Virus record (IMG/VR): IMGVR_UViG_3300005807_000006
Coordinates: 1 to 50,738 of that record
Reading direction: 5' to 3' (one strand)
Length of the DNA stretch: 50,738 nt
DNA from: a virus
Lineage: Duplodnaviria; Caudoviricetes
Shown: one piece after another, positions 1-50,738 of the stretch
How positions within the stretch are numbered: the first letter of the stretch is position 1
Layout of the letters: each line of letters starts with the position of its first letter
Notes under the pieces: generated by a model
Seen by the model: the letters and a program-made list of their open reading frames with translations, nothing else
What the model was told of the DNA's origin: nothing
The model's database searches: none
Program-made: the position numbers and the translations under genes

Positions 1-36
1 ATTTGTTCGTCACGGTACATATTTGAAGGAATGACC

Positions 37-285
37 ATGAATAATTTTTTAACAAGAAAATATTTAGAAGAAGCCCCTAATGATGGAGGCACTGGAGATG
101 GAGGCACTCCCCCACCAGACATAAAGCAGGAAGGCGGCACACCAGCCGAGCCTAAAAACTTTCATGAGACAATGCCTGAGGATTGGAGAGATCAAATAGT
201 TGAGTCTTTAGGAATAGAAGATCAAGGGACTAAAGACAAACGACTAGCCCAATTAGGCAGGTTTTCTGACTTTAACAGCATGAGT
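37..285. repeat. Terminal direct repeat, left copy (249 bp)
   Basis: 37-285 is identical to 50490-50738; indicates circular assembly or terminal redundancy. Confidence 0.95.
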
Positions 286-966
286 AAGTCATTTTTTGAA
301 GCTCAAGACAAGATAAGGTCTGGTCAGATCGAGACTGGACTGCCGGAAAATGCTACTGATGAGCAGTTAAATGATTATCGTGAAGCTAACGGAATACCAG
401 AAAGTCCAGAAGGTTACGAGCTATCACTGGACGAAGGTCTTGTGCTTGGTGAATCGGACAGTCGGATAATGAGTGAGGTGTATAAAGTCGCACATGATAA
501 CAACATTTCTGGTGACACAATAAATCAACTTACAAACGCAATGATGAGTGCACGCCAGACAGAAGAAGAAGCTACTATTGCTCAAGACGGCGTGGATATG
601 CAAACATCTAATCGGATCACTAAAGAATTATGGGGGGCTGATTATCAAACAAACGTCAACATGGTAAAAGGATTGGTAAGTAGACTACCCGACAGCGTCA
701 GAGATAATTTTGAAAATGCTAGGTTGTCGAATGGACAGGCGTTGTTCAACTCACCTGAAATACTATCTTTTTTGTCCGACATGGCGAGAAAAACAAATCC
801 AGCGGGAACGGTTGTAGGTAATAACGCCAATCCAACTCAAGCAATAAATGACGAAATAAAGACACTCGAATCTAAAATGGGTGATGACAACTGGTTTAAA
901 GACACACAATCACAAGAGCGGCTTAGAAGTCTTTATGATGCTCAAGAGCAAATGAAATCCAATTAG
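37..966 (+). CDS. Capsid scaffolding/assembly protein
   Basis: Acidic, Pro/Gly-rich N-terminus, PE.Y.L motif, lies between portal-adjacent gene and capsid. True start is ATG 37, matching the ATG at 50490 in the end repeat. Confidence 0.75.
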   Translation: MNNFLTRKYLEEAPNDGGTGDGGTPPPDIKQEGGTPAEPKNFHETMPEDWRDQIVESLGIEDQGTKDKRLAQLGRFSDFNSMSKSFFEAQDKIRSGQIETGLPENATDEQLNDYREANGIPESPEGYELSLDEGLVLGESDSRIMSEVYKVAHDNNISGDTINQLTNAMMSARQTEEEATIAQDGVDMQTSNRITKELWGADYQTNVNMVKGLVSRLPDSVRDNFENARLSNGQALFNSPEILSFLSDMARKTNPAGTVVGNNANPTQAINDEIKTLESKMGDDNWFKDTQSQERLRSLYDAQEQMKSN

Positions 967-974
967 AGGTTGAT

Positions 975-1121
975 ATGAAGAATACTATCCGCACAAGCAA
1001 TACAGAAGGAAGATCTACCAAAAGAACCAACACTCGCAAGGTGGCGTACAGCAATCCCAAAAGAAAAAGAATGCCTAAGCAGAAAATTCCAACCATTATG
1101 AATTCTAAAGATTACACTTGA
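975..1121 (+). CDS. Small basic protein (48 aa, MKNTIRTSNTEGRSTKRT...)
   Basis: Hand-translated ORF with GAGG RBS; below ORF-track cutoff. Confidence 0.4.
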   Translation: MKNTIRTSNTEGRSTKRTNTRKVAYSNPKRKRMPKQKIPTIMNSKDYT

Positions 1122-1122
1122 T

Positions 1123-1151
1123 TTGACCGTAGGTTGTTTTTGTTTTAAAAT
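1123..1151 (+). promoter_or_regulatory. Sigma70-like promoter upstream of capsid gene
   Basis: TTGACC-17 nt-TAAAAT. Confidence 0.55.
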
Positions 1152-1284
1152 AGAGACAACCGACAAAGACCCCATCTAAAGCCAAGCGACCCCTATAAAT
1201 AGGTCAACTCGCAGAGGTAAATGAACGGCTAACTCCAAACCGGTAATGTTATTTTAAATAAACTTACTTTTTTTGGAGGATCAC

Positions 1285-2115
1285 ATGGCTGATTCAGCAT
1301 TTCAAAGACAGTACCGTCAAGAATTTATTAAGGGCTTCGAAAAGCGCCAATCGCTTGTTCGTCATACAGTTGTTACCGAAACAGAAATAAAAGGTAACGA
1401 GGCTGTATTCCTGGTAGCAGATTCTGGAGGTGCAACCGCAGTAACTCGTGGTATAAATGGGGATATCCCAACTAGACCAGATAACTTAAACCAATTCACG
1501 GCAACTCTTAAAGAGTGGCATGACGTTCCTGAGAGAACAAACTTCAATATTTTCGCATCACAGGGCGAAGGTCGAAAGATAATGCAGCAAACTTGTATGT
1601 CAGTTATCAATCGAAAGATCGACAAAGACATACATGAGGCATTAGATCAATCCACTCTTACTTGGGGTGCAGCTGCAGTTGCAACATTAACCTTAGTTAC
1701 TACTGCAAAAACCAAGTTAGGAAACGCATTCGCATTAAAAGACGCACCAGTTTATGCTTTGATCACGCCAGCTTATCATGGGTATTTGATGGGTTTAAAC
1801 CAATTCACATCGGCTGATCATATTTCATCTAAACCGTTTGAAGGCGTTGATAAATCTTATGCGTTCAACTGGTACGGCGTTAACTGGATCGTTGATGCGG
1901 ACTTGCCTGGTGTTGGTACTACCGATGCAACGTGTTTTATGTACAGCCAAAACGCAATCGGACATGCTTGCGATACGCAAAAAATGCAAACATACGTTGG
2001 CTATGACGATAAGAATGACAAGTCATGGGCGCGGTGTTCTACTTATATGGGATCTAAATTACTCCAGAACAGTGGTATAATTAAGATGCGTCATGACGAT
2101 TCAGCATTAAGCTAA
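1285..2115 (+). CDS. Major capsid protein (BPP-1/epsilon15-like)
   Basis: GGAGG RBS then ATG 1285; QYRQEFIKGFEKRQS N-terminus and size resemble this capsid family; follows scaffold. Confidence 0.8.
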   Translation: MADSAFQRQYRQEFIKGFEKRQSLVRHTVVTETEIKGNEAVFLVADSGGATAVTRGINGDIPTRPDNLNQFTATLKEWHDVPERTNFNIFASQGEGRKIMQQTCMSVINRKIDKDIHEALDQSTLTWGAAAVATLTLVTTAKTKLGNAFALKDAPVYALITPAYHGYLMGLNQFTSADHISSKPFEGVDKSYAFNWYGVNWIVDADLPGVGTTDATCFMYSQNAIGHACDTQKMQTYVGYDDKNDKSWARCSTYMGSKLLQNSGIIKMRHDDSALS

Positions 2116-2127
2116 GGAGGATATAAC

Positions 2128-3042
2128 ATGGCTTATTCAACAGACAATCCACCTGCATTAGCTAGCCAGCGCGTTGGCGCAAGCGGCGGTGCAGTTTGGA
2201 TCTATAAAGACGGTGATGCTTTAGCAACGGTAAACGGTATAAATTACGTTTCTGATGCGGCTGATCTAGGAATGAAAGCGGGTGACAGAGTCATCCACAT
2301 TGATGAAACAAACGGTGTAACTAGTGATATGGCAGTTGTTGCAGGGGCTACTATTGGAACAGCTTCTGGGGCTTTATGTAGTGCCATTGAACCGGTTGGC
2401 GAAACCTCTGTCGCACTCCAAAGTGCAGGGACAGGCACTTTTCTTATTGGAGACATTGTTAATTTCGGTAACGGTGACACCACCGAGTATCGTATTACCA
2501 CTGGTGATGCAGATATTTCAGGCGGCGGTACTTTGGTTATTACTCCAGCTTTAGTGGTGGCAACTGCGGTAGGAACTACCATATCAATCAAATCTGACGT
2601 TTTAAATATGTCGGAAGGGGTTGTCGGCAGCAAGCTTATTTCGGGCGAAGGTGCAACTAAAACATTAACTAAAGCTGAAGCAGGTGCTAACATTCTATTT
2701 GATAGAGCAGCTGGAATTGTTTATACATTGCCAGCACCAGTTGTTGGGTTGAAGTTTAAATTTGTTGTATCTGTTTCAGTTACCTCAAATGCTTACACGG
2801 TCAACACTGACGCAGCAACGACTTTTATTGTTGGCAACATCCAACAAATAATTGCTGCAAATGCGGTTACCGAAGGACAGGTAGCTAATGGTACAACACA
2901 CACTGGCATCGCTAGTAACGGCACGACCACTGGAGGCTTGCTTGGTAGTGAGTTTGAGCTTGAGTGTATTAGTTCTACATTATGGGTGATAAAAGGAAAT
3001 CTTGTAAGTTCTGGCACTCTAGTAACACCATTCACAACCTAA
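2128..3042 (+). CDS. Virion structural protein, probably capsid decoration/cement
   Basis: Strong AAGGAGG RBS directly after capsid; A/G/T/V-rich beta composition; followed by terminator. Confidence 0.55.
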   Translation: MAYSTDNPPALASQRVGASGGAVWIYKDGDALATVNGINYVSDAADLGMKAGDRVIHIDETNGVTSDMAVVAGATIGTASGALCSAIEPVGETSVALQSAGTGTFLIGDIVNFGNGDTTEYRITTGDADISGGGTLVITPALVVATAVGTTISIKSDVLNMSEGVVGSKLISGEGATKTLTKAEAGANILFDRAAGIVYTLPAPVVGLKFKFVVSVSVTSNAYTVNTDAATTFIVGNIQQIIAANAVTEGQVANGTTHTGIASNGTTTGGLLGSEFELECISSTLWVIKGNLVSSGTLVTPFTT

Positions 3043-3058
3043 CCGAGATTTTCGGTCT

Positions 3059-3090
3059 GCGCCTAGTGCTTTTGTTGCTAGGCGCTTTTT
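3059..3090 (+). terminator. Intrinsic terminator after head genes
   Basis: GCGCCTAG...CTAGGCGC stem followed by T tract. Confidence 0.75.
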
Positions 3091-3132
3091 ACCTTGGCTA
3101 ACTGGATGTTAGCCCTTTTTGGAGATATACTG

Positions 3133-3567
3133 ATGAACAAAATACAAGCAGTTAAACCTGCGGACTTTCAGACAGCCGAGCATAGATACAATCGATTTGA
3201 TTGTTTTGTTTCTCCAGATTTGAAAAATAAAGATCTAGAAAACCCTGATCTATGGACTAATGTTGCATCAAGGCTTAAGCAGTTCGATGAAGTAAGAGTT
3301 ATTGCAGAAGACCATAGCTTTGTTGCTTATTTGATTGTTTTATTTAGCCAAGGAACAGACGCGAGACTAAAGTTGATTAATGGTGCAGAACTAGAAAACC
3401 TTGATAATATTGATATGCCTAAAGGTAAATATGATATCAAGCTTTGCGGCCCAAAAAAATTCGTTATATTTAATGTAGAAACTGGCGAGAACGTGAAGGA
3501 AGGTATAGCAACCAAACTTCAGGCATACAAGGAGCTAGAAGACTACATAACAGCACTGAGATTGTAG
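3133..3567 (+). CDS. Hypothetical protein in structural module
   Basis: GGAG RBS before ATG 3133. Confidence 0.6.
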   Translation: MNKIQAVKPADFQTAEHRYNRFDCFVSPDLKNKDLENPDLWTNVASRLKQFDEVRVIAEDHSFVAYLIVLFSQGTDARLKLINGAELENLDNIDMPKGKYDIKLCGPKKFVIFNVETGENVKEGIATKLQAYKELEDYITALRL

Positions 3568-3574
3568 GTGATTT

Positions 3575-4753
3575 ATGGCTTTAACTAAGCTATCTATTTA
3601 TAATGATGCTTTATTGCTTATTGGCGAAAGAAAGCTATCAAGTGAAACTGAGGCTAGAGAATCTAGGCGGCTATTGGATAGTGCTTTTGATTTAGGTGCT
3701 GTCGATTATTGTTTAGAAATAGTCAAGCCGGTCTTCTCAAGAGCAACAATAAAACTTACATCATCCGTCGCAAGTTCAAATCATGATCTTGACAATGTAT
3801 TCACCCTACCTAGTGATTGGATTAGTACAATCGATGTTTATAGCGACTCAAGACTAGATCAGCCTATATCAAGATACATAAACGAAAATAAAACGATTGC
3901 TTGTGAATATAGCACTATTTATCTTCGCTACGTATCGAACACAAAAGGCACTGTTTATAGTGATTGGTCTCCAGCCTTTACTCGAACTGTCACCGCCTAT
4001 CTTGCAAGAGAAATATCGTTAAGGTTAGCTCCTGACGAATTAGAAAACCTTGAGGCTACTTTCACCAATAGAGTTGAGGCTGCTTTATCAATAGAGTCAG
4101 AAAAAGAGCCTCAACAAAGGTCTAAACCATCTACAACAACATTATCAGAATCTTGGCGGCGTGTTTATAATGATGCTTTGCTTATTCTTGGATTAAGTAA
4201 AATAGTTGCTAATACAGATGATTCTCATAGACGATCAGTTATTGATACCGCCATTGATGCTAACCTAGTCGAATTCATGCTAGAAGATATTGGATGGAAT
4301 TGGGCTATTACATCAACTAAGATATTACAAGATCAATCTCTTGAGCCTGACTGGGGTTATCGATATGTATTTAATAAGCCTCTTGATTTATTAAGACTAG
4401 ATGGAGTTTTTGCTGATGAATACTTTCAAAGACCATTAAAGCTCTACCTTGATGAAGGGGGTAATTTTTTCTCTGATGTAGATGAGATCTACTTGAAATA
4501 CGTATCAACCACATTCACATCAAGCCCTGATGGGTGGGCTTCATCCTTCAGAAAACTTATAGCTGGTCGCCTAGCAAAAGAAACCTGCATGACTTTAGCG
4601 CCAGATAAATACAAAGAGGTAATGATGGAGTATGAAGATAGATACAGTTCAGCAAAATCTATTGATGCCATGCAATCACCGCCTAGAATCCTTGCTGAAG
4701 GTAGCTGGGTGCGTTCAAGGAATACAGGTAGAGCGAATAGGCAGAGACCTTAA
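3575..4753 (+). CDS. Tail adaptor / tail tubular protein A-like, internally duplicated
   Basis: Two copies of YNDALL.(I/L)G...P.D.....V..D...IYL(R/K)YVS...W...F; position before nozzle gene. Confidence 0.7.
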   Translation: MALTKLSIYNDALLLIGERKLSSETEARESRRLLDSAFDLGAVDYCLEIVKPVFSRATIKLTSSVASSNHDLDNVFTLPSDWISTIDVYSDSRLDQPISRYINENKTIACEYSTIYLRYVSNTKGTVYSDWSPAFTRTVTAYLAREISLRLAPDELENLEATFTNRVEAALSIESEKEPQQRSKPSTTTLSESWRRVYNDALLILGLSKIVANTDDSHRRSVIDTAIDANLVEFMLEDIGWNWAITSTKILQDQSLEPDWGYRYVFNKPLDLLRLDGVFADEYFQRPLKLYLDEGGNFFSDVDEIYLKYVSTTFTSSPDGWASSFRKLIAGRLAKETCMTLAPDKYKEVMMEYEDRYSSAKSIDAMQSPPRILAEGSWVRSRNTGRANRQRP

Positions 4754-7381
4754 ATGATATCTTCTACTGTTTACAATAAATTCAACCGAGGAGAAGTTGA
4801 TCCGCTGGCACTTGCAAGAGATGACGTTGAAAAAATAAATAACTCTTGCGAGTTGATGGAAAATTTTATTCCATTGAGATTAGGGGCAATGGTCTACCGC
4901 CCTGGAACTGAAAGTATCGGAGAGGTGGCTGGAGAATCCTATTTTGCCGAATTTATAGCATCGACCTCTGATGTTGCACTTCTTGAGTTCTCAAATAATC
5001 TATTAAGAATATGGGTAGATGATACCTTGCTTTCAAGCACTGCTGTATCAACACAAGTCCCAGACAGCTCTTTTACAGGTGGGCCTTCTCCTTGGACGGA
5101 CGGATCTGGCGCTGGTTCTACTGCTACAATATCCGGAGGGTATGGGAATTTAACGGGTTCTGGTAATACAAGTGGGCAATTGTGGCAAACAATTTCATCA
5201 ACAGACACGGGCAGCGAACACACGGTAAATATAACGATAGAGCAAGCCCCCGTGCTTGTTAAAATAGGCACTTCAGGACAAAATAGTGATGAAATATTTT
5301 CTGGAACGCTATTCCCCGGGGTTCATTCTCTAGTATTTACACCAGCATCTAATGTTACTTTCACATTAAGCAACTCACTTAAGTATGTTGCCAAAGTTGC
5401 AGAAGTTGTCTATTCGACGACTCAAACGCAGACATTTACGACAAGTATCACAACCGCAAAGCTTGGATCATTGAGGTATGCTCAATCTGCCGACATAATT
5501 TATATTGTATATGAAGACGGTAAAACGATACAAATTGAGAGGCGTGGGGTAAAGTCATGGTCTTTAGTTGATTTTAGAGCTGATGATGGGCCATTTGGCA
5601 TAATTAATTTGTCAGACATAACTATGACAGTTGCGGCATTAAGTGGCGATACGACATTGACTGCATCTAGTGCATATTTTAAAGCAACACATATAGGAAA
5701 TTTGTTTAAGCTTGGCTCATCTGGACAAACCGTAACAGCCTCAGTGGTAGCAGAAGACACGGGAACTAATTCAGTGAGGATATTAGGTGTAGGTTCTGGG
5801 AGAATATTCAACATCACCATAACTGGTATTGCTGGGGGTACTGAGGTGACTTTGCAACGCTCTGCTGATGATGCCTCTTGGACTGATGTAGCGGTTTATA
5901 CGACTAATCGGTCTATATCTTATGACGATGGGCTAGACGACAATATTTTATATTACCGTCTATGGGTGCAAACGGGAGATTACGGTTCAGGAACAGCTGT
6001 ATTAACAATAGATTATGTGTTTGGGTCGATAGAAGGTATTGCTAGAGTTACCGGATATACATCTACAACAGTAGTTAATGTTCAAGTTTTAAGAGAATTC
6101 GGCTCTATTATTGCAACAAAAGATTGGTATCTCTCTCAGTGGTCATCTCTTTCCGGATACCCATCCGCAGTGGCTATTTATGAGGGTAGGCTGTGGCTTT
6201 CTGGCAAAAACAATTTGTGGGGTTCGGTCTCTGATGCTTATACGTCATTTGATGCTGAAATAGAGGGAGATTCAAAATCAATATTTAAAACAATCGGGTT
6301 TGGCCCCGTTGACAAAATAAACTGGTTGGTAGGGTCAAGTCGTTTGATAATGGGGCTTGCATCTTCCGAAATAGGCATAAGATCATCATCTTTCGGTGAG
6401 GTTTTAACGCAGAACAATATCAACTTAAAGGATGGTTCATCGCAAGGCTCTGACACAATAGCACCCATAAAAATAGACGAAAAGATCTACTACGTCCAAA
6501 GATCTGGCATTAAGATTATGGAATCAGAGTATTCAATTTCTTCTGATTCTCAAGGCGCAAGAGATCTAATGACACTTAATCAAGATATATGCCAAGCAGG
6601 AATAGCCAGAATGGCAGTATCCAGACAGCCAGAAACGAGGATTTATGTTGTTCTTAAGGATGGTTCTATGAGAGTGTATTTAATTGATCCTGCTGAAAAT
6701 GTTTTCGCGTGGAGTAGAGTAACAACTCCAATCGGTCTTTTTGAAGATGTGATAGTATTACCTAGTACTGGAGAAGATAGGGTTTATGTAGTTGTTAACA
6801 GATCGGGAACTAGGTATTTAGAAAAATTCGCCAAATTCTCAGAGTCGATAACAAAGCATACTGATGGATTTAATTCATACACATCACCCGGGACTACAAT
6901 AACGGGGCTTCCTCATGCTGACGGTGTGACAGTTAATGTGTGGGCGGACAATCAAGATAGGGGCGACTTTGAAGTGTCTAGCGGAGGAATTACTGTGGGT
7001 TCTTCATGGACTAATGTCGTAGTTGGATTGCCATATAATGCCGATTACACATCGAATAAGCTAGGTCAATATTCAGATTATAGTGTTTTGACAAAAAGAG
7101 TAAGAGTTATCGATTTAGGTATGATTATTAAAGACTTCTATCCGGGGTCTTTAAGTTACGGGTATGATTTGGACAACTTAGATCCTATGCCAGATATAGA
7201 AGATGGTACGACATTTAGCTCGACTGCTTTAATAGGTAGTTATGACCACACACCATTTGAATTTAATGGCTCGCATGATACCGATAGTAGAGTTTCATTG
7301 AGAGCGACTGGTCCATGTAAAATAATGGCAATAGTTTATGGGATCAAAGACTCCGTCCGTGCGCCCAATAAAAAGAAGTGA
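4754..7381 (+). CDS. Tail nozzle / tail tubular protein B-like
   Basis: FNRGEVDP..LAR.D start, NFIP...G....RPGT, GYPSAVAIYEGRLW, AWSR motifs; 875 aa. Confidence 0.8.
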   Translation: MISSTVYNKFNRGEVDPLALARDDVEKINNSCELMENFIPLRLGAMVYRPGTESIGEVAGESYFAEFIASTSDVALLEFSNNLLRIWVDDTLLSSTAVSTQVPDSSFTGGPSPWTDGSGAGSTATISGGYGNLTGSGNTSGQLWQTISSTDTGSEHTVNITIEQAPVLVKIGTSGQNSDEIFSGTLFPGVHSLVFTPASNVTFTLSNSLKYVAKVAEVVYSTTQTQTFTTSITTAKLGSLRYAQSADIIYIVYEDGKTIQIERRGVKSWSLVDFRADDGPFGIINLSDITMTVAALSGDTTLTASSAYFKATHIGNLFKLGSSGQTVTASVVAEDTGTNSVRILGVGSGRIFNITITGIAGGTEVTLQRSADDASWTDVAVYTTNRSISYDDGLDDNILYYRLWVQTGDYGSGTAVLTIDYVFGSIEGIARVTGYTSTTVVNVQVLREFGSIIATKDWYLSQWSSLSGYPSAVAIYEGRLWLSGKNNLWGSVSDAYTSFDAEIEGDSKSIFKTIGFGPVDKINWLVGSSRLIMGLASSEIGIRSSSFGEVLTQNNINLKDGSSQGSDTIAPIKIDEKIYYVQRSGIKIMESEYSISSDSQGARDLMTLNQDICQAGIARMAVSRQPETRIYVVLKDGSMRVYLIDPAENVFAWSRVTTPIGLFEDVIVLPSTGEDRVYVVVNRSGTRYLEKFAKFSESITKHTDGFNSYTSPGTTITGLPHADGVTVNVWADNQDRGDFEVSSGGITVGSSWTNVVVGLPYNADYTSNKLGQYSDYSVLTKRVRVIDLGMIIKDFYPGSLSYGYDLDNLDPMPDIEDGTTFSSTALIGSYDHTPFEFNGSHDTDSRVSLRATGPCKIMAIVYGIKDSVRAPNKKK

Positions 7382-7688
7382 CTTAGACTTGTTCGGTCAT
7401 CACGGGTTTTCTGTTAGAGGATTTGTGATAGAATTAAATAATGAAGTTGTTGCCGTTTATGGAGTGCTGCACACCTCGCCACTTCAAGCCTTTAGTGAAA
7501 TAAACGAAAAGCTAAAGGCTTACCCTAAAACAATTATGAGGGCAATATTATCTTTCAAGAATATTATGAAACATTACAATAAGCCTATTTATGCGATCCC
7601 TAGTGATAAGCAGGAAAATTCAATAAAAGTCCTAGAGAGAATAGGATTCACACTTGACGATGAGGGGTATTATGTATGGAAGGGTTGA
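7338..7688 (+). CDS. Small tail assembly protein (T7 gp13/GNAT-fold-like)
   Basis: NSIKVLERIGF C-terminal motif and position after nozzle. Confidence 0.5.
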   Translation: MGSKTPSVRPIKRSDLDLFGHHGFSVRGFVIELNNEVVAVYGVLHTSPLQAFSEINEKLKAYPKTIMRAILSFKNIMKHYNKPIYAIPSDKQENSIKVLERIGFTLDDEGYYVWKG

Positions 7689-8122
7689 ACTGGAATGCCG
7701 GGGATGCCAAACTGGCTAACGATATTTCCACGCCTTTAATCACTGCCTTTGGGGCGAATGCTGCAAAAAGTTTTGAAGCTAGACAGCTTAAGAGGAATGC
7801 AACTGCTTCCTTAGCCAAAGGCACTAGAGAGGCGCAAGAAATACGTAGGCAAGGGAAAATTCAAGCCTCAAACGCTAGAGCAGCAATGAGCGGCATGGGC
7901 GGCATAACGACTGATGCAGGAGCTGTTAGAGAGCTTGGTGATATCAAGAAGGTAACAGACTACAACGCATTATCGGCTTTATTTGAATCCGAAACAGAAG
8001 CGGAAAACCTTAAGCTTAAAGCAAGAACATCAAAACTTGAAGGTCGTCAAGCTGGAATGGCGGGAGTTAGAAAGTCTCTAGCTACGGTGCTAAAGAATTC
8101 GGACAAAATATTCGGTAAATAA
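7676..8122 (+). CDS. Small internal virion (ejection) protein
   Basis: Ala-rich helical, GKIQASNARAAMSGMGG motif, position. Confidence 0.6.
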   Translation: MEGLNWNAGDAKLANDISTPLITAFGANAAKSFEARQLKRNATASLAKGTREAQEIRRQGKIQASNARAAMSGMGGITTDAGAVRELGDIKKVTDYNALSALFESETEAENLKLKARTSKLEGRQAGMAGVRKSLATVLKNSDKIFGK

Positions 8123-8123
8123 T

Positions 8124-9830
8124 ATGCCTAAAATACCTAATGCAGAAAGCATTCAAAGAAGAATACCAAGTGGTGCTACAAATATCGTAGCTCTTGATAA
8201 TCGCAATGTGTCTGCTGGGTTTAGTGAGATTTCATCTGGGCTTGGGGAGATCCAAAAAAGAAAAAACGCCTTCGAGACCTCAAAAGCCGATCTAGATTTT
8301 TTAACACTGAAAAATAAAACAGAGAGAGAGTCTGAGCTGGATGAAGATTACAGTACTCTTGATGAACGATATGTAGGGAAATTGTCAGGTGGGCTTGGAG
8401 AGCTTGCTCTTAATATATCTGACACTAGAGCTAGAGCTGATTTTGTTGCAAGACATAAAGTCAATATTGAGCAGGGACGGAAAGGCATTCAAAAACTTGC
8501 CTTCTCGAAAGAGTCTGATCACGAAAGGGCTGGGGTTGATGAAAGATTAACTTCATTGCGAGAAGTAGCATTAACTGGCAGTCCTGACGACATAAGGGCA
8601 TCAAAAGAAGCTATGACAAACCTTTTAGATTCAGCTAGACAGCTAGGCTATTACAGTGAGGTTGATGTAGTTGGAGCTAAAGAAGCGTGGCGCAATAGCG
8701 CTGCTCAAGGTCGATTAAGCATGATGGAAGCCGAAGATCAGGTGGAAGCTTTAAAACAGCCGTGGGCGCAAGATCTGCCTTCTGACATTCGAGCGGCATT
8801 ACAGAAAAAAGCTAGCGCAGTAGCTCGCACGAATAAAGCCATTACCATTGTTGATGATCTTTTGGACAAAGATTTAAACGAAGATGAAGCACGCGATAAC
8901 TTTGAAAAAATAAAAAACAAAAAACTAAGGCGAGAAGTTGAAAAACGATGGGATTACGATTACAACAAAGCAAAAAAAGCTGATGCTGAAAACCAATGGG
9001 AGCATAAAAATAAATATGCTTTTAATGTATTACATGAAGGTTTTAGTATAGAAGAAATCCCAGAAGATGAATGGGAAGACATGGATTCAGATACTAAAAT
9101 TTATTTAAAAAATCTACAAGCTGAATCGGTTAAGCCGCCAACCAAGTCAGATCCTAATCTAGTACTGTTTATGAGCGAGCTAGCGGCTAAAGGGAATTAT
9201 GCCGAGATAGTTGAAATTGTGAAAAGCCCATCAAGGGCGTTGAGTGCGACTGATCGCGTCAAGTACGGGAAAATTGCGATTGATGGAACAATGCCTATCG
9301 AGGTCGATGATGAGATGAAGGACAACAAGGCAGTTGAGCTTGCTTTAGCATCCTCCAAAATTGACGATGATGAGACGATTACTCGCTTACTTGTTGACGT
9401 GAAGGAATGGCGAAGAAAATTCCAAGAGAGAACAGAAAAAAAACCAGATGACAGAGAAAGAGATCTATTTATTGGTGAAAGGTTACTTAGGGTTCCTCTG
9501 GATGGATTCTTTTCTGATTACGAAAAGCCAATATTCTTGCTAGAGCCGGGCGAATGGAAACTTAGTCAAGAAGAAATGGTTGACGAAGATCCCGAATTTG
9601 CCAAACTGGTTATAGAGTTCAAGCAATTAGATCAAATTAAAGAAAATGATTTAGCTAAATCGGAGGGACGCATACCTATACAGATAGAATTATCTCAATT
9701 AGAACTAGCCAATTTGTACAACAACAGAGATGCGTTTAAAGAAAGCATGAAAAAATTTAAGGAGCGAGAAAGAATACGCCTAAAACGCGAGAAAAAACCT
9801 CTGATGTTTGGAACAATAGGCGAAAAATAA
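8124..9830 (+). CDS. Internal virion (ejection) protein
   Basis: MPKIP start, charged helical 568 aa, position. Confidence 0.55.
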   Translation: MPKIPNAESIQRRIPSGATNIVALDNRNVSAGFSEISSGLGEIQKRKNAFETSKADLDFLTLKNKTERESELDEDYSTLDERYVGKLSGGLGELALNISDTRARADFVARHKVNIEQGRKGIQKLAFSKESDHERAGVDERLTSLREVALTGSPDDIRASKEAMTNLLDSARQLGYYSEVDVVGAKEAWRNSAAQGRLSMMEAEDQVEALKQPWAQDLPSDIRAALQKKASAVARTNKAITIVDDLLDKDLNEDEARDNFEKIKNKKLRREVEKRWDYDYNKAKKADAENQWEHKNKYAFNVLHEGFSIEEIPEDEWEDMDSDTKIYLKNLQAESVKPPTKSDPNLVLFMSELAAKGNYAEIVEIVKSPSRALSATDRVKYGKIAIDGTMPIEVDDEMKDNKAVELALASSKIDDDETITRLLVDVKEWRRKFQERTEKKPDDRERDLFIGERLLRVPLDGFFSDYEKPIFLLEPGEWKLSQEEMVDEDPEFAKLVIEFKQLDQIKENDLAKSEGRIPIQIELSQLELANLYNNRDAFKESMKKFKERERIRLKREKKPLMFGTIGEK

Positions 9831-11755
9831 TGGATCGACAATTAGAAAATGAAATAAACTCATTCTCTGGTAGAGAGAGAAAGCCAGACGCTAGCATTAA
9901 CAGGGCGACTTTCTTTGATCCTGATAAACGAGCCGAAGTTATAAAGCTAGCGGAGTCCAGAAACCTTCCCATTGAATTTGTGCAAAATAATGTTGAAGAA
10001 GTTTCGAGGCAAGAAAAATATGACAAAGTAAAGATAGATCAAAAAACACACCCTAAAGTTTACAATTACATGATTGGAGAAGCTAATAGTCAGGTTTCTA
10101 TTGATGATGTGGATAATTTAAAAGGGATGGAAGATGCCATAAAAAAATCTGAGGTGGGATTATTATCGAATACTATGGCATTATTATTAAATACAACAAA
10201 CGAATTAACGGGCAATCTTTTGGAGTTTGCCGGACATATAGATGAAAATATTAGTAAAGATTTTGCTAGGAGAGGAGTACCTAACCCCGGTTTTTATCCC
10301 GGAGAAGATGGGATGGAGTGGTCATGGGATCTCGCCAAAGAAGGGGAGTATAAATCTGGTCTTAAACATATTGGAAAAGCTATTTCTGATACGAACACAA
10401 ACACTTACGGCTACGTCCATGATTTTACGTGGGAAAAGTTTAAAGGCGATATTAATGTGAAAAACCTTACTGGCTATGCGTTTGAATCTTTTGGTGGGTC
10501 TTTACCTCATATGCTGTCTTCTATATATGCATTCCCAGCTTACATAGCTTCAAGGACTCAAGGGATAGCTGAAAAAAGAGTAAAAAACGACAAAAGGTCG
10601 GAAGTCTTAGATGAAGATCTAGCTCAAGCTTTAATTCCGGCTTTAACCATAGGGATGTTGGAAAGGTACGCCAGTAAGTTTATTTTTAAACCTAGTAAAG
10701 GCGGTATAGCAAAAGCTTTTGCTACTGGGGCGGCGGTTGAAGGGGTAGAAGAGTTTGTTCACGAAGGCATTGAATATCTAGGTGAGACTATTGGCACTAA
10801 AAAGAAAATTTCAATGGCTGAAATGTTTGATAGGCAGATGGCTGGTCTTGTTGCTGGCTCTGTTATAGGCGGTACAATAAAGTCAGCTGGGGCGACCTTT
10901 GAGGCTGTTTCAGCCAAGCTGAATAAGAACTTAGCGGTTAATATTGAATCAATGGGAGAGCAGGAGATCATTGATCAGATAATTACCTTCTCTCAATCAA
11001 GCAAGACTAGGGAAAGAATGGGCGATAGGTTTGGCGCATTTGTAGAAAGCCTAGGATCGACCAAGCAGATCCATATATCTAATGAGGCTATCAGCGACGC
11101 AATAGAGCAAGGGATCGAACTGCCGCCTTACATCACCGACCAGCTAGGTGGGGTTTTAACTGATATTACGATCAGTGTTGATAAATTTGCAAGAGATATA
11201 GCTGCTAATGATGAGCTAATGAGTGTGATCAGAGAGCACATAAAATTAAACCCTAACACTCTTACTCAATCAGAAATAAAAGAAGAGGACGAATTATCAG
11301 TAAAATCACTTTTAGCTAAAGCAACCAAAGAGAAGGAAGTTTTAACCGAATCTCAGAAAATATATGAGGATGTTAAAGATCAGATCGTTGACACTGGCAG
11401 ACAAAGCGAGCTTACCGCAAAATTCAGTGCATCTATAATCCCTAAGTGGGTCGCTCAAAAAGTCAAATCTACAGGAAAAAGCGCAAAAGAAATTTATGCT
11501 ATGATGGGGCTTAAAGTTGTTAGTGAACAAGCCAAGATAGAGACAAAAGATAAAGTAGAAATAAAACAAGGCGCAACCAAGTCTGGAATAAGTTACAAGC
11601 AAGATTTTGGAGATATTGTTTTTAAAGAAAAAAGAACTCTTAGCTCTGGTAAAACGGTTAGCACAGAACAACCCGCCAAGCGTGTTTGGGAGCGTGGAAT
11701 AAAAAGACGTAATCAAGCAATAAAACTAAAGGCGTGCTTAAATGAGCTTAGCTAA
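9830..11755 (+). CDS. Internal virion (ejection) protein
   Basis: 641 aa with Gly/Ala-rich amphipathic centre (GAAVEGVEEFVHEGIEY); position. Confidence 0.55.
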   Translation: MDRQLENEINSFSGRERKPDASINRATFFDPDKRAEVIKLAESRNLPIEFVQNNVEEVSRQEKYDKVKIDQKTHPKVYNYMIGEANSQVSIDDVDNLKGMEDAIKKSEVGLLSNTMALLLNTTNELTGNLLEFAGHIDENISKDFARRGVPNPGFYPGEDGMEWSWDLAKEGEYKSGLKHIGKAISDTNTNTYGYVHDFTWEKFKGDINVKNLTGYAFESFGGSLPHMLSSIYAFPAYIASRTQGIAEKRVKNDKRSEVLDEDLAQALIPALTIGMLERYASKFIFKPSKGGIAKAFATGAAVEGVEEFVHEGIEYLGETIGTKKKISMAEMFDRQMAGLVAGSVIGGTIKSAGATFEAVSAKLNKNLAVNIESMGEQEIIDQIITFSQSSKTRERMGDRFGAFVESLGSTKQIHISNEAISDAIEQGIELPPYITDQLGGVLTDITISVDKFARDIAANDELMSVIREHIKLNPNTLTQSEIKEEDELSVKSLLAKATKEKEVLTESQKIYEDVKDQIVDTGRQSELTAKFSASIIPKWVAQKVKSTGKSAKEIYAMMGLKVVSEQAKIETKDKVEIKQGATKSGISYKQDFGDIVFKEKRTLSSGKTVSTEQPAKRVWERGIKRRNQAIKLKACLNELS

Positions 11756-14700
11756 ATGTCTTAAAAAGATAGCAATAAATAAGCCTGATAAGAAGTCAGT
11801 CGATGAAATATTAGATGGCTTAGTTCAAGACGGCATGACGCAAGAAGAAATAAATTCTGCTGAAAGTCAGGCGGTTGAACAATATTTATCATCGATTGAT
11901 ACTGATCTAGATAATATGGCTATTCGAGCTGAAAGTCTTGGCGGTACTATTGCAAAATCTGATACTACAGAGTTGAGTAAAAAAGGAGAAAAAGTATATG
12001 ACGAAATTACAAGACGACCTGAAAAAATTGACGAGCGGAAAGCTAGGCAAGCCATTATCGACCAAGCGAAAGCAAGAGATGATGCGCAATCTTTATCCGA
12101 GTTCAACCGAGCAAAAAAAGGCGAAGAAGTAACTTTTACCCATCGTTCTTTTGAAGATTTTACCACGTTTGATGATAGTTTATTAGGCTCAAACACCACA
12201 ACACCTAGTGGAAACTTAGGGCATTACCTTTCTGCTGCTGACATTGCTAACGCTGATCGATATGGTAGCGAGGTTAGCGTTCACCAATTTTCTTTCAAAA
12301 ACCCTTTAGTCATATCGGCTGAAACTTTTGAATCTGTCATGTCTGATCTTAGTGTTAAAGAAGTTATGGAGCGCAGAAAGGCTCTCATGGATCTTGGTCA
12401 CGATGGGATACTAGTTGAAGAGTTGAATTGGGCTATTGCCTTTGAAAGCTCAACGCTGACTAAGCTTAAAGATGATGCGGCATTATTGTTAGAACAGGAT
12501 AGTCAAACACTGGTAGAAACCGAATACCAAGGTACTATTGCCAAAGAAAAAACCGAATGGGAGCAAGCGACTGAAAAGTTTGGCAAAGAAGGTATGACCA
12601 AGGAGGCGAGGCTTGAGCGGGCTAAAGAAATGGGGTTTGATACTTCAACTGTTTTTATTCACGATACATCATACAGAATGAACAGGGAAGATATTGGATC
12701 AATAAAAAAAATAGAGACTGGTGAAGATAGAACAATGTTTGATGGTTTATTTTCTGAGTCTGATGAGTATTACGACGGCTTAGAGGGAGACAACATCTTT
12801 TTTGTTAAAAATCATTTAAGCCACGGAAAATTTGACGAAATTTTTAATTCAAATATTAAAGAGTCAAGAAATAAAGTAGAGGCAGAAATTTATGATTATG
12901 GTGAACTTAACGAGGATCATAAAGAGCTAATAGACGATCTGATAACAGAGGATAAAGACAATCTTTATGACCTTACTGATAATTACGATGCTTTACCTAT
13001 ATGGATTTCTGATTTATTTGGTCAGACTAATGTGGGGCTAATTGAGTGGGAGATTCAAAGAATAAGAGGGAACATAGCGAAAGAATTTGGATATGATGCT
13101 GTCGATATGTACGATGAAACGGGGACATCCACTTTATTACTTGCCACCAGCGGGGTTCGCAATATAAATGCAGCATTTGACCCAGATAAAGCCGACTCAT
13201 CTAACCTTTTATATCAAGACGGTAAAACAATAGATCGAGGATCATTCACACCTTTAGGTGTTAAGCCTTTTTCAGAAGAGTCCATCATCAAGCTAACTAA
13301 AAGCTCCGATTTATCATCATTCTTGCATGAGTCTGCCCACTTATTCCTAGATATGGAAGCTAGATTTGCTAGTGTTTCAAGTGAAACAAGCAAAGATCAG
13401 CAAACTATCCTTGATTTTCTTGGGATGAAATCTTTTAATGATTTAATTATTGAAGAAACTGGTGTAAGTGACAAGCAGAGAGAGGCGCATGAAAAATGGG
13501 CTGAAACGTTTGAGGTCTACTTAAGAGAGGGTAAAGCCCCCTCTAGCGATTTACAGGCTGCGTTTGCTGCTTTTAAGTCTTGGCTTATTCAGATTTACCG
13601 GTCTTTATCTGACCCTAGATTATCAAGAGCTGATTTAACGCCTGAAATAAAAGAGGTGTTTGATCGACTATTGGCAAGCGAAGTTGAAATTGATCAGATG
13701 TTAGCCGATCCAGCTTATGATCAATTCTTTAAATCGAAAGAACAAGCTGGCATGACAGATAAACAATGGTCTGATTATAATGAGCAGGCTGAAAAAGCAA
13801 GAAACCGCTCTCAAGAAAGCCTCGATAGTAAGTTAATTAAAGAGCTTTATCGTAGAAAAACCAAAGAATGGGATGAAGAGAAAAAACCTATCATTCAGGA
13901 AGAGCTTGAAAGACTTAAAAATGAACCTGTTTATCAATTAATAGACAGTCTGAAAGAAGCCCCTATGAACCGCGCAGAGGTTAGAGAGGCTTTGGGGATG
14001 TCTAAGAAAGCCTCTAAAGAAGAGCGTGCTCAAGCGGCTAAAGTCATTGATACTGAAAACGATTCGCTATTAGTTGCTGCAGCAAGGTCAGGTGGTTTGG
14101 ATATGTCTGTTTGGTCAAAACAAGGAGTTGACCCTGAAAACCTTAAAAAAACCGAGACCTTTAACAATAAGCAAGTTTTTGGAATGCCTGTTTTTAAAAA
14201 GGACTCTGGGTTAACTCCTGATGGTTTGGCTGAGCTAGCCAATGAAAACGGTTATGGAATAGATTTAACTGCAAATAAAGTATTAGACCTAGTCTACCAA
14301 GAATTAAATGGAGAGCCTGTTTACACGCCAGAGGGCATTGCTAAAAGACAAGAAGCTGACTATCGAGAAAAATTTGGTGAAGAAAAGAAAACGCCAGCCA
14401 TTGAAAGAATGATTAACCGGATCACAAAAAAAGACGGCATTGATCCTTATGAGTATCAAGAGTTGTATGACTTTGGAACAATCGAGCAAATGTTCCAGTC
14501 GTTAATTGATGCCAAGCCAATCAAAAAAGCGGCAGTGGAGGCGGCTGAGCAAAAAATGATTGATAATCATGGGGACATTCTTAATGATGGAAGTATTGAA
14601 TTAGAAGTTAGAGAATCCATCCACAATGAAGAGCAAGCAAAATTGGTTCTTGCCGAGTTAAGAGCTTTAAACAAAAAAGCCCCAAAAATCAACCGCGAAA

Positions 14701-17276
14701 GAATGAAAAACCAAGCCAAAGAGCTTGTTTATGAAATGCAGTTTAACGAAATACAGCCTAGCAAATTTTATCGAGCAGAGCTAAAAGCAGCTAAATTGTC
14801 AGTATCAGATAGTGATAATGCTTATCAACATAAACTCCAACAGCTTGCCAACCACTATATGTACAAAGAAGCAGTGAAAGTTAAAGATCAAATGGTCAAA
14901 CAGAGAAAGTATGTTAGGAAGTTACAGACAAAGAAGTATTCTAAAAATGTGGTTCATCCCTCTTATTCTTCAAATATAAGGATGTTGGCAAATGCTTACA
15001 ACATGAAGCAAAGCCAGAGTAAAAACGATAGCGTTGAAAAAATAATTAACTGGATGGTTACTCAAGTTAATGATGAAAATAATTTTATTGATTTTGATGT
15101 TTATGATCCGACCTTAATAAAAGCCATTCAAGATACAGAAATGGGGCTGCCGATTAGTTACGAGCTACCTTCATTTGATAGCATGACTGCAGGTGAAATG
15201 AAAGGACTATCCGATCAACTTAAACATATGAGATATATTGGCGGGCGTTTAGCTAGTGGCAACAAGGAAGCACTTGTCGAGTCCAGAATTCGTTCAGCAG
15301 ACTCAATTGTAAAAAATGGTGGAAAAGAAAAACCTCCCACTCACGAAGAAAGCGTATGGCATAAAAGGATGGAGTGGGTTAAAGGTTTTATTTATTCTCA
15401 TAGAAGAATAGGCGGCATATTCCAGACGCTAGATGGCTTTGAAGTTGGCGGCCCTATGTCTGAGCAGTATGAGATCATAAATAAAGCAACCAATAAACAA
15501 CTAGAGCTAACATCTAACATATCAAAGGCAATGGATGAAGCTTTTAAGGATGTTCTTACTCTTATCAATCGAAGGCGTTCAACGACTATCACAAAAGGAG
15601 ACGGTAAACCATTTAAACTTTATAATAGAGAGAGGTTTGTGCTGGCTTTAAATTGGGGAAATGAGGGTAATCGAAAAGTGGTTATTGATGGATTAAATAA
15701 TACATTTGATGATGTTTATACTAAATCTGATGTAATGAAAATGCTATCAACCATGAGCGATCAAGAGATCATGGCACTTGATAAAATATGGGAGGCAAAA
15801 GAGCCTTTATGGCCAGAAATGTCAGGCGTCGAGGTTAGGCTTAAGGGGATAGTGCCGTCAAAAGTGGAGGCATCTCCTTTCACAATCAACGGCATTGAAG
15901 TAAAAGGTGGTCATTATCGATTGCATTATCGAAAAGATCCAGATGATAGTAGTCGATCAAGAGTTACAGCTGAAAAAGCATTTGGTGATAAGATAAAAAT
16001 AAGCACCGCTTCATCCCTTAATGAAAGGGTTGGTTCTGGTGGTAGGCAGGTTGATTTAGAACTAAGTAATTTATTTCAGGATTTAACCGAAGACATTCAT
16101 TATATTGCCTATGCGGAAATGGCTGACTCAATGAATTCAATGTTTAAAGGGGTTAATAACCCTGTTGTTGGATCGATCATAAAGCACTATGGACATTCTT
16201 ACTATGAAAATTTAGTCGAATCCATAAGCGCGATCACTCAGCCCAGCCAAGATTTAAACCTAGTATACAGGTTTTTAAAACAAGTCAGATCTAATTTAAC
16301 ATATGCTTATCTTGCATTTAGTGTTAGAAATATTGTTCAACAACCTATTGCCATTACAAACACATTCGCGCAGTTAGGTGTAGGATATACCATGAAGGGT
16401 GCTTTTGATTTTTACAAGAACCCTAAAAACAACAAACAGTCTATTATTAATCAAAGCGAGTTTATGAAAAATAGAACGGCTTTAGTTAATCGCGAGGCGC
16501 GCGAGCAGTTAATGAAAATTGACTCCATTCACCCAAAACTTGGGGCAATGAAAAATATGGCTTTTTTGCCTCAAACTTTTATGGATTCGCTGATCGCATA
16601 TCCAACATGGATGGGGGCAAAAGAAAAATACTTAAATGACAATCCGCTTGCTAATGAAAAAGAAGCCAATGCTTTTGCTGATGAAATGGTGGCAAAAACC
16701 ATTGGGTCTGGGCTTACCAAGGACGTTGGATCTATTTTAAATCAAGGTGAAGCCATGAAACAAATAACTTTTATGGGGACATTTTTCAATTTAACATGGA
16801 ATCTTCATGTAGAAAATGCACAATTATTAAAACGTGGTAAAATATCAGGCATGGAATATGCTCGGCGTGTCGGATGGATGGCGATAGTTCCAGCAATTTT
16901 AAGTATGTTTTTGCTTGATGATGTTCCAGAAGATGATGAAAAAAAGGTTGCTCACGCGCTAAAAGAAGTTGCTGCTTACAATATGTCATCATTGTTTTTG
17001 TTGCGAGATTTAGCCAGTACAGCGAAAGGGTTTACCCCGTCAATACCAGGGTTTAAAGTCTTTGAAGGTACTGTCAGGGTAACTAAAGAGATGAAAGGCT
17101 TAATGACTGGCGATGAAGATTTCGATGCTGGCACAGTGGCGAGTATTTTACGAGGATTGCAACCATTAGCCCCGCTACCTGGCTCTGGTCAAGCAGCAAG
17201 AATGCTTGAAGGCTCAGAAGATCCAAAGCAAGGTGTTTGGGGTATGTTAGTAGAAGGTAAAGAAAGAAACAAATAA
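11742..17276 (+). CDS. Large polyvalent ejection protein with zincin-like HExxH and putative ART-like domains
   Basis: 1844 aa; DLSSFLHESAHLF...HEKWAETFEVYLREGKAP; two segments with FKNPLVI...GHDGI and GYDAV...RNINAAFDP. Confidence 0.65.
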   Translation: MSLAKCLKKIAINKPDKKSVDEILDGLVQDGMTQEEINSAESQAVEQYLSSIDTDLDNMAIRAESLGGTIAKSDTTELSKKGEKVYDEITRRPEKIDERKARQAIIDQAKARDDAQSLSEFNRAKKGEEVTFTHRSFEDFTTFDDSLLGSNTTTPSGNLGHYLSAADIANADRYGSEVSVHQFSFKNPLVISAETFESVMSDLSVKEVMERRKALMDLGHDGILVEELNWAIAFESSTLTKLKDDAALLLEQDSQTLVETEYQGTIAKEKTEWEQATEKFGKEGMTKEARLERAKEMGFDTSTVFIHDTSYRMNREDIGSIKKIETGEDRTMFDGLFSESDEYYDGLEGDNIFFVKNHLSHGKFDEIFNSNIKESRNKVEAEIYDYGELNEDHKELIDDLITEDKDNLYDLTDNYDALPIWISDLFGQTNVGLIEWEIQRIRGNIAKEFGYDAVDMYDETGTSTLLLATSGVRNINAAFDPDKADSSNLLYQDGKTIDRGSFTPLGVKPFSEESIIKLTKSSDLSSFLHESAHLFLDMEARFASVSSETSKDQQTILDFLGMKSFNDLIIEETGVSDKQREAHEKWAETFEVYLREGKAPSSDLQAAFAAFKSWLIQIYRSLSDPRLSRADLTPEIKEVFDRLLASEVEIDQMLADPAYDQFFKSKEQAGMTDKQWSDYNEQAEKARNRSQESLDSKLIKELYRRKTKEWDEEKKPIIQEELERLKNEPVYQLIDSLKEAPMNRAEVREALGMSKKASKEERAQAAKVIDTENDSLLVAAARSGGLDMSVWSKQGVDPENLKKTETFNNKQVFGMPVFKKDSGLTPDGLAELANENGYGIDLTANKVLDLVYQELNGEPVYTPEGIAKRQEADYREKFGEEKKTPAIERMINRITKKDGIDPYEYQELYDFGTIEQMFQSLIDAKPIKKAAVEAAEQKMIDNHGDILNDGSIELEVRESIHNEEQAKLVLAELRALNKKAPKINRERMKNQAKELVYEMQFNEIQPSKFYRAELKAAKLSVSDSDNAYQHKLQQLANHYMYKEAVKVKDQMVKQRKYVRKLQTKKYSKNVVHPSYSSNIRMLANAYNMKQSQSKNDSVEKIINWMVTQVNDENNFIDFDVYDPTLIKAIQDTEMGLPISYELPSFDSMTAGEMKGLSDQLKHMRYIGGRLASGNKEALVESRIRSADSIVKNGGKEKPPTHEESVWHKRMEWVKGFIYSHRRIGGIFQTLDGFEVGGPMSEQYEIINKATNKQLELTSNISKAMDEAFKDVLTLINRRRSTTITKGDGKPFKLYNRERFVLALNWGNEGNRKVVIDGLNNTFDDVYTKSDVMKMLSTMSDQEIMALDKIWEAKEPLWPEMSGVEVRLKGIVPSKVEASPFTINGIEVKGGHYRLHYRKDPDDSSRSRVTAEKAFGDKIKISTASSLNERVGSGGRQVDLELSNLFQDLTEDIHYIAYAEMADSMNSMFKGVNNPVVGSIIKHYGHSYYENLVESISAITQPSQDLNLVYRFLKQVRSNLTYAYLAFSVRNIVQQPIAITNTFAQLGVGYTMKGAFDFYKNPKNNKQSIINQSEFMKNRTALVNREAREQLMKIDSIHPKLGAMKNMAFLPQTFMDSLIAYPTWMGAKEKYLNDNPLANEKEANAFADEMVAKTIGSGLTKDVGSILNQGEAMKQITFMGTFFNLTWNLHVENAQLLKRGKISGMEYARRVGWMAIVPAILSMFLLDDVPEDDEKKVAHALKEVAAYNMSSLFLLRDLASTAKGFTPSIPGFKVFEGTVRVTKEMKGLMTGDEDFDAGTVASILRGLQPLAPLPGSGQAARMLEGSEDPKQGVWGMLVEGKERNK

Positions 17277-17286
17277 AGGTAATATT

Positions 17287-19692
17287 ATGACAAGCGTTAA
17301 AAGTAAAAGATTAGGACAAGCTCCAGAGGAGGGGATAAAAGCCCCCGTAAAAGTTGCAACAATAGCCAATTCAACCTTAACAGGTTTGCCAATAATATCA
17401 GGATATCAATTAGTAGCCAATGACAGGGTGCTGGTCAAAAATAATACTGACCTAACTGAAAATGGAATATATCTTGCGGCAACTGGAGCTTGGTCGAGAG
17501 CTAACGACTGGAATAATGATAACGATGTTACTGGCGGTCAATTAGTCATCGATGCAAATACAGGGCTTTTATACAGAACTTCGTTTTCTGGAACTTTTTC
17601 AATTGGGATAACGATTACTAGCTTTATCGTAACTGATGCTGATACAAACTCTAGGCACAGAGACACGTTAGATATTGCAAGAGCGGATGCATCAATACAA
17701 CAGGGTACTCTTCTCCACATTAAAGAAATATCTTCTGGAGATGGTGGAGTAACTATTATTTTTGATGTAATAGCATTTGTAACTGAGCATGTGGGGAATG
17801 GGATTTTCACTCATACAGCAAATACAGCAAATAGCTTTAAAATGAGAGATAGACCTGCGCTTGAAAGCGATACTGTCGCATTAATGGCGGCAAGAACAGA
17901 TATTAAAATTGGATCGGCTATCTACGCAAAAGAACGCTCAACCGGAAACGGCGGCGGCGGACAGTGGAAAGCAATAGACGCTACAACAAGCCCGGGGAAT
18001 GCGCCGAATACTTTTGATATTGTTGCAGGCAATGCTGCGATTAGTTTTTCTTTAATTAAAACAAATGTCATAAATCCTCAAGCATACGGAGCAGCAGGTG
18101 ATGGTGTGGCAGACGATGTTTTAGTTTTACAGCGCATAGCAGACATACTCGAAGATAACGACATAATAAGAGGCAGTAAAGGCAAGAAATACAAAATGTC
18201 TATTAATTTAATAATACGAAATCAGGGTATAGCAATACAAATGCAAAGCATGGATATTAGCTTGTTAGCAAGTGCGACAAGTGCAGTATATTTAATGATA
18301 CTTGATTTAAAGGAATTTAAAGCGGCAAATTGTGATTTTGTAAGCGTAGAAGCTACAACAGCATACACTATTTTACTAGACGGCTCTCACGCAACACTAG
18401 CAACAGGTCATTACACATTCGAAGACTGTAACATAAGTCTAGCTAGACTAGCATTAATACAATTTAGACGAATAAAATACTTGAAAGTAGTCGGTTCAAC
18501 GCTAGAAGATTGCAGCAACTTTCATGGCTTAGGCTCAGAGAGAACGCAACAATTTGGGTTTGCTTCAAATGAAACTATAATTTGCGAAGATAACACTTTT
18601 AAAAATATAAAGGGCTTCGCTGGAGATATACACGGTTTAAATGTGTCGTTTAACCGAAACATAATGATAGACTGTGCATTTGGATCTAAAAACCAAATGT
18701 CGTTAGAAGAAAACGGAGCCAGTGGCGTTAACCCTATGTCAAACGTGACTAGACCTGTGATTTTTTCTTGCTTAGATAATTCTTTCGATTATGATTTTTC
18801 AAGAGCAAAATATACAACTAGTTTATTTGTGTCCCCTGAGTTTTTGTTTAGCAACACTGAGCTGTGTACGTCAGAAAGAAACAATGTTAGCGTTAAAAAT
18901 TTACCCTCAGGCGTAGACTTTGTGCTATACACCATGGGAGTTAAAGATACGTTTATTTCGAGAGATAACGTATATCTATATGACTGTCCCTTGACACTAT
19001 CGCCACCATTGCTACGCTACACAACAGCAGCTAGATTTAGCTGTATAAATGATAAGTTTACTATAAAACAGTTCAACGAGTTTTTTATTGGGTCAGATGG
19101 ACCCGCAAACCAAATCGACATGATTGACTGCGATATAGAGCTGGGAACAGGCATCGGAACAAGACCTAGCAGATACATAATTGGAGCGTTGACCGAAGCA
19201 ATTGATGTAAACTATAAGGGCAATAAGCACAAAGGACAAGTTACGGGGATTACATTTAGACCCCTAGAAATTGGGCTTGCTGTAATCACTAACTTAATTA
19301 TAACTGGCAACATGCAGGTAGATGGGACACAACCGAACACAGGTCTAGTCTCTGGCAAAGTAATCATTAATAATAACATAGGAATAAATAACAAAACAGA
19401 CATTGAAAATGGAATAACAGCTAATGCGGGAGGGGGTCAGTCTAGTGCTGTAGCTTTAACTAGCGAAGTAAACGAAGTTTCTACAGTAGCATCATCTGGG
19501 GATAGCGTAAAGCTGCTATCAGCTAGCGCTGGTCTTAAGCAGACAGTTATAAACTCAGGAGCAAACACTTGTACCGTCTATCCATTTTCAGGCGATGACT
19601 TAGGTGCGGGAGTTAATCTAGGACAATCATTAGCAGTTAATACTAGCATCACTTATTACGCATATACTGGAGTAAAGTGGGTAGCTGGATAA
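17287..19692 (+). CDS. Tailspike/tail fibre with beta-helix (putative depolymerase)
   Basis: DRVLVKN...ENGIY anchor domain; NPQAYGAAGDGVADD pectate-lyase-3-like start; N/I/C-rich repeats. Confidence 0.8.
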   Translation: MTSVKSKRLGQAPEEGIKAPVKVATIANSTLTGLPIISGYQLVANDRVLVKNNTDLTENGIYLAATGAWSRANDWNNDNDVTGGQLVIDANTGLLYRTSFSGTFSIGITITSFIVTDADTNSRHRDTLDIARADASIQQGTLLHIKEISSGDGGVTIIFDVIAFVTEHVGNGIFTHTANTANSFKMRDRPALESDTVALMAARTDIKIGSAIYAKERSTGNGGGGQWKAIDATTSPGNAPNTFDIVAGNAAISFSLIKTNVINPQAYGAAGDGVADDVLVLQRIADILEDNDIIRGSKGKKYKMSINLIIRNQGIAIQMQSMDISLLASATSAVYLMILDLKEFKAANCDFVSVEATTAYTILLDGSHATLATGHYTFEDCNISLARLALIQFRRIKYLKVVGSTLEDCSNFHGLGSERTQQFGFASNETIICEDNTFKNIKGFAGDIHGLNVSFNRNIMIDCAFGSKNQMSLEENGASGVNPMSNVTRPVIFSCLDNSFDYDFSRAKYTTSLFVSPEFLFSNTELCTSERNNVSVKNLPSGVDFVLYTMGVKDTFISRDNVYLYDCPLTLSPPLLRYTTAARFSCINDKFTIKQFNEFFIGSDGPANQIDMIDCDIELGTGIGTRPSRYIIGALTEAIDVNYKGNKHKGQVTGITFRPLEIGLAVITNLIITGNMQVDGTQPNTGLVSGKVIINNNIGINNKTDIENGITANAGGGQSSAVALTSEVNEVSTVASSGDSVKLLSASAGLKQTVINSGANTCTVYPFSGDDLGAGVNLGQSLAVNTSITYYAYTGVKWVAG

Positions 19693-19716
19693 TAGATCAA
19701 CTAAAATAATAATACC

Positions 19717-19744
19717 TTGACATAATATTTTTTAAGCGTATTAT
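19717..19744 (+). promoter_or_regulatory. Sigma70-like promoter
   Basis: TTGACA-16 nt-TATTAT upstream of RHH gene. Confidence 0.55.
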
Positions 19745-19774
19745 TATACGTATGTTAAATAAATAAGGCATTAA

Positions 19775-19999
19775 ATGAGTTATCTCGACCAACCGCCAAA
19801 AGGTTTAAAAAAAGAGATTGAGCCAAAAAAAAACCGTGGGGCACCTAAAAAGCCCGCTAATGAGCGGAGTGTAAATGTAACGATAAGTACTAGTCCTAAG
19901 TTTTTAGAGCTGTTAGACGCGCAGGGAACGGTGTTAGGTAAGACTAGGAGCGGTATGATCGAGGCAGCTTGTATATATTATTTTAAATTGGAGATTTAA
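19775..19999 (+). CDS. Ribbon-helix-helix DNA-binding protein
   Basis: VNVTISTSPKFLELLD...GKTRSGMIEAA pattern, basic RGAPKK N-terminus. Confidence 0.65.
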   Translation: MSYLDQPPKGLKKEIEPKKNRGAPKKPANERSVNVTISTSPKFLELLDAQGTVLGKTRSGMIEAACIYYFKLEI

Positions 20000-20001
20000 A
20001 G

Positions 20002-20927
20002 ATGAACGAACAACTAGCAAAATTAGCAAGAACACTTTTGAAAGAAGATCTTGCTAAGTTAACCAAAACCCACCAGACCATGTTTAAACGGATTTATTCA
20101 CGCGGAAATTTGGGTGCAGATATTAAAGATATTAAAGATATTGTAGATGCGATGCCAGATAACGATCTTGATTGGGTAATGCTGCTAGTGGAGAGGTCTT
20201 TAGATAGTTATGAGGATTAAACGATGAACGTTTATGAGATAGTAATACCGCTCAACAAGCTAAAGTCTTTAGTTGTGTACCCTAGGGGGTTTTATCAGCT
20301 TTGACATCATGAGTCAATTTCCTGCACTATGATAGTTGAAATTATCAAAGAAATTGAAGATAGTATTAATGACGAGCGTAATCACAAAAGATGTCATCAT
20401 CAACGCAGAATCGAAGATCAGCTAACTGAAGAGCTTGCTGGTGTTTCATTTTTACGAAATATTGCTAATTAAAAGGGTTAAATTATGAGTGAATACATCG
20501 GTTGCGTTATTTTAGTTTGGTTCTGGCTTGCTGCAATTTATTATTTAGACGAGAAATTTTTAGGCAAGTTTAAAACGTGGGGGGATTTAATATACCTTCC
20601 ATTCCTTATTGCCTTTTTCTTAAACGTAATAGCAAGTACATTGCTTTTATGTATGATAGTGTTTGTAGCAATTTTTATGGGCATTGGTTGGATAATTTAT
20701 TAAAGGGGAATAATATGAAAAATATTAAATATTTTGTTGCGCTATGGATTGTAGCTAGTGGGACATTTGCAAACTTAGCTATTAAAATTCAGATAGAAGA
20801 ATGCGGGTACATAAATTCAGAAGAAGCAGCTGAAATCATAAAAGACTCTTTATATTTCCCTTTTATCATCATACCTGTCATTGGAAATGAAATTAAAGAA
20901 AGCTCAAAATGTGGGGATGAGAAATGA
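20002..20927 (+). CDS. Cluster of small hypothetical ORFs (20002-20220, 20485-20703 membrane, ~20714-20927)
   Basis: Short co-oriented ORFs with RBS. Confidence 0.5.
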
Positions 20928-21303
20928 AAGCAACTGAACTAGTCAGTAAAATAGCAAGCTATATGAATGAAGAAAAAGACTGTTATGTAGTCATACATTT
21001 TAGAGTATTAATCAACCTACAGCGCGCATTAGCTGAATGCCTGCTAAAAGTTTTGGAAGCACACTTAATTAACAAAACACGGAGGATTAAGCCAATGATT
21101 TAAAGTAACGCTAGATGCGAAGAAGCTTAATTACTTAGACTAAAATAAACAAACTATAGCACAGCCATTGAAAGCAAAGACGAGTTTTTAATGTAATGAA
21201 AAATTATTAATCACGCCAACAGGTACAATAAAATGATAACGCAGGGGGAAAGCCCTTAGATCTGTAAAGTGGAGGATTAATACCTTGGAAGCTAAACTGA
21301 TCC

Positions 21304-21328
21304 AAACGCCCCTTAATTGGGGTTTTTG
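21304..21328 (+). terminator. Intrinsic terminator
   Basis: CCCC TTAATT GGGG followed by TTTTT. Confidence 0.45.
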
Positions 21329-21425
21329 GGTGAAAACTAAATGAGAATAAAGTGATACCGCTACAAGTAAAAATAATTAGTTACGATTTTGGATTTAATT
21401 TATGCAATTGGTATTAGAGGTACGT

Positions 21426-21764
21426 ATGGCACGGAATATGAGTTTTGCAATGACCACAGACCAATTTAGAGCGCGAACCAAGACGGTTACTCGCAGGTTT
21501 GGATGGTGGTTTCTTAAGCCCGGCGACGAAGTGCGCGGGGTGGAAAAGGCAATGGGCCTGCAGAAAGGCGAGAGAATTAAACCGCTTGGAATGATACGCA
21601 TTGTTTCTGTGCGACCAGAGCTGCTGAACGCAATTACAAAGGACGATGTAATTAAAGAGGGGTTTCCAAATTGGACGCCAGCGCAGTTTGTGCAAATGCT
21701 GGTAGATCACTACCGCACTGATCCGGCTGCGACGGTAAACAGGATTCAGTTTGAGTACCTATAA
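21426..21764 (+). CDS. ASCH/PUA-like domain protein
   Basis: MSFAMTTDQFRARTKTVTRRFGW...LKPGD...EGFP; GAGG RBS; stop codon lies in TAAC of first attC-like site. Confidence 0.75.
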   Translation: MARNMSFAMTTDQFRARTKTVTRRFGWWFLKPGDEVRGVEKAMGLQKGERIKPLGMIRIVSVRPELLNAITKDDVIKEGFPNWTPAQFVQMLVDHYRTDPAATVNRIQFEYL

Positions 21765-21835
21765 CGGCTTTAATAAGCTGCTGAGTGAAACGAAGTCGGT
21801 TTGATTTATTTGTTATATTATTTGAGGATGGGATT

Positions 21836-22114
21836 ATGGGTACTGGATTATTAGTGAAGGGATATTTACATAAAACCCCTATTTACGAGAAGGGTGATTG
21901 GTGTACAGAAGTTTTTATCGGTGACAGATTATTAGTTGATTCAGGTGGATTTGGCAGCGAATTCTTGGAATACGCAAAAATTTATGAAGTAATTGATGAT
22001 AATGGATTAACAAAATTAAAAAGTGAAGACGGGACGATTATAGATGAACGGCACACGAAAAATACAATGCCGTTTTTCGTGAAACTTCTACACCCTGCAC
22101 CTAACGATAGATAA
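21836..22114 (+). CDS. Cassette ORF, hypothetical
   Basis: GAGGATGG RBS, ATG 21836; bounded by GTTATAT/ATATAAC. Confidence 0.65.
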   Translation: MGTGLLVKGYLHKTPIYEKGDWCTEVFIGDRLLVDSGGFGSEFLEYAKIYEVIDDNGLTKLKSEDGTIIDERHTKNTMPFFVKLLHPAPNDR

Positions 22115-22194
22115 ATATAACATCAAGTTAAAAAGCGCGTTTTGCATCGGCTTGAATACATTGTTAGGATGAAATTAACTAAGGAGTAAGGGGT

Positions 22195-22371
22195 ATGACA
22201 GATTATTACAGCCAGTTTCACCCGAAAGAAAGGACAGGAAAAGAGTGTAAAAAAGTTAAGTGCGAGAGATATAATGATTACTTGGCGTGGAAGCTAGGGA
22301 GCAGTGCTTTAGAGTATTGTATGGCGTGTAAAAACGCTCACGTATCACAGTATAAGAGCAGCAAAAAATAA
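22195..22371 (+). CDS. Cassette ORF, 58 aa Cys-containing
   Basis: Hand-translated MTDYYSQFHPKERTGKECKKVKC...; stop inside TAAC. Confidence 0.6.
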   Translation: MTDYYSQFHPKERTGKECKKVKCERYNDYLAWKLGSSALEYCMACKNAHVSQYKSSKK

Positions 22372-22453
22372 CGTCGTTTTTAACTTGCGCCATCACCAAA
22401 CTATAAATAGAGACGCTGAGCTTTCAGCGTCAAGTTGAAAAACCTTGTTATAT
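22366..22453 (-). other. attC-like recombination site
   Basis: Arms GTTTTTAACTTGCGC / GCGTCAAGTTGAAAAAC pair with one extra G and one extra T in the right arm. Confidence 0.8.
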
Positions 22454-22475
22454 GGCAGTGAATTAAAGGAAAGAC

Positions 22476-22703
22476 ATGAACATAGACTGCTCAAAAATAG
22501 CAAACAAAAGTGACTTGCTGGTATTAGTTGGGGTGGTGATTATTATTGCTCTTCTTGGCGTGGCAGTTATGTTAACAATTTATGCTGATAACTTTATTGC
22601 TGGATTTTTTAGCGCAACAATTACTTGGAAATGGCATGGCTGGATTTACAAGCCGATAGATAGAATGCTGGATAAATTGTGGCCACCAGACGATGCCATA
22701 TAA
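22476..22703 (+). CDS. Cassette ORF, membrane protein
   Basis: Hydrophobic segment; stop inside TAAC. Confidence 0.65.
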   Translation: MNIDCSKIANKSDLLVLVGVVIIIALLGVAVMLTIYADNFIAGFFSATITWKWHGWIYKPIDRMLDKLWPPDDAI

Positions 22704-22769
22704 CGACCAAGCTCAGTTGTTGCGACTGAGCAAAGCGAAAGAGCAATCAACTGGAGTGAATTGTTATGA
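22698..22769 (-). other. attC-like recombination site
   Basis: ATATAAC gaccaa GCTCAGTTGTTGC...GCAATCAACTGGAGT gaatt GTTATGA; extra G and T in right arm. Confidence 0.85.
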
Positions 22770-22972
22770 GATTTAATGTAGGAAAATATTATAAACACAG
22801 TGGCGGCGAAATGATGCACGTGTTAGTTGCCACCAAAACAAAAGTATATGGACAAACAATGATTGCTGAATTTAATGATGGCAGCTTTAGACCTGTTGGC
22901 AATGACGAGACAAGCTCTGTTAATTGGGTGGAGTTAGACGATATTACTGAATGGGATAATTTGTTCTCATAA
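22766..22972 (+). CDS. Cassette ORF, hypothetical
   Basis: ATG overlaps GTTATG; stop inside TCATAAC; GKYYKH motif. Confidence 0.7.
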   Translation: MRFNVGKYYKHSGGEMMHVLVATKTKVYGQTMIAEFNDGSFRPVGNDETSSVNWVELDDITEWDNLFS

Positions 22973-23044
22973 CGGCTTTAATAATCCGCTAAGTGTAACG
23001 AGATCGGTTTGATTTATTGGTTATATTATTTTGGAGACAAGTAA

Positions 23045-23221
23045 ATGAGTACGTTTGAAACAAAAGAAGAGTGCCTTCCTGTTGAAAAATTTATATGGGG
23101 TTGTATAGGTTTTGACTATAGGGAATTTGCAGGTATTAAAGAATTATCTTTTTCTGATCTATTGACATTACGAAGCTTAATTGATCGTCAGGCAAACGAT
23201 TTATTTAAGAACAGCGAATAA
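23045..23221 (+). CDS. Cassette ORF, 58 aa
   Basis: Hand-translated MSTFETKEECLPVEKFIWG...; GGAG RBS. Confidence 0.6.
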   Translation: MSTFETKEECLPVEKFIWGCIGFDYREFAGIKELSFSDLLTLRSLIDRQANDLFKNSE

Positions 23222-23348
23222 ATATAATACTAAGTTAAAAAGCGCGTCTTTTTGCGCCGTCCGCGTTTATGCAATTGTTATATTTTTTTTATTCGATTAA
23301 TACGTTTTGATTTTTAAAATATATGATATTTTTATTAATAGGTGATTT

Positions 23349-23528
23349 ATGGACGGGTATACGAAAGAAGTTATTGAAACTTTAGAAAATGAATTAAAAA
23401 CCACTGATACAACAGGTGAACTATTAATGCCGATTCTTGATGAAATAATAGCGGCTAGAAGCTGTGATGATAGATCGCTATTATGCGAAAAACTATTAAT
23501 TGAAGCACGAATATTCAACAGAATATAA
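23349..23528 (+). CDS. Cassette ORF, 59 aa
   Basis: Hand-translated MDGYTKEVIETLENEL...; AGGTG RBS; stop in left end of site. Confidence 0.6.
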   Translation: MDGYTKEVIETLENELKTTDTTGELLMPILDEIIAARSCDDRSLLCEKLLIEARIFNRI

Positions 23529-23596
23529 TACTAAGTTAAAAAGCGCGTCTTTTGCGTCTTTTTGAACGAGCAGTTATAAAGTTATTGGAGAATATA

Positions 23597-23821
23597 ATGA
23601 TTGAACCTAAGGGTTTGTTAAGTGGCGAGTTTTTTGAAGAGCAAACCATAATATGCCCCGAGTGTGGTGGTTTTGGATATATAGGAGACTATGAGGCAAC
23701 AAGCGAGCCTTGCGAATTCTGTGAAGGTCAGGGAGAATACGAACAAAAAGTACCGGTTTCATGGGCTACAATCAAAGAAATATACGCAATGGCTGTTAAA
23801 CATCTTGAGGATAAATCATGA
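23597..23821 (+). CDS. DnaJ-type zinc-finger small protein
   Basis: CPECGGFG...CEFCEGQG; GGAG RBS before ATG 23597. Confidence 0.65.
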   Translation: MIEPKGLLSGEFFEEQTIICPECGGFGYIGDYEATSEPCEFCEGQGEYEQKVPVSWATIKEIYAMAVKHLEDKS

Positions 23822-23979
23822 GCATTAATCAAGATCGAGAGTCTCTTATTTTAAAAATAAAAGAGTTGATTGAATTGTATGAAAAGCGGGAAAATGATGC
23901 ACATAGACCACCCTATGAGCAAGAGGCTTATGGGGTTGTAGCATACTCTCTAAGAAAAATAATTGAGGTTAAATCATGA
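23818..23979 (+). CDS. Hypothetical 53 aa
   Basis: Hand-translated MSINQDRESLILKIKEL...; ATGA overlap with previous stop. Confidence 0.55.
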   Translation: MSINQDRESLILKIKELIELYEKRENDAHRPPYEQEAYGVVAYSLRKIIEVKS

Positions 23980-24099
23980 GCATAGGGTCAGTCAAAAATG
24001 GACTTTAGGCAGTTTAAGAAGATTTAACGAGACAAGTTTAAATAGTTAGTGTTATAATACAAATGCGGTGTGGAAGTCGCTAAAAAGAAATTGTTAGAG

Positions 24100-24189
24100 A
24101 AGGTTTAAATTTTGTGATTCTGGTGGGTTTTTCTATCTAACAGTTTCACCCCTCTTTCTAACAGGGTCACAAATTTTAAGCCTTTTTTT
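24100..24189 (+). other. Long imperfect hairpin followed by T tract
   Basis: AAGGTTTAAATTTTGTGATTCTG...CAGGGTCACAAATTTTAAGCCTT. Confidence 0.55.
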
Positions 24190-24214
24190 ATGCCTGAAAT
24201 TTACGGCTTTCACA

Positions 24215-24391
24215 GAGTTTATATAGAGAGTGAGAATTCGTAGACTGATACGATAGTTGGGCTGCTGCGAGCAAGCGAACTTTACGGACTAAGTAGTATT
24301 TTATGCCATAACGGTATCCGGAATCTTTAGCAGATATGAACAAGGCTTGCATGGTGGAGATCAGTGCCACCCTCACTCTCTATATAAACTC
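24215..24391 (+). ncRNA. Candidate structured RNA closed by 20-bp perfect stem
   Basis: GAGTTTATATAGAGAGTGAG / CTCACTCTCTATATAAACTC; 3' hairpin GGTGG-AGATCAGTG-CCACC. Confidence 0.6.
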
Positions 24392-24467
24392 AATGGTTCT
24401 TATACCAGAATTGAACCCCATTCCTCAAAAATTGAATCCAAATGCCATGTAGGCTTTAAATACAGTA

Positions 24468-24618
24468 AAGTGTTTATATGTTAGCCGGTGGCGAAATTGG
24501 CAAATGCTGATACATTTGGAAATAGCTTGTTAACAGGTATGCGGTTCGATTCCGCTGTATCAATCAGTGAAAAGTTGAATATAGGTTCGAGTCCTATCCG
24601 GCTAACATATAAACACTT
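24468..24618 (+). ncRNA. tRNA-like RNA with nested second tRNA-like domain, in 21-bp perfect stem
   Basis: D arm TGGCGAAATTGGCAAATGC, two T arms (GCGGTTCGATTCCGC, ATAGGTTCGAGTCCTAT), no CCA. Confidence 0.65.
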
Positions 24619-24822
24619 ACCAAAATTTAATTAGTAAGATCTATTTATCATTACAACATTGAGTACCGTGGATAAAGCAGGTGAAGTTGATGTGCTAACT
24701 ATCATAAGTTAGATATCGGAGCGACAACTCTTAAAACTGTTCTGCATACTGTGAGTGATAAGAATATAGATTTAACCTTGTATATCAACACAAGGTCTAG
24801 TGACCGTATTATTTAAAAAAAG

Positions 24823-27800
24823 GTGAACAAGATGCGAGTTTATAAACATAAATGGGTGCAAGTCGGCAGTGGGACAGAAAATTACACTGGAGAATGTGTA
24901 TATAGAGATAAATGTCAAGAATGTGGAGTTCTATCTTGGCGCTGGAAGGACGGTAATAGACAGATAGACTTAAAAAATAGTAATAATTGCACTATAGTTA
25001 AAAATAAGGATAAATTAAATGATCTTGAAGATGAAGCAACATGTAAGCATGGTTTTTTGGTTGGTTGTGAAAAATGTTAGAACTTATTACGCCAATGTGG
25101 AGGCCAGCTACTAAGTCAAAAAACACTCTATTAGCCGCTGGTTACTCTCAAAAGCAACTTAACGACATTGGTAAAGTGTTCGTAGAAAGAAACTGTGGCA
25201 AAGAGATTGACGGAGCATCAAGCCTATATTCTGCAATGGTGAGAAGTTCTGGGTCAGCTCACAATATTAAGCCGCCAAAAATAGACCCGCCAAAAACCGT
25301 GGAGATTAAATCAGATGAAAAAATAGAAAGCGATACAAAGCAAGCTCAGGAAGTTAAAAGCCAAACAACCAAAATGTCAAAACATGAAGCAATCGCTTGG
25401 TATGATGGCAATAGGCTAGAGTAAGCGCGGTTTAGAGAAACTAAAACAGGATATGAAAAAATGACCTATATCGAACTTGAAAAACAATATTTTAACGATA
25501 AATTTGTAAGAATATATATCGACCACATAACAACCATCGATGATGGTATTTCAGAAAACGTTAGATTTACTAGGATTCATATGGTTTGCGGTTCGTTTGT
25601 TGATGTGAAGGAAGATTTTATTGAGGTGCTAGCTAAAATCGATCTAAAAAATAAAGAAGATCAACCAAATAATTAAAGGATAATAGAATGAAAGTTGAAG
25701 CTAGCAAAGTTACAAAAATAAAAATAACAGGTGTTAATAGATTAGACCCTGTGCATGTATTCCTAGAAGACATAGAAAAAGGCAAAGGTAGGATCACAAT
25801 AACTTGCTACAGCAAAGCGTGGTCTTCGTATTGGGGTGGTATAGGAGATAAATCTATCAGTGAATTCTTTTGTTCTTGTAATGATAATTATTTAACTGAA
25901 AATCTAGCTCCTGATCTTGATAGCACTATTTACGACATCGATAAAATAAGGCTGGATGCAGAGAATAAAAATATGGATTGTTATAGGGACGACCCCTGGA
26001 ACGATTTTGAGTTCATGGTAAAAATGTACGGCAATGATCAGTATAATTGGGACGACTCTCTACCAAAAACAACCAATCACAAATATTATTATTTATGTAG
26101 AATTATCAAAGCTGTTAAGGATGGTTTGAATGATATCAATAAAGCCTTAAGTAACGAAAAACCAGCATCACAAAACTAAGAGAGAACCATAAATTTTAAG
26201 GTAGAATTAATATGAATATTAATGATAAGGAGTTTAAATTTGAAATGAGCTATAAGGACTTATTCAAGCGGGCTGTAATTAATGCAAAACCTAAAACATG
26301 TGGAAGCGCACCGAAATGGGTAGCTGTCATGGATACTTTTTCTCTAGGCTCATATTACGCAATAGAATTATGCCGAGCATTGGATTTAGATCCTTATGCG
26401 AAGTCTTTAAACACTGTTAAATGCATAACATGCAACCCATAACTTAAATAAATTATGAATCACGAAATTAAAAACATGAAATTCTCAGGATTTGGAAGCT
26501 GGAAACAATGTAGCCATTGCGGTGCGACATTTTGGGAAAAGTTGTGGCACATAGGAGGCTACAAGAGTAAATACGAGCCACCATGTCGGTTAGATCTAAG
26601 TGAAGAATGGAAAAATAACGCAGAAATAGTAGACAATTAAACATAGGATATAATTATGAGTAAATTTGATGAATCATTTAAAGAGCCTTGGATGTTTAGT
26701 AATGGACATTTAATGTTGTCAGGCAAATATACTAAAGACGAAGCTTTGTCAATATTTAAGGATTATGACGGAGATGAGCATCTAGGTTTGGATGACTTAA
26801 AAAAGGATAGGGTTAGGTTTGGATTTACTCCAAAAGACATTGAAGACTTTGAAGATCTGGATGTTTCTTGCTGGTATTCAGGGGCAAGTGGGAAAGGTTC
26901 AAAGGAAGTCTGGTATGTTGAATAACTTAAACACAGGAGATAATTAAATGAGAACGCAAACGTTACACAGTAAAATAAATAGAGCATTTGAAGTATGGAA
27001 TACAAGCTTTGACAACACTTTGTTCATCGAAATACTGCCGAGAATTAAAAAAGAATGGCGTAAATATGTTAAAGAAGACGGTGATTCAAGGTCTGGAAAT
27101 GATACATACGGTTACGAAGAGAAAGAGAGCATCAAAAATAATATGATATATATTTCAGACCGATGGAGATGTTCATTTAGACTAAAATGGTTAATTGACG
27201 GTATTGAAAATGGCAAAATATAAATAGGAGATATTAAATGATAAAAATATTTAAATACACGCTTGATAAATTAATACCTTATGTACAACCAATTGAAATG
27301 CCTATTAATGCAAAAATAATTTCAATGAAGAATCAGTGTGAAGAGATCGTATTGTGGGCAGAGGTGAACGCTGTCAATGCTTTAGAGATTAGATCTTTTG
27401 TAGTATTGGCTACTGGCGATACTAAGCTAGATGATCCTCTAAAATATCATGCAACATTGCAATTTTTAGAGGGCAATTATGTTGTACATATTTATGAACT
27501 AATAGGAGATAATTAAGTGAGTGAACGTGAAATATATTTACCCATAATAACTGACGAAATGTTTGAGATGTTTAACGAAACTTGCTTAATGGAGTGGAGT
27601 AAAGAGTTAAATAAACCTAGCTGGACTCAAATATCAGTTGAATTTTTAGCAGTTTTATTAACTAAAGAACATGGAGAATAATACAAATGAGAAAAGTAAC
27701 TATATTTGAATGGAAGGATATTAAAAAGGAGTTCGAGAAATGAGTGAATTAAAAATAAAATTTAAATCAGAAAAAGAAAAGGATGAGTTTATCAAGTGGT

Positions 27801-28246
27801 TTTTTAGTGATGCAAATATGCAAAATATGGATTTCTATTTTGGCAAAAAAACAATTGTTTACAACGGTAAAGACGAGATGAAAATAGGATGAGTAAATCA
27901 AAAATACCAAATGCAATAATACAATTTAAGTTAGATCTTAAAAATATTTACGGAAAAGATCAAACAGAACAGGTAAAAGGTGAAGCGATAGCAATTAGAT
28001 ATTGTATCCGGTATTTGGAGCGATTAAACAAAGGAGAAATAAATAATGAGTGATTTAATATTTGCTAAAACAATGATAACAACTAAACCGAAAATAGAAT
28101 ACATCCCAAAAGGCTCTATGTGCATGTCATGCTATCGTCAAAACTTAAATTGCAGTAGCTACCCTTTTTCAAAGATGCCGGTTATCTACCAATCGCTCGG
28201 TTATTTCCACGTTAGATGTACTTTTTACGAGAGATTAAATGATTGA
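24823..28246 (+). CDS. Run of small hypothetical phage genes (24823, 25074, 25461, 25688, 26212, 26455, 26656, 26948, 27238, 28046 and shorter ORFs)
   Basis: Tightly packed co-oriented ORFs with AGGA/GGAG RBS; no attC-like sites here. Confidence 0.6.
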
Positions 28247-28889
28247 ATTGATAAATATAGACTGTATGGAATATATGAAAAATTGCAAAGATAACGCGTT
28301 TGATTTGGCTATTGTTGATCCTCCATACGGAATAGGTGAGAGCGGAAAAACCAACAAATCTAGGAGTAAGCTTGCGACAGCAAAAGATTATAAGTCTTAT
28401 TGTGGAGATGATTTAAAACCGCCAGGCAAAAGTTATTTTATAGAATTAAAAAGAGTTAGCAAAAATCAAATAATATGGGGTGCAAACCACTTCATGCAAA
28501 ATATATGCTTAGGATCGAGTTGTTGGATTGTGTGGGATAAGCAAACAGGAAATTCAGATTTTGCAGATTGCGAACTAGCCTACACAAGCTTTAATACAGC
28601 AGTTAGAAAATATACGTTCCAATGGTCTGGAATGCTTCAGGGAAATATGAAAAATAAAGAATTTAGAATCCATCCGAATCAAAAGCCAGTTAACTTGTAT
28701 CAATGGTTGTTAAAATATTATGCAAAAGATGGTGATAGGATACTAGACACCCATCTAGGCTCTGCATCTAGCGCAATAGCTGCTCATTACGGCGGTTTTG
28801 ACTTTGTAGGGTGTGATCTAGATGAGTATTATTTTAAAGCTGCAAAAGAAAGGTTTAACGACCAGACCAGACAAAAGGCAATGTTTTGA
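28239..28889 (+). CDS. Orphan DNA methyltransferase (N6-A/N4-C, beta class)
   Basis: IVDPPYG catalytic motif, HPNQKP, ILDTHLGSAS SAM-binding motif. Confidence 0.9.
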   Translation: MIELINIDCMEYMKNCKDNAFDLAIVDPPYGIGESGKTNKSRSKLATAKDYKSYCGDDLKPPGKSYFIELKRVSKNQIIWGANHFMQNICLGSSCWIVWDKQTGNSDFADCELAYTSFNTAVRKYTFQWSGMLQGNMKNKEFRIHPNQKPVNLYQWLLKYYAKDGDRILDTHLGSASSAIAAHYGGFDFVGCDLDEYYFKAAKERFNDQTRQKAMF

Positions 28890-29075
28890 TAACAACTGAA
28901 GCAGAAATAAAGCACAAGAAAGCCTGCCTACGTAGACATTACGAACAAATGACATTTGGGCAGGCTAAGCGATTAATATCCGAACTAGAACCGAGACATA
29001 GAGAGACAATAAAATCTAAGCGGTTTAAGAAGCGGATAAATTTAGCGAAAGGCTATGATTTTATTTAAATAACAC

Positions 29076-29104
29076 TTGACGGGCAATGAACACAAGCGCA
29101 TACT
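29076..29104 (+). promoter_or_regulatory. Sigma70-like promoter
   Basis: TTGACG-17 nt-CATACT. Confidence 0.6.
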
Positions 29105-29132
29105 ACTGCATATCAAATAATAAGGCTTTAAA

Positions 29133-29270
29133 ATGACAAAAACCGTAAGAAGAACTTATTTAATAGAAGAAAAAGTTGAGAATAAGTTAAACTCAGAAAG
29201 TAAAAAACAAAACCGAAAAAAGTCGGCTATTGTCAACATTGCGCTAAAAAAGGAGCTTAAGATAAAATGA
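29133..29270 (+). CDS. Small ribbon-helix-helix protein (45 aa)
   Basis: Hand-translated MTKTVRRTYLIEEKVENKLNSESKKQNRKKSAIVNIALKKELKIK. Confidence 0.6.
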   Translation: MTKTVRRTYLIEEKVENKLNSESKKQNRKKSAIVNIALKKELKIK

Positions 29271-29614
29271 AAAAATTAACAAAAGCTCAGGAATACATCA
29301 AAGAAAATTTAGGCAACACTAATACATTTAATGATGTACAAGTTTTTAGTGTAAAATTTCCAGATGAGTTTTTAGAAGTTAAGGAGTACATCGAAAATAA
29401 CTGTATTGATAACTCTGTTTTTTTTGATGCAATGATGGATGAGACATGGTTGAGATACACTGTAGAAAAATGCACTGAAACAACTTTAAGATTTAATGAG
29501 TTTGTCGAGTACGAACTAGCAATAATCGAAGACATCGAAGAGCTAAATGAAATCGAGTCATCAAAAGAAACTTGTGATGTCGAAGCGTTTAAAAGATATA
29601 GGGGATTAACATGA
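29267..29614 (+). CDS. Hypothetical acidic protein
   Basis: ORF with AAGGAG RBS, ATGA overlap. Confidence 0.6.
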   Translation: MKKLTKAQEYIKENLGNTNTFNDVQVFSVKFPDEFLEVKEYIENNCIDNSVFFDAMMDETWLRYTVEKCTETTLRFNEFVEYELAIIEDIEELNEIESSKETCDVEAFKRYRGLT

Positions 29615-29784
29615 TTGAAAATATACAAAGTACAGCGATTATTTTATTATTATCCTGTTCTGTTTTGATGGCACTTTTTAGTAGTGATGAACTTAAGCGC
29701 TGGTTTGGATTATTAGTGAATTTTACATTCTTTGCCTCATTTTTAGCATTAATTACCACAATATTGATTAGGATTTGGTCATAA
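29611..29784 (+). CDS. Small two-TM membrane protein (57 aa)
   Basis: Hand-translated MIENIQSTAIILLLSCSVLMALF... Confidence 0.55.
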   Translation: MIENIQSTAIILLLSCSVLMALFSSDELKRWFGLLVNFTFFASFLALITTILIRIWS

Positions 29785-29826
29785 TGAAACTTGTGAAGCG
29801 TTTAAAAGACATAGGGAATTAAACCA

Positions 29827-30444
29827 ATGAAAACTACATTAAATGAAATATTAAAGCACTATCCTTGCGGCATTCATAGCAGTGGGAAAAATGGGTTTAG
29901 TTTGCTACTTAAAAACCTAGGGAAAACCGAATCTGATGACGAGCCTGTTGATCTAATGGATATTTTAAAGTCAAACGGGATAGAGGATGCAGTTTGGGCT
30001 TTGCAATGCTTTGATTATTTAGATTATTGTTTATTTAATGCGGATATGTTGGAAAGTACTTTAGATATTTTCGACGAAGAATTAAAAGCAGTCGCTGAAA
30101 AAACAATAGCTACAATTAAGTCGTACAAATCTGGCAAGATAACAAAAGATGTTTTTATTAAAGAATGGCAAGCCGCCGACGCCTACGCCGATGCCTACAC
30201 CATCGCCGATATTTTTATCAAACCAAAATCCACTATATCTATCTACGCCTACGCCATCGCCATCGCCGATGCCATCGCCGATGCCTACTCCTACGCCTAC
30301 ACCACCACCACCGCCTACACCGCCTACGCCATCGCCACCGCCGCCAACGACTACGACTACGACTACGCCTACGCCTACGCCGATCAACTAAAAGTAATAG
30401 AAAAAATATTCATCAAGCATTTTGGACGTAAAAATGAAGCTTAG
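29827..30444 (+). CDS. Hypothetical protein with Ala/Tyr/Asp/Thr low-complexity tract
   Basis: MKTTLNEI...PC...G...LL..LGKT..DDEP..L..IL.SNG..DA.W N-terminus then (AY/AD/AI)n. Confidence 0.7.
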   Translation: MKTTLNEILKHYPCGIHSSGKNGFSLLLKNLGKTESDDEPVDLMDILKSNGIEDAVWALQCFDYLDYCLFNADMLESTLDIFDEELKAVAEKTIATIKSYKSGKITKDVFIKEWQAADAYADAYTIADIFIKPKSTISIYAYAIAIADAIADAYSYAYTTTTAYTAYAIATAANDYDYDYAYAYADQLKVIEKIFIKHFGRKNEA

Positions 30445-30528
30445 CAAAAAAGAAAGGTTGGAGCTTGTTTACATTGTCGCGACTATATTTGTCTTATTAT
30501 TTTTTGTCGGATTTTTGGAGAATGGATT

Positions 30529-31548
30529 ATGAATGATTTAGTACATGTAGCACCAGCAAATACTAACCAAGTATTATCTTTGGCTCAAAAAGATTTTTCT
30601 TTAGTTTCCATTGACCAAAAAATAAAATGGGAAAAAGAATTTAATTTTGCATTACAAATATTGAGAAAAAACAAGACTCTCAACGATGTGGCTTTGGAAA
30701 ATCAACAAAGCTTAAAAGATGCAATTATTAATGTATCAGCCATCGGTATAAGCCTAAATCCAGCATTAAAACACGCTTATTTAGTGCCTAGAAAAAAGTC
30801 AGTATGTTTGGATATATCTTATATGGGCTTGTTACACTTAGCTTGCATGAGCGGATCTATTGATTGGGGTCAGGCTAAAATAGTTAGAGAAAAAGACACA
30901 TATACTAGTTTAGGTATTGATAAAGCCCCTCGGCATGAATTTCAGGCATTTGGAGATAGAGGCGGTATAGTAGGCGTTTACTGCACTGTAAAAACAAATA
31001 ACGGAGACTATCTAACTGAAGAAATGTCTATTAATGCTGTTTATGATATTAGAGATCGGTCGATGGCTTACAAATCAAGCTATGGCCCTTGGTTAACAGA
31101 TCCTGAGCAGATGATAAGGAAGACGGTAGTAAAAAGAGCGTCAAGTTATTGGCCTAAAGTAGAACGTCTTGATAATGCAATAAACATGCTTAACATCGAA
31201 AACGAGGAAGGAATAGATTTTCAAAATAACAAGCCAAAAGGAAAGAGTGGTAATTGGAAGGCTGGGGTTAATCCTAACGTGCTTCCACACAAATTAAGGG
31301 AAGTTTTTTTTAACATTAATGAGGCATTTGAAGCAGAAGACTTGCAAACCGTCCTAGAAAAATTTAAAGAGTTTGGCATAATAGAGGAGATGTCCGCAGT
31401 TTGGAAATGTTTTGCTAGTGACGAAAGATCTAAAATAAACAAATACAAAAACAGCGAAGAATATACAGAAATAACAAATTCACAAAAAGTAGAATACTTA
31501 GATCAAGATGAATTATTACATCTTTGCAAAGCTTTTAATTTTCACTAA
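30529..31548 (+). CDS. recT: RecT/Redbeta-family single-strand annealing protein
   Basis: GISLNPALKHAYLVPR, LDISYMGL, PW.TD.EQM.RKTVVKRASSYWP. Confidence 0.85.
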   Translation: MNDLVHVAPANTNQVLSLAQKDFSLVSIDQKIKWEKEFNFALQILRKNKTLNDVALENQQSLKDAIINVSAIGISLNPALKHAYLVPRKKSVCLDISYMGLLHLACMSGSIDWGQAKIVREKDTYTSLGIDKAPRHEFQAFGDRGGIVGVYCTVKTNNGDYLTEEMSINAVYDIRDRSMAYKSSYGPWLTDPEQMIRKTVVKRASSYWPKVERLDNAINMLNIENEEGIDFQNNKPKGKSGNWKAGVNPNVLPHKLREVFFNINEAFEAEDLQTVLEKFKEFGIIEEMSAVWKCFASDERSKINKYKNSEEYTEITNSQKVEYLDQDELLHLCKAFNFH

Positions 31549-31575
31549 AACAGACAGAGTAACTTTGATAAAATC

Positions 31576-31857
31576 ATGAAACACTTAAACACTAAAGAGT
31601 TTGCAAAGTTAGCGGGTATAAAAGAGCTGACTATGTTGAGTTATCACTCAAGAAAAGGTAATGGATTTATTAAGCCTGACTCTGTCGACGATAACGGAAA
31701 TCTTCTTTGGAGTTTAACTTTATGCGAAAAATGGATTAAAACAAGGGATGAAAATATCAAAAGAAAAGGGTGCGGTGAAAATAGACCAAAACATGTTGAC
31801 AACTCATCAGCAGTTTTTAATGATTTTATGTCAAAACAAAAAAGGGTATTAAGGTGA
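31576..31857 (+). CDS. Excisionase/AlpA-like HTH protein
   Basis: LNTKEFAKLAGI...F.KP...LLW...EKWI. Confidence 0.5.
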   Translation: MKHLNTKEFAKLAGIKELTMLSYHSRKGNGFIKPDSVDDNGNLLWSLTLCEKWIKTRDENIKRKGCGENRPKHVDNSSAVFNDFMSKQKRVLR

Positions 31858-32255
31858 AATTTATACAGATCATTAGATTCGGCAATCAAGTCAGAATACA
31901 AAAAGAGCGTATTTTTAAGCACGTTGATTTGCTGCATATAAAAGCTGGTCAAGAATACAAATGCACTATTGAGGAATATGAAGAAGACAGAAGCCTTGAG
32001 CAAAATAGTTATTTTCATGTTGCAATAGTGCCAGCCTGCGCGACTTTGGGCTATACGAACGAAGAAGCAAAAGCCACATTGAAAGCCGAACTATTGCCGA
32101 TTAAAAAAGTGCGTAAACTTGATGGGTCTGTGACTCAAGAACTAACCCATACAGGAGATTTAGGTGTTAGAAAAATGTCAAAATTTATTGATGAGTGTAT
32201 TATTTTATTAGGAACTTACGGCGTAACAGTACAGCCACCAACTTGGAGAAATTAG
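31854..32255 (+). CDS. NinB-like protein
   Basis: RSLEQNSYFH, T.DL....MSKFID motifs. Confidence 0.7.
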   Translation: MKFIQIIRFGNQVRIQKERIFKHVDLLHIKAGQEYKCTIEEYEEDRSLEQNSYFHVAIVPACATLGYTNEEAKATLKAELLPIKKVRKLDGSVTQELTHTGDLGVRKMSKFIDECIILLGTYGVTVQPPTWRN

Positions 32256-32256
32256 C

Positions 32257-33172
32257 ATGAAAGTTCCAGAAAAAAACATTACTTACGCATCCATAATATT
32301 TATTTTATCTATAGTTATTGTAATATTATTTTCTGATGCAAGCATAAAAAAAGAACAACAATATCAAACAACATGCGAAGCAAAAGGGCTTGAGCAAAAA
32401 CATTTTGAATATCAAGTTCAAGATAAAACTTTTAAAATATGGTGTAAATAATGAAATGTCCTGAATGTGAAATCAACAATGCAGTAGACCTTGATTGTGA
32501 TAAATGCGATGCCAGCGGCTTGATCGCAAAAGACAATGAAGACATTGAATGTTATGATTGTGGCGGTCTAGGCTACATAGACGGATGGCATGAATGTTTA
32601 GGTTGTGGACACCAGTTTGAAGAATAATATCAGAAATGTCGGCAAATTGCAGACCTATATTAGGTAGATGAGGATCAACAAATGAAAGCTTACATGGTAT
32701 TTGCAGGTTGCCCTATTGACGGATGTATCCTAGTTTATGCTGAAAGAGCGACAAAAGCTAGATCCATTGGATATGCTGAACTATTTAGTTGGGATTATGT
32801 AGAAACATCCGCGACCAGAAAGCCGGAATTCGATAAATATTATTCTGGCAAATGTATTATAGTAGAGAACAGTGAATTGCCGGAAGGTGTTGAATTTTAT
32901 ACTGAAATAGATTGTTGGTGAAAATAACTAATGAGGATTAAAAAATGAGTTCTTGTGAGAAATGCTGGCGCGATGCGTGTGGAGACCCTGAAAAATATGG
33001 TCTACTTGTTAACTTAAGAAAAGAAAACCCTTGCACGTTAGAAGAGCAAGCGGGTAAAGATGCGGCTTTATGTAAAAGTTGTGAAAGAAAAACAGTTCAC
33101 CAAATTTGTAATTTTTGCATCAATCGAAAATGTGAAATGTTTGCCGAGACAATAAAGAGGATTAACAAGTGA
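32257..33172 (+). CDS. Small hypothetical ORFs (32257, ~32451 Zn-finger, 32682, 32945)
   Basis: Short co-oriented ORFs, several Cys-rich. Confidence 0.5.
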
Positions 33173-33534
33173 ACGGAACGCCGAATAAGCTACAAAAAGA
33201 CTGGCATCAATATTTGAGAGATCGGGGCTGTTGTGTGCAAGATGAAATGTCTTACAGTCCATTATCAATACACCATATAATTGGTGCTAAAGCAAAACTT
33301 AAAGGCGTGAAAAAATTTGGCGAAAAATACGTTATTTGCTTAAGCTATTGGTGGCATCAAGATGGTCGAAATGGCGCAGCTAGACACATCAATAAAAAAG
33401 CGTTTGAGCTGGAAACTGGAAAAACTGAAAAAGAGTGGTTTATTGATTCGATGCAAAAATATAAGGACGAATACGGTCACATACATCTCGTAATGACCGA
33501 AGAAGAATATCAGATAATCAAGGCGAGAGCATGA
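33169..33534 (+). CDS. Ref/DUF968-like HNH-related protein
   Basis: GCCV...IHHI...VICL...HQ...RH pattern. Confidence 0.55.
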   Translation: MNGTPNKLQKDWHQYLRDRGCCVQDEMSYSPLSIHHIIGAKAKLKGVKKFGEKYVICLSYWWHQDGRNGAARHINKKAFELETGKTEKEWFIDSMQKYKDEYGHIHLVMTEEEYQIIKARA

Positions 33535-34022
33535 GTCACACTAACCGATTTGACGCTCGCAGAGATGGAAATGAAAAAGAAATCGTGGAGGTTTTTGAAA
33601 GAATGGGACTTAGCGTTTATCGATTAGATCAGCCCCTAGATCTGTTAATTGGCTATGACAAGCGCAATTACCTAGTTGAAGTAAAAATGCCGGGTAAGAA
33701 TTTAAACGATAATCAAGTGGAATTTGTAGCTAATTGGAAAGGGCAATTTATTATCATAAGAACGATTGAGCAAGCGATAAAATTTGCTCACGAAATAAGA
33801 AAAATTACAAAGCGAGGTCAAAAGAGTCAAATGAATACACATGGATTAGATAGCCATTATTTCAATAAAAAATTAAAATGCATGGTTAGAGATATTGAAT
33901 GCTACACGCCAGACGAAATGTTTAATGAGCTAAGTCGGTTGATGATGGTTGCAGCAATGCAAGCTGGAATAAAAGCCACAATCAAAGTTAAATTTATTTC
34001 TAAAAAAAGTAAGGAGGCATAA
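33531..34022 (+). CDS. PD-(D/E)xK nuclease (VRR-NUC/resolvase-like) with C-terminal extension
   Basis: RDGNEKEIV...PLDLLIGY...LVEVK...L.D.Q..F...W. Confidence 0.7.
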   Translation: MSHTNRFDARRDGNEKEIVEVFERMGLSVYRLDQPLDLLIGYDKRNYLVEVKMPGKNLNDNQVEFVANWKGQFIIIRTIEQAIKFAHEIRKITKRGQKSQMNTHGLDSHYFNKKLKCMVRDIECYTPDEMFNELSRLMMVAAMQAGIKATIKVKFISKKSKEA

Positions 34023-34291
34023 TGATTGAATTATTAGTTAGCGTAAACAAAAAGCCTGTTGATTTGGGCAATGGAATTACACGGCATAGCTCTATAAATA
34101 AATTATGTGCGATTGATAAAATCAGAATGACTTATAACGGCCACTATTACGCTCACTTAGTAAACAAAGAGAGTGACGCTCCATTCAACTCAGGAGGAGA
34201 ATGGGGGTCGTGGGTTGGTTTTTTTAAGAAAGAAAATAAGCATGTGCGACTACCTATTATCAAAATTGAAAGGCAAGAAGTAGATGTATAA
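34022..34291 (+). CDS. Hypothetical, stop in first attC-like site of array 2
   Basis: AAGGAGG RBS; TAA within GTATAAC. Confidence 0.65.
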   Translation: MIELLVSVNKKPVDLGNGITRHSSINKLCAIDKIRMTYNGHYYAHLVNKESDAPFNSGGEWGSWVGFFKKENKHVRLPIIKIERQEVDV

Positions 34292-34327
34292 CAATTAAGT
34301 TAACTTGCTTGAATGGAGCGCAGCGTA

Positions 34328-34618
34328 ATGAAAATCAAAGTTAAACGCCTTGTTATCTTTTTACATTGCTGGTTTTTCGGGCATGTGCCAGATGATAAAA
34401 ACACAGTATTTGATACAGATGAATATACCTATGGCTGGCATATGATGTGTAAGCGTTGCGGAATATTGGATATAGAACAGCACGAACTTATGACTGGCAG
34501 CAGAAGTTATAAGGTTAAGCAATTTGTGATTTTCTGGCTCTATCGTAGATGGTGTCCGGAGCCATGCAAAGACTGCGGTAGTCGATTCGGCAAGCACGAT
34601 AACTGCATACCGTTTTGA
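34328..34618 (+). CDS. Cassette ORF, Cys/His-rich (HCWFFGH, CKRC, CKDC)
   Basis: GGAG then ATG 34328 inside the site. Confidence 0.65.
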   Translation: MKIKVKRLVIFLHCWFFGHVPDDKNTVFDTDEYTYGWHMMCKRCGILDIEQHELMTGSRSYKVKQFVIFWLYRRWCPEPCKDCGSRFGKHDNCIPF

Positions 34619-34673
34619 AAGATAACGGCTTTAATAAGCAGCTAAGTGCAACGAACGACATGAAGGAATTGTT

Positions 34674-34907
34674 ATGCAAATTGAATTGATGAGGAGAACC
34701 GCAACGGCATTGATGCCAGGGCAATCCATAAAAATTTCCCGAGACAAGATGGTAACGGCGGCTGAAGGTATTCTTTACTCTCTGCTATTTTCTGTACGCA
34801 GAGTGGATATTAAGATCTTTGCGGAACAGGTGGCGCAAAACTGGGGGGTTACGATGACTGAGGACGCTATGACGGGCGAATGGACAATGTTCAAGCCGCA
34901 TGCATAA
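34674..34907 (+). CDS. Cassette ORF, hypothetical
   Basis: Begins in GTTATGC, ends in GCATAAC. Confidence 0.7.
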   Translation: MQIELMRRTATALMPGQSIKISRDKMVTAAEGILYSLLFSVRRVDIKIFAEQVAQNWGVTMTEDAMTGEWTMFKPHA

Positions 34908-34997
34908 CGCCATGCTCAGGAGCGCAAAAAGCACCCACTGAACTTTAAATTTAACTAAAAACCGCGGCGTTTTTTGTGTCGCCTGGAGCTAATTGTT

Positions 34998-35198
34998 ATG
35001 TATGAATGCACAGCAAAGCAGTACTGGAAAAAGATTTACAGGGTAATGCGCGTGGCAATACGCGAAGCAAATAAGGCCAGCATGGATGTGATGATCTACG
35101 GCACGGGCGCAGTAATGATCCCTAAAGATGGTGGCGACCCAAAACACGTCCCTCTTGCTAATTTGGACATGAATAATTTAACTGATCATAGGGAATAA
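34998..35198 (+). CDS. Cassette ORF, hypothetical
   Basis: ATG in GTTATG with GGAG 9 nt upstream; stop in TAAC. Confidence 0.65.
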   Translation: MYECTAKQYWKKIYRVMRVAIREANKASMDVMIYGTGAVMIPKDGGDPKHVPLANLDMNNLTDHRE

Positions 35199-35276
35199 CG
35201 ACCTTGAGCTAACCTGTGAGCGGTAGCGAATCCGGTTAAGTGATTGGTTATACAGATTTAATACGAGGATTATAAA

Positions 35277-35555
35277 ATGAAAATTAATTTACAGGTTAAT
35301 ATTGATGGAATGTACTGGAGTGGTGGTGCTGGTATTGAGGTGCCGGAATTATATAGGAAATGTTTTGAGCCAATGAAAACAGGTGATGAGCCGCTTGTCG
35401 CTATGGTTACTGGCGAGATTATGGAGCAAGAAGCTAATATTGTAATGAAAACAAGAAGTGATGCCGCCGAGATATTAGGGCGAGAATTAGCAGAGCTAAT
35501 AGTTCGTGAGATGAAAGCAAAAGATACGCACAATGGTTACGAGAAGGCTGTATAA
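35277..35555 (+). CDS. Cassette ORF, hypothetical
   Basis: GAGGA RBS; bounded by GTTATAC/GTATAAC. Confidence 0.7.
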   Translation: MKINLQVNIDGMYWSGGAGIEVPELYRKCFEPMKTGDEPLVAMVTGEIMEQEANIVMKTRSDAAEILGRELAELIVREMKAKDTHNGYEKAV

Positions 35556-35611
35556 CGACCTTGAATTAAAAAGCGCCGTTTTTTGGCGTCTTTTTGAATG
35601 ATTTGTTATGT
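35550..35611 (-). other. attC-like recombination site
   Basis: GTATAAC gaccttga ATTAAAAAGCGCC...GGCGTCTTTTTGAAT gattt GTTATGT; extra G and T in right arm. Confidence 0.85.
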
Positions 35612-35628
35612 GATTTACGGAGGACATT

Positions 35629-35820
35629 ATGACAGAAGACAGAATTGAAAAAATACAAAAATTAAACAGCGAGATAAAAAACTTTAAGGACTGCTACTGC
35701 GGCATTGAATTGTGGGGTGGTAGAGATACTTTTGTAAGTGCCGAGGTATTGATGTATTTTTTGATCGAGAATCCACACTTCCAAGAGATCGCGGATAATA
35801 TTAATAAAATGGACACGTAA
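35629..35820 (+). CDS. Cassette ORF, hypothetical
   Basis: GGAGG RBS; stop in TAAC. Confidence 0.7.
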   Translation: MTEDRIEKIQKLNSEIKNFKDCYCGIELWGGRDTFVSAEVLMYFLIENPHFQEIADNINKMDT

Positions 35821-35892
35821 CGATTAAGTTAAAGGGCGCGGCTTTATCGCGTCCATTTTGAACGCTCTGTATAACAAAGCGAGGAGATAAAG

Positions 35893-36057
35893 ATGATTTT
35901 AAAAGATGCGTATGATGAAGGCGGAAAGCTTCTTGGTGATGAATGTGTAGATTTATCAGGATTACAGGAAGACACTAAGAAAGCGATAATGCAATTAATT
36001 TACCTTGATGAAACTGTAGATATTTATAATGACGCGCTGAATAAGAAGACTACATAA
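35893..36057 (+). CDS. Cassette ORF, 54 aa
   Basis: Hand-translated MILKDAYDEGGKLLGDECVDL...; GAGGAG RBS. Confidence 0.6.
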   Translation: MILKDAYDEGGKLLGDECVDLSGLQEDTKKAIMQLIYLDETVDIYNDALNKKTT

Positions 36058-36138
36058 TGACCATATTCAGAAGTGAACGAGTGCCAGCGAGTGAATCTGT
36101 TGGAGCTATTTGTTATATTTTTTTAAGAGGGTTTATAT

Positions 36139-36339
36139 ATGATAATTATTGATAAAGGCGTGGCCATGCCTACCGAAAATGGACGCTGCAAATACCCGTG
36201 GAAAGATATGGAGGTTGGTGATTCTTTTTCACTACCTAAGTTAAGTATCTCAACAGGCGCGGTAAATGAACGATATAAGCCGAAGAAGTTTGTTGCTCGT
36301 AAAGACGGCGATGGTTATCGCGTGTGGCGGATTAAGTAA
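36139..36339 (+). CDS. Cassette ORF, small phage DNA-binding-like protein
   Basis: KYPWKDMEVGDSF...G.RVWR motif familiar from small phage proteins. Confidence 0.65.
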   Translation: MIIIDKGVAMPTENGRCKYPWKDMEVGDSFSLPKLSISTGAVNERYKPKKFVARKDGDGYRVWRIK

Positions 36340-36422
36340 ATATAATACTAAGTTAAAAAGCGCGTCTTTTGCGTCTTTTTGAATGACCGGTTATTTAATT
36401 TAAATAAATGCGAGGAAATAAA

Positions 36423-36704
36423 ATGAAATTACCTATAAATTATGAGAATCTGCACTACACAGAAAGAAGGGCTGTGCGTGAGGAGTATGTTAAGCAGCAA
36501 GATGGGAAGTGCAGCCATTGCGGAGAGCCGCTAAATTGTAAGCCTGCTGGTAATATAGTAAATAAACATGTAGATAAAAAACTATTCCCAACAGGCTTTT
36601 TTAAGTGGCCAGTGCATCTGCACCATAGCCATAATACAGGTATGACTATTGGAGCGGTGCATAACCATTGTAATGCGGTGCTGTGGCAATACCACGGCGA
36701 ATGA
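36423..36704 (+). CDS. Cassette ORF, HNH/endonuclease VII-like
   Basis: QDGKCSHC...HLHHSHNTG...HNHCN. Confidence 0.7.
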   Translation: MKLPINYENLHYTERRAVREEYVKQQDGKCSHCGEPLNCKPAGNIVNKHVDKKLFPTGFFKWPVHLHHSHNTGMTIGAVHNHCNAVLWQYHGE

Positions 36705-36814
36705 CACATAACGACATTTAATAACCTGCGGCATAAATAGCTTGCAGTAAACACGATGAGGGTTGACCGTCTGGTTGATTTTATTGTTATATTTTTTAAT
36801 TGGAGGATTTTAAA

Positions 36815-37045
36815 ATGAGTGAAGATTTTATAAGGAATAGCTTGGTAACTGCTTTTGTATGCGTTGAGTGCGGTAGCAATTTAAGTCTATCTTATAAAAG
36901 CAAGAAAGGCAGCGGTAGAATGGTAGATGATGAGCCAACAGGCGCGGCAATGGTTAAAAACGTGATTTACATTTACCCTTGTGAAAAATGCCTAGAGCCT
37001 GCCATTAAAGCTAAACAGGCAGTAATGGCTTTAATGGAAATATAA
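36815..37045 (+). CDS. Cassette ORF, Zn-ribbon
   Basis: CVEC...CEKC; GGAGG RBS; stop in ATATAAC. Confidence 0.65.
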   Translation: MSEDFIRNSLVTAFVCVECGSNLSLSYKSKKGSGRMVDDEPTGAAMVKNVIYIYPCEKCLEPAIKAKQAVMALMEI

Positions 37046-37140
37046 CATCAAGTTAAGAAGCGGTTAAATATGCAATGACGAGGGACTCAAATTCTGGTGG
37101 GAAAGTCAGAGTTTATAATTTTTAACTGAGGAAATAGAAG

Positions 37141-37380
37141 ATGAAATTTGAGCCAAATGATTTTTTTGGAACAGTACATGTACAGGTTAAACACAGCAAG
37201 TTACTTGCTAATGGAGAGCCTAACAATTTTTGGCGAAATGCACTCTATGTGTGTCAGCAAGATGATGCACATGTAGTGATTTATGCAGATGGCACAAAAG
37301 AAGTCCTAAAACAAAGAACGAAAATACGAATGACACATGACGGCTTTAATAAGCCGCTAAGTGAAACGAAGTCGGATTGA
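37141..37380 (+). CDS. Cassette ORF reading into downstream site
   Basis: GAGG RBS; C-terminus THDGFNKPLSETKSD encoded by site 37335-37394. Confidence 0.6.
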   Translation: MKFEPNDFFGTVHVQVKHSKLLANGEPNNFWRNALYVCQQDDAHVVIYADGTKEVLKQRTKIRMTHDGFNKPLSETKSD

Positions 37381-37412
37381 TTTATTGGTTATATTTTAAA
37401 TGAGGATTAATT

Positions 37413-37625
37413 ATGGGTTATGAAAAACCAGAAGCGGATGAGTGGGTTCAGCCGGTAAGAAAAGATTACAAGTTAGCCTGCTGTGATTGCGGGTTAGTGC
37501 ATAACATGGATTTTAGAATTAAAAAAGGCCGGATTCAATTTAGGGTACGGCGCAATAATAGAGCTACTGCTGGTATGCGGGTCGGGATGGGGCTAAGAAA
37601 GAAAAAAGACGGGACATGGCTTTAA
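37413..37625 (+). CDS. Cassette ORF (CCDCGLVH motif)
   Basis: GAGGA RBS; motif familiar from small phage proteins. Confidence 0.7.
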   Translation: MGYEKPEADEWVQPVRKDYKLACCDCGLVHNMDFRIKKGRIQFRVRRNNRATAGMRVGMGLRKKKDGTWL

Positions 37626-37706
37626 TTGATACCTAACGTCAAGTTAAAAAGCGCGTTTAGCGTCCGATTTTGAACGCCTTTTTATGCGGGGTAAAAGGAT
37701 AAACAA

Positions 37707-37964
37707 ATGCAACAAACAAAACTAAGCTCTTTAATTGAGTCATTTATAAATGTATTAATTGGGTATGGAGTAGCTTTAATTTCACAATTATTAATTTTCC
37801 CGATGTTTGGTATTCATGTTTCTCTAAGTACAAATTTATATATAGGCGCATGGTTTACGCTTATCAGTTTAATTCGCAGCTACATTATACGGCGATGGTT
37901 TAATGCAAAATTACATAATGCGGCGCAAGCTTTAGCTAAACAAGGTGCCGAACGATTCAGATAA
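37707..37964 (+). CDS. Cassette ORF, two-TM phage membrane protein
   Basis: SLIESFINVLIGY...SLIRSYIIRRWFN. Confidence 0.7.
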   Translation: MQQTKLSSLIESFINVLIGYGVALISQLLIFPMFGIHVSLSTNLYIGAWFTLISLIRSYIIRRWFNAKLHNAAQALAKQGAERFR

Positions 37965-38028
37965 CCAGCAGGCGGGTCTTATCGACTGTCTGCAATTGCC
38001 TTGTTATGTGCAGGGCATGGAGGTAAAA

Positions 38029-38220
38029 ATGAACGAAGAACAAACAGAAATGGAAAAATGCACAATCTACACGCGCCGAGGTGATAGGTATGAGATTAAG
38101 TGCAGACTTGGATTGTGGAGTGTTGATGCACCATACGGGTTGGCTTTGATAAATGAGGCTAATCACTATTTTCAGCAATACAAAGCTGATGGAGAATACA
38201 ACAAGTTACTTGATACATAA
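38029..38220 (+). CDS. Cassette ORF, hypothetical
   Basis: GGAGG RBS; bounded by GTTATGT/ACATAAC. Confidence 0.65.
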   Translation: MNEEQTEMEKCTIYTRRGDRYEIKCRLGLWSVDAPYGLALINEANHYFQQYKADGEYNKLLDT

Positions 38221-38249
38221 CGATCTTGAGCTAACAGGAGAGGAACGAA

Positions 38250-38501
38250 ATGAACAAAGTAAATGTAGAGACGAATCCAGTTAAGCGGCATATTATGCGT
38301 AGCGATAAAGGAATATTGGATTGGCTGCAAAATGAATGCGGTGGATCGTTTAGCTGTAAGCGACAAAGAGACCCTTTTGTCGCTTCACCCACCTTTGGTA
38401 ACCTAGACGAGTGGCAGATATTTACCATTCCTTCGCAGCACGTTAAAGGCGTAAGCATAAGGGATGCTTTTAGCAATGCAATGAATAAGTGTGGCGCATA
38501 A
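38250..38501 (+). CDS. Cassette ORF starting inside the site loop
   Basis: AGGAGAGG RBS in loop; stop in GCATAAC. Confidence 0.6.
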   Translation: MNKVNVETNPVKRHIMRSDKGILDWLQNECGGSFSCKRQRDPFVASPTFGNLDEWQIFTIPSQHVKGVSIRDAFSNAMNKCGA

Positions 38502-38579
38502 CGGACATGCTCAGAAGTGAGCGAGCGACAGCGAGTGAATCTGCTGGAGCTACTGGTTATATTTTTATTGGAGAATGTT

Positions 38580-38765
38580 ATGTGTAAATATATTGAGGTT
38601 AAAAATGGTGCGCCACATCCCCGCACAAGATGGTCAAGCGAGTGCGGGTTTGATCTAGTTTTAATGCAAGGATATACACCTAATTTTGGCAAGCAAGAAG
38701 AATATGATAAAAAAATATTACCCGCTGGTGGGTGCATGAAATGTAAAGCCGAGATTGAAACATAA
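38580..38765 (+). CDS. Cassette ORF, Cys-containing
   Basis: GGAG RBS; stop in ACATAAC. Confidence 0.6.
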   Translation: MCKYIEVKNGAPHPRTRWSSECGFDLVLMQGYTPNFGKQEEYDKKILPAGGCMKCKAEIET

Positions 38766-38842
38766 CATCAAGTTAAAAAGCGCGTCTTTTGCGTCTTTTT
38801 GAACGACCGGTTATTTAATTTAAATAAATGCGAGGAAATAAA

Positions 38843-39001
38843 ATGAAAGGATCTGTTATTGTGCGCTGTATTGGTGTTGACAATAAGCAACACCAATGCG
38901 AGCCAAACAAAGACACTTGCTTGTGCGGTATAAGTGTTAAGCGTAAAAAATGCTTACGTGATGATTATATGTTATCTAGTTGTTACAAATGCACATACTA
39001 A
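38843..39001 (+). CDS. Cassette ORF, 52 aa Cys-rich
   Basis: Hand-translated MKGSVIVRCIGVDNKQHQCEP...; GAGG RBS. Confidence 0.6.
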   Translation: MKGSVIVRCIGVDNKQHQCEPNKDTCLCGISVKRKKCLRDDYMLSSCYKCTY

Positions 39002-39434
39002 TAAATCACACTAACACCAAGTTAGAAAGCACATTAGTTGATGCTATATGATACAAATGTTACAATACTCATATAAATCAAACAGGTTAAAAGTAATGAT
39101 AACGACATGCTTAAAATCACTGAAAAAAATAATCAGTGGATTATCTCAGAAAACGGAATTATTTTGTTTAGCGAGATTAAAACACTCCCCGAGGCTCTAG
39201 CAATTGCTAAGAGTCGCGGATTTGTATTATCAGAAATCAACAAAAAGGCAGCGTGATGAAAGAGAAAGGATATATTAAAAATTGTTATTTTGAAATTAAA
39301 TCTAATGATAAAAAAATATTTGATCCGGATGGCACACCATATTTAGATGGCTATGCAATAATTCCATTGGAAAAGTTTAAAAAATTAGAAACACAACTTG
39401 GAACTGGGCAAGACGGTGATAGACCAGACCAGCC

Positions 39435-39935
39435 ATGATTGATTTACTCTCAGTATTTATCGCTTTTTTATTATGCATGACATGCAAAGATAAATTTGTT
39501 GATGTGTCACAAGTTATACTGATCGCACTTGCAGCGCAGTTAGCTTTCGACAACTTAGCATTTTTAGACTATCGACAAGCAAACCCAGACTTTATCTACA
39601 AATTCAAGGGTTTAATAAGTTGCGCGTTAATAGCCTATTTTATCGTCAATAAATCTCACTTTGCTATACTCGCTATCGTATCACTCGATTTGCTGTATAA
39701 TGTTGTTATGATCGTGTATTTTGACTGGTATTTCATCCCCCAAATAGCTTTTAAAATATATCCAATTGTAACAGGAGTCTTGCTGGCACTATGTTTGTTG
39801 TATATGTGGACATTAACAAAAATTGGAAATAATCTATTGTATAGTCGAGGCAAACTCAATTTGGGCGGTGTTATATTTCGCTGTAGCTATGCTCGGATTG
39901 AGCGTAGGAAGCTTTCTTTTCGGGAGTCGATATGA
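39435..39935 (+). CDS. Multi-pass membrane protein
   Basis: Several hydrophobic segments. Confidence 0.65.
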   Translation: MIDLLSVFIAFLLCMTCKDKFVDVSQVILIALAAQLAFDNLAFLDYRQANPDFIYKFKGLISCALIAYFIVNKSHFAILAIVSLDLLYNVVMIVYFDWYFIPQIAFKIYPIVTGVLLALCLLYMWTLTKIGNNLLYSRGKLNLGGVIFRCSYARIERRKLSFRESI

Positions 39936-40306
39936 GCGAAAGCAAAGAAAAAAAAGAGAGCATCGGCGAAATATTCAGAGGCTTCGCAACCGCAATGGTG
40001 GCGAGCGGAGAGAAGACAGACAGAGCAATTGAAAAGCTAACTGATACAGTCGATGAAATGACCAAAGCATTTATATCTTTAAGCGTAGATAGAAAACACG
40101 AAGCAATAAGATTTGATCGATTAGAAGAAACTCAAATAGAACAGGGAGATAAGATACAAACACTATCTGATATTGTATTAATTCACGATGAACGCTCTGA
40201 CAATCGAAAAGACTCAAAACAAACAAATGATAAAATTAAGGTTGGAGTAATCACTGCAGTGATAGCGTTTTTGTTATTAGCTGTTTTAAAATTAGTATTT
40301 GCATGA
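39932..40306 (+). CDS. Coiled-coil protein with C-terminal TM (lysis module)
   Basis: Composition and position before endolysin candidate. Confidence 0.55.
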   Translation: MSESKEKKESIGEIFRGFATAMVASGEKTDRAIEKLTDTVDEMTKAFISLSVDRKHEAIRFDRLEETQIEQGDKIQTLSDIVLIHDERSDNRKDSKQTNDKIKVGVITAVIAFLLLAVLKLVFA

Positions 40307-40686
40307 TGATAAAAATTAAACGATGGTATCACGATGATTGTACGATCGGCAGGTTGAGACTATATGATTTTCAATGCTTTACTCTAGAATTAGCAAATTT
40401 AAACAATCAAAAAAATATTTCTTGCATTCCCGAAGGAGTTTATAATTATTTATTCAAAATGAGCAAGAAAAATGGTGCTGTTTTAGAACTGTCCGATGTT
40501 AAAGACAGAACAAATATACAGATGCACGCCGGAAACTACACAAGGCAAACCTTGGGATGTATTTTGGTCGGTGACGGCATTAAATGGCTAGATAAAGATG
40601 GAATTCCAGACGTTACAAACTCAGTAAAAACGCTCAACAAATTGCTGGAATTATCCGGCGCAACAGGAGAAATTGAAATAACATGA
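40303..40686 (+). CDS. DUF5675-like putative endolysin
   Basis: TIGRL...CFTLE...SCIPEGVY...RTNIQMHAGN...T.GCILVG. Confidence 0.75.
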   Translation: MMIKIKRWYHDDCTIGRLRLYDFQCFTLELANLNNQKNISCIPEGVYNYLFKMSKKNGAVLELSDVKDRTNIQMHAGNYTRQTLGCILVGDGIKWLDKDGIPDVTNSVKTLNKLLELSGATGEIEIT

Positions 40687-41096
40687 AAGTATTTTTGGGC
40701 GGAACTTGTAACGAAAGCACTTGGCGAGAGCATTTAATCAGCAAGTTGAAAATTGATTATTTTGATCCAGTCGTAGACGATTGGACAGAAGAATGCACGG
40801 ATGAAGAAATTAGACAAAGAGAGTCTTGCGACATTTGTTTGTATGCAATAACGCCAAAAATGACTGGCGTTTATTCTATTGCAGAAGTTATAGACGACTC
40901 AAACAAAAGACCGGAAAAGACGGTTTTTTGTGTATTTGAATCGGAAAATAACCACGATAAATTTACCGAAAGTCAACTAAAAAGCTTAAACCAAGTTTGT
41001 AAAATGGTAGAAGCTAATGGAGGAGTTGCATTTGCTGTAAAAGATTACAACGATATTGTCGAACTTGCAAATTACTTAAACGAGGTTAAAAAATGA
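40683..41096 (+). CDS. Nucleoside 2-deoxyribosyltransferase-like protein
   Basis: VFLGGTCNESTWR...YFDPVVDDW...ITPKMTGVYSIAE. Confidence 0.8.
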   Translation: MKVFLGGTCNESTWREHLISKLKIDYFDPVVDDWTEECTDEEIRQRESCDICLYAITPKMTGVYSIAEVIDDSNKRPEKTVFCVFESENNHDKFTESQLKSLNQVCKMVEANGGVAFAVKDYNDIVELANYLNEVKK

Positions 41097-41188
41097 ACAA
41101 TTCAACAGAAGAAGGTATTGAGGGCGGCGGCGAATGCATTAACGGTGACGGTCATGATCCTGTAATTGAAGGTGGTTATTTACGATGA
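41093..41188 (+). CDS. 31-aa micropeptide MNNSTEEGIEGGGECINGDGHDPVIEGGYLR
   Basis: GAGG RBS; ATGA overlaps at both ends. Confidence 0.55.
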   Translation: MNNSTEEGIEGGGECINGDGHDPVIEGGYLR

Positions 41189-41385
41189 ACTGGTTAAAAA
41201 AGCGATTAAAAAGCAAAACGATATGGCTAACATCAATAGCCCCAAGTGTTTTAGCGTTTATGGCAATGTACTCAGATCAGTTAAAAGAGCTATTAAATGG
41301 GAATTATCAGTATATTTTTATAGCATTTGCAGCTATAGCGTGGAAAACAAGGGAAGTCACTACTAAACCTCTGGATGATAAATAA
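41185..41385 (+). CDS. Putative holin
   Basis: 66 aa, two hydrophobic segments, KSKTIW and R.VTTKPL motifs. Confidence 0.6.
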   Translation: MNWLKKRLKSKTIWLTSIAPSVLAFMAMYSDQLKELLNGNYQYIFIAFAAIAWKTREVTTKPLDDK

Positions 41386-41717
41386 TGTTTGATGGAATTA
41401 AATGGAGAGCAATAGGCGCGGCAATCATAGCGTTCCTATTCTTTTTTTCAAAATATAACATTGCAAAGCGAAAACAAGCAGAGCAGGACGCAATGATAGC
41501 AAAGTCAAATGAGAATTATTTAGAAAAAACTATTGAAGCTGAAAAAGTTATCGATAAAACCCGTAAAATTTGGGATAAAGAGCAAGAGAAAGAATTTCAA
41601 GACAAAAAAGACAGACTAAAGGTAATAGAAGCCAATGAAAAACTTACTGACCGTGATTTTATTGACAATCTTGAGCGGGTGCGGAACAAAAACAATCGTA
41701 AGAAAAGAGCCGATTGA
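41385..41717 (+). CDS. i-spanin (Rz-like)
   Basis: N-terminal TM plus coiled coil. Confidence 0.65.
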   Translation: MFDGIKWRAIGAAIIAFLFFFSKYNIAKRKQAEQDAMIAKSNENYLEKTIEAEKVIDKTRKIWDKEQEKEFQDKKDRLKVIEANEKLTDRDFIDNLERVRNKNNRKKRAD

Positions 41718-41910
41718 AATACCTGAAAAATACTTAGTAATTTACGATTATATTAATATTGAAGCAAGCGAGAGCGATAAGTCAGACTTAAGAAAGTATT
41801 CAGCATTTCTTTTTGTTGAAAATTTAGAACTTGAGGATAAGCTTAATAGATGCAATCAGTCGACTTTAGACTTAATAAAATACCAAAAATTAGTTAAATC
41901 TAACGAATAA
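41635..41910 (+). CDS. o-spanin lipoprotein (Rz1-like)
   Basis: Signal peptide with LSGC lipobox, overlaps i-spanin 3' end. Confidence 0.7.
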   Translation: MKNLLTVILLTILSGCGTKTIVRKEPIEIPEKYLVIYDYINIEASESDKSDLRKYSAFLFVENLELEDKLNRCNQSTLDLIKYQKLVKSNE

Positions 41911-42040
41911 TTGATATGCTTTAGAATATCAAAATTACATTGAGAACTTTATCAAAAAACAGCACAGACTACTTGCGGACGCGGATAAAATATTAAACGA
42001 CAATATAGATCATCTTTACATAAAATCATGAGGATAAATT

Positions 42041-42115
42041 ATGAATAATTCAACAGAAAAAACCGATGGGAATGATCCAGCAATTAATGGTCACGGCGAA
42101 GGTGTGCGAGAATAA
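42041..42115 (+). CDS. 24-aa micropeptide MNNSTEKTDGNDPAINGHGEGVRE
   Basis: GAGGA RBS; similar to 41093-41188. Confidence 0.45.
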   Translation: MNNSTEKTDGNDPAINGHGEGVRE

Positions 42116-42288
42116 TTGTTTCACATGAAACATACAACTAAACAAAAATCATTTGACCGATTGGCTTACGCTCTAGTAGCAAAGCGTGTAAAAGAGCAGC
42201 GCGATCGGCAAAGCCTAAAAACAAGATTAATAATTACGGGTAGAGCAATCTGTATTTAAAAGCAATATCAACTAAAAAGGTAAATTAA

Positions 42289-42615
42289 ATGGACAGAATA
42301 ATGACAGAAATGACAGAAGCAAGACTTAGAGCAGCAAGTCCGAAAGACACATCGAGAGATGAAAAACATCTCTTGATAAATAATGCTATAAAAGATATTG
42401 AAAGTGTTATTCAGCGTGCAGATCAATTGCTTAATAAAATAACAAATCAAGCATTTATCGAAAATACAAATCAAGCATCTATCGAAAATAAAAGTGTTAC
42501 AAATATCAATGATCTATCTTTAGTAAGCTTTCTCGACAATGCGCAGCAAGAAATAACTGAAAAAAGTGAAAGGATAGATGAAATATTAAGAGATATTCAC
42601 AGAGCACTATTCTGA
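42289..42615 (+). CDS. Hypothetical helical protein
   Basis: ORF with AAGG RBS. Confidence 0.6.
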   Translation: MDRIMTEMTEARLRAASPKDTSRDEKHLLINNAIKDIESVIQRADQLLNKITNQAFIENTNQASIENKSVTNINDLSLVSFLDNAQQEITEKSERIDEILRDIHRALF

Positions 42616-42711
42616 ATAAAATTAGTAGAAGAAAATATCTAGTTAATGTATAATAAAGATGTGGATATTTAACTTGTCAGAATGGTTTGATATTTCAGTT
42701 AGAGTAGTACG

Positions 42712-42747
42712 CCCATGGGGTTAATCCCTTTCCCCGTGGGTTTTTTA
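42712..42747 (+). terminator. Intrinsic terminator at convergence of + and - gene blocks
   Basis: CCCATGGGG...CCCCGTGGG then TTTTTT. Confidence 0.75.
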
Positions 42748-42751
42748 TTGC

Positions 42752-45376
42752 TTAAGATAAAGTGACGATTGCATTTGTATCAAGATCGACATCAAACCGT
42801 TTTAATGAATCATGATTTGGCATGATTATCACGTCAGACACTTTCGGCAAAGGATTATGCAAAATGTCTACTCTCTGCCCGATTTGCGGAATAAATGGCA
42901 ATTTAGTTTCAAGCTTGTAGCCGTATTTATCAATAAATGCTATTTTTAATAAGTTCATGATTTTCCTCTATTTAAGTTGAGTGTACTATTAAAAGCTATT
43001 TTCCTGACTTGACGTTGGATTTTTTCCGGTAATTGCCAGTATTTTCTACCCGCATGTATTCCATAGCCCGATACAAACATATGATTATCGATAACATAAA
43101 CTTTAGCCAAAGCCGTAGCTTCTTCTTTTGTGTTAGCCCAATTAATTTCAATTCCATCCACACAAATATGAAAACCCCCGTCTTTATACGCTTTAATTTC
43201 AACCTCACTACCCAGATTTACATTACGCAGCTCAGTAGATGTAGCCATTTCTACTCCATTTACTTGTTTCATTACCTTACCCTCTTTGTTTAAGTGTATT
43301 TTCGTTAACAAATACTTTAGTTGCAGATATAATAGATAATAACCTAGCCGCCGCCAGATGCTTGTTTGTATGTAGTAATTTAACAACAGACTCTAACTGC
43401 TCGGTTAAATATTTTATGTCATCATTATCCATTTGCTTAACTATTAAAAATTAAATGAGTAGCTTCGCTAATATTTATAAGACCAGCCTCTAATTTTTTA
43501 GCCGCATCTTCAATTTTTTCATCATAGCTATTTAGTTGAGACAGTGTTTTAAGGCTTATTGAAAATATTGATATTGATGTTTTGGTTATTAGTTGATGTC
43601 TAATTGAGTTGTTCATTTTCTTGCTCCTCTTTGTTGTGAATTAATTTAATCATGCTCTGGCTCGCAGAGCATTGTTAAGTTAACTGTTAAGATGATTGTT
43701 GCCTTTTTAACTCTACAATCCCCAAATGACAGTTTTTGTTGCTTTTTTTGTAAGCCGCATCATAAGTATGATGCCTACTTACTGATTTTTTGTCGTTATA
43801 CCATTCGACTACAGCATATTTAAACATTTTAAAGTCCTCTTTTGTTTGTGTATTAATTTGTTATTTTACCCGCACTAAGCTCTTTAAAATCAAATCTTTA
43901 ATTGTTATAATAAGGGTTATAATTATCAGTACAACCCTCGTTATTAATGTTGTTAAAAGCCCTAGCTTTTTTGTTATTATCTAAGACGCTTTGCGATATC
44001 TGATGGGTCTCTTTTACATTTTTATAACCCGTTATGCAGCCTTTTCCTGCGTTTTTTGTGGCTACAACCATTTGGTCAAACATAGGGTCACTAATTATCT
44101 TAAAAGATGGATGTATAACTATTTCTTTATCCCCATTTGGTCTAGTGATATACAGCTCGACATGTTTATTAGTTTCGTAAGTTGTTTTCATCATTTTGCC
44201 CTTTTGTTTGTGTGTTTGCTTAATCTGCAATCAGTATAACAGATTGTTAATGTTAGTCAAGCGTTAGTTTAAACCTTTTTAACTTATTTTGTACTAAAAT
44301 CCAACAACCATCTTTTAATTGCTCAATCTCACGACCATTTGATATTTTAACGTTAAGATTGCTAACTGTCATATTCATCTCACTAGCAAGCAATACCCTC
44401 ATTTTAGCTTTAAACGCTCGCTTTTCAGCACCAACAAGCTTAATGTCGCTGTCTGTGTATTTTTCTAACATCTCTTTAATTTTCATTTTAATCTATCCTC
44501 GTTAAATTGATTGCAGCTGCGCTGTATGCTGTATTTCTTTGATCGCCCTTGCATTCCTTTTGTCCATTCGTTGCCACATTGCGAACATCGGTAAGCCCTG
44601 CGTCCATCAAAGGCTCTACCTTTTTCAGGATTTTTTTGCCCGCATATGCTACATGTATTCATTTTAACCTACCTTTCATATCGTTTAAAATTTCGTGAAA
44701 CAGTTTCGTAGCTTTCGGATCACTTGACTCAAGAGCTACTTGTACAAGTTCCGGCAAACTGCGAAGTCGTTTAGCAACTATCTCAATTGCTAGTGTTTCT
44801 CTATCGTGAGTGCTCATTGTTTTTTTACCTTTTCAGTTAATTTATCAATCAAAGAATTTAATTCTCGCAAATCATCATTTTTTATATCAAGCCAAATTAC
44901 TTTCGTATATTTATTTCTATGACTGTGTTTTTTGATAAGTGTTTTTATTTTTTCTAATTCGTAAGTGCTCATCATTTAGGTACTCTTTTAAAAATTCTGT
45001 ATGAAGTATTTATATAACCTAAATTATTAGCAAGATGAATTTCGAGCCGAAAGCTGAAAGAATACTTTGGCTTATAGTTTTTTGAGTTTTCAATCATTTG
45101 TTGTGTGTTCATTTCCCCGTTCCTCGTTTTGTGAATTAATTTAATCATGCCCCAACCCGTGGAGCACTTGTAAGAATGCTAAGTTAGTAGTCAATAATCA
45201 TCTTCATCTAAACCAATCGAACACTCAGTCCATTCAAAATCGACCGGCAAACAATCTGCATCTTCAATATCTCTAATTGCAATAGAAATTGCACAAGACT
45301 CAATCGATATTGATGTCTTCACATATTTAGTACCAGATTCTAAAATCTCGTTAATAACTTCTTGTTTAGTTTTCAT
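42752..45376 (-). CDS. Minus-strand block of small ORFs, probable early region (42752-42958, 42955-~43272, 43898-~44193, 44253-44486, 45191-45376 and shorter)
   Basis: Only minus-strand coding block; GAGG RBS complements (CCTC) upstream of several CAT. Confidence 0.6.
44233..44260 (-). promoter_or_regulatory. Sigma70 promoter with extended -10
   Basis: Minus strand TTGACT-16 nt-TATACT with TGn. Confidence 0.7.
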
Positions 45377-45416
45377 TTTCCCGTTCCTCTTTTGTGTATT
45401 TGCTTAAGTTGTAACT

Positions 45417-45444
45417 AGCATAACATATCTATAATGTTAGTCAA
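45417..45444 (-). promoter_or_regulatory. Sigma70 promoter with extended -10
   Basis: Minus strand TTGACT-16 nt-TATGCT with TGn; shares TAATGTTAGTCAAGCGTTA with the 44.25 kb promoter. Confidence 0.7.
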
Positions 45445-45763
45445 GCGTTATTTTAAAGATAATGAAATTAAATTTGGGATGTAGTATAATAAGAATATAG
45501 ACAACTATAATAAACAATTAAATTTAAGAGTTTCTAAAATGAATTACGAGCCAGATTTGTCAAAATATACATTAGTTAACAACAAAGTATTTTCACAAGC
45601 TACTGATTTTATTAGATATTTCGATAAATTGCAGATGAGTGATTACACTGTTTACAGCTCAAGAGATCACAAAGGTTTTGCACTAACATCAGCAAAAGCA
45701 GATAAAAAATACATCAAATATGGTTTAGCTAGCGAGCTTTAAAAATTAACGATATTATAAATC

Positions 45764-46513
45764 ATGACTAACAAAAAGCACAACAAAGCACAACAAAAAG
45801 CAATCGATGCATATAAAGCCGGCGATAGTCTAATCGACGCTTATCAATCAGCATTCCCATTATCAAAAAATTGGAAAATAAAGACTGTAGAGAGCAAAGC
45901 ACAGCGTTTATTTGATTTAGTTGATGCCAAGCAAGGTAAGAAGAAAAAAAAGCCAGCACACGTTAAATCTAACGTATCTACAGACGCTAAAAAACAAACT
46001 AAAGACACAGCAACGCAAAAATCAATCAAATACGAGCTATCTGAAGAGCAAAAGTACTTATTTAGCAAATGCACTAAATTACAGCAAAGAGTTTTTATAA
46101 ATGTAACGCAAGGAAACATGAGTAATCGACAAGCTTATTTGGATGCTGGTGGTAAAGCTACTAGTGATGAGAGCGTAGACGCTGCTGTGTCAGTCATGTT
46201 AAGAAATGACAAGGTGAGGGCTTTGTACGACTCTTTGACTCACGAAAAACTTAACGATGCAATAATGATGAGAGATGAAGCTTTAGAAATATTAACGAGC
46301 GTTAGTCGCTCAAGCGTTGACGATGAGGAGGACTTTAAGTTTAAAGTGCAGCCAAAACTTGCTGCAATCAAACAAATGTCGACGATGCAGGGTTGGGAAT
46401 CGGCACAAAAATACGAACATACGGGCAAAGATGGTAAAGATTTAGTTGTTTCAGATGCAGACTTGGCGAGAAAATTAGCATTTTTACTCACAAAGGGCGA
46501 CGAAAAACCTTAA
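45764..46513 (+). CDS. terS: Terminase small subunit
   Basis: RQAYLDAGG...LRNDKV, KLAAIKQM..MQGW, KYEHTGKDGK; upstream of TerL. Confidence 0.75.
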   Translation: MTNKKHNKAQQKAIDAYKAGDSLIDAYQSAFPLSKNWKIKTVESKAQRLFDLVDAKQGKKKKKPAHVKSNVSTDAKKQTKDTATQKSIKYELSEEQKYLFSKCTKLQQRVFINVTQGNMSNRQAYLDAGGKATSDESVDAAVSVMLRNDKVRALYDSLTHEKLNDAIMMRDEALEILTSVSRSSVDDEEDFKFKVQPKLAAIKQMSTMQGWESAQKYEHTGKDGKDLVVSDADLARKLAFLLTKGDEKP

Positions 46514-46574
46514 ACATCTTTCAGATAAACGTACATTATGATAGATTTCTCCGATACTTTTTTTAGGTAAAATC

Positions 46575-46754
46575 ATGAGTTTAGGTCAAATAAACAAGTT
46601 TACGGGTCAAATACGGGCGAAAGGCTGGCTAGTTAAAGACTTTATTGCGCATATTGGACGTTCTCAAGATTGGTATTTTAGACAAGTTAGAGCCGATGAA
46701 AAAACAAAAATGCGACTAAAGCTAATGATAAAGGGGCTAGATGAAAAATGCTAG
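46575..46754 (+). CDS. Small basic HTH-like protein (59 aa)
   Basis: Hand-translated MSLGQINKFTGQIRAKGWLVKDFIAHIGRSQDWYFRQ... Confidence 0.5.
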   Translation: MSLGQINKFTGQIRAKGWLVKDFIAHIGRSQDWYFRQVRADEKTKMRLKLMIKGLDEKC

Positions 46755-48392
46755 ATGAGCTTTTGGAAAGATTGTCATCAATGTCTGACAATGACAAGTC
46801 CGCACTTTCTGAGCAAATCGAAGAAGCAATCGGCGATAAAAAATGGATACCAAATCCCGGGCCTCAAACCGAAGCTTATTTATCTAAAGCTGATCTATTG
46901 TACGTAGGCGGAGCGGGGGGGGGGCGGCAAGTCAGATCTAGGCTTAGGCTTAGCATTCAATGAGCACAAAAAATCACTGATCATGCGAAGACAATACACT
47001 GATCTTGCTGGCTTGACTGATAGAGCAATCGAGATAAATGGCACAAAAGACGGATTTAACGGCTCACCCCCCCCCAAGTTAACAACTACAGACGGTAGAC
47101 TTATCGAGTTTGGCGCAGCTTTAAGAACTGGTGACGAGCAAACATGGCAGGGTAGACCCCACGATTTTATTTATATCGATGAGGCGGTTCATTTTGCTGA
47201 GTCACAAATAAGATTTTTAATGGGCTGGCTTCGCTCTACTGATAAAAATCAGAGATGCAGAGTGGTGCTAGGCTCTAACCCTCCTCTTTCCGATGAGGGC
47301 GCTTGGATAATCAAGATGTTTTCTGCGTGGCTAGATCCGTCTCATCCTAACTTAGCGAAAAGCGGAGAACTTAGGTGGTATGTCACAGATAATGAGATAG
47401 ATTACGAAGTTCAAAGTGACGGTGATTATATGATAGAAAATGGGCTTGTAAGAAATGCTTTGCTATCCGAAATCGAAGACGATAACATCAATACCTTAAC
47501 CTCATTATCAAGAACATTCATACCGTCTAAACTCAAGCACAATCCATATTTGATGAAAGATAAGCAATACAAAGCTCAGCAAGATGCGCTACCTACTCAC
47601 TTAAGAGATGCAATTCGAGATGGGAATTTCAACGCGGCAAGAGAAGATCACCAATTACAGCTAATCCCAAGCGAATGGATACAAGCCGCAGTTGACAGAT
47701 GGCGACCACAGCCCTACAACAAAGCACCTCAGTGCGCTATTGGTGTCGATATCGCACAAGGCGGAAAAGACAAAACAATTCTAGCTACGAGGTACGATGG
47801 CTGGTACGACAAACTAATTAAATATCCCGGAAAGTCCACTCCTGATGGTTTTACAGTTGCCGGAATTGTTATCAAGCACCGGACAGACAACAGCAAAGTC
47901 ATTATTGATATGGGCGGCGGTTACGGTGGTGCGACTTACGAAAAGTTAATCGAAAACATAAATCATGATCTTGTTGTCAAATACAAAGGTTCAGAGGGTT
48001 CAAAAAAGAAAACAATTGCAGGAGGCTTGAAGTTTTACAACAAAAGAGCTGAAACATATTACAGATTCTACGAGGCTTTAAATCCAGAGCAACCCGGCGG
48101 GTCAAGCATTGCTCTACCACCAGACCCCAATTTATTCGTGCAACTTTGCTCAATCAGGCTCAAAAAAGATGATTTAGATATCATTCAATTAGAGCCTAAA
48201 GAGAGGTTGGTTGAAAGAACTGGCGCATCTCCTGACGAGGCGGACGCGGTTGTTATGGGGTGGAGCGATGGAGCAAAGCAAGATAATTTTAGGGGTGGGT
48301 GGAAAGATCATTCATCTTCACAAGTACAACGAAAAGTAATAAAAGCACCGAGATCAGCAAGCCGCTTTGATAACGCAAAGAAAAAGTGGTAA
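46748..48392 (+). CDS. terL: Terminase large subunit, split by frameshift in G10 (46915-46924)
   Basis: WIPNPGPQ; removing one G gives YVGGAGGGGKSD Walker A in frame with Walker B IYIDEA, SNPP, GVDIAQGGKD and SPDEADA. Confidence 0.9.
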
Positions 48393-48421
48393 AATCTATA
48401 AAACTAAACGAGGATATAACC

Positions 48422-48631
48422 ATGGCAACCGCACTACCCTATATTACTACAGCAATTTCGGCTTATGGCGCGGTTCAAGCGAGTAAAAAACCAAAACTTC
48501 CAAAAGTCATTGATCAGGGAGATCCTGACTCACTTGTCAAAAAACGAAGCTCACAAAGGGAAATTCAAAAAAGATATGGGGCGTCAGGAAGGGCTGGCAC
48601 ACTATTAAGCGGCGGCAGTACTCTTGGCTAA
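48422..48631 (+). CDS. Small pre-portal protein
   Basis: GAGGA RBS; GR.GTLLS...LG C-terminus typical before podoviral portals. Confidence 0.65.
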   Translation: MATALPYITTAISAYGAVQASKKPKLPKVIDQGDPDSLVKKRSSQREIQKRYGASGRAGTLLSGGSTLG

Positions 48632-50189
48632 GCTAACAGAGCAAGAGCTGATCGGGCATTCTGAGCACTTATTTACTAAGCAGTACCCAATGCTGTCTTT
48701 ATATCAGACACTATCTAATCATTTTTATCCCGAGCGCGCAGACTTCACGGTCACTAGAAATATAGGAAATGAGATATCTGATTTATTATTTAATTCTTAC
48801 CCAGTTTTGGTAAGGCGAGATCTAGGCAATTCTCTATCTGCAATGCTGAGAGACGGGGACTGGTTTAAAATGTCAGTCCAAGACGAACCAGATTATGAGG
48901 GTTCGTCTTGGCTTCAATGGGCTAGTAAGCGACTGAAGAGATTGTTTGATGATCGCTCTGCAAATATGGTTAGAGCGACCAAAGAAGGTGATCATGATTT
49001 TATAACTTTCGGTCAGTGTGTGTTAAGCGTAGAAATGAACAAGCAAGCAAATGGTCTGTTATTCAGATCATGGCACTTAAGAGATTGCGCTTGGTTCGAA
49101 GATGAAACGGGATCGGTCGCAGGAGTTTCTAGGAAATGGAAGCCAACTTATCAGCAGTTGATTGATTATTTCGGCGATAAAGTTCACAAAAAAATCAAAG
49201 AAAGAGCTGTAAAAGAGCCATTTGCTGAGGCTGATATTATACACATGGTCATTCCTTCAAATATGTACCGTGACGAACAAATATCAAACCCTTACGTTTC
49301 TATTTATATTGATGTCGCAAATAATCATACTATCGAAGCGATTGGGATTAATCATAAGTATTATATAATCCCAAGATTTCAGACTATATCAGGCAGTCCT
49401 TACGCTTATTCCCCCGCAACAATCATAGCCCTTCCAGACGCTAGAATGCTTCAAGCCATGACTCATACCTTGCTCGAAGCTGGTGAAAGGTACGCAAGAC
49501 CGCCAATGATTGCGACTCAAAAAGTCATTAGGAGTGATGTAGACCTATCGCCTGACGGCGTTACTTGGGTTGATGAAGAATATGATGAGAGGATGGGCGA
49601 TGCTTTAAGACCAATCTCTCAAGATCGGGGAGGATTTCCTATAGGTTTGGAAATGAGAAATGATATTGTTCAGGTTTTAAATAGCGCATTCTACTTAAAC
49701 AAAATAACACTTCCAGATATGGGTCGAGAAATGACGGCCTATGAAGTGTCTGAAAGGATGAAACAGTTTAGGCGAGAAAATTTGCCTTTATTTGCACCGA
49801 TAGAAGCCGAATACAACGGTCAGCTTTGCGAGATAGCGTTTGAGATTGCTATGCAAGCTGGGCTTTTAGGATCTGAGCAAGACATCCCGCAATCATTAAG
49901 AGGTAGAGATGTTGTGTTTAAATTCAAATCCCCACTTTCTGAAACAGAAGAAGAGACAAAATCTAACCAGTTTTCTCAAGTGAGTAGAATGCTTGCAGAG
50001 GCAGCTCAACTAGACCCCTCTAGTGCTGACAATGTGGACTTTGATACAGCGCTTCGTGACGCAGTAGTTGGAACTGGTGCGCCTTCAACATGGCTTAGGT
50101 CTGTTGAAGAAGTCACACAAGATAGGCAAATGCAAGTTGCGGATCAGGCGATACGGGCGCAACAAGAAATTGCAGAAATTCAACAATAG
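48624..50189 (+). CDS. Portal (head-tail connector) protein
   Basis: 521 aa; PRF...GSPYAYSP...LPDARMLQ, MTAYEVSER, SPL motifs. Confidence 0.9.
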   Translation: MAKLTEQELIGHSEHLFTKQYPMLSLYQTLSNHFYPERADFTVTRNIGNEISDLLFNSYPVLVRRDLGNSLSAMLRDGDWFKMSVQDEPDYEGSSWLQWASKRLKRLFDDRSANMVRATKEGDHDFITFGQCVLSVEMNKQANGLLFRSWHLRDCAWFEDETGSVAGVSRKWKPTYQQLIDYFGDKVHKKIKERAVKEPFAEADIIHMVIPSNMYRDEQISNPYVSIYIDVANNHTIEAIGINHKYYIIPRFQTISGSPYAYSPATIIALPDARMLQAMTHTLLEAGERYARPPMIATQKVIRSDVDLSPDGVTWVDEEYDERMGDALRPISQDRGGFPIGLEMRNDIVQVLNSAFYLNKITLPDMGREMTAYEVSERMKQFRRENLPLFAPIEAEYNGQLCEIAFEIAMQAGLLGSEQDIPQSLRGRDVVFKFKSPLSETEEETKSNQFSQVSRMLAEAAQLDPSSADNVDFDTALRDAVVGTGAPSTWLRSVEEVTQDRQMQVADQAIRAQQEIAEIQQ

Positions 50190-50197
50190 GAGGATAA

Positions 50198-50497
50198 GTG
50201 TCTAACCGAAAAACAAAAGAATCAAACTGCTTTCAAACTCAAAAGTTAATTAAGCGAGAAGTAGAGGCTATAAAAGCGTTAAATAATGGAGATGCGTCTG
50301 AATACCAACAAAAGTTGGCGTTAGCGGTTATTGTTAATAAGTTTTGCAGATCGCAAGACCTACTTTATATTCCAAATTCATCCGACGAAACAAGCTTCCT
50401 AAATGGGAGGGGTTTTGTCGGTCAAAAAATACTAAAAATAATAAACGTACCGATAGGCAAATTAATCAACGAAGAAGAGACCGAAGACAATGAATAA
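50198..50497 (+). CDS. Post-portal small protein (Bbp19-like)
   Basis: TSFLNGRGFVGQKI motif; AGGAGG RBS; between portal and scaffold. Confidence 0.65.
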   Translation: MSNRKTKESNCFQTQKLIKREVEAIKALNNGDASEYQQKLALAVIVNKFCRSQDLLYIPNSSDETSFLNGRGFVGQKILKIINVPIGKLINEEETEDNE

Positions 50498-50738
50498 TTT
50501 TTTAACAAGAAAATATTTAGAAGAAGCCCCTAATGATGGAGGCACTGGAGATGGAGGCACTCCCCCACCAGACATAAAGCAGGAAGGCGGCACACCAGCC
50601 GAGCCTAAAAACTTTCATGAGACAATGCCTGAGGATTGGAGAGATCAAATAGTTGAGTCTTTAGGAATAGAAGATCAAGGGACTAAAGACAAACGACTAG
50701 CCCAATTAGGCAGGTTTTCTGACTTTAACAGCATGAGT
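50490..50738. repeat. Terminal direct repeat, right copy
   Basis: Identical to 37-285. Confidence 0.95.

Follow-up and report, generated by a model that had tools for sequence, protein, structure and literature searches.

Clusters of attC sites without a neighbouring integrase gene, known as CALINs, are defined by two or more attC sites that share a strand, lie less than 4 kb from one another and have no intI nearby, and 6.6% of those in bacteria hold more than 10 sites (Cury et al. 2016, NAR, PMC4889954). In phage genomes, integron sites were reported in 2023 to occur at low frequency, with 17 CALINs among 10,705 genomes (Qi et al. 2023, Front Microbiol, PMC9892861), and section 3.4 of that study describes an assay in which IntI1 recombined two attC sites of Pseudoalteromonas phage H101 (PH101, NC_029094) as well as attC of TJE1. 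The AAC crossover triplet, the box consensus RYYYAAC and GTTRRRY, and the unpaired features of attC have been described by Nivina et al. 2016 (PMC5027507), where the extrahelical bases of attC-aadA7 are G and T. Short modules of T4-type phages, the PeSLs, are in turn proposed to mediate modular shuffling (PMC2839356, PMC4122927).

The DNA analysed here (the window, 50,738 nucleotides) is a viral record, 98% complete, with a 50.7-kb podovirus-like genome of a marine-type phage. Taking all observations together, we consider it likely that the seven repeats at 21759-23579 are integron-type attC sites and form the smaller of two phage CALINs, in arrays that an integrase would have built. Since phage CALINs were published in 2023, the arrays represent a further, large example of something already known.

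Two arrays of repeated sites in the window

The repeats are marked by two 15-mers. Exact copies of TAACGGCTTTAATAA occur at 21762, 22970 and 34623, together with a copy bearing one mismatch at 37338 and an extra two-mismatch copy on the minus strand at 26103 (shuffle expectation 0.30). Exact copies of AAGTTAAAAAGCGCG are found at 22125, 23232, 23533, 36350, 37641 and 38770, with two-mismatch copies also at 3081 (minus strand) and 35826 (shuffle expectation 0.40). A covariance model trained on phage sites only (R1) was run over the whole window on both strands with filters off and returns 23 matches at E≤10, where the E-values, like those of the second model R2 below, are rough because calibration was shortened. 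Twenty matches lie inside the arrays, all on the plus strand, with 7 sites in the smaller array (21759-23579) and 13 in the larger (34286-38816), and the three matches outside the arrays, at 5616, 44022 and 49319, have E-values of 3.1-7.3. Sites are 55-100 nt long with a variable part of 5-50 nt, adjacent sites within arrays lie 237-865 nt apart, and the 20 sites cover ~6.4 kb of the genome. The smaller array has two weak members, a chimera at 22115-22169 and a degenerate site at 23222-23283 (Table 1).

The preliminary description of this DNA had listed the same 15-mer positions, the variant at 37338 included, and had placed two arrays with common site families 10.7 kb apart, separated by a site-free stretch and with one ORF between neighbouring sites. 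Each of these points is borne out: the distance runs from 23579 to 34286, R1 has zero matches in 23580-34285, both main families are present in both arrays, and the seven sites bracket six single ORFs of 58-92 aa, each with a ribosome-binding site. Pfam RecT and PHROG searches locate a RecT-family gene between the arrays.

A six-frame search for the tyrosine recombinase domain PF00589 found none in the window, nor in the unrelated phage G001 that is considered below, while 14 of 14 control genomes matched; Pfam likewise detects no tyrosine recombinase among the 88 window ORFs. With no integrase gene found in the window, the locus falls outside the definition of a complete integron. Rather, 7 and 13 sites, all on the plus strand, in a record with no PF00589 anywhere, conform to the definition of CALINs, and because the arrays are 10.7 kb apart they constitute two clusters under the 4-kb rule.

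Table 1. Positions of the sites, ORFs and RecT gene. R1, covariance model trained on phage sites; R2, covariance model built from real attC sites; pairs, score in the fixed layout.
Feature	Position	Strand	Details
120-aa ORF before first site	21402..21764	+	TAA stop within left box of site 1; phrog_11705 (unknown function) E 2.2e-5; no Pfam family
attC-type site 1, family 1, 60 nt	21759..21818	+	R1 72.3 bits, E 2.4e-12 (training sequence); R2 E 0.0012; 11/12 pairs, G and T unpaired
Cassette ORF, 92 aa	21836..22114	+	No match in Pfam or PHROG; one 58% aa homologue in another viral contig
attC-type site 2, chimeric	22115..22169	+	Family-2 left arm, other-type right arm ending GTTAGGA; R1 E 0.0081; 8/12 pairs
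Cassette ORF, 58 aa	22195..22371	+	No match in Pfam or PHROG
attC-type site 3, 88 nt	22366..22453	+	Long variable loop with its own hairpin; R1 E 0.0038 (non-training); 12/12 pairs; minus strand folded as DNA covers entire site, z -3.0
Cassette ORF, 75 aa	22476..22703	+	No match in Pfam or PHROG
attC-type site 4, 72 nt	22698..22769	+	R1 E 9.6e-9; R2 E 2.7e-7; 12/12 pairs; contains stop of upstream ORF, GGAG ribosome site and ATG of next ORF
Cassette ORF, 68 aa	22766..22972	+	From ORF list; begins 3 nt before end of site 4
attC-type site 5, family 1, 60 nt	22967..23026	+	R1 E 5.7e-12 (training sequence); 9/12 pairs
Cassette ORF, 58 aa	23045..23221	+	From ORF list
Degenerate attC-type site 6	23222..23283	+	Family-2 left arm, right arm replaced, left box ends AAT; R1 E 1.4; 9/12 pairs
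Cassette ORF, 59 aa	23349..23528	+	From ORF list
attC-type site 7, family 2, 57 nt	23523..23579	+	Left box ends AAT; R1 E 3.4e-8 (training sequence); 12/12 pairs, G and T unpaired
74-aa zinc-ribbon-like ORF past last site	23597..23821	+	Weak DnaJ_CXXCXGXG match, under Pfam cut-off
RecT-family single-strand annealing protein, between arrays	30529..31548	+	Pfam RecT E 4e-27; phrog_148 E 1.8e-64
First site, larger array	34286..34358	+	R1 E 0.0011
Chimeric site, only left arm family 1	34620..34677	+	R1 E 0.069; 6/12 pairs
attC-type site, 100 nt	34902..35001	+	R1 E 1.8e-5; R2 E 0.001; 11/12 pairs
attC-type site	35193..35253	+	R1 E 3.4e-5; R2 E 4e-5
attC-type site	35550..35611	+	R1 E 6.6e-7 (non-training); R2 E 4e-8, best R2 match; 12/12 pairs
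Weak site, right box degenerate	35815..35874	+	R1 E 0.038; R2 E 0.53
attC-type site, left box ends AAT	36052..36118	+	R1 E 2.5e-7
attC-type site, family 2	36340..36396	+	R1 E 1.3e-8 (training sequence)
attC-type site, 87 nt	36706..36792	+	R1 E 6.6e-5; 11/12 pairs
attC-type site, family 1, left box GAC	37335..37394	+	R1 E 8.3e-12 (training sequence); upstream ORF runs into site, its stop ending at site position 46
Degenerate site	37631..37687	+	R1 E 1.3
attC-type site	38496..38562	+	R1 E 2.2e-9 (training sequence); R2 E 0.015
Last site, larger array, family 2	38760..38816	+	R1 E 1.3e-8 (training sequence); 12/12 pairs

Site architecture and recognition by covariance models

On the plus strand, each site opens with a left box (AYATAAC) and a spacer of ~5-8 nt. 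A stem follows, made up of 3, then 6, then at least 1-3 further pairs and capped by a variable loop. The returning arm has a T without a partner, the six-pair helix, a G that is likewise unpaired, the three-pair helix and a spacer of 5 nt before it ends in the right box GTTATRT. Canonical attC sites show this arrangement on their recombining bottom strand, and thus the equivalent of the bottom strand is here the coding strand. Scored against a fixed layout in which the bottom strand of the real aadA1 attC (plasmid R100) obtains 12/12 pairs, five sites of the window reach 12/12 and three more 11/12, as compared with shuffle maxima of 10-11 (200 shuffles per site). All of the 12/12 sites, plus the tie-break 11/12 sites, have the unpaired G and T, and their 3' spacer measures 5 or 6 nt. 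The unpaired T and G, six pairs apart in the 3' arm of the plus strand, are present in 13 of the 20 scored stretches (one of them, 36334-36396, with wrong ends), and the bottom strands of aadA1 and catB3 bear unpaired bases at identical places to the phage sites.

Covariation was tested on 11 sites in a MAFFT alignment that was not fitted to the structure. In this alignment 96.3% of the pairing cells pair, against a shuffle value of 82.0% and with none of 500 shuffles as high as the real alignment. Sliding the partners by 1-3 columns lowers pairing to 27-50%. The inner helix has 94.4% paired cells, with changes on both sides in seven of its ten pairs, and the five end-box pairs are formed in 100% of cells; both alignments are ungapped in their right half, and the 3' spacer there measures 5 nt. 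Folding stability is mostly no better than that of shuffles (RNA z -2.7 to +0.7 for 20 stretches; z -3.2 to +0.5 for DNA folds of 16 minus-strand stretches), and an Rfam search yields no family at gathering score.

The left box carries AAC in 15 of 20 sites and the right box GTT in 18 of 20. The five left boxes that lack the crossover triplet read AAT (four) or GAC (one), and at its third letter the phage left box has A, a purine, instead of the pyrimidine of the published consensus. One AAT subfamily occupies three junctions across both arrays, indicating that it spread in spite of the loss of AAC. Moreover, the sites at 22115, 23222 and 34620 are chimeras whose junction lies inside the site instead of at the box, a position that crossover by an integrase would not predict and that together with the five AAC-less sites points to homologous recombination as well.

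Recognition by covariance models works in both directions. On five class 1 integron loci (102 kb), R1 makes 8 matches at E≤10, all at cassette junctions, namely those of aadA1 (twice, 1.2e-6), catB3 (1.4e-5), GES-5 (twice, 5.9e-5) and aph(3')-XV (9.4e-4), with two matches at 0.19 for a hypothetical cassette. It misses about half of the real attC junctions in these control loci: the ones that follow VIM-1, OXA-1, OXA-10 and one aadA1, plus three that follow aac(6')-Ib4. Conversely, R2, a home-made model of 8 real attC sites from 4 plasmids that stands in for curated attC models, has 11 matches in the window at E≤10, 10 of which fall in the arrays with ends identical to those of R1. These 10 have E≤0.53, six of them E≤0.015, the best being 4e-8 and 2.7e-7; R2 detects only two of the seven sites of the smaller array and has one match off the arrays (13633-13706, E 0.0063). 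Among 100 other phage loci (1.38 Mb), R1 gives 8 matches at E≤1, all in four loci, and it detects the published phage CALINs of H101/PH101 (4 matches) and TJE1 (2 matches). Architecture, covariation and two-way recognition thus support the label attC-like that the repeats had initially been given.

Cassette units, polarity and distribution among phages

The repeating unit is a mini-cassette of ~240-370 nt, composed of a site and one small ORF. In 13 of 20 sites the stop codon of the upstream ORF lies within the left box, where the TAA that serves as stop is directly 5' of the A|C at which integrases cut canonical sites, and at some sites the next ORF takes its GGAG from the right arm and its ATG from the right box. 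Those cassette ORFs with any family match belong to the phage families phrog_14729, phrog_4276 and phrog_21598. Recombination of the sites, the enzyme that would act on them and the role of the ORFs are inferences.

The bottom-strand equivalent coincides with the coding strand in 20 of 20 phage sites versus 0 of 8 class 1 integron matches, all eight of which lie on the strand opposite the cassette genes. Sites are also on the coding strand in G001 and PH101, and the same polarity appears to hold for the contig L007, where three sites begin at stop codons of plus-strand ORFs, whereas TJE1 and resistance cassettes have the opposite polarity. Section 3.4 of Qi et al. 2023 (PMC9892861) contains no apparent discussion of how ORF and site strands relate. 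The polarity difference, if real, bears on the control of cassette orientation and expression.

No close relative was found for a comparison of cassette content. The only relative with early genes in common (G004) has zero sites and shorter intervals at the positions of the arrays. The structural relatives G002 and G003 are without sites and have no early protein in common with the window, and another relative, G005, has two sites elsewhere in its genome. G001 has no protein in common with the window (tblastx at 1e-6, nothing), yet it carries sites of 63-70 nt that are 83-86% identical to those of the window, six of which form an array on its coding strand, among ORFs unrelated to the window ORFs. 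The same site families in a phage without a common protein point to gene exchange that needs no homology between phages. G001 also encodes ERF, YqaJ and SSB. Overall, the attC-type geometry is kept in at least five unrelated phage lineages.

Homologues of the ORF at 36423-36704 were found at 24 loci, 23 of them without an R1 match, and the ORF at 21836-22114 has one homologous locus, in a record (G008) that has no R1 match over its whole length. Relatives of the 120-aa ORF (21402..21764) in other phages and in MAG contigs sometimes adjoin attC-type matches (L007, L009, L280 and L288); among its 25 loci in bacterial and MAG contigs, R1 matches occur in two, L280 (three) and L288 (one), with no host indicated, and in the contig L008 a right-box-like string follows the ORF copy, yet there is no full site. 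Nucleotide searches gave no match for 19000-26000 among GenBank phages by megablast, and only chance matches of ~30 nt inside genes when the array was compared to phages by blastn. In IMG/VR, AAGTTAAAAAGCGCG has 67 single matches without clustering. A broader right-arm pattern finds 34 stretches, close to the chance expectation, with G001 alone being real, and the family-1 right-arm pattern has 0 exact matches in the bacterial and archaeal species genomes scanned. RecT is found in 5 short metagenome contigs, with no array context. As the nearest cultured phages of the portal protein are below 28% identity, no host can be inferred. R1 found further clusters in several uncultured phages, such that a wider survey is feasible.

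The preliminary description had gone on to propose that one cassette pool supplies two insertion hot spots that are independent of each other. The separate second array with common families stands; the hot spots and pool are no more than plausible. They are favoured by the same site families around unrelated ORFs in G001 and by the site-free early-gene relative with shorter intervals where the arrays sit. The case for them is limited by the negative integrase search in both phages, the AAC-less and chimeric sites, and the homologues of two cassette ORFs in other phages without flanking sites.

In the main reading, an integron integrase of the host, working in trans on single-stranded folded DNA, would have built and reshuffled the arrays from a pool of phage cassettes in common with unrelated phages, and homologous recombination between similar sites via the phage RecT may provide a second shuffling route. 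A possible, if tentative, extension is that marine phages keep their own pool of integron mini-cassettes of reversed polarity, moved between unrelated phages by a host integron integrase in trans during infection. A unit would measure ~240-370 nt and comprise one small gene with an attC site ahead of it, recombination would use the coding (non-template) strand, and the site would supply the stop of the previous gene and often the ribosome site and start codon of the next. The gene of a phage cassette captured at a bacterial attI would then be placed against Pc and be silent, and the phage and bacterial cassette pools would be functionally separate despite one common enzyme.

Alternative origins and comparison with known systems

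The alternative that survives best, which we nevertheless regard as unlikely, is that the sites are attC descendants now fixed as intercistronic punctuation, providing a stop codon, a weak terminator hairpin, a ribosome site and a start codon, and spread by homologous recombination (through RecT, or Erf in G001) and not by an integrase. It would accommodate the single-strand annealing protein that both phages encode (RecT in the window, ERF in G001), the negative PF00589 search in each, the three chimeras, the absence of AAC in five of 20 sites, the family-2 hairpins flagged in a terminator scan and the stop and start codons within boxes. In addition, the sites at 36340 and 38760 are 95% identical over 91 nt, past the site and up to the next start codon. 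However, families whose stem sequences are unrelated preserve, through compensatory changes, the stem along with both unpaired bases and the 5-nt spacer, which neither punctuation nor homologous recombination requires. The geometry also recurs in at least five unrelated phage lineages, and IntI1 is reported to act on attC of PH101, where R1 finds four such sites.

Passive bacterial cargo, recently captured from a bacterial chromosomal integron, is a much more doubtful source of the cassettes. Although Qi et al. 2023 (PMC9892861) describe Vibrio phages with fragments of the chromosomal integrons of their hosts and the site geometry is that of bacterial attC, every family match of the cassette ORFs is to a phage family, ORF homologues occur in other phages without attC (as at 23 of the 24 loci noted above), the family-1 right-arm pattern lacks an exact match in the scanned bacterial and archaeal species genomes, and, taking the site as reference, the ORFs are oriented the other way round from the genes of resistance cassettes.

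We give very little credence to regulatory cassettes of terminator plus early promoter, PeSL-like and with a coincidental likeness to attC. In their favour, TTGA-N7-GTTAT has 9 copies versus 0.75 expected, of which 8 fall inside the arrays, family-2 hairpins with T runs behind them score as terminator-like, and sites occupy every gap between the small early genes. Against them, sigma-70-like sites are at chance (77 versus 73.5 expected) with none in the conserved box of the repeats, the 7-nt spacing matches no sigma-70 promoter, only the family-2 hairpins are terminator-like, classical TTGACA-type promoters lie elsewhere (19717-19744 and 29076-29104), and the models of phage sites and real attC recognise each other's sites. 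TTGA-N7-GTTAT is moreover accounted for exactly by the site layout, from the last part of the inner stem through the unpaired G, the three-pair helix and the 5-nt spacer to the right box. This reading was dropped once the site layout had matched real attC.

The reading as attC sites in two phage CALINs can be set against four described systems. PH101 likewise has an integrase-less attC array among small ORFs of unknown function, with four R1 sites at 75919-77987 (29-50 bits) on the strand of the annotated genes, as in the window, and its sites share with those of G001 the TATAAC...TTGTTAT ends and a GCGTAGCG-type loop motif. It is, however, a 132-kb phage with a tail sheath gene, as opposed to the 50.7-kb podovirus-like window, with no protein similarity noted, and its four R1 matches form one cluster, compared with 20 sites in two arrays here.

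The class 1 attC sites of aadA1 and catB3 have the same order of boxes, 3+6+3 stem, unpaired T and G and 5-nt spacer, and both score 12/12. The phage sites differ from class 1 sites in the boxes (ATAAC/GTTAT versus CTAAC/GTTAG), in G+C content (0.32-0.51 versus 0.44-0.61) and in cassette size (237-366 nt versus ~550-860 nt for resistance genes), and unlike class 1 integrons, the phage arrays have no intI nearby. With bacterial CALINs and chromosomal integrons they share same-strand clusters of attC, cassettes of mostly unknown function and similar site families per array, but in contrast to bacterial CALINs they are located in a virus genome and have ORFs on the other strand relative to the site. 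Given that 6.6% of bacterial CALINs exceed 10 sites, the 13-site phage array would rank among the larger ones.

Like the PeSLs of T4-type phages, the sites are conserved short intergenic modules that flank small, non-essential early genes in variable regions (PMC2839356, PMC4122927). PeSLs are described there as a sigma-70-type promoter with a terminator, whereas the modules seen here are attC-type hairpin sites into which no sigma-70 promoter fits. The 20 sites over ~6.4 kb suggest that, for some phages, the integron cassette format is a main way of arranging small early accessory genes.

Layout and pairing of the intergenic sites

When every intergenic gap of the window was printed out and compared, a common layout emerged in the gaps of 21.7–23.6 kb and of 34.3–38.8 kb. 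Each array gap opens with ATAAC, the TAA of which usually serves as stop codon for the preceding gene, and carries near its end the bipartite box TTGA-N7-GTTAT, which occurs nine times (0.75 expected), with eight of the nine located in the two array regions. Both the ATAAC start and the bipartite box are absent from the inter-array gaps. The two 15-mers on which the preliminary description had based its site families occur exactly where it had placed them, compared with 0.3–0.4 matches expected from shuffles.

The ends of each element are formed by inverted copies, AYATAAC and GTTATRT, which are similar to the attC end-box consensus RYYYAAC/GTTRRRY as given in Nivina et al. 2016 (PMC5027507). 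As a reference we used a real attC, the site 3' of aadA1 in plasmid R100, the bottom strand of which shares its order of parts with the + strand of the window: on the 5' side an end box, a spacer, a stem of 3 + 6 + 3 pairs and the loop, and on the 3' side runs of six and then three pairs, preceded by an unpaired T and an unpaired G respectively, followed by a 5-nt spacer and the second end box. A script that scored exactly this fixed layout (maximum 12 pairs) returned 12/12 for the bottom and 7/12 for the top strand of the aadA1 site, and within the window 12/12 for five sites and 11/12 for three more, one stretch (36334–36396) having been entered with wrong ends; the maximum among shuffled sequences was 10–11 (200 shuffles per site). 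Because a different tie-break in the scoring permits an alternative register in several of the AT-rich sites, alignment-based tests carry more weight. In a structure-blind MAFFT alignment of 11 sites, eight from the window and three from an unrelated phage (G001), both arms fall in register and standard pairs occupy 96.3% of cells, a value reached by none of 500 shuffles of the partners (82.0% pairing), whereas sliding the partners by 1–3 columns lowers pairing to 27–50%. Changes on both sides are seen in seven of the ten inner-stem pairs (27 cells). The geometry is constant even though the stem six-mers differ wholly between families (AAGCYG/CGGTTT, AAAAAG/CTTTTT, CAGTTG/CAACTG and others).

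Our first interpretation, since dropped, was that the elements are terminator-plus-promoter modules resembling the PeSLs of T4-type phages, as these are outlined in the literature. Some copies of family 2, one of the main site families, do contain terminator-like hairpins. Sigma-70-like sites are not enriched, however (77 found against 73.5 in shuffles), and the 7-nt spacing of TTGA-N7-GTTAT is incompatible with a sigma-70-type promoter. Folds of whole elements are mostly no more stable than shuffles, and a search of Rfam gave no match. Rather, the elements are attC-type hairpin sites.

Covariance searches and site inventory

The same 11 phage sites were the only training set of a covariance model, which was searched as a control against both strands of five class 1 integron loci from a plasmid collection (102 kb in total). 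Each of the eight matches at E<=10 falls within a cassette junction, opposite in strand to the cassette genes, and the match at aadA1 coincides with the exact 60-nt ends of that site; three junctions downstream of aac(6')-Ib4 were missed, as were those downstream of VIM-1, OXA-1, OXA-10 and one aadA1. The reciprocal model, trained on eight real attC sites, gave 11 matches in the window at E<=10, ten of which lie inside the arrays, on the + strand, with ends identical to those of the phage-trained model; the best are 35550–35611 (4e-8) and 22698–22769 (2.7e-7). This model recovered two of the seven sites of the 21759–23579 array and also matched two sites of G001.

With filters off, the phage-trained model identifies 20 window sites, every one on the + strand and 12 of them outside its training set. 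Its only matches outside the arrays are three at noise level, and none falls between the arrays; for 24.8–34.0 kb of this interval the preliminary description had likewise reported no such sites. In 13 of the 20 sites, positions 4–6 of the left box are the stop codon of the upstream ORF, and in three the right box (GTTATG) contains the ATG with which the following ORF starts; at 22698 and 34902, two of these three, the stem end and unpaired G supply GGAG. The box-to-box distance is 237–366 nt, except in two longer gaps that contain degenerate remnants. At site 37335 TAA is changed to TGA and the ORF reads through into the site, AAC is absent in five of the 20 sites, and three sites (22115, 23222 and 34620) are chimeras with mismatched arms.

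We note that two family-2 sites (36338–36428 and 38758–38848) are 95% identical over 91 nt, an identity that extends beyond the site, across the ribosome site and as far as the second codon of ORFs that are otherwise unrelated.

The phage genome and its relatives

The window spans an entire IMG/VR virus record of 50,738 bases (completeness rating 98%). Its structural genes are of podovirus type (major head protein, tail tube proteins and portal); it further codes for a DNA methylase and a RecT-family protein, and has a long series of small + strand ORFs at 19.7–42.6 kb. The portal is less than 28% identical to that of every GenBank phage, megablast of 19000–26000 against GenBank phages gave no match, and by these comparisons the phage has no close cultured relative. 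Further features are collected in the table.

Coordinates of the arrays, of attC-type matches elsewhere and of other features
Record	Position	Strand	Feature
Window	21759–23579	+	Array of seven sites
Window	34286–38816	+	Array of 13 sites
Window	13633–13706		Sole match of the attC-trained model outside the arrays (0.0063)
Window	19717–19744		Classical sigma-70-type promoter, TTGACA-16-TATTAT, directly after the last structural gene
Window	29076–29104		Classical sigma-70-type promoter, TTGACG-17-CATACT, mid early region
Window	21308–21327		Strong terminator-like hairpin GCCCCTTAATTGGGG followed by a T run, inside the 298-nt gap 5' of the 120-aa ORF
L042 (relative)	~11.9 kb		Hairpin core CCCCTTAATTGGGGTTTT of 21308–21327, at another position
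Window	21402–21764		120-aa ORF
Window	29827–30444		ORF of 205 aa, phrog_18326; GC skew negative, contrasting with the remainder of the region
Window	30162–30387		Ten overlapping copies of a GC-rich repeat in the 205-aa ORF, period ~12–15 nt
Window	38231–38737	minus	ORF of 168 aa, unusually long for a chance frame, spanning two + strand cassette ORFs and site 38496–38562
Window	42752–45376	minus	About ten small ORFs between early region and terminase genes; GC and AT skew reversed; no Pfam family match above cut-off
L007	7880–8932		attC-type matches by a relative of the 120-aa ORF
L009	9084–9137		attC-type matches by a relative of the 120-aa ORF
L280	1346–5966		attC-type matches by a relative of the 120-aa ORF
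L288	4819–4904		attC-type match by a relative of the 120-aa ORF
L186 (G005)	11454–12391		Small attC-type cluster
G010	6879–8407		Small attC-type cluster
G007	16164–16860 and 25397–25468		Small attC-type clusters

Searching all six frames with PF00589 gave no match in the window or in G001 (control genomes matched 14/14), and Pfam searches of 88 window ORFs revealed no integrase. The window therefore carries two integrase-less arrays of one-gene mini-cassettes. The cassette ORFs with any family match belong to phage families. Homologues of two cassette ORFs are present in other phages without attC-type sites.

The second, separate array built from the same site families, as first described from the sequence, is borne out: the families are common to both arrays and also to G001, a viral record of 43.9 kb (97% complete) that has no protein in common with the window and encodes ERF, YqaJ and SSB. 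There, family-1 and other sites are 83–86% identical over 63–70 nt, and six sites form an array among small ORFs, on the coding strand. The only relative with shared early genes (G004, RecT 70% identical) has no attC-type site, and its intervals at the array positions are shorter than those of the window (4.1 instead of 7.1 kb, and 1.6 instead of 5.5 kb). Across 100 other phage loci (1.38 Mb), the phage-trained model gave eight matches at E<=1, which form clusters in four loci; in one of the contigs compared (L007), the three sites start at stop codons of + strand ORFs, as in the window.

Relatives of the 120-aa ORF adjoin attC-type matches in two phage and two MAG contigs, and this ORF may itself travel with such arrays. 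More small clusters were seen in uncultured phages, one of which (G005) is a structural relative of the window phage (portal 67% identical).

Proposed mobility and published phage arrays

We propose that a host integron integrase would act in trans on the folded + strand, with its cut at the A|C step of the left box, the position described in Nivina et al. 2016 (PMC5027507); the mobile unit would thus be a site plus the following gene, ending in TAA. In view of the chimeric sites, and of an AAT variant that has spread, the arrays are probably also shuffled by homologous recombination through RecT or Erf. As a speculation, the coding strand could be the one that recombines because, in an early region under heavy transcription, it is the non-template strand that is single-stranded more often.

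By the definition given in Cury et al. 2016 (PMC4889954), the arrays are CALINs, clusters of attC sites lacking an integron integrase, and count as two because they are 10.7 kb apart. Qi et al. 2023 (PMC9892861) report 17 CALINs from a screen of 10,705 phage genomes, and recombination under IntI1 between attI1 and attC sites of the virulent phages TJE1, PH101 and P12002L. With our phage-trained model, PH101 yields four sites, TJE1 two and P12002L none. The TJE1 sites lie on the strand opposite the genes, like those of resistance cassettes and unlike those of the window, whereas the PH101 sites lie on the strand of the annotated genes, as in the window, and their ends and a loop motif resemble the sites of G001 and the window. 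Since phage CALINs have already been published, the kind of element is known, and the window record is a large new example of it.

Follow-up and report, generated by a model that had tools for sequence, protein, structure and literature searches.

The attC sites of a phage genome that carries two arrays of small cassette genes are confirmed to have an inverted polarity relative to these genes throughout both arrays, and the strand folded and recognised by an integrase would be the sense strand of the gene in each cassette. The arrays are probably genuine integron-type attC clusters without integrase (CALINs), of a mirror-image kind, in a complete podovirus-like phage. No paper describing inverted phage cassettes was found in the literature.

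The window, that is, the whole stretch of 50,738 nucleotides that was analysed, comes from a record of a complete 50.7-kb marine-type, podovirus-like phage. Its 23 intergenic TAAC...GTTAT sites form two arrays, at 21759-23580 and 34286-38816, and every one is flanked by + strand genes. Each site starts at its 5' end with a TAAC-type box, which provides the stop of the preceding ORF in 16 of the 23, and 19 end with a GTTA-type box at the 3' end. The sites fall into four sequence families (types A, B, C and D), and some of them are 51-56 nt long, slightly below the 57-141 bp quoted for attC sites in the available text of PMC5027507. A search of the whole 50.7-kb genome found no integron integrase, and intI, attI and Pc are all absent from it. 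The genes concerned are the following.

21785..23979, + strand: array 1 cassette genes, eight small ORFs of 53-109 aa with visible ribosome-binding sites and only weak family matches
30529..31548, + strand: RecT-family single-strand annealing protein, encoded in the stretch that separates array 1 from array 2 (Pfam RecT, E 4e-27)
34313..39001, + strand: array 2 cassette genes, 16 small ORFs, some with homologues in other phage contigs

The reality of the + strand cassette genes is supported by matches to phrog_14729 (36408-36704, E 6.6e-35) and DUF7220 (37707-37964, E 5.7e-30), while six long - strand ORFs tested match no family (0/6); a third + strand gene, 38828-39001, matches phrog_21598. 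These observations bear on the reading that the arrays are ordinary bacterial cassettes in canonical orientation, with the true genes on the - strand. Some long - strand ORFs do exist, such as 38231-38737 (168 aa) and 36455-36754 (99 aa), but the 168-aa ORF spans a site, and it is the + strand ORFs that match phage families strongly, have ribosome-binding sites and place their stops in the boxes, so that this reading can hardly be credited.

Polarity was assessed in three ways. In free stem alignment, 14 of the 23 sites carry their extra bases in the 3' arm as read along the coding (+) strand, with a G bulge 2-5 bp in, and nine of these 14 also have a T bulge 5-6 bp beyond it; among the others, one has a 5' arm bulge only, one has both, six have no usable stem and one gave no candidate. 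Integrase-adjacent controls have 5'-arm bulges on the coding (top) strand, in 14/14 sites of Vibrio phage MK672802 and 14/14 of Shewanella phage MZ568829. When 20 sites were fitted to a fixed template (3 bp, bulge, 5 or 6 bp, bulge, 3 bp), + strand 3'-arm bulges fitted better in 16, the opposite arrangement in three, and one was a tie, the rows at 36053 and 37632 being unreliable because their 3' anchor was misplaced; the bulged bases are exactly (G,T) in 12 of the 20. The third approach used R1, a covariance model trained on 20 canonical attC top strands taken only from integrase-adjacent sites. Over the window it gave 27 matches at E<=10, 21 of them on the - strand, and all 15 matches at E<=1 lie on this non-coding strand, 14 within the arrays and one outside (18153-18270, E 0.2), while the six + strand matches all have E>=3.2 and two are 19-nt fragments. 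A strict scan found six G/T-bulged sites in the window; in 20 shuffled versions, sites with a 3'-arm bulge of any kind numbered 0.65 on average and never more than 2. The G-6 bp-T spacing of the phage sites agrees with the rule for efficient IntI1 sites in the available part of PMC5027507. The individual sites, with the template result given as bulged bases and paired fraction or fit, are listed below.

21759..21818, + strand (which has the bottom-strand form): s1, type B; R1 on - strand, E 0.0053; template (G,T), 0.75 paired; 5' box TAA is the upstream stop
22115..22169, + strand: s2, hybrid of a type A 5' arm and a non-matching 3' arm (T-CGGCTT-G-AAT-ACATT-GTTAGGA); R1 22099-22169 on - strand, E 0.007; 3'-arm G bulge; template tie
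22366..22453, + strand: s3, structurally complete; R1 on - strand, E 6.5e-5; G bulge followed 6 bp on by a T bulge; template 1.00
22698..22769, + strand: s4, with the next gene's start codon within GTTATGA; R1 on - strand, E 0.0055; (G,T), template 1.00
22967..23026, + strand: s5, type B; R1 on - strand, E 0.087; (G,T), 0.67; 89-91% identity to s1 and s18
23222..23283, + strand: s6, hybrid of a type A 5' half and an unrelated 3' half; no R1 match and no usable stem; 23219-23252 identical to 36337-36370
23523..23579, + strand: s7, type A, 5' box ATATAAT; G/T bulges 6 bp apart, fit 1.00; no R1 match at E<=10; terminator-like on + strand
34286..34330, + strand: s8, remnant that bounds array 2 on the left; R1 34286-34358 on - strand, E 0.0037, via a GTTAT within the next ORF; no stem
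34620..34677, + strand: s9, type B 5' half and diverged 3' half; R1 on - strand, E 0.61; template ambiguous
34902..35001, + strand: s10, the longest and best-scoring of all sites; R1 on - strand, 42.5 bits, E 1.4e-7; (G,T), 0.83
35193..35253, + strand: s11, type D, loop motif common to PH101 attC1, which is the closest site overall (0.70 identity); R1 on - strand, E 3.4
35550..35611, + strand: s12, type A variant; R1 on - strand, E 0.021; G and T bulges; terminator-like on + strand
35815..35875, + strand: s13, type A variant, 3' box GTATAAC; 3'-arm G bulge; reverse complement aligns with bacterial attC top strands
36051..36118, + strand: s14, type C, degenerate 5' arm; R1 36024-36118 on - strand, E 0.74; 89% identity to s22 over 56 nt
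36340..36396, + strand: s15, type A, recombinant, left part like s6/s7, right part and leader like s23; (G,T), template 0.92
36706..36792, + strand: s16; R1 on - strand, E 0.022; (G,T), 0.92
37040..37075, + strand: s17, half-site with only the type A 5' half; 22113-22137 and 37038-37062 are 96% identical
37335..37394, + strand: s18, type B, 5' box ACATGAC; upstream ORF extends 40 nt into the site; (G,T), 0.83; no R1 match
37631..37687, + strand: s19, type A, degenerate 3' box; R1 on - strand, E 0.0021; aligned with bacterial attC top strands
37959..38009, + strand: s20, both boxes, poor stem (none by stem alignment); R1 on - strand, E 1.9
38215..38250, + strand: s21, half-site with only the type D 5' half, read from the sequence; no stem-alignment candidate
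38496..38562, + strand: s22, type C; R1 on - strand, E 0.13; (G,T), 0.75
38760..38816, + strand: s23, type A, structurally complete; R1 on - strand, E 1.0; G/T bulges 6 bp apart, fit 1.00
39010..39045, + strand: remnant of a half-site that bounds array 2 on the right (CACTAAC ACC AAGTTAGAAAGCAC), read from the sequence and compared with contig L156

Stem alignment, template and R1 give the same polarity, and thus bear out the inversion that the sequence-only reading had described. The arms quoted there, with a 5-nt spacer adjoining GTTA, are present as stated; s4, which it had given as an example with a canonical-like reverse complement, is indeed matched by R1 on the - strand; and the proposed comparison of attC model strand with CDS strand came out as predicted, with all 15 matches at E<=1 opposite to the genes. 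The word "all" was too wide, since hybrids, half-sites and sites too degenerate for an orientation make up about seven of the 23, and for this reason decay may be under way in part of the array; no site has the canonical orientation.

The same polarity is found in a phage whose sites have been assayed. According to the available text of PMC9892861, attC1 and attC2 of Pseudoalteromonas phage PH101 are recombined by IntI1, with a higher mean recombination frequency for bottom than for top strands. The published bottom-strand sequence of PH101 lies on the coding strand of the 19 annotated genes in its region (19/19), and four R1 matches in this gene-dense region are on the strand opposite to the genes (E 1.6e-7 to 5.2e-5); PH101 polarity is therefore inverted as in the present phage, and no statement that the PH101 bottom strand is the coding strand was found in the available text of PMC9892861. 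Sites of types B, C and D can be aligned to those of PH101 with coding strand on coding strand, and by this homology the preference of IntI1 for the coding strand of PH101 lends indirect experimental backing to the earlier proposal that the sense strand would be the recombinogenic one here too. Two other IMG/VR contigs, L114 and L156, have the same layout (R1 matches 3/3 on the - strand in each), and L114 encodes a homologue of the 36423-36704 gene with an identical ending, TGACACATAAC. In a further contig, L026 (IMGVR_UViG_3300044614_001381), which encodes an IntI of 343.8 bits (cut-off 265), the sites have a regular polarity towards intI, while an N6_N4 methylase gene (E 9.8e-42) lies on the bulged strand, co-directional with the intI, phage helicase and primase genes; L026 is the only integrase-bearing viral locus with domain support, the ORF-fit survey of such loci being unreliable in GC-rich DNA. 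Phage TJE1 has the canonical attC/gene orientation, and the inverted layout is therefore not universal among phages. The proposed distinct phage-specific cassette class is thus partly borne out: the layout is common to the present phage, PH101, L114, L156 and L026, but TJE1 is canonical, and phage and bacteria have the attC families themselves in common.

When reverse-complemented, type A sites align with attC top strands of three contigs, one from a metagenome and two from gammaproteobacterial MAGs, with a mean column identity of 70% and 25 invariant columns. In L086, the Pfam-supported flanking genes (glyoxalase, FMN reductase and cytochrome c) run opposite to the bulged strand, as in canonical cassettes. 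In L099, which belongs to a genome with two integron integrases over the TIGR02249 cut-off, all four sites have C/A bulges on the + strand 5' arm, the + strand takes all seven R1 matches, and each site has the end of a + strand ORF at most 6 nt away, the gene strand being assigned by ORF fit alone as Pfam gave no match on either strand. These alignments show the phage sites to be homologous to bacterial attC sites of canonical gene orientation. The bacterial homologues weigh against the idea that the sites are hairpins of a family peculiar to phages and without relation to integrons (promoter-stem-loop or REP-like), whose likeness to attC would be convergent. The sites are intergenic and repeated, they lie in variable regions missing from L003, and the integrase is absent, all of which would suit such a family; but sequence homology to attC sites of an IntI-encoding bacterial genome and to the validated PH101 sites, recognition by a model trained only on integrase-adjacent attC, and the lack of promoter enrichment (71 promoter-like motifs vs 69.7 +/- 7.9) disfavour it, and we hold it to be very improbable. 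L003 is the nearest relative found; it has neither such sites nor the variable regions carrying them, and therefore offers no direct before/after comparison.

The cassettes of the present phage would work as follows. Along the sense strand, the order is 5'-RYYYAAC box, a spacer of 5-6 nt, 3 bp, the G bulge, 6 bp and the T bulge; each hairpin thus precedes its gene, and the first box of the next hairpin usually gives the stop. An IntI supplied in trans, by a host chromosomal integron or a co-infecting phage, would cut the + strand at TAA|C, between A and C, so that accessory genes could be added, removed and reordered. This crossover point is inferred from the canonical rule that the bottom strand is cleaved in the R' box, with A and C on either side of the cut (PMC5027507), and is consistent with the 16 of 23 stops on that TAA. 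Genes on the "bottom" strand would be transcribed along with the one-directional phage genome, whereas the same cassettes in a bacterial integron would be antisense to Pc, as had been proposed and as follows logically from the geometry.

The joints that can be traced in the window all lie within sites, and none is at TAA|C. Sites s15 and s23 agree over 79 nt (98.7%) that take in the 3' part of the site, the leader and ATGAAA, while the 5' part of s15, including the upstream stop, is common to s6 and s7; exchange therefore took place within sites, as also seen in the hybrids s2 and s6 and in the half-sites s17, s21 and 39010-39045. The proposal that each site travels with its downstream gene thus holds for the 3' part and leader of s15, and fails for its 5' part. 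Within-site exchange is a pattern that IntI-type crossover does not yield. Homologous recombination between similar sites, possibly promoted by RecT, could have shuffled site halves as well, and the RecT-family protein is a candidate agent of such exchange.

The same joints favour an alternative that we judge rather unlikely but worth keeping in view, in which the sites descend from attC, have lost their integrase role and now act as homologous linkers, each with a 5' leader, for RecT-aided swapping of genes during co-infection; some might also serve as mRNA hairpins or as terminators of low strength. The hybrids and half-sites, the RecT gene between the arrays, the genome without integrase and the recurrence in PH101 of a site-plus-leader block ahead of different genes all fit these linkers, as do the four type A sites that are terminator-like on the + strand, but neither terminator-like motifs (16 vs 10.8 +/- 3.4) nor promoter-like ones are enriched. 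Moreover, asymmetric features that only an integrase needs (a distance of 6 bp between the G and T bulges, a spacer of 5 nt, and AAC/GTT boxes) are retained in 9-12 sites of four families, which speaks for ongoing selection by an integrase; IntI1 recombines the homologous sites of PH101 efficiently (PMC9892861); and linkers do not need a uniform polarity, though direct repeats alone would give it.

The mirror-image CALINs of the present phage can be compared with several known systems. CALINs in virulent phages were described by Qi et al. 2023 (PMC9892861), with at least two attC sites as the criterion in the available text, whereas the present phage has about 20 sites in two arrays. The PH101 CALIN is alike in having attC sites without integrase, in a lytic-type phage genome and among small unknown genes, with sites that resemble families B, C and D and have the same polarity relative to genes. 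Bacterial sedentary chromosomal integrons (Vibrio and Shewanella types, and the MAG arrays L099 and L100) have the same site architecture, type A belongs to the same sequence family, and a stop codon is often located within the RYYYAAC box; in contrast, their genes occupy the top strand, each followed by its attC, and the recombinogenic strand with the bulges does not code (28/28 controls), while in the present phage the gene is on the bulged strand and there is no intI, attI or Pc. The promoter-stem-loop (PeSL) modules of T4-type phages are short repeated intergenic units that flank small accessory genes and provide homology for modular shuffling. They are alike in this one respect, but the present sites have no promoter signal and do have attC asymmetry and bacterial attC homologues. 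L026 also has cassette genes on the bulged strand, co-directional with the other phage genes and with stops just ahead of the 5' box, and differs in having its own IntI, start codons within the attC loop, and GC-rich sites unrelated in sequence. Finally, the "inverted integrase" integrons, a category of IntegronFinder, also break the standard relative orientation within an integron, but according to the available part of PMC13323075 it is intI that is flipped relative to attC and the cassettes are canonical, whereas in the present phage and L026 the attC polarity towards intI is regular and the flip concerns the cargo genes instead.

Twenty-three intergenic attC-like hairpins lie between + strand genes of the window, in two blocks at 21759-23580 (seven sites) and 34286-38816 (16 sites), and at least four sequence families, called A to D, are found among them. 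A 5′ box is recognisable in all 23 (18 of TAAC type, four of TAAT type and one TGAC), and a 3′ box of GTTA or GTAT type in 19, the remaining four being half-sites or degenerate. In attC sites an inverse core RYYYAAC and a core GTTRRRY pair into an R box, a central spacer of about 5-6 nt on each arm is unpaired, and on one arm an extrahelical G stands near the L box with a T about 6 bp further in; the window sites show this anatomy, with best-fitting spacers of 4-7 nt and the bulged bases at the sites counted below. The upstream ORF stops at the TAA of the 5′ box itself in 16/23 sites and 6-11 nt before the site in 6/23, and in 1/23 it runs 40 nt into the site.

The genome that carries these arrays is 50,738 bases long as a whole record, with an estimated completeness of 98%, and nearly all of its genes are on the + strand. 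The genes on which the argument draws are the following.

1273-2115: major head protein, a podovirus-type structural gene
3575-7381: tail tubular proteins, podovirus-type structural genes
28239-28889: N6/N4 DNA methylase, between the two arrays
30529-31548: RecT protein, between the two arrays
36408-36704, + strand: cassette gene, phrog_14729 (E 6.6e-35)
37707-37964, + strand: cassette gene, Pfam DUF7220 (E 5.7e-30)
38828-39001, + strand: cassette gene, phrog_21598 (E 6.4e-13)
46983-48392: large terminase, podovirus-type
48624-50189: portal, podovirus-type

The closest relatives of the portal protein, at less than 30% identity, come mostly from marine Pelagibacter, Vibrio and Alteromonas phages, and a query with 21000-25000 returned no near-identical phage record from the collection searched. 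A six-frame TIGR02249 search of the whole record gave no integron integrase match, and the Phage_integrase (tyrosine-recombinase) domain was absent among the ORFs scanned. The nearest relative, L003, has core genes in common with the window and no attC-like sites were found in it, so that the empty-site comparison extends as far as the size of the array 2 slot, which is 5.5 kb in the window and 1.5 kb in L003. GC skew is positive on the + strand over 1-42 kb, a signal by which replication and transcription are not separable.

Several further features of the record were observed. Positions 37-285 recur at 100% identity as the final 249 bases (50490-50738), a repeat that indicates terminal redundancy or circular permutation in a record that IMG/VR labels 'linear'. 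Bases 1-39 reproduce 49244-49282 exactly in reverse complement, apparently through an error of assembly where the contig begins. The sole − strand gene block, 42955-45376, comprises roughly ten small ORFs, none of which matches a family, and is oriented divergently to the terminase operon, the two parting near 45.4-45.5 kb. A 205-aa + strand ORF at 29827-30444, also with no family match, contains in its middle (about 30165-30385) a run of GCC/TAC/GAT/ACC-type codons encoding Ala-Tyr-Asp-Thr-Ile repeats. At 24482-24605 (+), within the ORF-free stretch 23980-24822, 124 nt with two T-arm-like motifs match the Rfam tRNA model at 32.1 bits (gathering score 29) in an E-value search of a 1-kb region, a match missed by the whole-window gathering search, and ARAGORN finds no tRNA there. 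A perfect 21-nt inverted repeat (24468-24488 / 24598-24618) flanks this stretch, which may represent a tRNA-like element, either interrupted or nested, or else an origin; a comparable ORF-free region is present in L003 near 5500-6060 and contains the inverted motif 'gtgtttatatg...catataaacac'.

The bottom strand of an attC site, as described in PMC5027507, reads 5′-RYYYAAC (R′) ... GTTRRRY (R″), carries an extrahelical G and T near L″, with a 6-bp stem between these two bases in sites used efficiently by IntI1, and is cleaved between the A and C of R′. The polarity of such sites was calibrated on integrons oriented by their adjacent integrase, namely that of Vibrio anguillarum phage Va_90-11-286_p16 (MK672802) and the integron and CALIN (cluster of attC sites lacking an integrase) of Shewanella phage M16-3 (MZ568829), both of which are listed in PMC9892861. 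With free stem alignment, the unpaired bases fell on the 5′ arm of the top (coding) strand in 14/14 sites of one control and 14/14 of the other, in agreement with the description in PMC5027507. A covariance model, R1, was built from 20 control top strands of two site families, and with default filters it found attC in just 3/22 integrase-bearing viral loci; being biased to Vibrio- and Shewanella-like sites, its misses mean nothing. Its strand call was correct outside the training set. In L021, a Vibrio-type array, 12/12 matches lay opposite to the intI strand, with the long ORFs on the same strand as the matches, and in L099, a contig from a gammaproteobacterial metagenome-assembled genome (MAG), 7/7 lay on the ORF strand.

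The sequence-only reading had claimed that the attC-like sites of the window are systematically inverted relative to their genes, and this was borne out by three measures. Free stem alignment placed a G bulge on the + strand 3′ arm, 2-5 bp in, at 14/23 sites, followed after 5-6 bp by a T bulge at 9/23; one of the other sites was bulged on the 5′ arm alone, one on both arms, six had no usable stem and one gave no candidate. A fixed template, in a test that includes two rows with a mis-set anchor, favoured + strand 3′ arm bulges in 16/20 sites and the reverse in 3/20, with exactly (G,T) in 12/20, and the 3′ spacer fitted by the template is 5 nt in ten of these twelve. A strict scan recovered six G/T-bulged sites in the window, against a mean of 0.65 sites with any 3′-arm bulge in shuffles. 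Finally, the strand of the attC model was compared with that of the coding sequences, as had been proposed: R1 with filters off gave 15 matches at E≤1, every one on the − strand, 14 of them inside the arrays (10/14 at E<0.1) and the best at 34902-35001 (42.5 bits, E 1.4e-7), and the six + strand matches in the window all have E≥3.2. Model matches on the + strand, the result that the sequence-only reading had named as refuting the inversion, were not what was obtained. The sites are recognised as attC by a model of structure and sequence, and at every orientable site the bottom-strand form lies on the coding strand. The lone match at E≤1 outside the arrays, 18153-18270 (−, E 0.2), is inside an 801-aa tail-fibre-like gene and is probably due to chance.

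The cassette genes are really on the + strand: three of them have family matches there, and six long − strand ORFs have none. The matched families are phage gene families, atypical as bacterial cargo.

Counterparts of the type A sites were found in bacteria. A type A motif scan of metagenome contigs yielded 12 matches with one real look-alike, contig L086, and a scan of species genomes added one in a Sulfuricaulis MAG and one in an Ectothiorhodospiraceae MAG. Once reverse-complemented, the type A sites of the window align to the bacterial look-alikes with 70% mean column identity and 25 invariant columns. In L086 the Pfam-supported neighbours (glyoxalase, FMN reductase, cytochrome c) are encoded on the strand that is not bulged. 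In L099, C/A bulges occupy the 5′ arm in 4/4 sites, with a same-strand ORF ending at most 6 nt from each site, and none of its ORFs has Pfam support on either strand; the genome it belongs to has genes for two integron integrases (458 and 432 bits, TIGR02249 cut-off 265), and next to one of these lies a site directed away from intI, as it should be. By their sequence relationships, the window sites are true relatives of attC, and a single site family is arranged canonically in bacteria and reversed in the window phage. Pattern scans of IMG/VR gave two chance coding matches and nothing else for type A, and no matches for type B.

The closest experimental parallel is Pseudoalteromonas phage PH101, whose attC primers are printed in the supplement of PMC9892861. 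Since the forward primer of the aadA7 control has its T and G bulges on the 3′ arm, the PH101 forward primers would hold the bottom strand. The attC1 motif lies on the − strand of NC_029094, and 19/19 annotated genes in this region are on that strand too. Four TAAC-G...CTT-GTTAT sites are found on the coding strand, R1 matches the opposite strand four times in the attC region (E 1.6e-7 to 5.2e-5), with a fifth, weak match elsewhere in the locus (E 0.18), and the B, C and D sites of the window align with PH101 sites coding strand to coding strand, site 35193 being closest overall to attC1. According to PMC9892861, both PH101 sites recombined with attI1 under IntI1, at bottom-strand frequencies not different from those of attCaadA7 and at lower mean top-strand frequencies. 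Taken together, gene strand and recombination data mean that the published PH101 CALIN is already inverted and that its more recombinogenic strand is the sense strand; the accessible text of PMC9892861 carries no remark on this layout. Two repeats were also observed in PH101. Two different attC sites are each immediately preceded by a copy of one block of about 90 nt (…ttaatttagggattgtagctaacactacagag…gaaacgtataac), and attC2 is repeated, with a 60-nt leader, before two different genes. The copies of the block are placed as follows.

About 6470-6380 and 5070-4975 in locus L106 coordinates, − strand of NC_029094: PH101 repeated block of about 90 nt

The suggestion of a distinct phage-specific cassette class held in part. 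The inverted layout occurs in PH101, in two IMG/VR phage contigs (L114 and L156) and in the cargo of a third (L026), and it is absent from phage TJE1, which is canonical, with bottom-strand motifs on the − strand, genes on the + strand and weak R1 matches on the + strand. L114 and L156 each carry a TAAC...GTTAT array on the coding strand, with R1 matching the − strand 3/3 times in both. They came to light among the 24 and 58 loci retrieved from IMG/VR with two cassette proteins, most homologues being ordinary phage genes without flanking sites; in L114, the homologue of the 36423-36704 gene shares its terminal TGACACATAAC, and the L156 homologue of 38843-39001 was recognised by eye. For the 36423-36704 gene, alignments hinted at a downstream site in common with L114, and a nearest-neighbour test found no excess over family resemblance. 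A tblastn search with the other cassette proteins against the fetched loci other than L132-L189 found none. An IntI alignment search gave 22 viral loci with full-length integrase relatives, among them L026 (IMGVR_UViG_3300044614_001381), whose integrase scores 343.8 bits, above the TIGR02249 cut-off, and sits among phage helicase, nuclease and primase genes. Four sites upstream of its intI have regular polarity towards intI, a methylase (E 9.8e-42) and other well-fitting ORFs are on the bulged strand, co-directional with intI, and at 7254-9662 the RBS and start codon of each cassette gene are inside the attC loop, the 3′ arm being partly coding. An ORF-fit survey of all 22 loci proved unreliable in GC-rich DNA, and L026 was the one locus retained, for its Pfam support. 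Another locus, L006, seemed inverted at first sight and is probably canonical with repeated non-coding units.

Given their anatomy, their homology and the PH101 experiments, the window sites are likely to be used by an integron integrase that acts on the + strand in folded form, the homologous PH101 sites having been recombined by IntI1 (PMC9892861). Under the canonical rule, cleavage would take place at TAA|C and the mobile unit would be C-attC-leader-gene-...TAA, which would account for the 16/23 genes that end exactly at TAA; as the genome has no integrase, the enzyme would come from the host or a co-infecting phage. For a phage such a reversal of the cargo is a sensible arrangement. The cassettes of the window would be read along with the rest of the + strand genome, and reversed cargo in L026 would let cassettes, intI and replication genes all be read one way.

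None of the exchanges traceable in the window maps to the box. The 17 BLAST matches between sites are all in direct orientation, without a single inverted one. To the left, site 36340 has the same sequence as sites 23222 and 23523, the upstream stop codon included (23219-23252 = 36337-36370; 23522-23566 = 36339-36383), and to the right it matches site 38760 together with its leader and ATGAAA (36350-36428 vs 38770-38848, 79 nt, 98.7%). An integrase-type crossover does not give such within-site products, homologous or illegitimate recombination does, and RecT is encoded, so that homology-driven shuffling has certainly occurred. It may even be the main process today, and this is the chief rival to integrase action: the traceable exchanges lie inside sites, 22115 and 23222 each combine arms that are unrelated, three half-sites are present and the phage has its own RecT. 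Against this rival, the asymmetries specific to an integrase have been kept in four site families that are not related to each other.

Signals of other kinds were also sought in the window. An intrinsic terminator consists of a GC-rich stem and then a T run on the transcribed strand; terminator-like structures numbered 16 in all vs 10.8 ± 3.4 in shuffles, four type A sites qualifying weakly. Sigma-70-like matches amounted to 71 vs 69.7 ± 7.9 expected, in a scan outside which phage-specific promoters lie, and just one of them overlaps a site. Neither kind of motif is enriched. No Rfam family was found in the window at gathering thresholds.

How cassettes are oriented lies at the heart of the integron model: because the bottom strand is the one selected, the cargo faces away from the cassette promoter Pc and can be expressed. 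A broader reading, which as a whole we consider rather unlikely, is that phages keep their own cassette pool, mirroring the bacterial one, in which the sense strand is recombinogenic and cassettes would be expressed by read-through in one-directional genomes, being antisense to Pc and silent in a bacterial integron. Phages lacking an integrase (the window phage, PH101 and L114) would borrow the IntI of the host or of another phage to trade accessory genes, maybe for counter-defence, and co-directional replication would put the recombinogenic strand on the lagging-strand template, favouring folding and making phage arrays more dynamic than chromosomal ones. If a consistent set of phage cassettes is reversed, integron-type recombination would serve phage genome plasticity with another logic of expression, the cassette pools of phages and bacteria would be insulated in part from one another, and pipelines assuming that the gene precedes attC would mis-assign phage cargo. 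The reversed layout predicts the recombining strand, the positions of the joints and dependence on host IntI, and PH101 is a published test system.

As regards known systems, the window has no complete integron, that is, no intI, attI and Pc adjoining an array, and with the bottom-strand form on the coding strand its units are not canonical cassettes. Its clusters of seven and 16 sites in an integrase-less genome are CALINs, for which PMC9892861 sets at least two attC sites each and which it reports in phages already. PeSL-type modules, in which an early promoter and a stem-loop are repeated between accessory genes, differ from the window sites. A full-text literature search found no published description of systematic cargo reversal relative to attC in phages; the 'inverted integrase' integrons of PMC13323075, the sole type of inversion described in the available part of that paper, are a different thing from reversed cargo.

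Follow-up and report, generated by a model that had tools for sequence, protein, structure and literature searches.

The attC sites of class 1 and chromosomal integrons (59-base elements) consist of an R box with AAC and GTT arms, an unpaired spacer and an L box with a bulged G. These sites vary in length and sequence, each cassette carries one ORF, core and inverse core are complementary, and an IntI-family integrase adjoins the array. Cassettes that recombine at the conserved triplet leave a classical signature, in which cores pair across a cassette and the composite site is mismatched within. In T4-type phages, PeSL cassettes also place small accessory ORFs between repeated hairpin modules, and shuffling through mini-circles has been proposed for them; they depend on homologous recombination between repeats. 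We know of no integrase-type site anatomy in PeSLs, and across-ORF core complementarity would not be expected of them.

Under a published definition (PMC4889954), clusters of attC sites without an integrase (CALINs) comprise at least two attC sites that share a strand, are separated by less than 4 kb and have no neighbouring intI. According to the main text of Qi et al. (2023, PMC9892861), virulent phages carry such integrase-less clusters and temperate phages carry complete integrons, phage attCs recombine with IntI1, and 17 CALINs with at least two attCs each were found in 10,705 genomes, the example from phage TJE1 having three attCs.

The window, the whole 50,738-nt stretch of DNA analysed here, represents a tailed, podovirus-like phage genome of ~50.5 kb with a 253-bp terminal repeat and genes for capsid, tail tube, portal, terminase, RecT and a methylase. 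Judged from sequence, two regions of this genome (arrays A and B, Table 1) are very probably integron-type gene cassette arrays of the CALIN kind in a phage without its own integrase. This assignment is made because 23 sites have attC anatomy and no tyrosine recombinase or integrase was found in the window (PF00589, six frames; record rated 98% complete), which also means that the window does not hold a complete integron with an intI bearing the IntI-specific region, an attI and an array. The 7 and 16 sites of the two arrays are co-oriented and spaced less than 600 nt apart. Together they enclose about 22 cassettes and make up 12.6% of the genome. By comparison, the phage survey's TJE1 example has three attCs, and the tables of that survey may list larger or reversed arrays (PMC9892861). 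The relatives found in the database have structural genes alone in common with the window, and the analysis turned up no circle junction, no deletion variant and no polymorphism of cassettes. Rfam gave no match within either array, and the family 2 site was absent from the bacterial genomes searched, where matches were chance ones in coding sequence.

Table 1. Coordinates of the cassette arrays, attC-like sites (left and right heptamers given) and ORFs in the window.
Feature	Coordinates	Strand	Description
Array A	21759..23579	+	7 attC-like sites (A0-A6) around 6 one-ORF cassettes
A0	21759..21818	+	CTATAAC ... GTTATAT, family 1; strict scanner match, polarity score 9 vs 2
A1	22115..22169	+	ATATAAC ... 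GTTAGGA, family 2
A2	22366..22453	+	AAATAAC ... GTTATAT
A3	22698..22769	+	ATATAAC ... GTTATGA; 89% identity to L098 site M5
A4	22967..23026	+	TCATAAC ... GTTATAT, family 1
A5	23222..23283	+	ATATAAT ... GTTATAT, family 2; L box weak
A6	23523..23579	+	ATATAAT ... GTTATAA, family 2; end of array A
ORFs of array A (six)	21836-22114, 22195-22371, 22476-22703, 22766-22972, 23045-23221, 23349-23528	+	with ribosome-binding sites and translations
Array B	34286..38816	+	16 attC-like sites (B0-B15) around about 15-16 one-ORF cassettes
B0	34286..34358	+	GTATAAC ... GTTATCT; next ORF's start codon within B0
B1	34620..34677	+	AGATAAC ... GTTATGC; left half is family 1
B2	34902..35001	+	GCATAAC ... GTTATGT; longest site, 100 nt
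B3	35193..35253	+	GAATAAC ... GTTATAC; polarity score uninformative
B4	35550..35611	+	GTATAAC ... GTTATGT, family 2
B5	35815..35875	+	ACGTAAC ... GTATAAC (right end degenerate), family 2
B6	36052..36118	+	ACATAAT ... GTTATAT, family 3
B7	36340..36396	+	ATATAAT ... GTTATTT, family 2; same as B15 through 5' leader to ATG+1 codon
B8	36706..36792	+	ACATAAC ... GTTATAT
B9	37040..37075	+	left half alone: ATATAAC and family 2 left arm; right heptamer not recognisable
B10	37335..37394	+	ACATGAC ... GTTATAT, family 1; 40 nt read by upstream ORF
B11	37631..37687	+	ACCTAAC ... TTTATGC (right end degenerate), family 2
B12	37959..38009	+	AGATAAC ... GTTATGT; shortest site, 51 nt
B13	38215..38298	+	ACATAAC ... 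ATTATGC (right end degenerate); next ORF begins within B13
B14	38496..38562	+	GCATAAC ... GTTATAT, family 3
B15	38760..38816	+	ACATAAC ... GTTATTT, family 2; last complete site
ORFs of array B (first eight)	34328-34618, 34674-34907, 34998-35198, 35277-35555, 35629-35820, 35893-36057, 36139-36339, 36423-36704	+	
ORFs of array B (last eight)	36815-37045, 37141-37380, 37413-37625, 37707-37964, 38029-38220, 38250-38501, 38580-38765, 38843-39001	+	

The 23 sites were picked manually by eye, anchored on the AAC/GTT triplets and on repeat families. A left AAC is present in 18 of them (AAT in four, GAC in one) and a right GTT in 19 of 22. Inside the R box, an unpaired spacer of 5-6 nt is followed by the L box, and the bulge position, which lies 9 nt 5' of GTT, is occupied by G in 16 of 21 sites, the same distance as in class 1 and chromosomal integrons. 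As in those integrons, length (51-100 nt) and sequence are variable; there are at least three repeat families plus singletons, and mean column identity is 37%. The window sites differ from class 1 and chromosomal ones in having an R box of 8 bp and a core of GTTAT rather than GTTRRRY, which A1 alone fits, and in residing on a phage replicon that lacks an integrase.

A strict structural scanner, which detected six class 1 attCs as a control, returned eight matches on the + strand of the window, seven of them curated sites, and none on the − strand; 0.9 (+) and 0.7 (−) matches were expected from shuffled sequence, and 1.1 Mb of other loci gave 21 and 20. With relaxed settings, 12 curated sites were matched on the + strand. 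Coding on this strand is confirmed by PHROG matches for the ORFs at 36423-36704 (5.6e-35), 37707-37964 (5.5e-28, with Pfam DUF7220) and 38843-39001 (7.4e-13). The array A products are 58-92 aa long, and none of the six ORFs searched had a family match.

The cores pair across each ORF. The first-pass annotation had listed eight pairs in which the heptamer before an ORF is the exact reverse complement of the one after it (21812/22115, 22447/22698, 22763/22967, 34352/34620, 34671/34902, 35247/35550, 36786/37040 and 38003/38215), and all eight are confirmed. Among the 20 adjacent site pairs usable for across-ORF tests, these 8 exact 7-mers compare with a mean of 2.01 when the succession of left heptamers on right heptamers is shuffled with composition kept, and the observed count was equalled in 4 of 100,000 shuffles (P about 4e-5). 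Exact 8-mers were found in 7 of 20 (mean 1.10; 0 of 100,000). By position, matches numbered 13 of 20 at position 6 (mean 7.3, P 0.005), 16 at position 7 (mean 10.9, P 0.005) and 16 at position 8 (mean 6.6, P 1e-5), and at position 9 pairing stops (8 of 20, P 0.23). The paired box is 8 bp rather than 7. When the invariant crossover base is left out, positions 2-8 match exactly in 11 of 20 pairs (mean 2.3; 0 of 200,000 shuffles) and, within sites, in 1 of 22; exact 7-mers within sites are 0 of 20. The earlier claim that the match lies across the ORF and not within the site is thus borne out, and the GTTAT bias does not explain it: the core at the start of a cassette complements the inverse core of that cassette's own attC, not the far end of the composite site. 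With 12 of the 20 pairs lacking an exact 7-mer and the right ends of B5, B9, B11 and B13 degenerate or missing, some of the array may be undergoing decay.

A related array on a temperate-phage contig, L098, shares attC families with the window at 84-89% identity and adjoins an intI (423 bits against the TIGR02249 cut-off of 265; 45% identity to IntI1), the feature of a complete integron. Its across-ORF heptamers match exactly in 6 of 6 cases, including the intI-side junction; the array is not an unbiased sample, as its resemblance to a window site led to it. A score of 6 of 6 arises in only 2 of 720 permutations, and within-site matches are 0 of 6. The strand with bottom-strand polarity carries intI and all seven ORFs of L098, the same gene reversal as in the window. 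In the inverted integron-integrase group described by Cury et al. (2016, PMC4889954; Treponema type), integrase and cassette genes also share one strand. Unlike that type, L098 resembles ordinary integrons in that its intI runs against attC polarity, with the 5' end of intI adjoining the array, and the reversal concerns the ORFs.

The coding (+) strand of the window arrays has the polarity of an attC bottom strand. According to Nivina et al. (2016, PMC5027507), the extrahelical bases of wild-type bottom strands sit on the arm across from the AAC triplet, and these strands are cut between A and C. A per-site polarity score on 22 window sites favoured the + strand in 18 and the − strand in two, with two ties; the + strand fold was more stable than the − in 16 of 21 sites. 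For class 1 controls the same score favoured the non-coding strand in 5 of 5, and scanner matches to class 1 attCs fell solely on the strand opposite the genes (all six intergenic matches). Because the ORFs and the controls thus lie on opposite sides, we class the window cassettes as a reversed-polarity variant and not as typical cassettes, whose promoterless ORF is encoded by the attC top strand and followed at its 3' end by attC. In contrast to class 1 and chromosomal integrons, every cassette of the window and L098 that could be scored has its ORF on the attC bottom strand, with genes running toward intI and not away from it.

Given this polarity, the left heptamer is predicted to be cut between A and C, and a cassette would run from attC through ribosome-binding site to ORF. 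Of the earlier circular-cassette reading, core crossover is supported, but the placement that it implies, between G and TT before the ORF, is not; polarity predicts instead the A and C after the ORF. The alternative of true cassettes in ordinary polarity, each an ORF with a downstream attC and a crossover between G and TT in the heptamer before the ORF, appears unlikely, although that arrangement is the rule for integrons and is followed by the published CALIN of TJE1, whose gene polarity by our scanner is opposite to that of the window and L098. The heptamer pattern across ORFs is predicted equally well by both cut placements. Inter-site homology at times extends beyond the left heptamer on both sides, reaching into the end of the upstream ORF for 27 nt (B9/B11) or 28 nt (A5/A6), and a single ORF, 37141-37380, ends within its downstream site, overrunning the predicted cassette end by 40 nt. 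Against ordinary polarity, besides the bulges, two window ORFs begin inside their own upstream site, and site, leader and start codon form one conserved block in B7/B15 and A0/B10. In L098, moreover, the integrase and a terminal matched heptamer stand at the end that reversed polarity predicts, and no attC follows the ORF closest to intI.

Joint conservation of site, leader and start codon would also suit phage regulatory hairpins (terminators, RNA-processing sites or promoter-stem-loops) spread by homologous recombination or gene conversion without a site-specific recombinase, as would the co-orientation of every site with transcription and the origin of several cargo genes in phage families. 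Terminator-like matches occur in 7 of 23 sites, five of these on the + strand. However, neither terminator-like (17 against 11.8 ± 3.5 expected) nor promoter-like matches (77 against 73.5 ± 8.5) are enriched in the region, and the sites do not show what intrinsic terminators or REP-like repeats would, namely a GC-rich hairpin with a T run at most sites, independent of neighbours. These counts uphold the earlier proposal that the sites are more than terminators or REP-like repeats. Regulatory hairpins would not predict octamer complementarity across ORFs with mismatch within sites, the sites match attC anatomy down to the spacing of the bulged G, and the same site families adjoin a true integron integrase in L098, so that we regard this explanation as highly improbable. 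Chance matching from the GTTAT/ATAAC bias and the common AT dinucleotide, tested and rejected by the composition-keeping shuffles, can practically be dismissed: five of the eight exact 7-mers are of the commonest type, GTTATAT/ATATAAC, or near it, and shuffled pairs still yield about two, but pairs with a non-AT dinucleotide match in 7 of 12 and the six L098 matches involve five different heptamers.

If the arrays are integron-type cassettes of reversed polarity, their sites would be composites, with one R-box end from the left cassette and the remainder from the right cassette, since integron integrases act on a folded hairpin by exchanging single strands at its AAC/GTT triplet. On excision as a circle, a cassette would bring its own two ends together in an R box paired over all 8 bp; in the linear array, the octamers on either side of an ORF should therefore be complementary, and the ends of one site may mismatch. 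From the polarity, the cut would fall at NNNATAA/C (slash), giving a predicted cassette of C, attC body, GTTATNNN, ribosome-binding site and ORF that would usually end exactly on the ORF's TAA stop; heptamer positions 4-6 are the TAA stop of the upstream ORF in 16 of 23 sites. The integrase would be supplied in trans by a co-resident L098-type phage or by the host, and cassettes are presumably expressed by phage read-through transcription of the + strand.

The heptamer rule is textbook integron biology, so a circular-cassette mechanism is in itself no discovery. What is unusual is that about 22 cassettes fill such a share of a phage genome without an integrase, that all scorable cassettes carry their gene on the strand which integron work calls non-coding and recombinogenic, and that a sister array in a temperate phage, adjoining a genuine integrase, is reversed in the same way. 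Promoter-facing cassettes, according to Nivina et al. (2016, PMC5027507), had never been observed in mobile or chromosomal integrons. We tentatively suggest, as a conjecture that could well prove wrong, that phages of this group keep their own reverse-built cassette pool (attC, ribosome-binding site, ORF to a stop at the cut), read from phage promoters toward intI and not from Pc, and that integrase-less phages exchange small early or accessory genes by using, in trans, the integrase of a temperate L098-type phage, either in co-infected cells or in lysogens. If true, the integron would be a phage-to-phage gene-shuffling device and more than an array that a phage acquired from bacteria. If the arrays are confirmed, phages would trade accessory genes via integron recombination, and these arrays would be a tractable system in which to study how genes come to be joined to attC sites and to test strand choice where recombination acts on the coding strand.

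The first-pass annotation had noted that the heptamer before an ORF is often the exact reverse complement of the heptamer after it, and had read this as the footprint of circular cassette intermediates. We hand-curated 23 sites with the pattern NNATAAC ... GTTATNN, using the intergenic stretches between + strand ORFs together with repeat families, and these make up two arrays, A and B (see table). At four sites, B5, B9, B11, and B13, the right end is degenerate or missing. Complementarity was assessed for 20 adjacent site pairs against permutations in which the pairing of left and right heptamers was shuffled, preserving the GTTAT bias. All eight coordinate pairs in the annotation proved to be exact reverse complements. 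Exact 7-mer complements occurred across the ORF in 8/20 pairs (permutation mean 2.01; reached in 4 of 100,000 shuffles) and within a site in 0/20, so the proposed permutation check of across-ORF versus within-site complementarity came out in favor of the former. Exact 8-mers were found in 7/20 pairs (mean 1.10; reached in 0 of 100,000 shuffles). With the invariant crossover base omitted (positions 2–8), exact matches rose to 11/20 across the ORF (mean 2.3; 0 of 200,000 shuffles reach 11), compared with 1/22 within sites.

Position by position, across-ORF matches were found in 13/20 pairs at position 6 (permutation mean 7.3; P = 0.005), 16/20 at position 7 (10.9; P = 0.005), 16/20 at position 8 (6.6; P = 1e-5), 8/20 at position 9 (6.25; P = 0.23), and 2/20 at position 10 (4.31; P = 0.97). 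Since matching extends through position 8 and no further, the paired box is 8 bp long with a sharp end. Given that 12/20 pairs have no exact 7-mer, the complementarity pattern is strong but not universal. These twelve imperfect pairs and the four degenerate sites suggest that the arrays may now be partly inactive. Overall, the data support the circular-cassette interpretation; mechanistically, this is integron recombination as already known.

As a reference attC we took the aadA1 site of plasmid R100. Read on the coding strand, it consists of an inverse core, a 5-nt spacer, an L arm carrying one additional base, a loop, an L arm, a 6-nt spacer, and a core. These parts recur in the phage sites, with AAC at the left end in 18/23 sites, GTT at the right end in 19/22, unpaired spacers of 5–6 nt, and an L box of 3 bp, a bulge, and at least 4 bp. 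A G occupies the bulge, 9 nt 5' of GTT, in 16/21 aligned sites. Site length ranges from 51 to 100 nt, and per-column identity across sites is low (37%) in a MAFFT alignment in which the long sites are not structurally aligned. A strict structural scanner, purpose-written for attC anatomy and used together with hand curation, returned 8 matches on the + strand of the window (7 curated sites) and 0 on the - strand. Means for 50 window shuffles were 0.9 (+) and 0.7 (-), and 1.1 Mb of other fetched loci gave 21 and 20 matches, respectively. Blind hairpin scans, whether based on ungapped arms, constrained folds, or duplex energies, proved unsuitable as a site definition because of excess noise, and a relaxed scanner was dropped for judging other loci because of its background of 7.8 and 6.1 matches per shuffled window.

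The annotation had also argued that the sites are not plain terminators. This argument holds, as terminator-like matches are not enriched in the array region (17 versus 11.8 ± 3.5) and occur in only 7/23 sites. Promoter-like matches in the array region are at background level. Past the last cassette ORF, the sequence ..CTAAC is followed by a AAGTTAGAAAGC-like arm. This segment, which has no right end and whose heptamer does not match B15, is a possible remnant of an additional left half of family 2, one of the repeat families of the window sites.

Either strand of an attC reads AAC ... GTT, and only unpaired features distinguish the two. Nivina et al. (2016; PMC5027507) place the integrase cut between the A and C of the bottom-strand AAC triplet and the extrahelical bases of wild-type bottom strands on the arm opposite this triplet; our scanner was designed around that arrangement. 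In class 1 controls, the R100 aadA1 site and five other intergenic attCs, those following aadA1, aac(6')-IIc, blaIMP-1, aphA16, and aadB, were matched solely opposite the resistance-gene strand. Two additional matches in these class 1 arrays lie within coding sequence and look false. Scored per site, the controls gave 8–9 on the non-coding strand and 2–4 on the coding strand (5/5). In the window, the + strand, which is the ORF strand, scored better in 18/22 sites; two sites tied, and two favored the - strand with uninformative scores (1 vs 2). The + strand fold was more stable in 16/21 sites, matching reports for bottom strands. Assignment of the ORFs to the + strand is supported by a ribosome-binding site preceding each start and by three cassette proteins with PHROG E-values of 5.6e-35, 5.5e-28, and 7.4e-13. 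Gene polarity in the window arrays is the reverse of that in the class 1 controls. The same scanner assigned ordinary polarity to the CALIN (cluster of attC sites lacking an integron integrase) of Tetrasphaera phage TJE1, indicating that the reversal in the window is neither an artefact of the method nor a general phage property. Our literature searches retrieved no description of arrays in which all cassettes have reversed polarity, whether in phages or in other settings. Nivina et al. (2016; PMC5027507) describe promoter-facing cassettes as unobserved in mobile or chromosomal integrons.

With bottom-strand polarity on the + strand, the cut would fall at NNNATAA|C in the heptamer after each ORF, and a cassette would consist of C, the attC body, GTTATNNN, a leader, and the ORF. 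The TAA stop occupies left-heptamer positions 4–6 in 16/23 sites, placing the end of the ORF exactly at this predicted cut, and six ORFs stop 0–5 nt ahead of the heptamer. An attC-first cassette fits the two cases (B0 and B13) in which an ORF starts within the upstream site, as well as the retention of site, leader, and start codon as a unit joined to differing ORFs. B7 and B15 show full identity up to the ATG plus one codon, and A0 and B10 behave in a similar way. Against this arrangement, one ORF extends 40 nt beyond its predicted end, and ~27 nt upstream of the left heptamer are common to two site pairs. Across-ORF complementarity is expected whichever arm is cut, so the pattern originally noticed is independent of polarity.

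A metagenome scan with the family-2 pattern returned a sole contig, L098 (42.6 kb), identical in sequence to an IMG/VR record with a completeness rating of 71%. L098 resembles a lambdoid temperate phage, with genes for O-like replication and CII-like proteins, for a repressor and an antirepressor, for a C5 methylase, and for both an excisionase and an integrase, and its integron lies between the antirepressor and the methylase. Six attC sites, 84–89% identical to window sites A3, B4, B5, and B15, accompany seven small ORFs on the + strand, directly followed by an integron integrase of 321 aa (423 bits against a TIGR02249 cut-off of 265; 45% identity to IntI1 in a 316-residue alignment containing a single gap). 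The heptamers before and after the ORF are exact complements in 6/6 cases, involving five different heptamers, versus 0/6 within sites; only 2 of 720 permutations reach 6/6. The final matched heptamer lies ~45 nt before the intI start with no attC body after it, as for an attI junction. Because L098 was found by similarity to a window site, independent evidence comes from the integrase, the junction, and the 6/6 matches, but not from the shared site family.

Bottom-strand polarity falls on the ORF strand in 5/6 L098 sites, with 1 tie. The 5' end of intI adjoins the array and its transcription is directed away from it, indicating that the platform is ordinary with respect to attC polarity and that the genes are reversed, facing intI. 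This agrees with the polarity inferred for the window from structure alone. The short gap before intI would make the L098 attI unusually short. Given the position of the integron in the early operon, from antirepressor to methylase-xis-int, intI may be co-transcribed with the cassettes. A second IMG/VR contig, L100 (54.9 kb), encodes an IntI-like protein with 48% identity to the L098 integrase. The strict scanner detected no attC array beside this gene, which may belong to an In0 element or act on sites that escape this scanner.

Among 26 small proteins scanned, one exceeded a Pfam cut-off (DUF7220), three had solid PHROG matches, and the others had none. Homologues of two cargo proteins occur in 71 and 58 phage records, and in two other phages inspected the cargo homologues sit in packed gene rows with no attC-sized spacers. 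In character, the cargo resembles small accessory genes of the ordinary phage kind. L098 and the window have no cassette ORF in common, and suspected paralogy of the B6/B7 and B14/B15 ORFs was not borne out. An exact 26-mer of family 2 matched no viral contig, and a degenerate 20-mer gave 2 matches, both chance occurrences in coding sequence. A pattern scan of genome contigs gave 9 chance matches, mainly in one conserved gene of Bdellovibrio-like genomes, and found no host or bacterial source for the window attC families.

The window genes identified with PHROGs and Pfam lie almost entirely on the + strand. They include a major head protein, tail tube proteins, a T7-type head-tail connector, and small and large terminase, along with RecT, a NinB-like protein, an endonuclease, an N6/N4 methylase, and an Rz-like spanin. 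No tyrosine recombinase was found in six frames of this record, which is rated 98% complete. An exact 253-bp direct repeat at both record ends of the single contig gives a unique length of ~50,485 bp; it reflects either circular assembly of the genome or genuine direct terminal repeats, although the record is classed 'linear' at source. Cultured phages showed no DNA match to the window and portal identity of at most 27%. The 68 IMG/VR loci found via the portal, including three whole contigs, have only structural and packaging genes in common with it, and their attC scanner counts are at background. Four loci reached via the endonuclease gene adjoining array B contain no array. Neither circle junctions nor deletion or polymorphic variants of the cassettes were observed.

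Rfam (gathering thresholds) and ARAGORN returned no matches in the window, apart from one Rfam tRNA model hit just past array A (32.1 bits against a gathering score of 29). It spans the full model over 124 nt, implying a ~50-nt insertion, and ARAGORN called no tRNA there; the match could represent a tRNA gene that is interrupted or degenerate. The sole minus-strand gene block, in which GC skew is reversed, contains two pairs of repeated upstream segments that look like duplicated promoter/leader regions of small ORFs. Outside the cassette arrays, two segments ~220 nt apart, across the ends and starts of neighboring small ORFs, resemble a locally duplicated gene junction. A periodic repeat in one ORF corresponds to a low-complexity Ala/Asp/Tyr/Thr-rich stretch.

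Coordinates of features in the window and in two related viral contigs
Sequence	Feature	Coordinates	Details
Window	Array A	21759-23579	seven sites, A0-A6
Window	Array B	34286-38816	sixteen sites, B0-B15
Window	End repeat	33-285 / 50486-50738	
Window	Gene-poor stretch past array A	23980-24822	840 nt
Window	tRNA model match	24482-24605	within gene-poor stretch
Window	Similar segments	29557-29673 / 29778-29881	68% identical
Window	ORF with periodic repeat	29827-30444	205 aa, PHROG family 18326
Window	Periodic repeat	30162-30387	ten overlapping copies, 12-15 nt
Window	Possible family-2 remnant	39008-39040	
Window	Minus-strand block	42700-45500	
Window	Repeated upstream segments, one pair	43634-43679 / 45129-45174	
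Window	Repeated upstream segments, other pair	44207-44286 / 45391-45470	78% identical
L098	Terminal matched octamer to intI start codon	8468-8520	~45 nt
L100	IntI-like gene	7001-7945	

Among 10,705 phage genomes, Qi et al. (2023; PMC9892861) report 3 complete integrons and a single In0 element alongside 17 CALINs, and recombination with IntI1 for five of six phage attCs; on these findings, phage CALINs are a known kind of element. The observation made in the first-pass annotation is confirmed and extended here. What is new is the presence of large arrays within an integrase-less phage, the paired box of 8 bp, the uniformly reversed gene polarity, and the connection to a phage-borne integron integrase.

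Follow-up and report, generated by a model that had tools for sequence, protein, structure and literature searches.

The virus analysed here has a complete genome of 50,738 nt (~50 kb) with a 249-bp direct repeat at its ends, and we refer to this whole stretch as the window. Two arrays of short elements (Table 1) divide ~6.6 kb of early or accessory DNA (~13% of the genome) into single-gene cassettes: array 1 has 17 junction sites between 17 single small + strand ORFs (34328-39001), and array 2 has seven, A to G, between small ORFs at 21402-23821. The 24 junctions are spaced 177-310 nt apart, and 20 of them are detected by covariance models. Each cassette gene has its own RBS and lies on the strand used for phage transcription; genes for RecT, a NinB-like protein and nucleases lie directly upstream of array 1. 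Every one of the 17 gene junctions within array 1 bears an nnATAAC...hairpin...GTTATnn element or its remnant, in which nnATAAC is followed by 4-8 nt, a short helix, a variable stem-loop, the matching helix, in which a base is unpaired, then 5-6 nt and GTTATnn. The stop codon of the upstream ORF is the TAA within ATAAC at 11 of the 17 array 1 sites, and at 16 of 24 when both arrays are counted. A preliminary description of this DNA reported a cassette-like array of 16 palindromes plus a half-site. The array is real and larger than noted, with 17 junctions in array 1 and a second array of seven, and the earlier count was close: 13 of the 17 array 1 sites are detected by covariance models at E<=1, and four are remnants, of which sites 10 and 14 are half-sites that retain the 5' half alone, and sites 13 and 17 keep their end boxes with the inner geometry lost. 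Array 2 lies outside the region that the preliminary description assigned to the array.

Table 1. Arrays and junction sites in the window; R1, R2 and R3 are the covariance models, and the strict scan is the geometric scan, described in the text.
Feature	Position	Strand	Description	Matches
Array 1	34286..39065	+	17 junction sites
Array 2	21759..23579	+	7 junction sites (A-G)
Site A	21759..21818	+	family II; AAC, GTT intact; G16/T23	R1 38.7 bits; R3 26.8 bits, E 1.1e-4; strict scan
Site B	22115..22169	+	family I 5' half, degenerate 3' arm	R1 23.9 bits; R3 E 0.17
Site C	22366..22453	+	terminal structure long; G and T bulges separated by 6 bp	R2 25.9 bits, E 1e-4; R3 28.6 bits, E 3.8e-5
Site D	22698..22769	+	family III; next start codon within GTTATG	strict scan; R1; R3 E 0.0096
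Site E	22967..23026	+	family II	R1 35.4 bits; R3 E 0.029
Site F	23222..23283	+	family I 5' half; AAC to AAT	R1 19.7 bits
Site G	23523..23579	+	family I; AAC to AAT; terminator-like	R1 56.8 bits
Site 1	34286..34358	+	position 16 an unpaired A; 3' arm inside next ORF	R1 31.9 bits; R3 E 0.094
Site 2	34620..34677	+	family II, 3' arm truncated	R1 18.6 bits
Site 3	34902..35001	+	family III, 100 nt	R2 38.5 bits, E 4.8e-8; R3 55.1 bits, E 3.2e-12
Site 4	35193..35253	+	family IV; A16/T23; core common to phage H101 attC sites (alignment)	R1 58.3 bits
Site 5	35550..35611	+	textbook G16/T23; also terminator-like	strict scan; R1; R3 E 8.3e-4
Site 6	35815..35875	+	G16/T20/T24; 3' box GTATAAC replacing GTTAT	R1 59.6 bits
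Site 7	36052..36118	+	family III; AAC to AAT	R1 14.4 bits; R3 E 0.068
Site 8	36340..36396	+	family I; AAC to AAT; G16/T23	R1
Site 9	36706..36792	+	G16/T23	strict scan; R3 E 0.016
Site 10	37040..37130	+	family I, 5' half alone	unmatched by models
Site 11	37335..37394	+	family II; AAC to GAC	R1
Site 12	37631..37687	+	family I; 3' box TTTAT	R1 51.5 bits; R3 E 0.01
Site 13	37959..38009	+	ATAAC/GTTATG boxes, inner hairpin atypical	unmatched by models
Site 14	38215..38250	+	family IV, 5' half alone	reading of sequence
Site 15	38496..38562	+	family III	R1 25.2 bits; R3 E 0.034
Site 16	38760..38816	+	family I; G16/T23; terminator-like	strict scan; R1; R3 E 0.008
Site 17	39009..39065	+	CTAAC...GTTAC boxes, 3' arm degenerate; array 1 ends here	unmatched by models

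Several controls exclude a chance origin of the junction elements. A strict geometric scan called for [CT]AAC/GTT[AG] boxes, an L helix of 3 bp, a bulge, a stem of 6 bp, and a T bulge with 2 bp or more past it. The + strand of the window gave six such sites and the - strand none, against ~0.3 expected. Most of 30 dinucleotide shuffles gave none (maximum three on a strand), and the rate in unrelated viral loci was 0.52 for each 50.7-kb strand. The scan misses 14 of 14 real Vibrio sites and thus has no validated sensitivity. In an alignment of the sites, 81.2% of cells are paired, compared with 73.4 ± 1.3 in shuffles, none of 500 of which reached 81.2%. The alignment has seven pair changes that affect both sides, and slid controls are 35-50% paired, values to be read with the alignment having been fitted to the model.

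The elements have the organization of integron attC sites, for which the bottom strand has been described as 5' RYYYAAC, a 5-6 nt spacer and L', then L'' (with a G at position 16 and a T at 23/24, 6 bp apart), a spacer and GTTRRRY (Nivina et al., 2016; PMC5027507). The same inverse core, RYYYAAC...GTTRRRY, is found here: 19 of 24 sites retain the AAC triplet (the exceptions being AAT in 7, 8, F and G, and GAC in 11) and 20 of 24 the GTT triplet (all except 6, 10, 12 and 14). The spacer, L boxes and extrahelical bases are likewise present, with a 5' spacer of 4-8 nt that exceeds the canonical length in some sites. Read by hand, nine sites fit the bulge positions 16 and 23-24 on the + strand, namely 5, 8, 9, 11 and 16 with G16/T23, 4 with A16/T23, 6 with G16/T20/T24, and A and D from the strict scan. 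Of these, 5, 8, 9, 11, 16, A and D agree exactly with the published bottom-strand layout; several further sites have a bulge on the same arm with looser geometry. Genuine attC sites of Vibrio anguillarum beside intIA share this layout, with A or G at 16, T20 and T24.

We compared the junctions with bacterial attC sites using three covariance models, built from seven phage sites (R1), from 14 real V. anguillarum attC sites beside intIA (R2), and solely from the bottom strands of 150 genuine bacterial attC sites near intI genes (R3). They are stand-ins for IntegronFinder's own models, and the E-values they give are rough, as the models were only briefly calibrated. R1 detected array 1 sites 1, 2, 4-9, 11, 12, 15 and 16, to which R2 and R3 added site 3. 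Below E 0.2, R1 has 16 matches across the whole window, and each is a + strand junction site, which likewise argues against chance. With R2, too, the 14 highest-scoring window matches are all + strand junction sites, led by one of 38.5 bits (E 4.8e-8). The validity of R2 as a detector was checked in 78 bacterial intI loci, where 152 of its 152 matches are on the intI-sense strand; the sites used for R3 were drawn from these matches. The top 17 R3 matches in the window are 17 of the 24 junctions, every one + strand, with E-values between 3.2e-12 and 0.2 (seven of the 17 at E<=0.01), the next match in the window having 9.6 bits and E 4.3. Site 3 is the best match in the window to genuine bacterial attC sites with both R2 and R3. 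Reciprocally, a search of 80 bacterial intI loci with R1 gave 53 matches at E<=10, with a top score of 52 bits (E 6.7e-8), and all 53 lie upstream of intI on the intI-sense strand, which is the bottom strand of the array. Window sites aligned with attC sites from phage H101, IMG/VR and Zobellella have a mean column identity of 69%. In both sequence and fold, the window sites are homologous to attC sites that marine gammaproteobacteria carry in their chromosomal integrons (Vibrio, Alteromonas, Zobellella). The preliminary description had recognized attC architecture and proposed a covariance-model search; models from genuine attC sites do detect the elements, and with these stand-ins the junctions are the top R3 matches. 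Two stems around an internal loop are a common design, and the palindromes could in principle be unrelated regulatory elements that came to resemble attC by convergence; we give this hardly any weight, since it is disfavoured by the model searches, with covariance cross-detection in both directions and sequence shared beyond the boxes.

No integron-integrase accompanies the sites. A six-frame search of the complete record gave no match to the tyrosine recombinase family PF00589, with the control giving a positive result in 14 of 14 genomes, and Pfam scans of 87 ORFs (67 + 20) contained no recombinase, in agreement with the preliminary description. Nor did we find intI, attI or Pc adjoining an array, as in a complete integron. 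Because attC-type sites occur in a complete genome without a tyrosine recombinase, the arrays are two CALINs, defined as clusters of at least two attC sites with no integron-integrase nearby (Qi et al., 2023; PMC9892861). Integrase-less attC clusters of this kind, in which attC sites separate single ORFs and the phage lacks intI, have been published for virulent phages (Qi et al., 2023), so the novelty suggested earlier was overstated as to kind. By contrast with the arrays described in that work, which have two or three sites (three attC sites and four ORFs in phage TJE1), there are 24 junctions in two arrays here. Sites of phage H101 (L191/NC_029094) match R1 and R2 at 42-46 bits and have a core in common with window site 4, although they are possibly not the PH101 sites tested by Qi et al. 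(2023). The only syntenic relative (L072; RecT 70% identical) has different small ORFs and zero attC-like sites. The arrays resemble the sedentary chromosomal integrons of marine gammaproteobacteria (Vibrio, Alteromonas, Zobellella, Thalassotalea) in their nnnTAAC/GTTAnnn R boxes, L box, bulges at 16 and 20/23/24, one ORF per unit, within-array site families and stop codon often in the first box; they differ from those integrons in lacking intI, attI and Pc, in sharing no cargo, and in that the bottom strand codes. Their terminal structures are shorter than those of Vibrio attC sites (53-100 nt here versus ~126 nt).

The feature that is new is the polarity of the sites, which is the mirror image of that in bacterial integrons and was missed in the preliminary description, whose interpretation as a whole is partly supported. 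The extrahelical G16 and T23 of the window sites are on the 3' arm of the coding strand, and the coding strand is therefore the attC bottom (recombinogenic) strand. Gene and bottom strand are the same in 17 window intervals, opposite in none and ambiguous in five, as against none, 13 and three in bacterial intI loci, and one, nine and two in a real Vibrio array; thus, the window lacks the canonical cassette arrangement, with the ORF on the top strand and the bottom strand antisense. Inverted polarity also prevails in other viral contigs (42 versus 2) and is seen in phage H101, where 13 of 13 annotated CDS are on the strand identified as bottom. Phage TJE1, unlike the window, is canonical, with three sites on the - strand and genes on the + strand. 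The text passages of Qi et al. (2023) do not mention polarity relative to genes.

The cargo is phage-like or orphan, in line with the preliminary description, to which it looked like phage genes: four of 18 array proteins match PHROG families, two cassette proteins have homologues elsewhere as ordinary phage genes, and none of 26 cassette proteins has a match in 80 bacterial integron loci or in the Vibrio array. These observations, together with the opposed polarity (17 same and none opposite, versus none same and 13 opposite in bacteria), the presence of two separate arrays, and genes with their own RBS on the phage transcription strand, make it very unlikely that the arrays are an inert, decaying relic of a bacterial chromosomal integron gained by illegitimate recombination, even though decay of boxes and half-sites is visible and prophages with chromosomal integron fragments exist (MK672802; Qi et al., 2023).

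Site families are common to both arrays, 11 kb apart, with homology that begins at TAAC and stops 7-11 nt beyond GTT. Between copies, homology stops near the R boxes, and an exact boundary between AA and C is not demonstrable. Sites 8 and 16 are 98.7% identical from the L box through 38 nt beyond GTT. Copies of the same family (8 versus 16, 8 versus G) have identical stems and differing unpaired spacers, which is contrary to a recent clean crossover between AA and C, and is expected of homology-driven exchange or of selection on the stem. It is possible, although we consider it unlikely, that the elements are attC-descended hairpins that now act independently of IntI, as weak terminators, as stabilizers or processing sites at mRNA 3' ends, and as homology patches for swaps by RecT and NinB. 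Every mRNA includes the hairpin, because this lies on the sense strand that is transcribed; many sites keep the hairpin without AAC or GTT; RecT, NinB-like and nuclease genes adjoin array 1, and attC arrays in other viral contigs likewise adjoin RecT/Bet/Erf and exonuclease genes. Homologous shuffling is documented (Comeau et al., 2014; PMC4122927) for PeSLs, the composite promoter-terminator stem-loops of T4-like phages (Arbiol et al., 2010), which are likewise conserved intergenic stem-loops beside small variable genes in phage hyperplastic regions, with a proposed role in modular shuffling. By contrast with PeSLs, which combine an early promoter with a terminator and act through homologous recombination, our sites have an attC fold and no enrichment of promoter-like sequences (71 observed versus 69.7 ± 7.9 in a scan for the sigma-70 consensus only), so no early promoter fused to a terminator stem-loop was found. 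Four sites (5, 8, 16 and G, called family I) match an intrinsic-terminator pattern, with a GC stem and then a T run as in Rho-independent terminators, but these are just four of 24, terminator-like sequences show no clear enrichment (16 observed versus 10.8 ± 3.4), the T run is absent from the other 20, and the outer ATAAC/GTTAT helix, spacer and fixed bulges are additional. Moreover, an RNA element or homology patch needs no AAC/GTT boxes, 5-nt spacer or exact 16/23 bulges across families unrelated in sequence, and IntI1 recombined five of six phage attC sites tested, two of the six from PH101 (Qi et al., 2023).

We therefore favour, as probable though far from certain, the reading that the two CALINs consist of genuine attC sites at which a host IntI deletes, reorders or exchanges single-gene cassettes. 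As a single strand, each site can adopt a fold made up of an R box, an unpaired spacer, an L box whose extrahelical bases are at 16 and 23/24, and a tip that varies. We propose that, when the phage infects a host that carries an integron, host IntI would bind the folded + strand and cut between ATAA and C, usually at the stop codon of the upstream gene, and the unit deleted, reordered or exchanged would be an attC body, 5'UTR, ORF and TAA. The + strand is the non-template strand for transcription, and also the lagging-strand template if forks run with transcription; as the bottom strand is in these positions, the array should be excision-prone. Losses of AAC (5 of 24) and GTT (4 of 24), with two half-sites, suggest that much of the array is uncuttable today; at site 11 the change to GAC has removed the TAA stop, such that ORF 37141-37380 runs into the site. 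An alternative use of the sites would be to let the whole integrase-less phage enter a host integron through attI/attC as a giant cassette, via host IntI, in a lysogeny-like state. A circularized attC-bearing genome is formally a cassette, the phage lacks its own integrase, and one Vibrio prophage adjoins a chromosomal integron (Qi et al., 2023). Nonetheless, we regard this as highly improbable, since a single site would suffice, leaving 24 sites at one-gene spacing unexplained, no repressor or other lysogeny gene was recognized among the phage ORFs, and the cassette proteins are unmatched in 80 intI loci. One consequence of the inverted polarity counts against the favoured exchange of cassettes by host IntI: genes traded with bacterial integrons would land antisense, in both directions.

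Seventeen small ORFs on the + strand occupy positions 34286-39065 of the window, and each is followed by an intergenic element with the layout nnATAAC, 4-8 nt, a short helix, a variable stem-loop, a matching helix with an unpaired base, 5-6 nt, and GTTATnn. We built a covariance model, R1, from seven well-aligned sites and ran it without filters across the whole window. All 16 matches with E<0.2 are junctions on the + strand, confirming the attC-like elements that the preliminary description placed at 34286-39031; the same search extended them, uncovering a second array of seven sites (A-G) at 21759-23579. R1 detects 18 of the 24 junctions at E<=1, and models built from bacterial attC sites add sites 3 and C; there are four remnants, sites 10 and 14 being 5' halves and sites 13 and 17 degenerate. 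In an alignment fitted to the model, 81.2% of cells are paired, compared with 73.4+-1.3% after shuffling (0 of 500 shuffles reach 81.2%), and seven pairs have compensatory changes on both sides; slid controls of the alignment are only 35-50% paired. A strict geometric scan, which misses all 14 of 14 real Vibrio attC sites and serves as a chance control only, found six sites on the + strand and none on the - strand, compared with ~0.3 per strand in dinucleotide shuffles and 0.52 per 50.7-kb strand in unrelated viral DNA. We abandoned gapless inverted-repeat searches and plain minimum-free-energy folds in favour of covariance models, because bulges and the spacer cause those methods to miss most sites.

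The sites form families that are common to both arrays, 11 kb apart: family I (sites 5, 8, 12, 16, B, F and G), family II (2, 11, A and E), family III (3, 7, 15 and D) and family IV (4 and 14). Homology between copies starts at TAAC and stops 7-11 nt past GTT, indicating that it is the attC itself that is repeated. Between sites 8 and 16, identity is 98.7% over 79 nt (36350-36428 and 38770-38848); it starts at the L box, takes in the RBS and ends at the ATGAAA of two genes that are not otherwise related, such that the shared unit is attC, 5'UTR and two codons. AAC has become AAT in sites 7 (36052-36058), 8 (36340-36346), F (23222-23228) and G (23523-23529), which makes the box TATAAT in sites 8, F and G; in site G, the altered box is also where a promoter-like match (TTGAAG, 18 nt, TATAAT) ends. 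The cut site may have been exchanged for a -10 box in these sites. Within 37141-37394, which spans site 11 and the ORF before it, GAC replaces AAC in the site; without its TAA stop, this ORF runs 45 nt into the hairpin before stopping at TGA. The 3' box of site 6 (35869-35875) reads GTATAAC, resembling a 5' (R'-type) box, where GTTAT is expected, as if another site had joined there.

According to Nivina et al. (2016; PMC5027507), the bottom strand of an attC site, which is the recombinogenic strand, begins 5' with RYYYAAC, an unpaired spacer of 5-6 nt and L'; L'' carries extrahelical bases at position 16, where G is usual, and at 23 or 24, where the base is T, with six base pairs from the first to the last extrahelical base; and the site ends with a spacer and GTTRRRY, with cleavage between AA and C. 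Counting from the 3' end on the + strand, G16 and T23 are exact in sites 5, 8, 9, 11 and 16, with A16/T23 in site 4 and G16/T20/T24 in site 6; sites A and D have G16/T23 and pass the strict scan too. For reference attC sites we turned to the integron in Vibrio phage Va_90-11-286_p16 (MK672802; intIA at 27091-28053, cassette array at 28.3-41.4 kb), whose 14 attC bottom strands have the boxes nnnTAAC and GTTAnnn, an L helix that shows covariation, and bulged bases at 16, 20 and 24. A model made from these 14 sites only, R2, has its 14 best window matches at junction sites on the + strand (site 3, 38.5 bits, E 4.8e-8; site C, 25.9 bits, E 1e-4), and in the alignments the sequence common to window and Vibrio sites extends beyond the boxes. 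R2 was validated on 78 bacterial loci, which an IntIA protein query had retrieved: 152 of 152 matches (E<=1e-4) are on the intI-sense strand, the bottom strand of those arrays. A third model, R3, built from 150 of the bacterial sites in these loci, has its 17 best window matches at junctions on the + strand, with E-values, rough for all the models because calibration was short, from 3.2e-12 to 0.2 (seven at E<=0.01); the next match scores 9.6 bits (E 4.3).

The reverse test gave a matching result. In 80 bacterial intI loci, the phage-derived R1 has 53 matches (E<=10), every one upstream of intI and on its sense strand; the highest scores are those of a classic 60-nt Zobellella site (52 bits, E 6.7e-8) and of sites in Alteromonas (51 bits) that closely resemble phage family I. 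R1 has a single weak match (E 0.33) in the Vibrio prophage integron, because its 7-nt loop excludes 126-nt sites, and it was the reciprocal test redone on the 80 intI loci that we used. Two-way model transfer, together with strand and position specificity, leaves little room for convergence, and the window sites are homologous to attC sites of marine bacterial integrons. The attC reading of the preliminary description is upheld by the R2 and R3 matches in the window and the R1 matches at bacterial intI loci; the covariance models, which stand in for IntegronFinder's own, have all their top window matches on the + strand.

The Vibrio array has its annotated genes on the + strand and its bottom strands on the - strand; the window has both on the + strand. 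We scored polarity from the longest ORF on each strand between adjacent sites, with a 1.3-fold margin and a minimum of 35 aa.

Polarity of the genes between adjacent attC sites, relative to the attC bottom strand (number of intervals)
Arrays	Same strand	Opposite strand	Ambiguous
Window	17	0	5
Bacterial intI loci	0	13	3
Vibrio array (MK672802)	1	9	2
IMG/VR viral loci (26 loci, 62 intervals; sample drawn by a pattern derived from the window)	42	2	18

To obtain the viral loci, we scanned IMG/VR with a structural pattern that is strand-symmetric; it returned >119 stretches, of which 80 loci were examined; L229 was left out of the polarity counts, since its array duplicates that of L175. We did not accept the structural pattern alone as evidence for attC, as it is expected to give tens to hundreds of chance matches; R1 has 124 matches (E<=1), many of them arrays, in 45 of the 80 viral loci, in a scan that leaves out L235-L273. 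The viral sites inspected are followed by an RBS and ATG on the same strand, and R2, made from bacterial sites only, agrees with the R1 strand call at every shared viral site. Viral arrays have phage genes for replication and recombination as neighbours, and DNA methyltransferases are the products of many cassettes. In seven loci (L175, L229, L204, L182, L193, L166 and L202), the arrays adjoin RecT, Bet and Erf annealing proteins, with RecE-like exonucleases and replication initiators nearby and frequent DNA methyltransferase or HNH cassettes. One of the viral loci is Pseudoalteromonas phage H101, in which 13 of 13 depositor-annotated CDS of the stretch are on the strand called bottom by both R1 and R2. 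Tetrasphaera phage TJE1 has three sites on the - strand and genes on the + strand, which is the canonical polarity; inverted polarity is therefore common, not universal, among phage arrays. Polaribacter phage P12002L has no R1 match below E 1. Exact matching of a 15-mer from the family I stem to IMG/VR was set aside, as the 67 single matches were all in coding or chance contexts.

The window, 50,738 bp in length, is an entire IMG/VR virus record and is 98% complete by CheckV. Its ends share a 249-bp direct repeat (37-285 and 50490-50738, 100% identical) and the genome is thus complete, the repeat being either terminal redundancy or an overlap left by circular assembly. Genes were recognised for a major head protein, tail-tube-like proteins, a portal and terminase subunits, as well as for RecT, a NinB-like protein, a DNA methylase and nucleases; none was recognised for a polymerase. 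The claim that a tyrosine recombinase is lacking holds: a six-frame search of the window with PF00589 gave no match, with 14 of 14 control genomes positive, and a recombinase of any class is absent among the 87 ORFs scanned. GC skew is positive on the + strand over 1-42 kb. At 42900-45700, GC content falls to ~0.33, the skew is reversed and ORFs are on the - strand; this stretch contains short direct repeats (43634/45129 and 44248/45432) and weak R1 matches on the - strand (44234-44269 and 45418-45453) that are probably plain hairpins.

The phage is without a close relative among GenBank phages: megablast gave no match, the sole blastn match is a 200-nt part of an HNH-like gene (eight Vibrio-phage and four Rhizobium-phage records), and the best match to tail-tube protein B has ~24-28% identity. 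Queries with the endonuclease (four loci, 58-62% identity), RecT (one viral locus, 70%) and DUF5675 (one locus, 44%), and a metagenome RecT scan (five short loci, <=67%), found relatives, none of which has attC-type sites. The sole syntenic relative, L072, has other small ORFs and no sites. At 14280-14830 of L072, small ORFs are joined by a short conserved junction that lacks the hairpin, with TTAAC at the stop and then AATAAAGGAA ahead of the start; this may represent an alternative, or a reduced, form of junction. As for the cassettes themselves, only DUF7220 exceeds the Pfam threshold (one of 20 proteins scanned), four of 18 array proteins match PHROG families, and none of 26 cassette proteins has a match in the Vibrio array or at the 80 bacterial integron loci; for two of them, other viral contigs encode homologues as ordinary genes without flanking sites. 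The DNA methyltransferase gene at 28239-28889 is outside both arrays and has no flanking attC; its product is 53% identical to a methyltransferase within the TJE1 CALIN (an attC cluster without an integrase), and it is homologous to cassettes of viral loci L217, L200 and L208.

We consider use of the window arrays by IntI to be plausible. A host IntI would fold the + strand and cut between ATAA and C, such that the mobile unit would be the attC body, 5'UTR, ORF and TAA. Transcription of the arrays leaves the + strand as the non-template one, and this strand would be the lagging-strand template if forks move with transcription. According to Richard et al. (2024), inversion of the V. cholerae integron, which puts bottom strands on the lagging-strand template, raised excision from <7e-5 to 3e-2; given this and the presumed fork direction, the phage polarity would be prone to excision. 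Some observations speak against active use: motifs have been lost among the 24 sites (AAC in five, GTT in four, and two sites are halves), and identical stems have differing spacers (8 and 16, 8 and G). The main rival explanation is that the hairpins derive from attC sites and are now transcript elements or RecT homology patches, similar to the promoter-terminator stem-loops (PeSLs) of T4-like phages. However, only four of the 24 sites are terminator-like, there is no clear enrichment of terminator-like or of promoter-like sites, and the fixed bulges and AAC/GTT boxes would be left unexplained.

Complete integrons numbered three in a screen of 10,705 phage genomes, which also yielded one In0 element and 17 CALINs of two or more attC sites (Qi et al., 2023; PMC9892861), and integrase-less attC clusters are therefore already known in phages as a kind. 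In the same study, five of six phage attC sites tested recombined with attI1 through IntI1; two of the six were from H101, and these may differ from the H101 sites modelled here. In the literature searched, including the text of Qi et al. (2023) aside from its figures and supplements, we found no description of phage arrays of this size, or of the bottom strand being the coding strand. The novelty suggested in the preliminary description may hold for array size, but not for the kind of element. The reversed polarity is the aspect of the finding that is worth following up.

Integrons are regarded as bacterial devices, and the attC clusters described in phages, in the literature consulted, are small curiosities of two or three sites only. 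Here, ~1/8 of a complete, integrase-less phage genome consists of attC-bounded single-gene cassettes. The inversion of 42 of the 44 decidable cassettes in 26 other viral loci, sampled by a pattern derived from the window, together with H101, suggests a phage-specific cassette system rather than bacterial leakage. More tentatively, and with the balance in our view against it, many phages may share a mirror-image integron world, in which the bottom strand is the coding strand, IntI shuffling is favoured, and insulation of the pools leaves phages with a private pool of cassettes. If so, the folding strand would sit where it is most often single-stranded, as both non-template strand and lagging-strand template, and IntI shuffling rates could resemble those of the inverted V. 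cholerae integron (<7e-5 to 3e-2; Richard et al., 2024). A phage cassette in a bacterial integron, or the converse, would be antisense and silent, insulating the two pools, and phages would hold a private cassette pool that parasitises IntI, with methyltransferases and nucleases as its contents in other viral contigs. The reversed polarity itself predicts that the recombinogenic strand is the coding strand, that excision depends both on the IntI of the host and on how the array is oriented to replication, and that cassettes fall silent once moved into bacterial integrons. The finding bears on the exchange of accessory and anti-defence genes among phages, and on the origin of integron cassettes.
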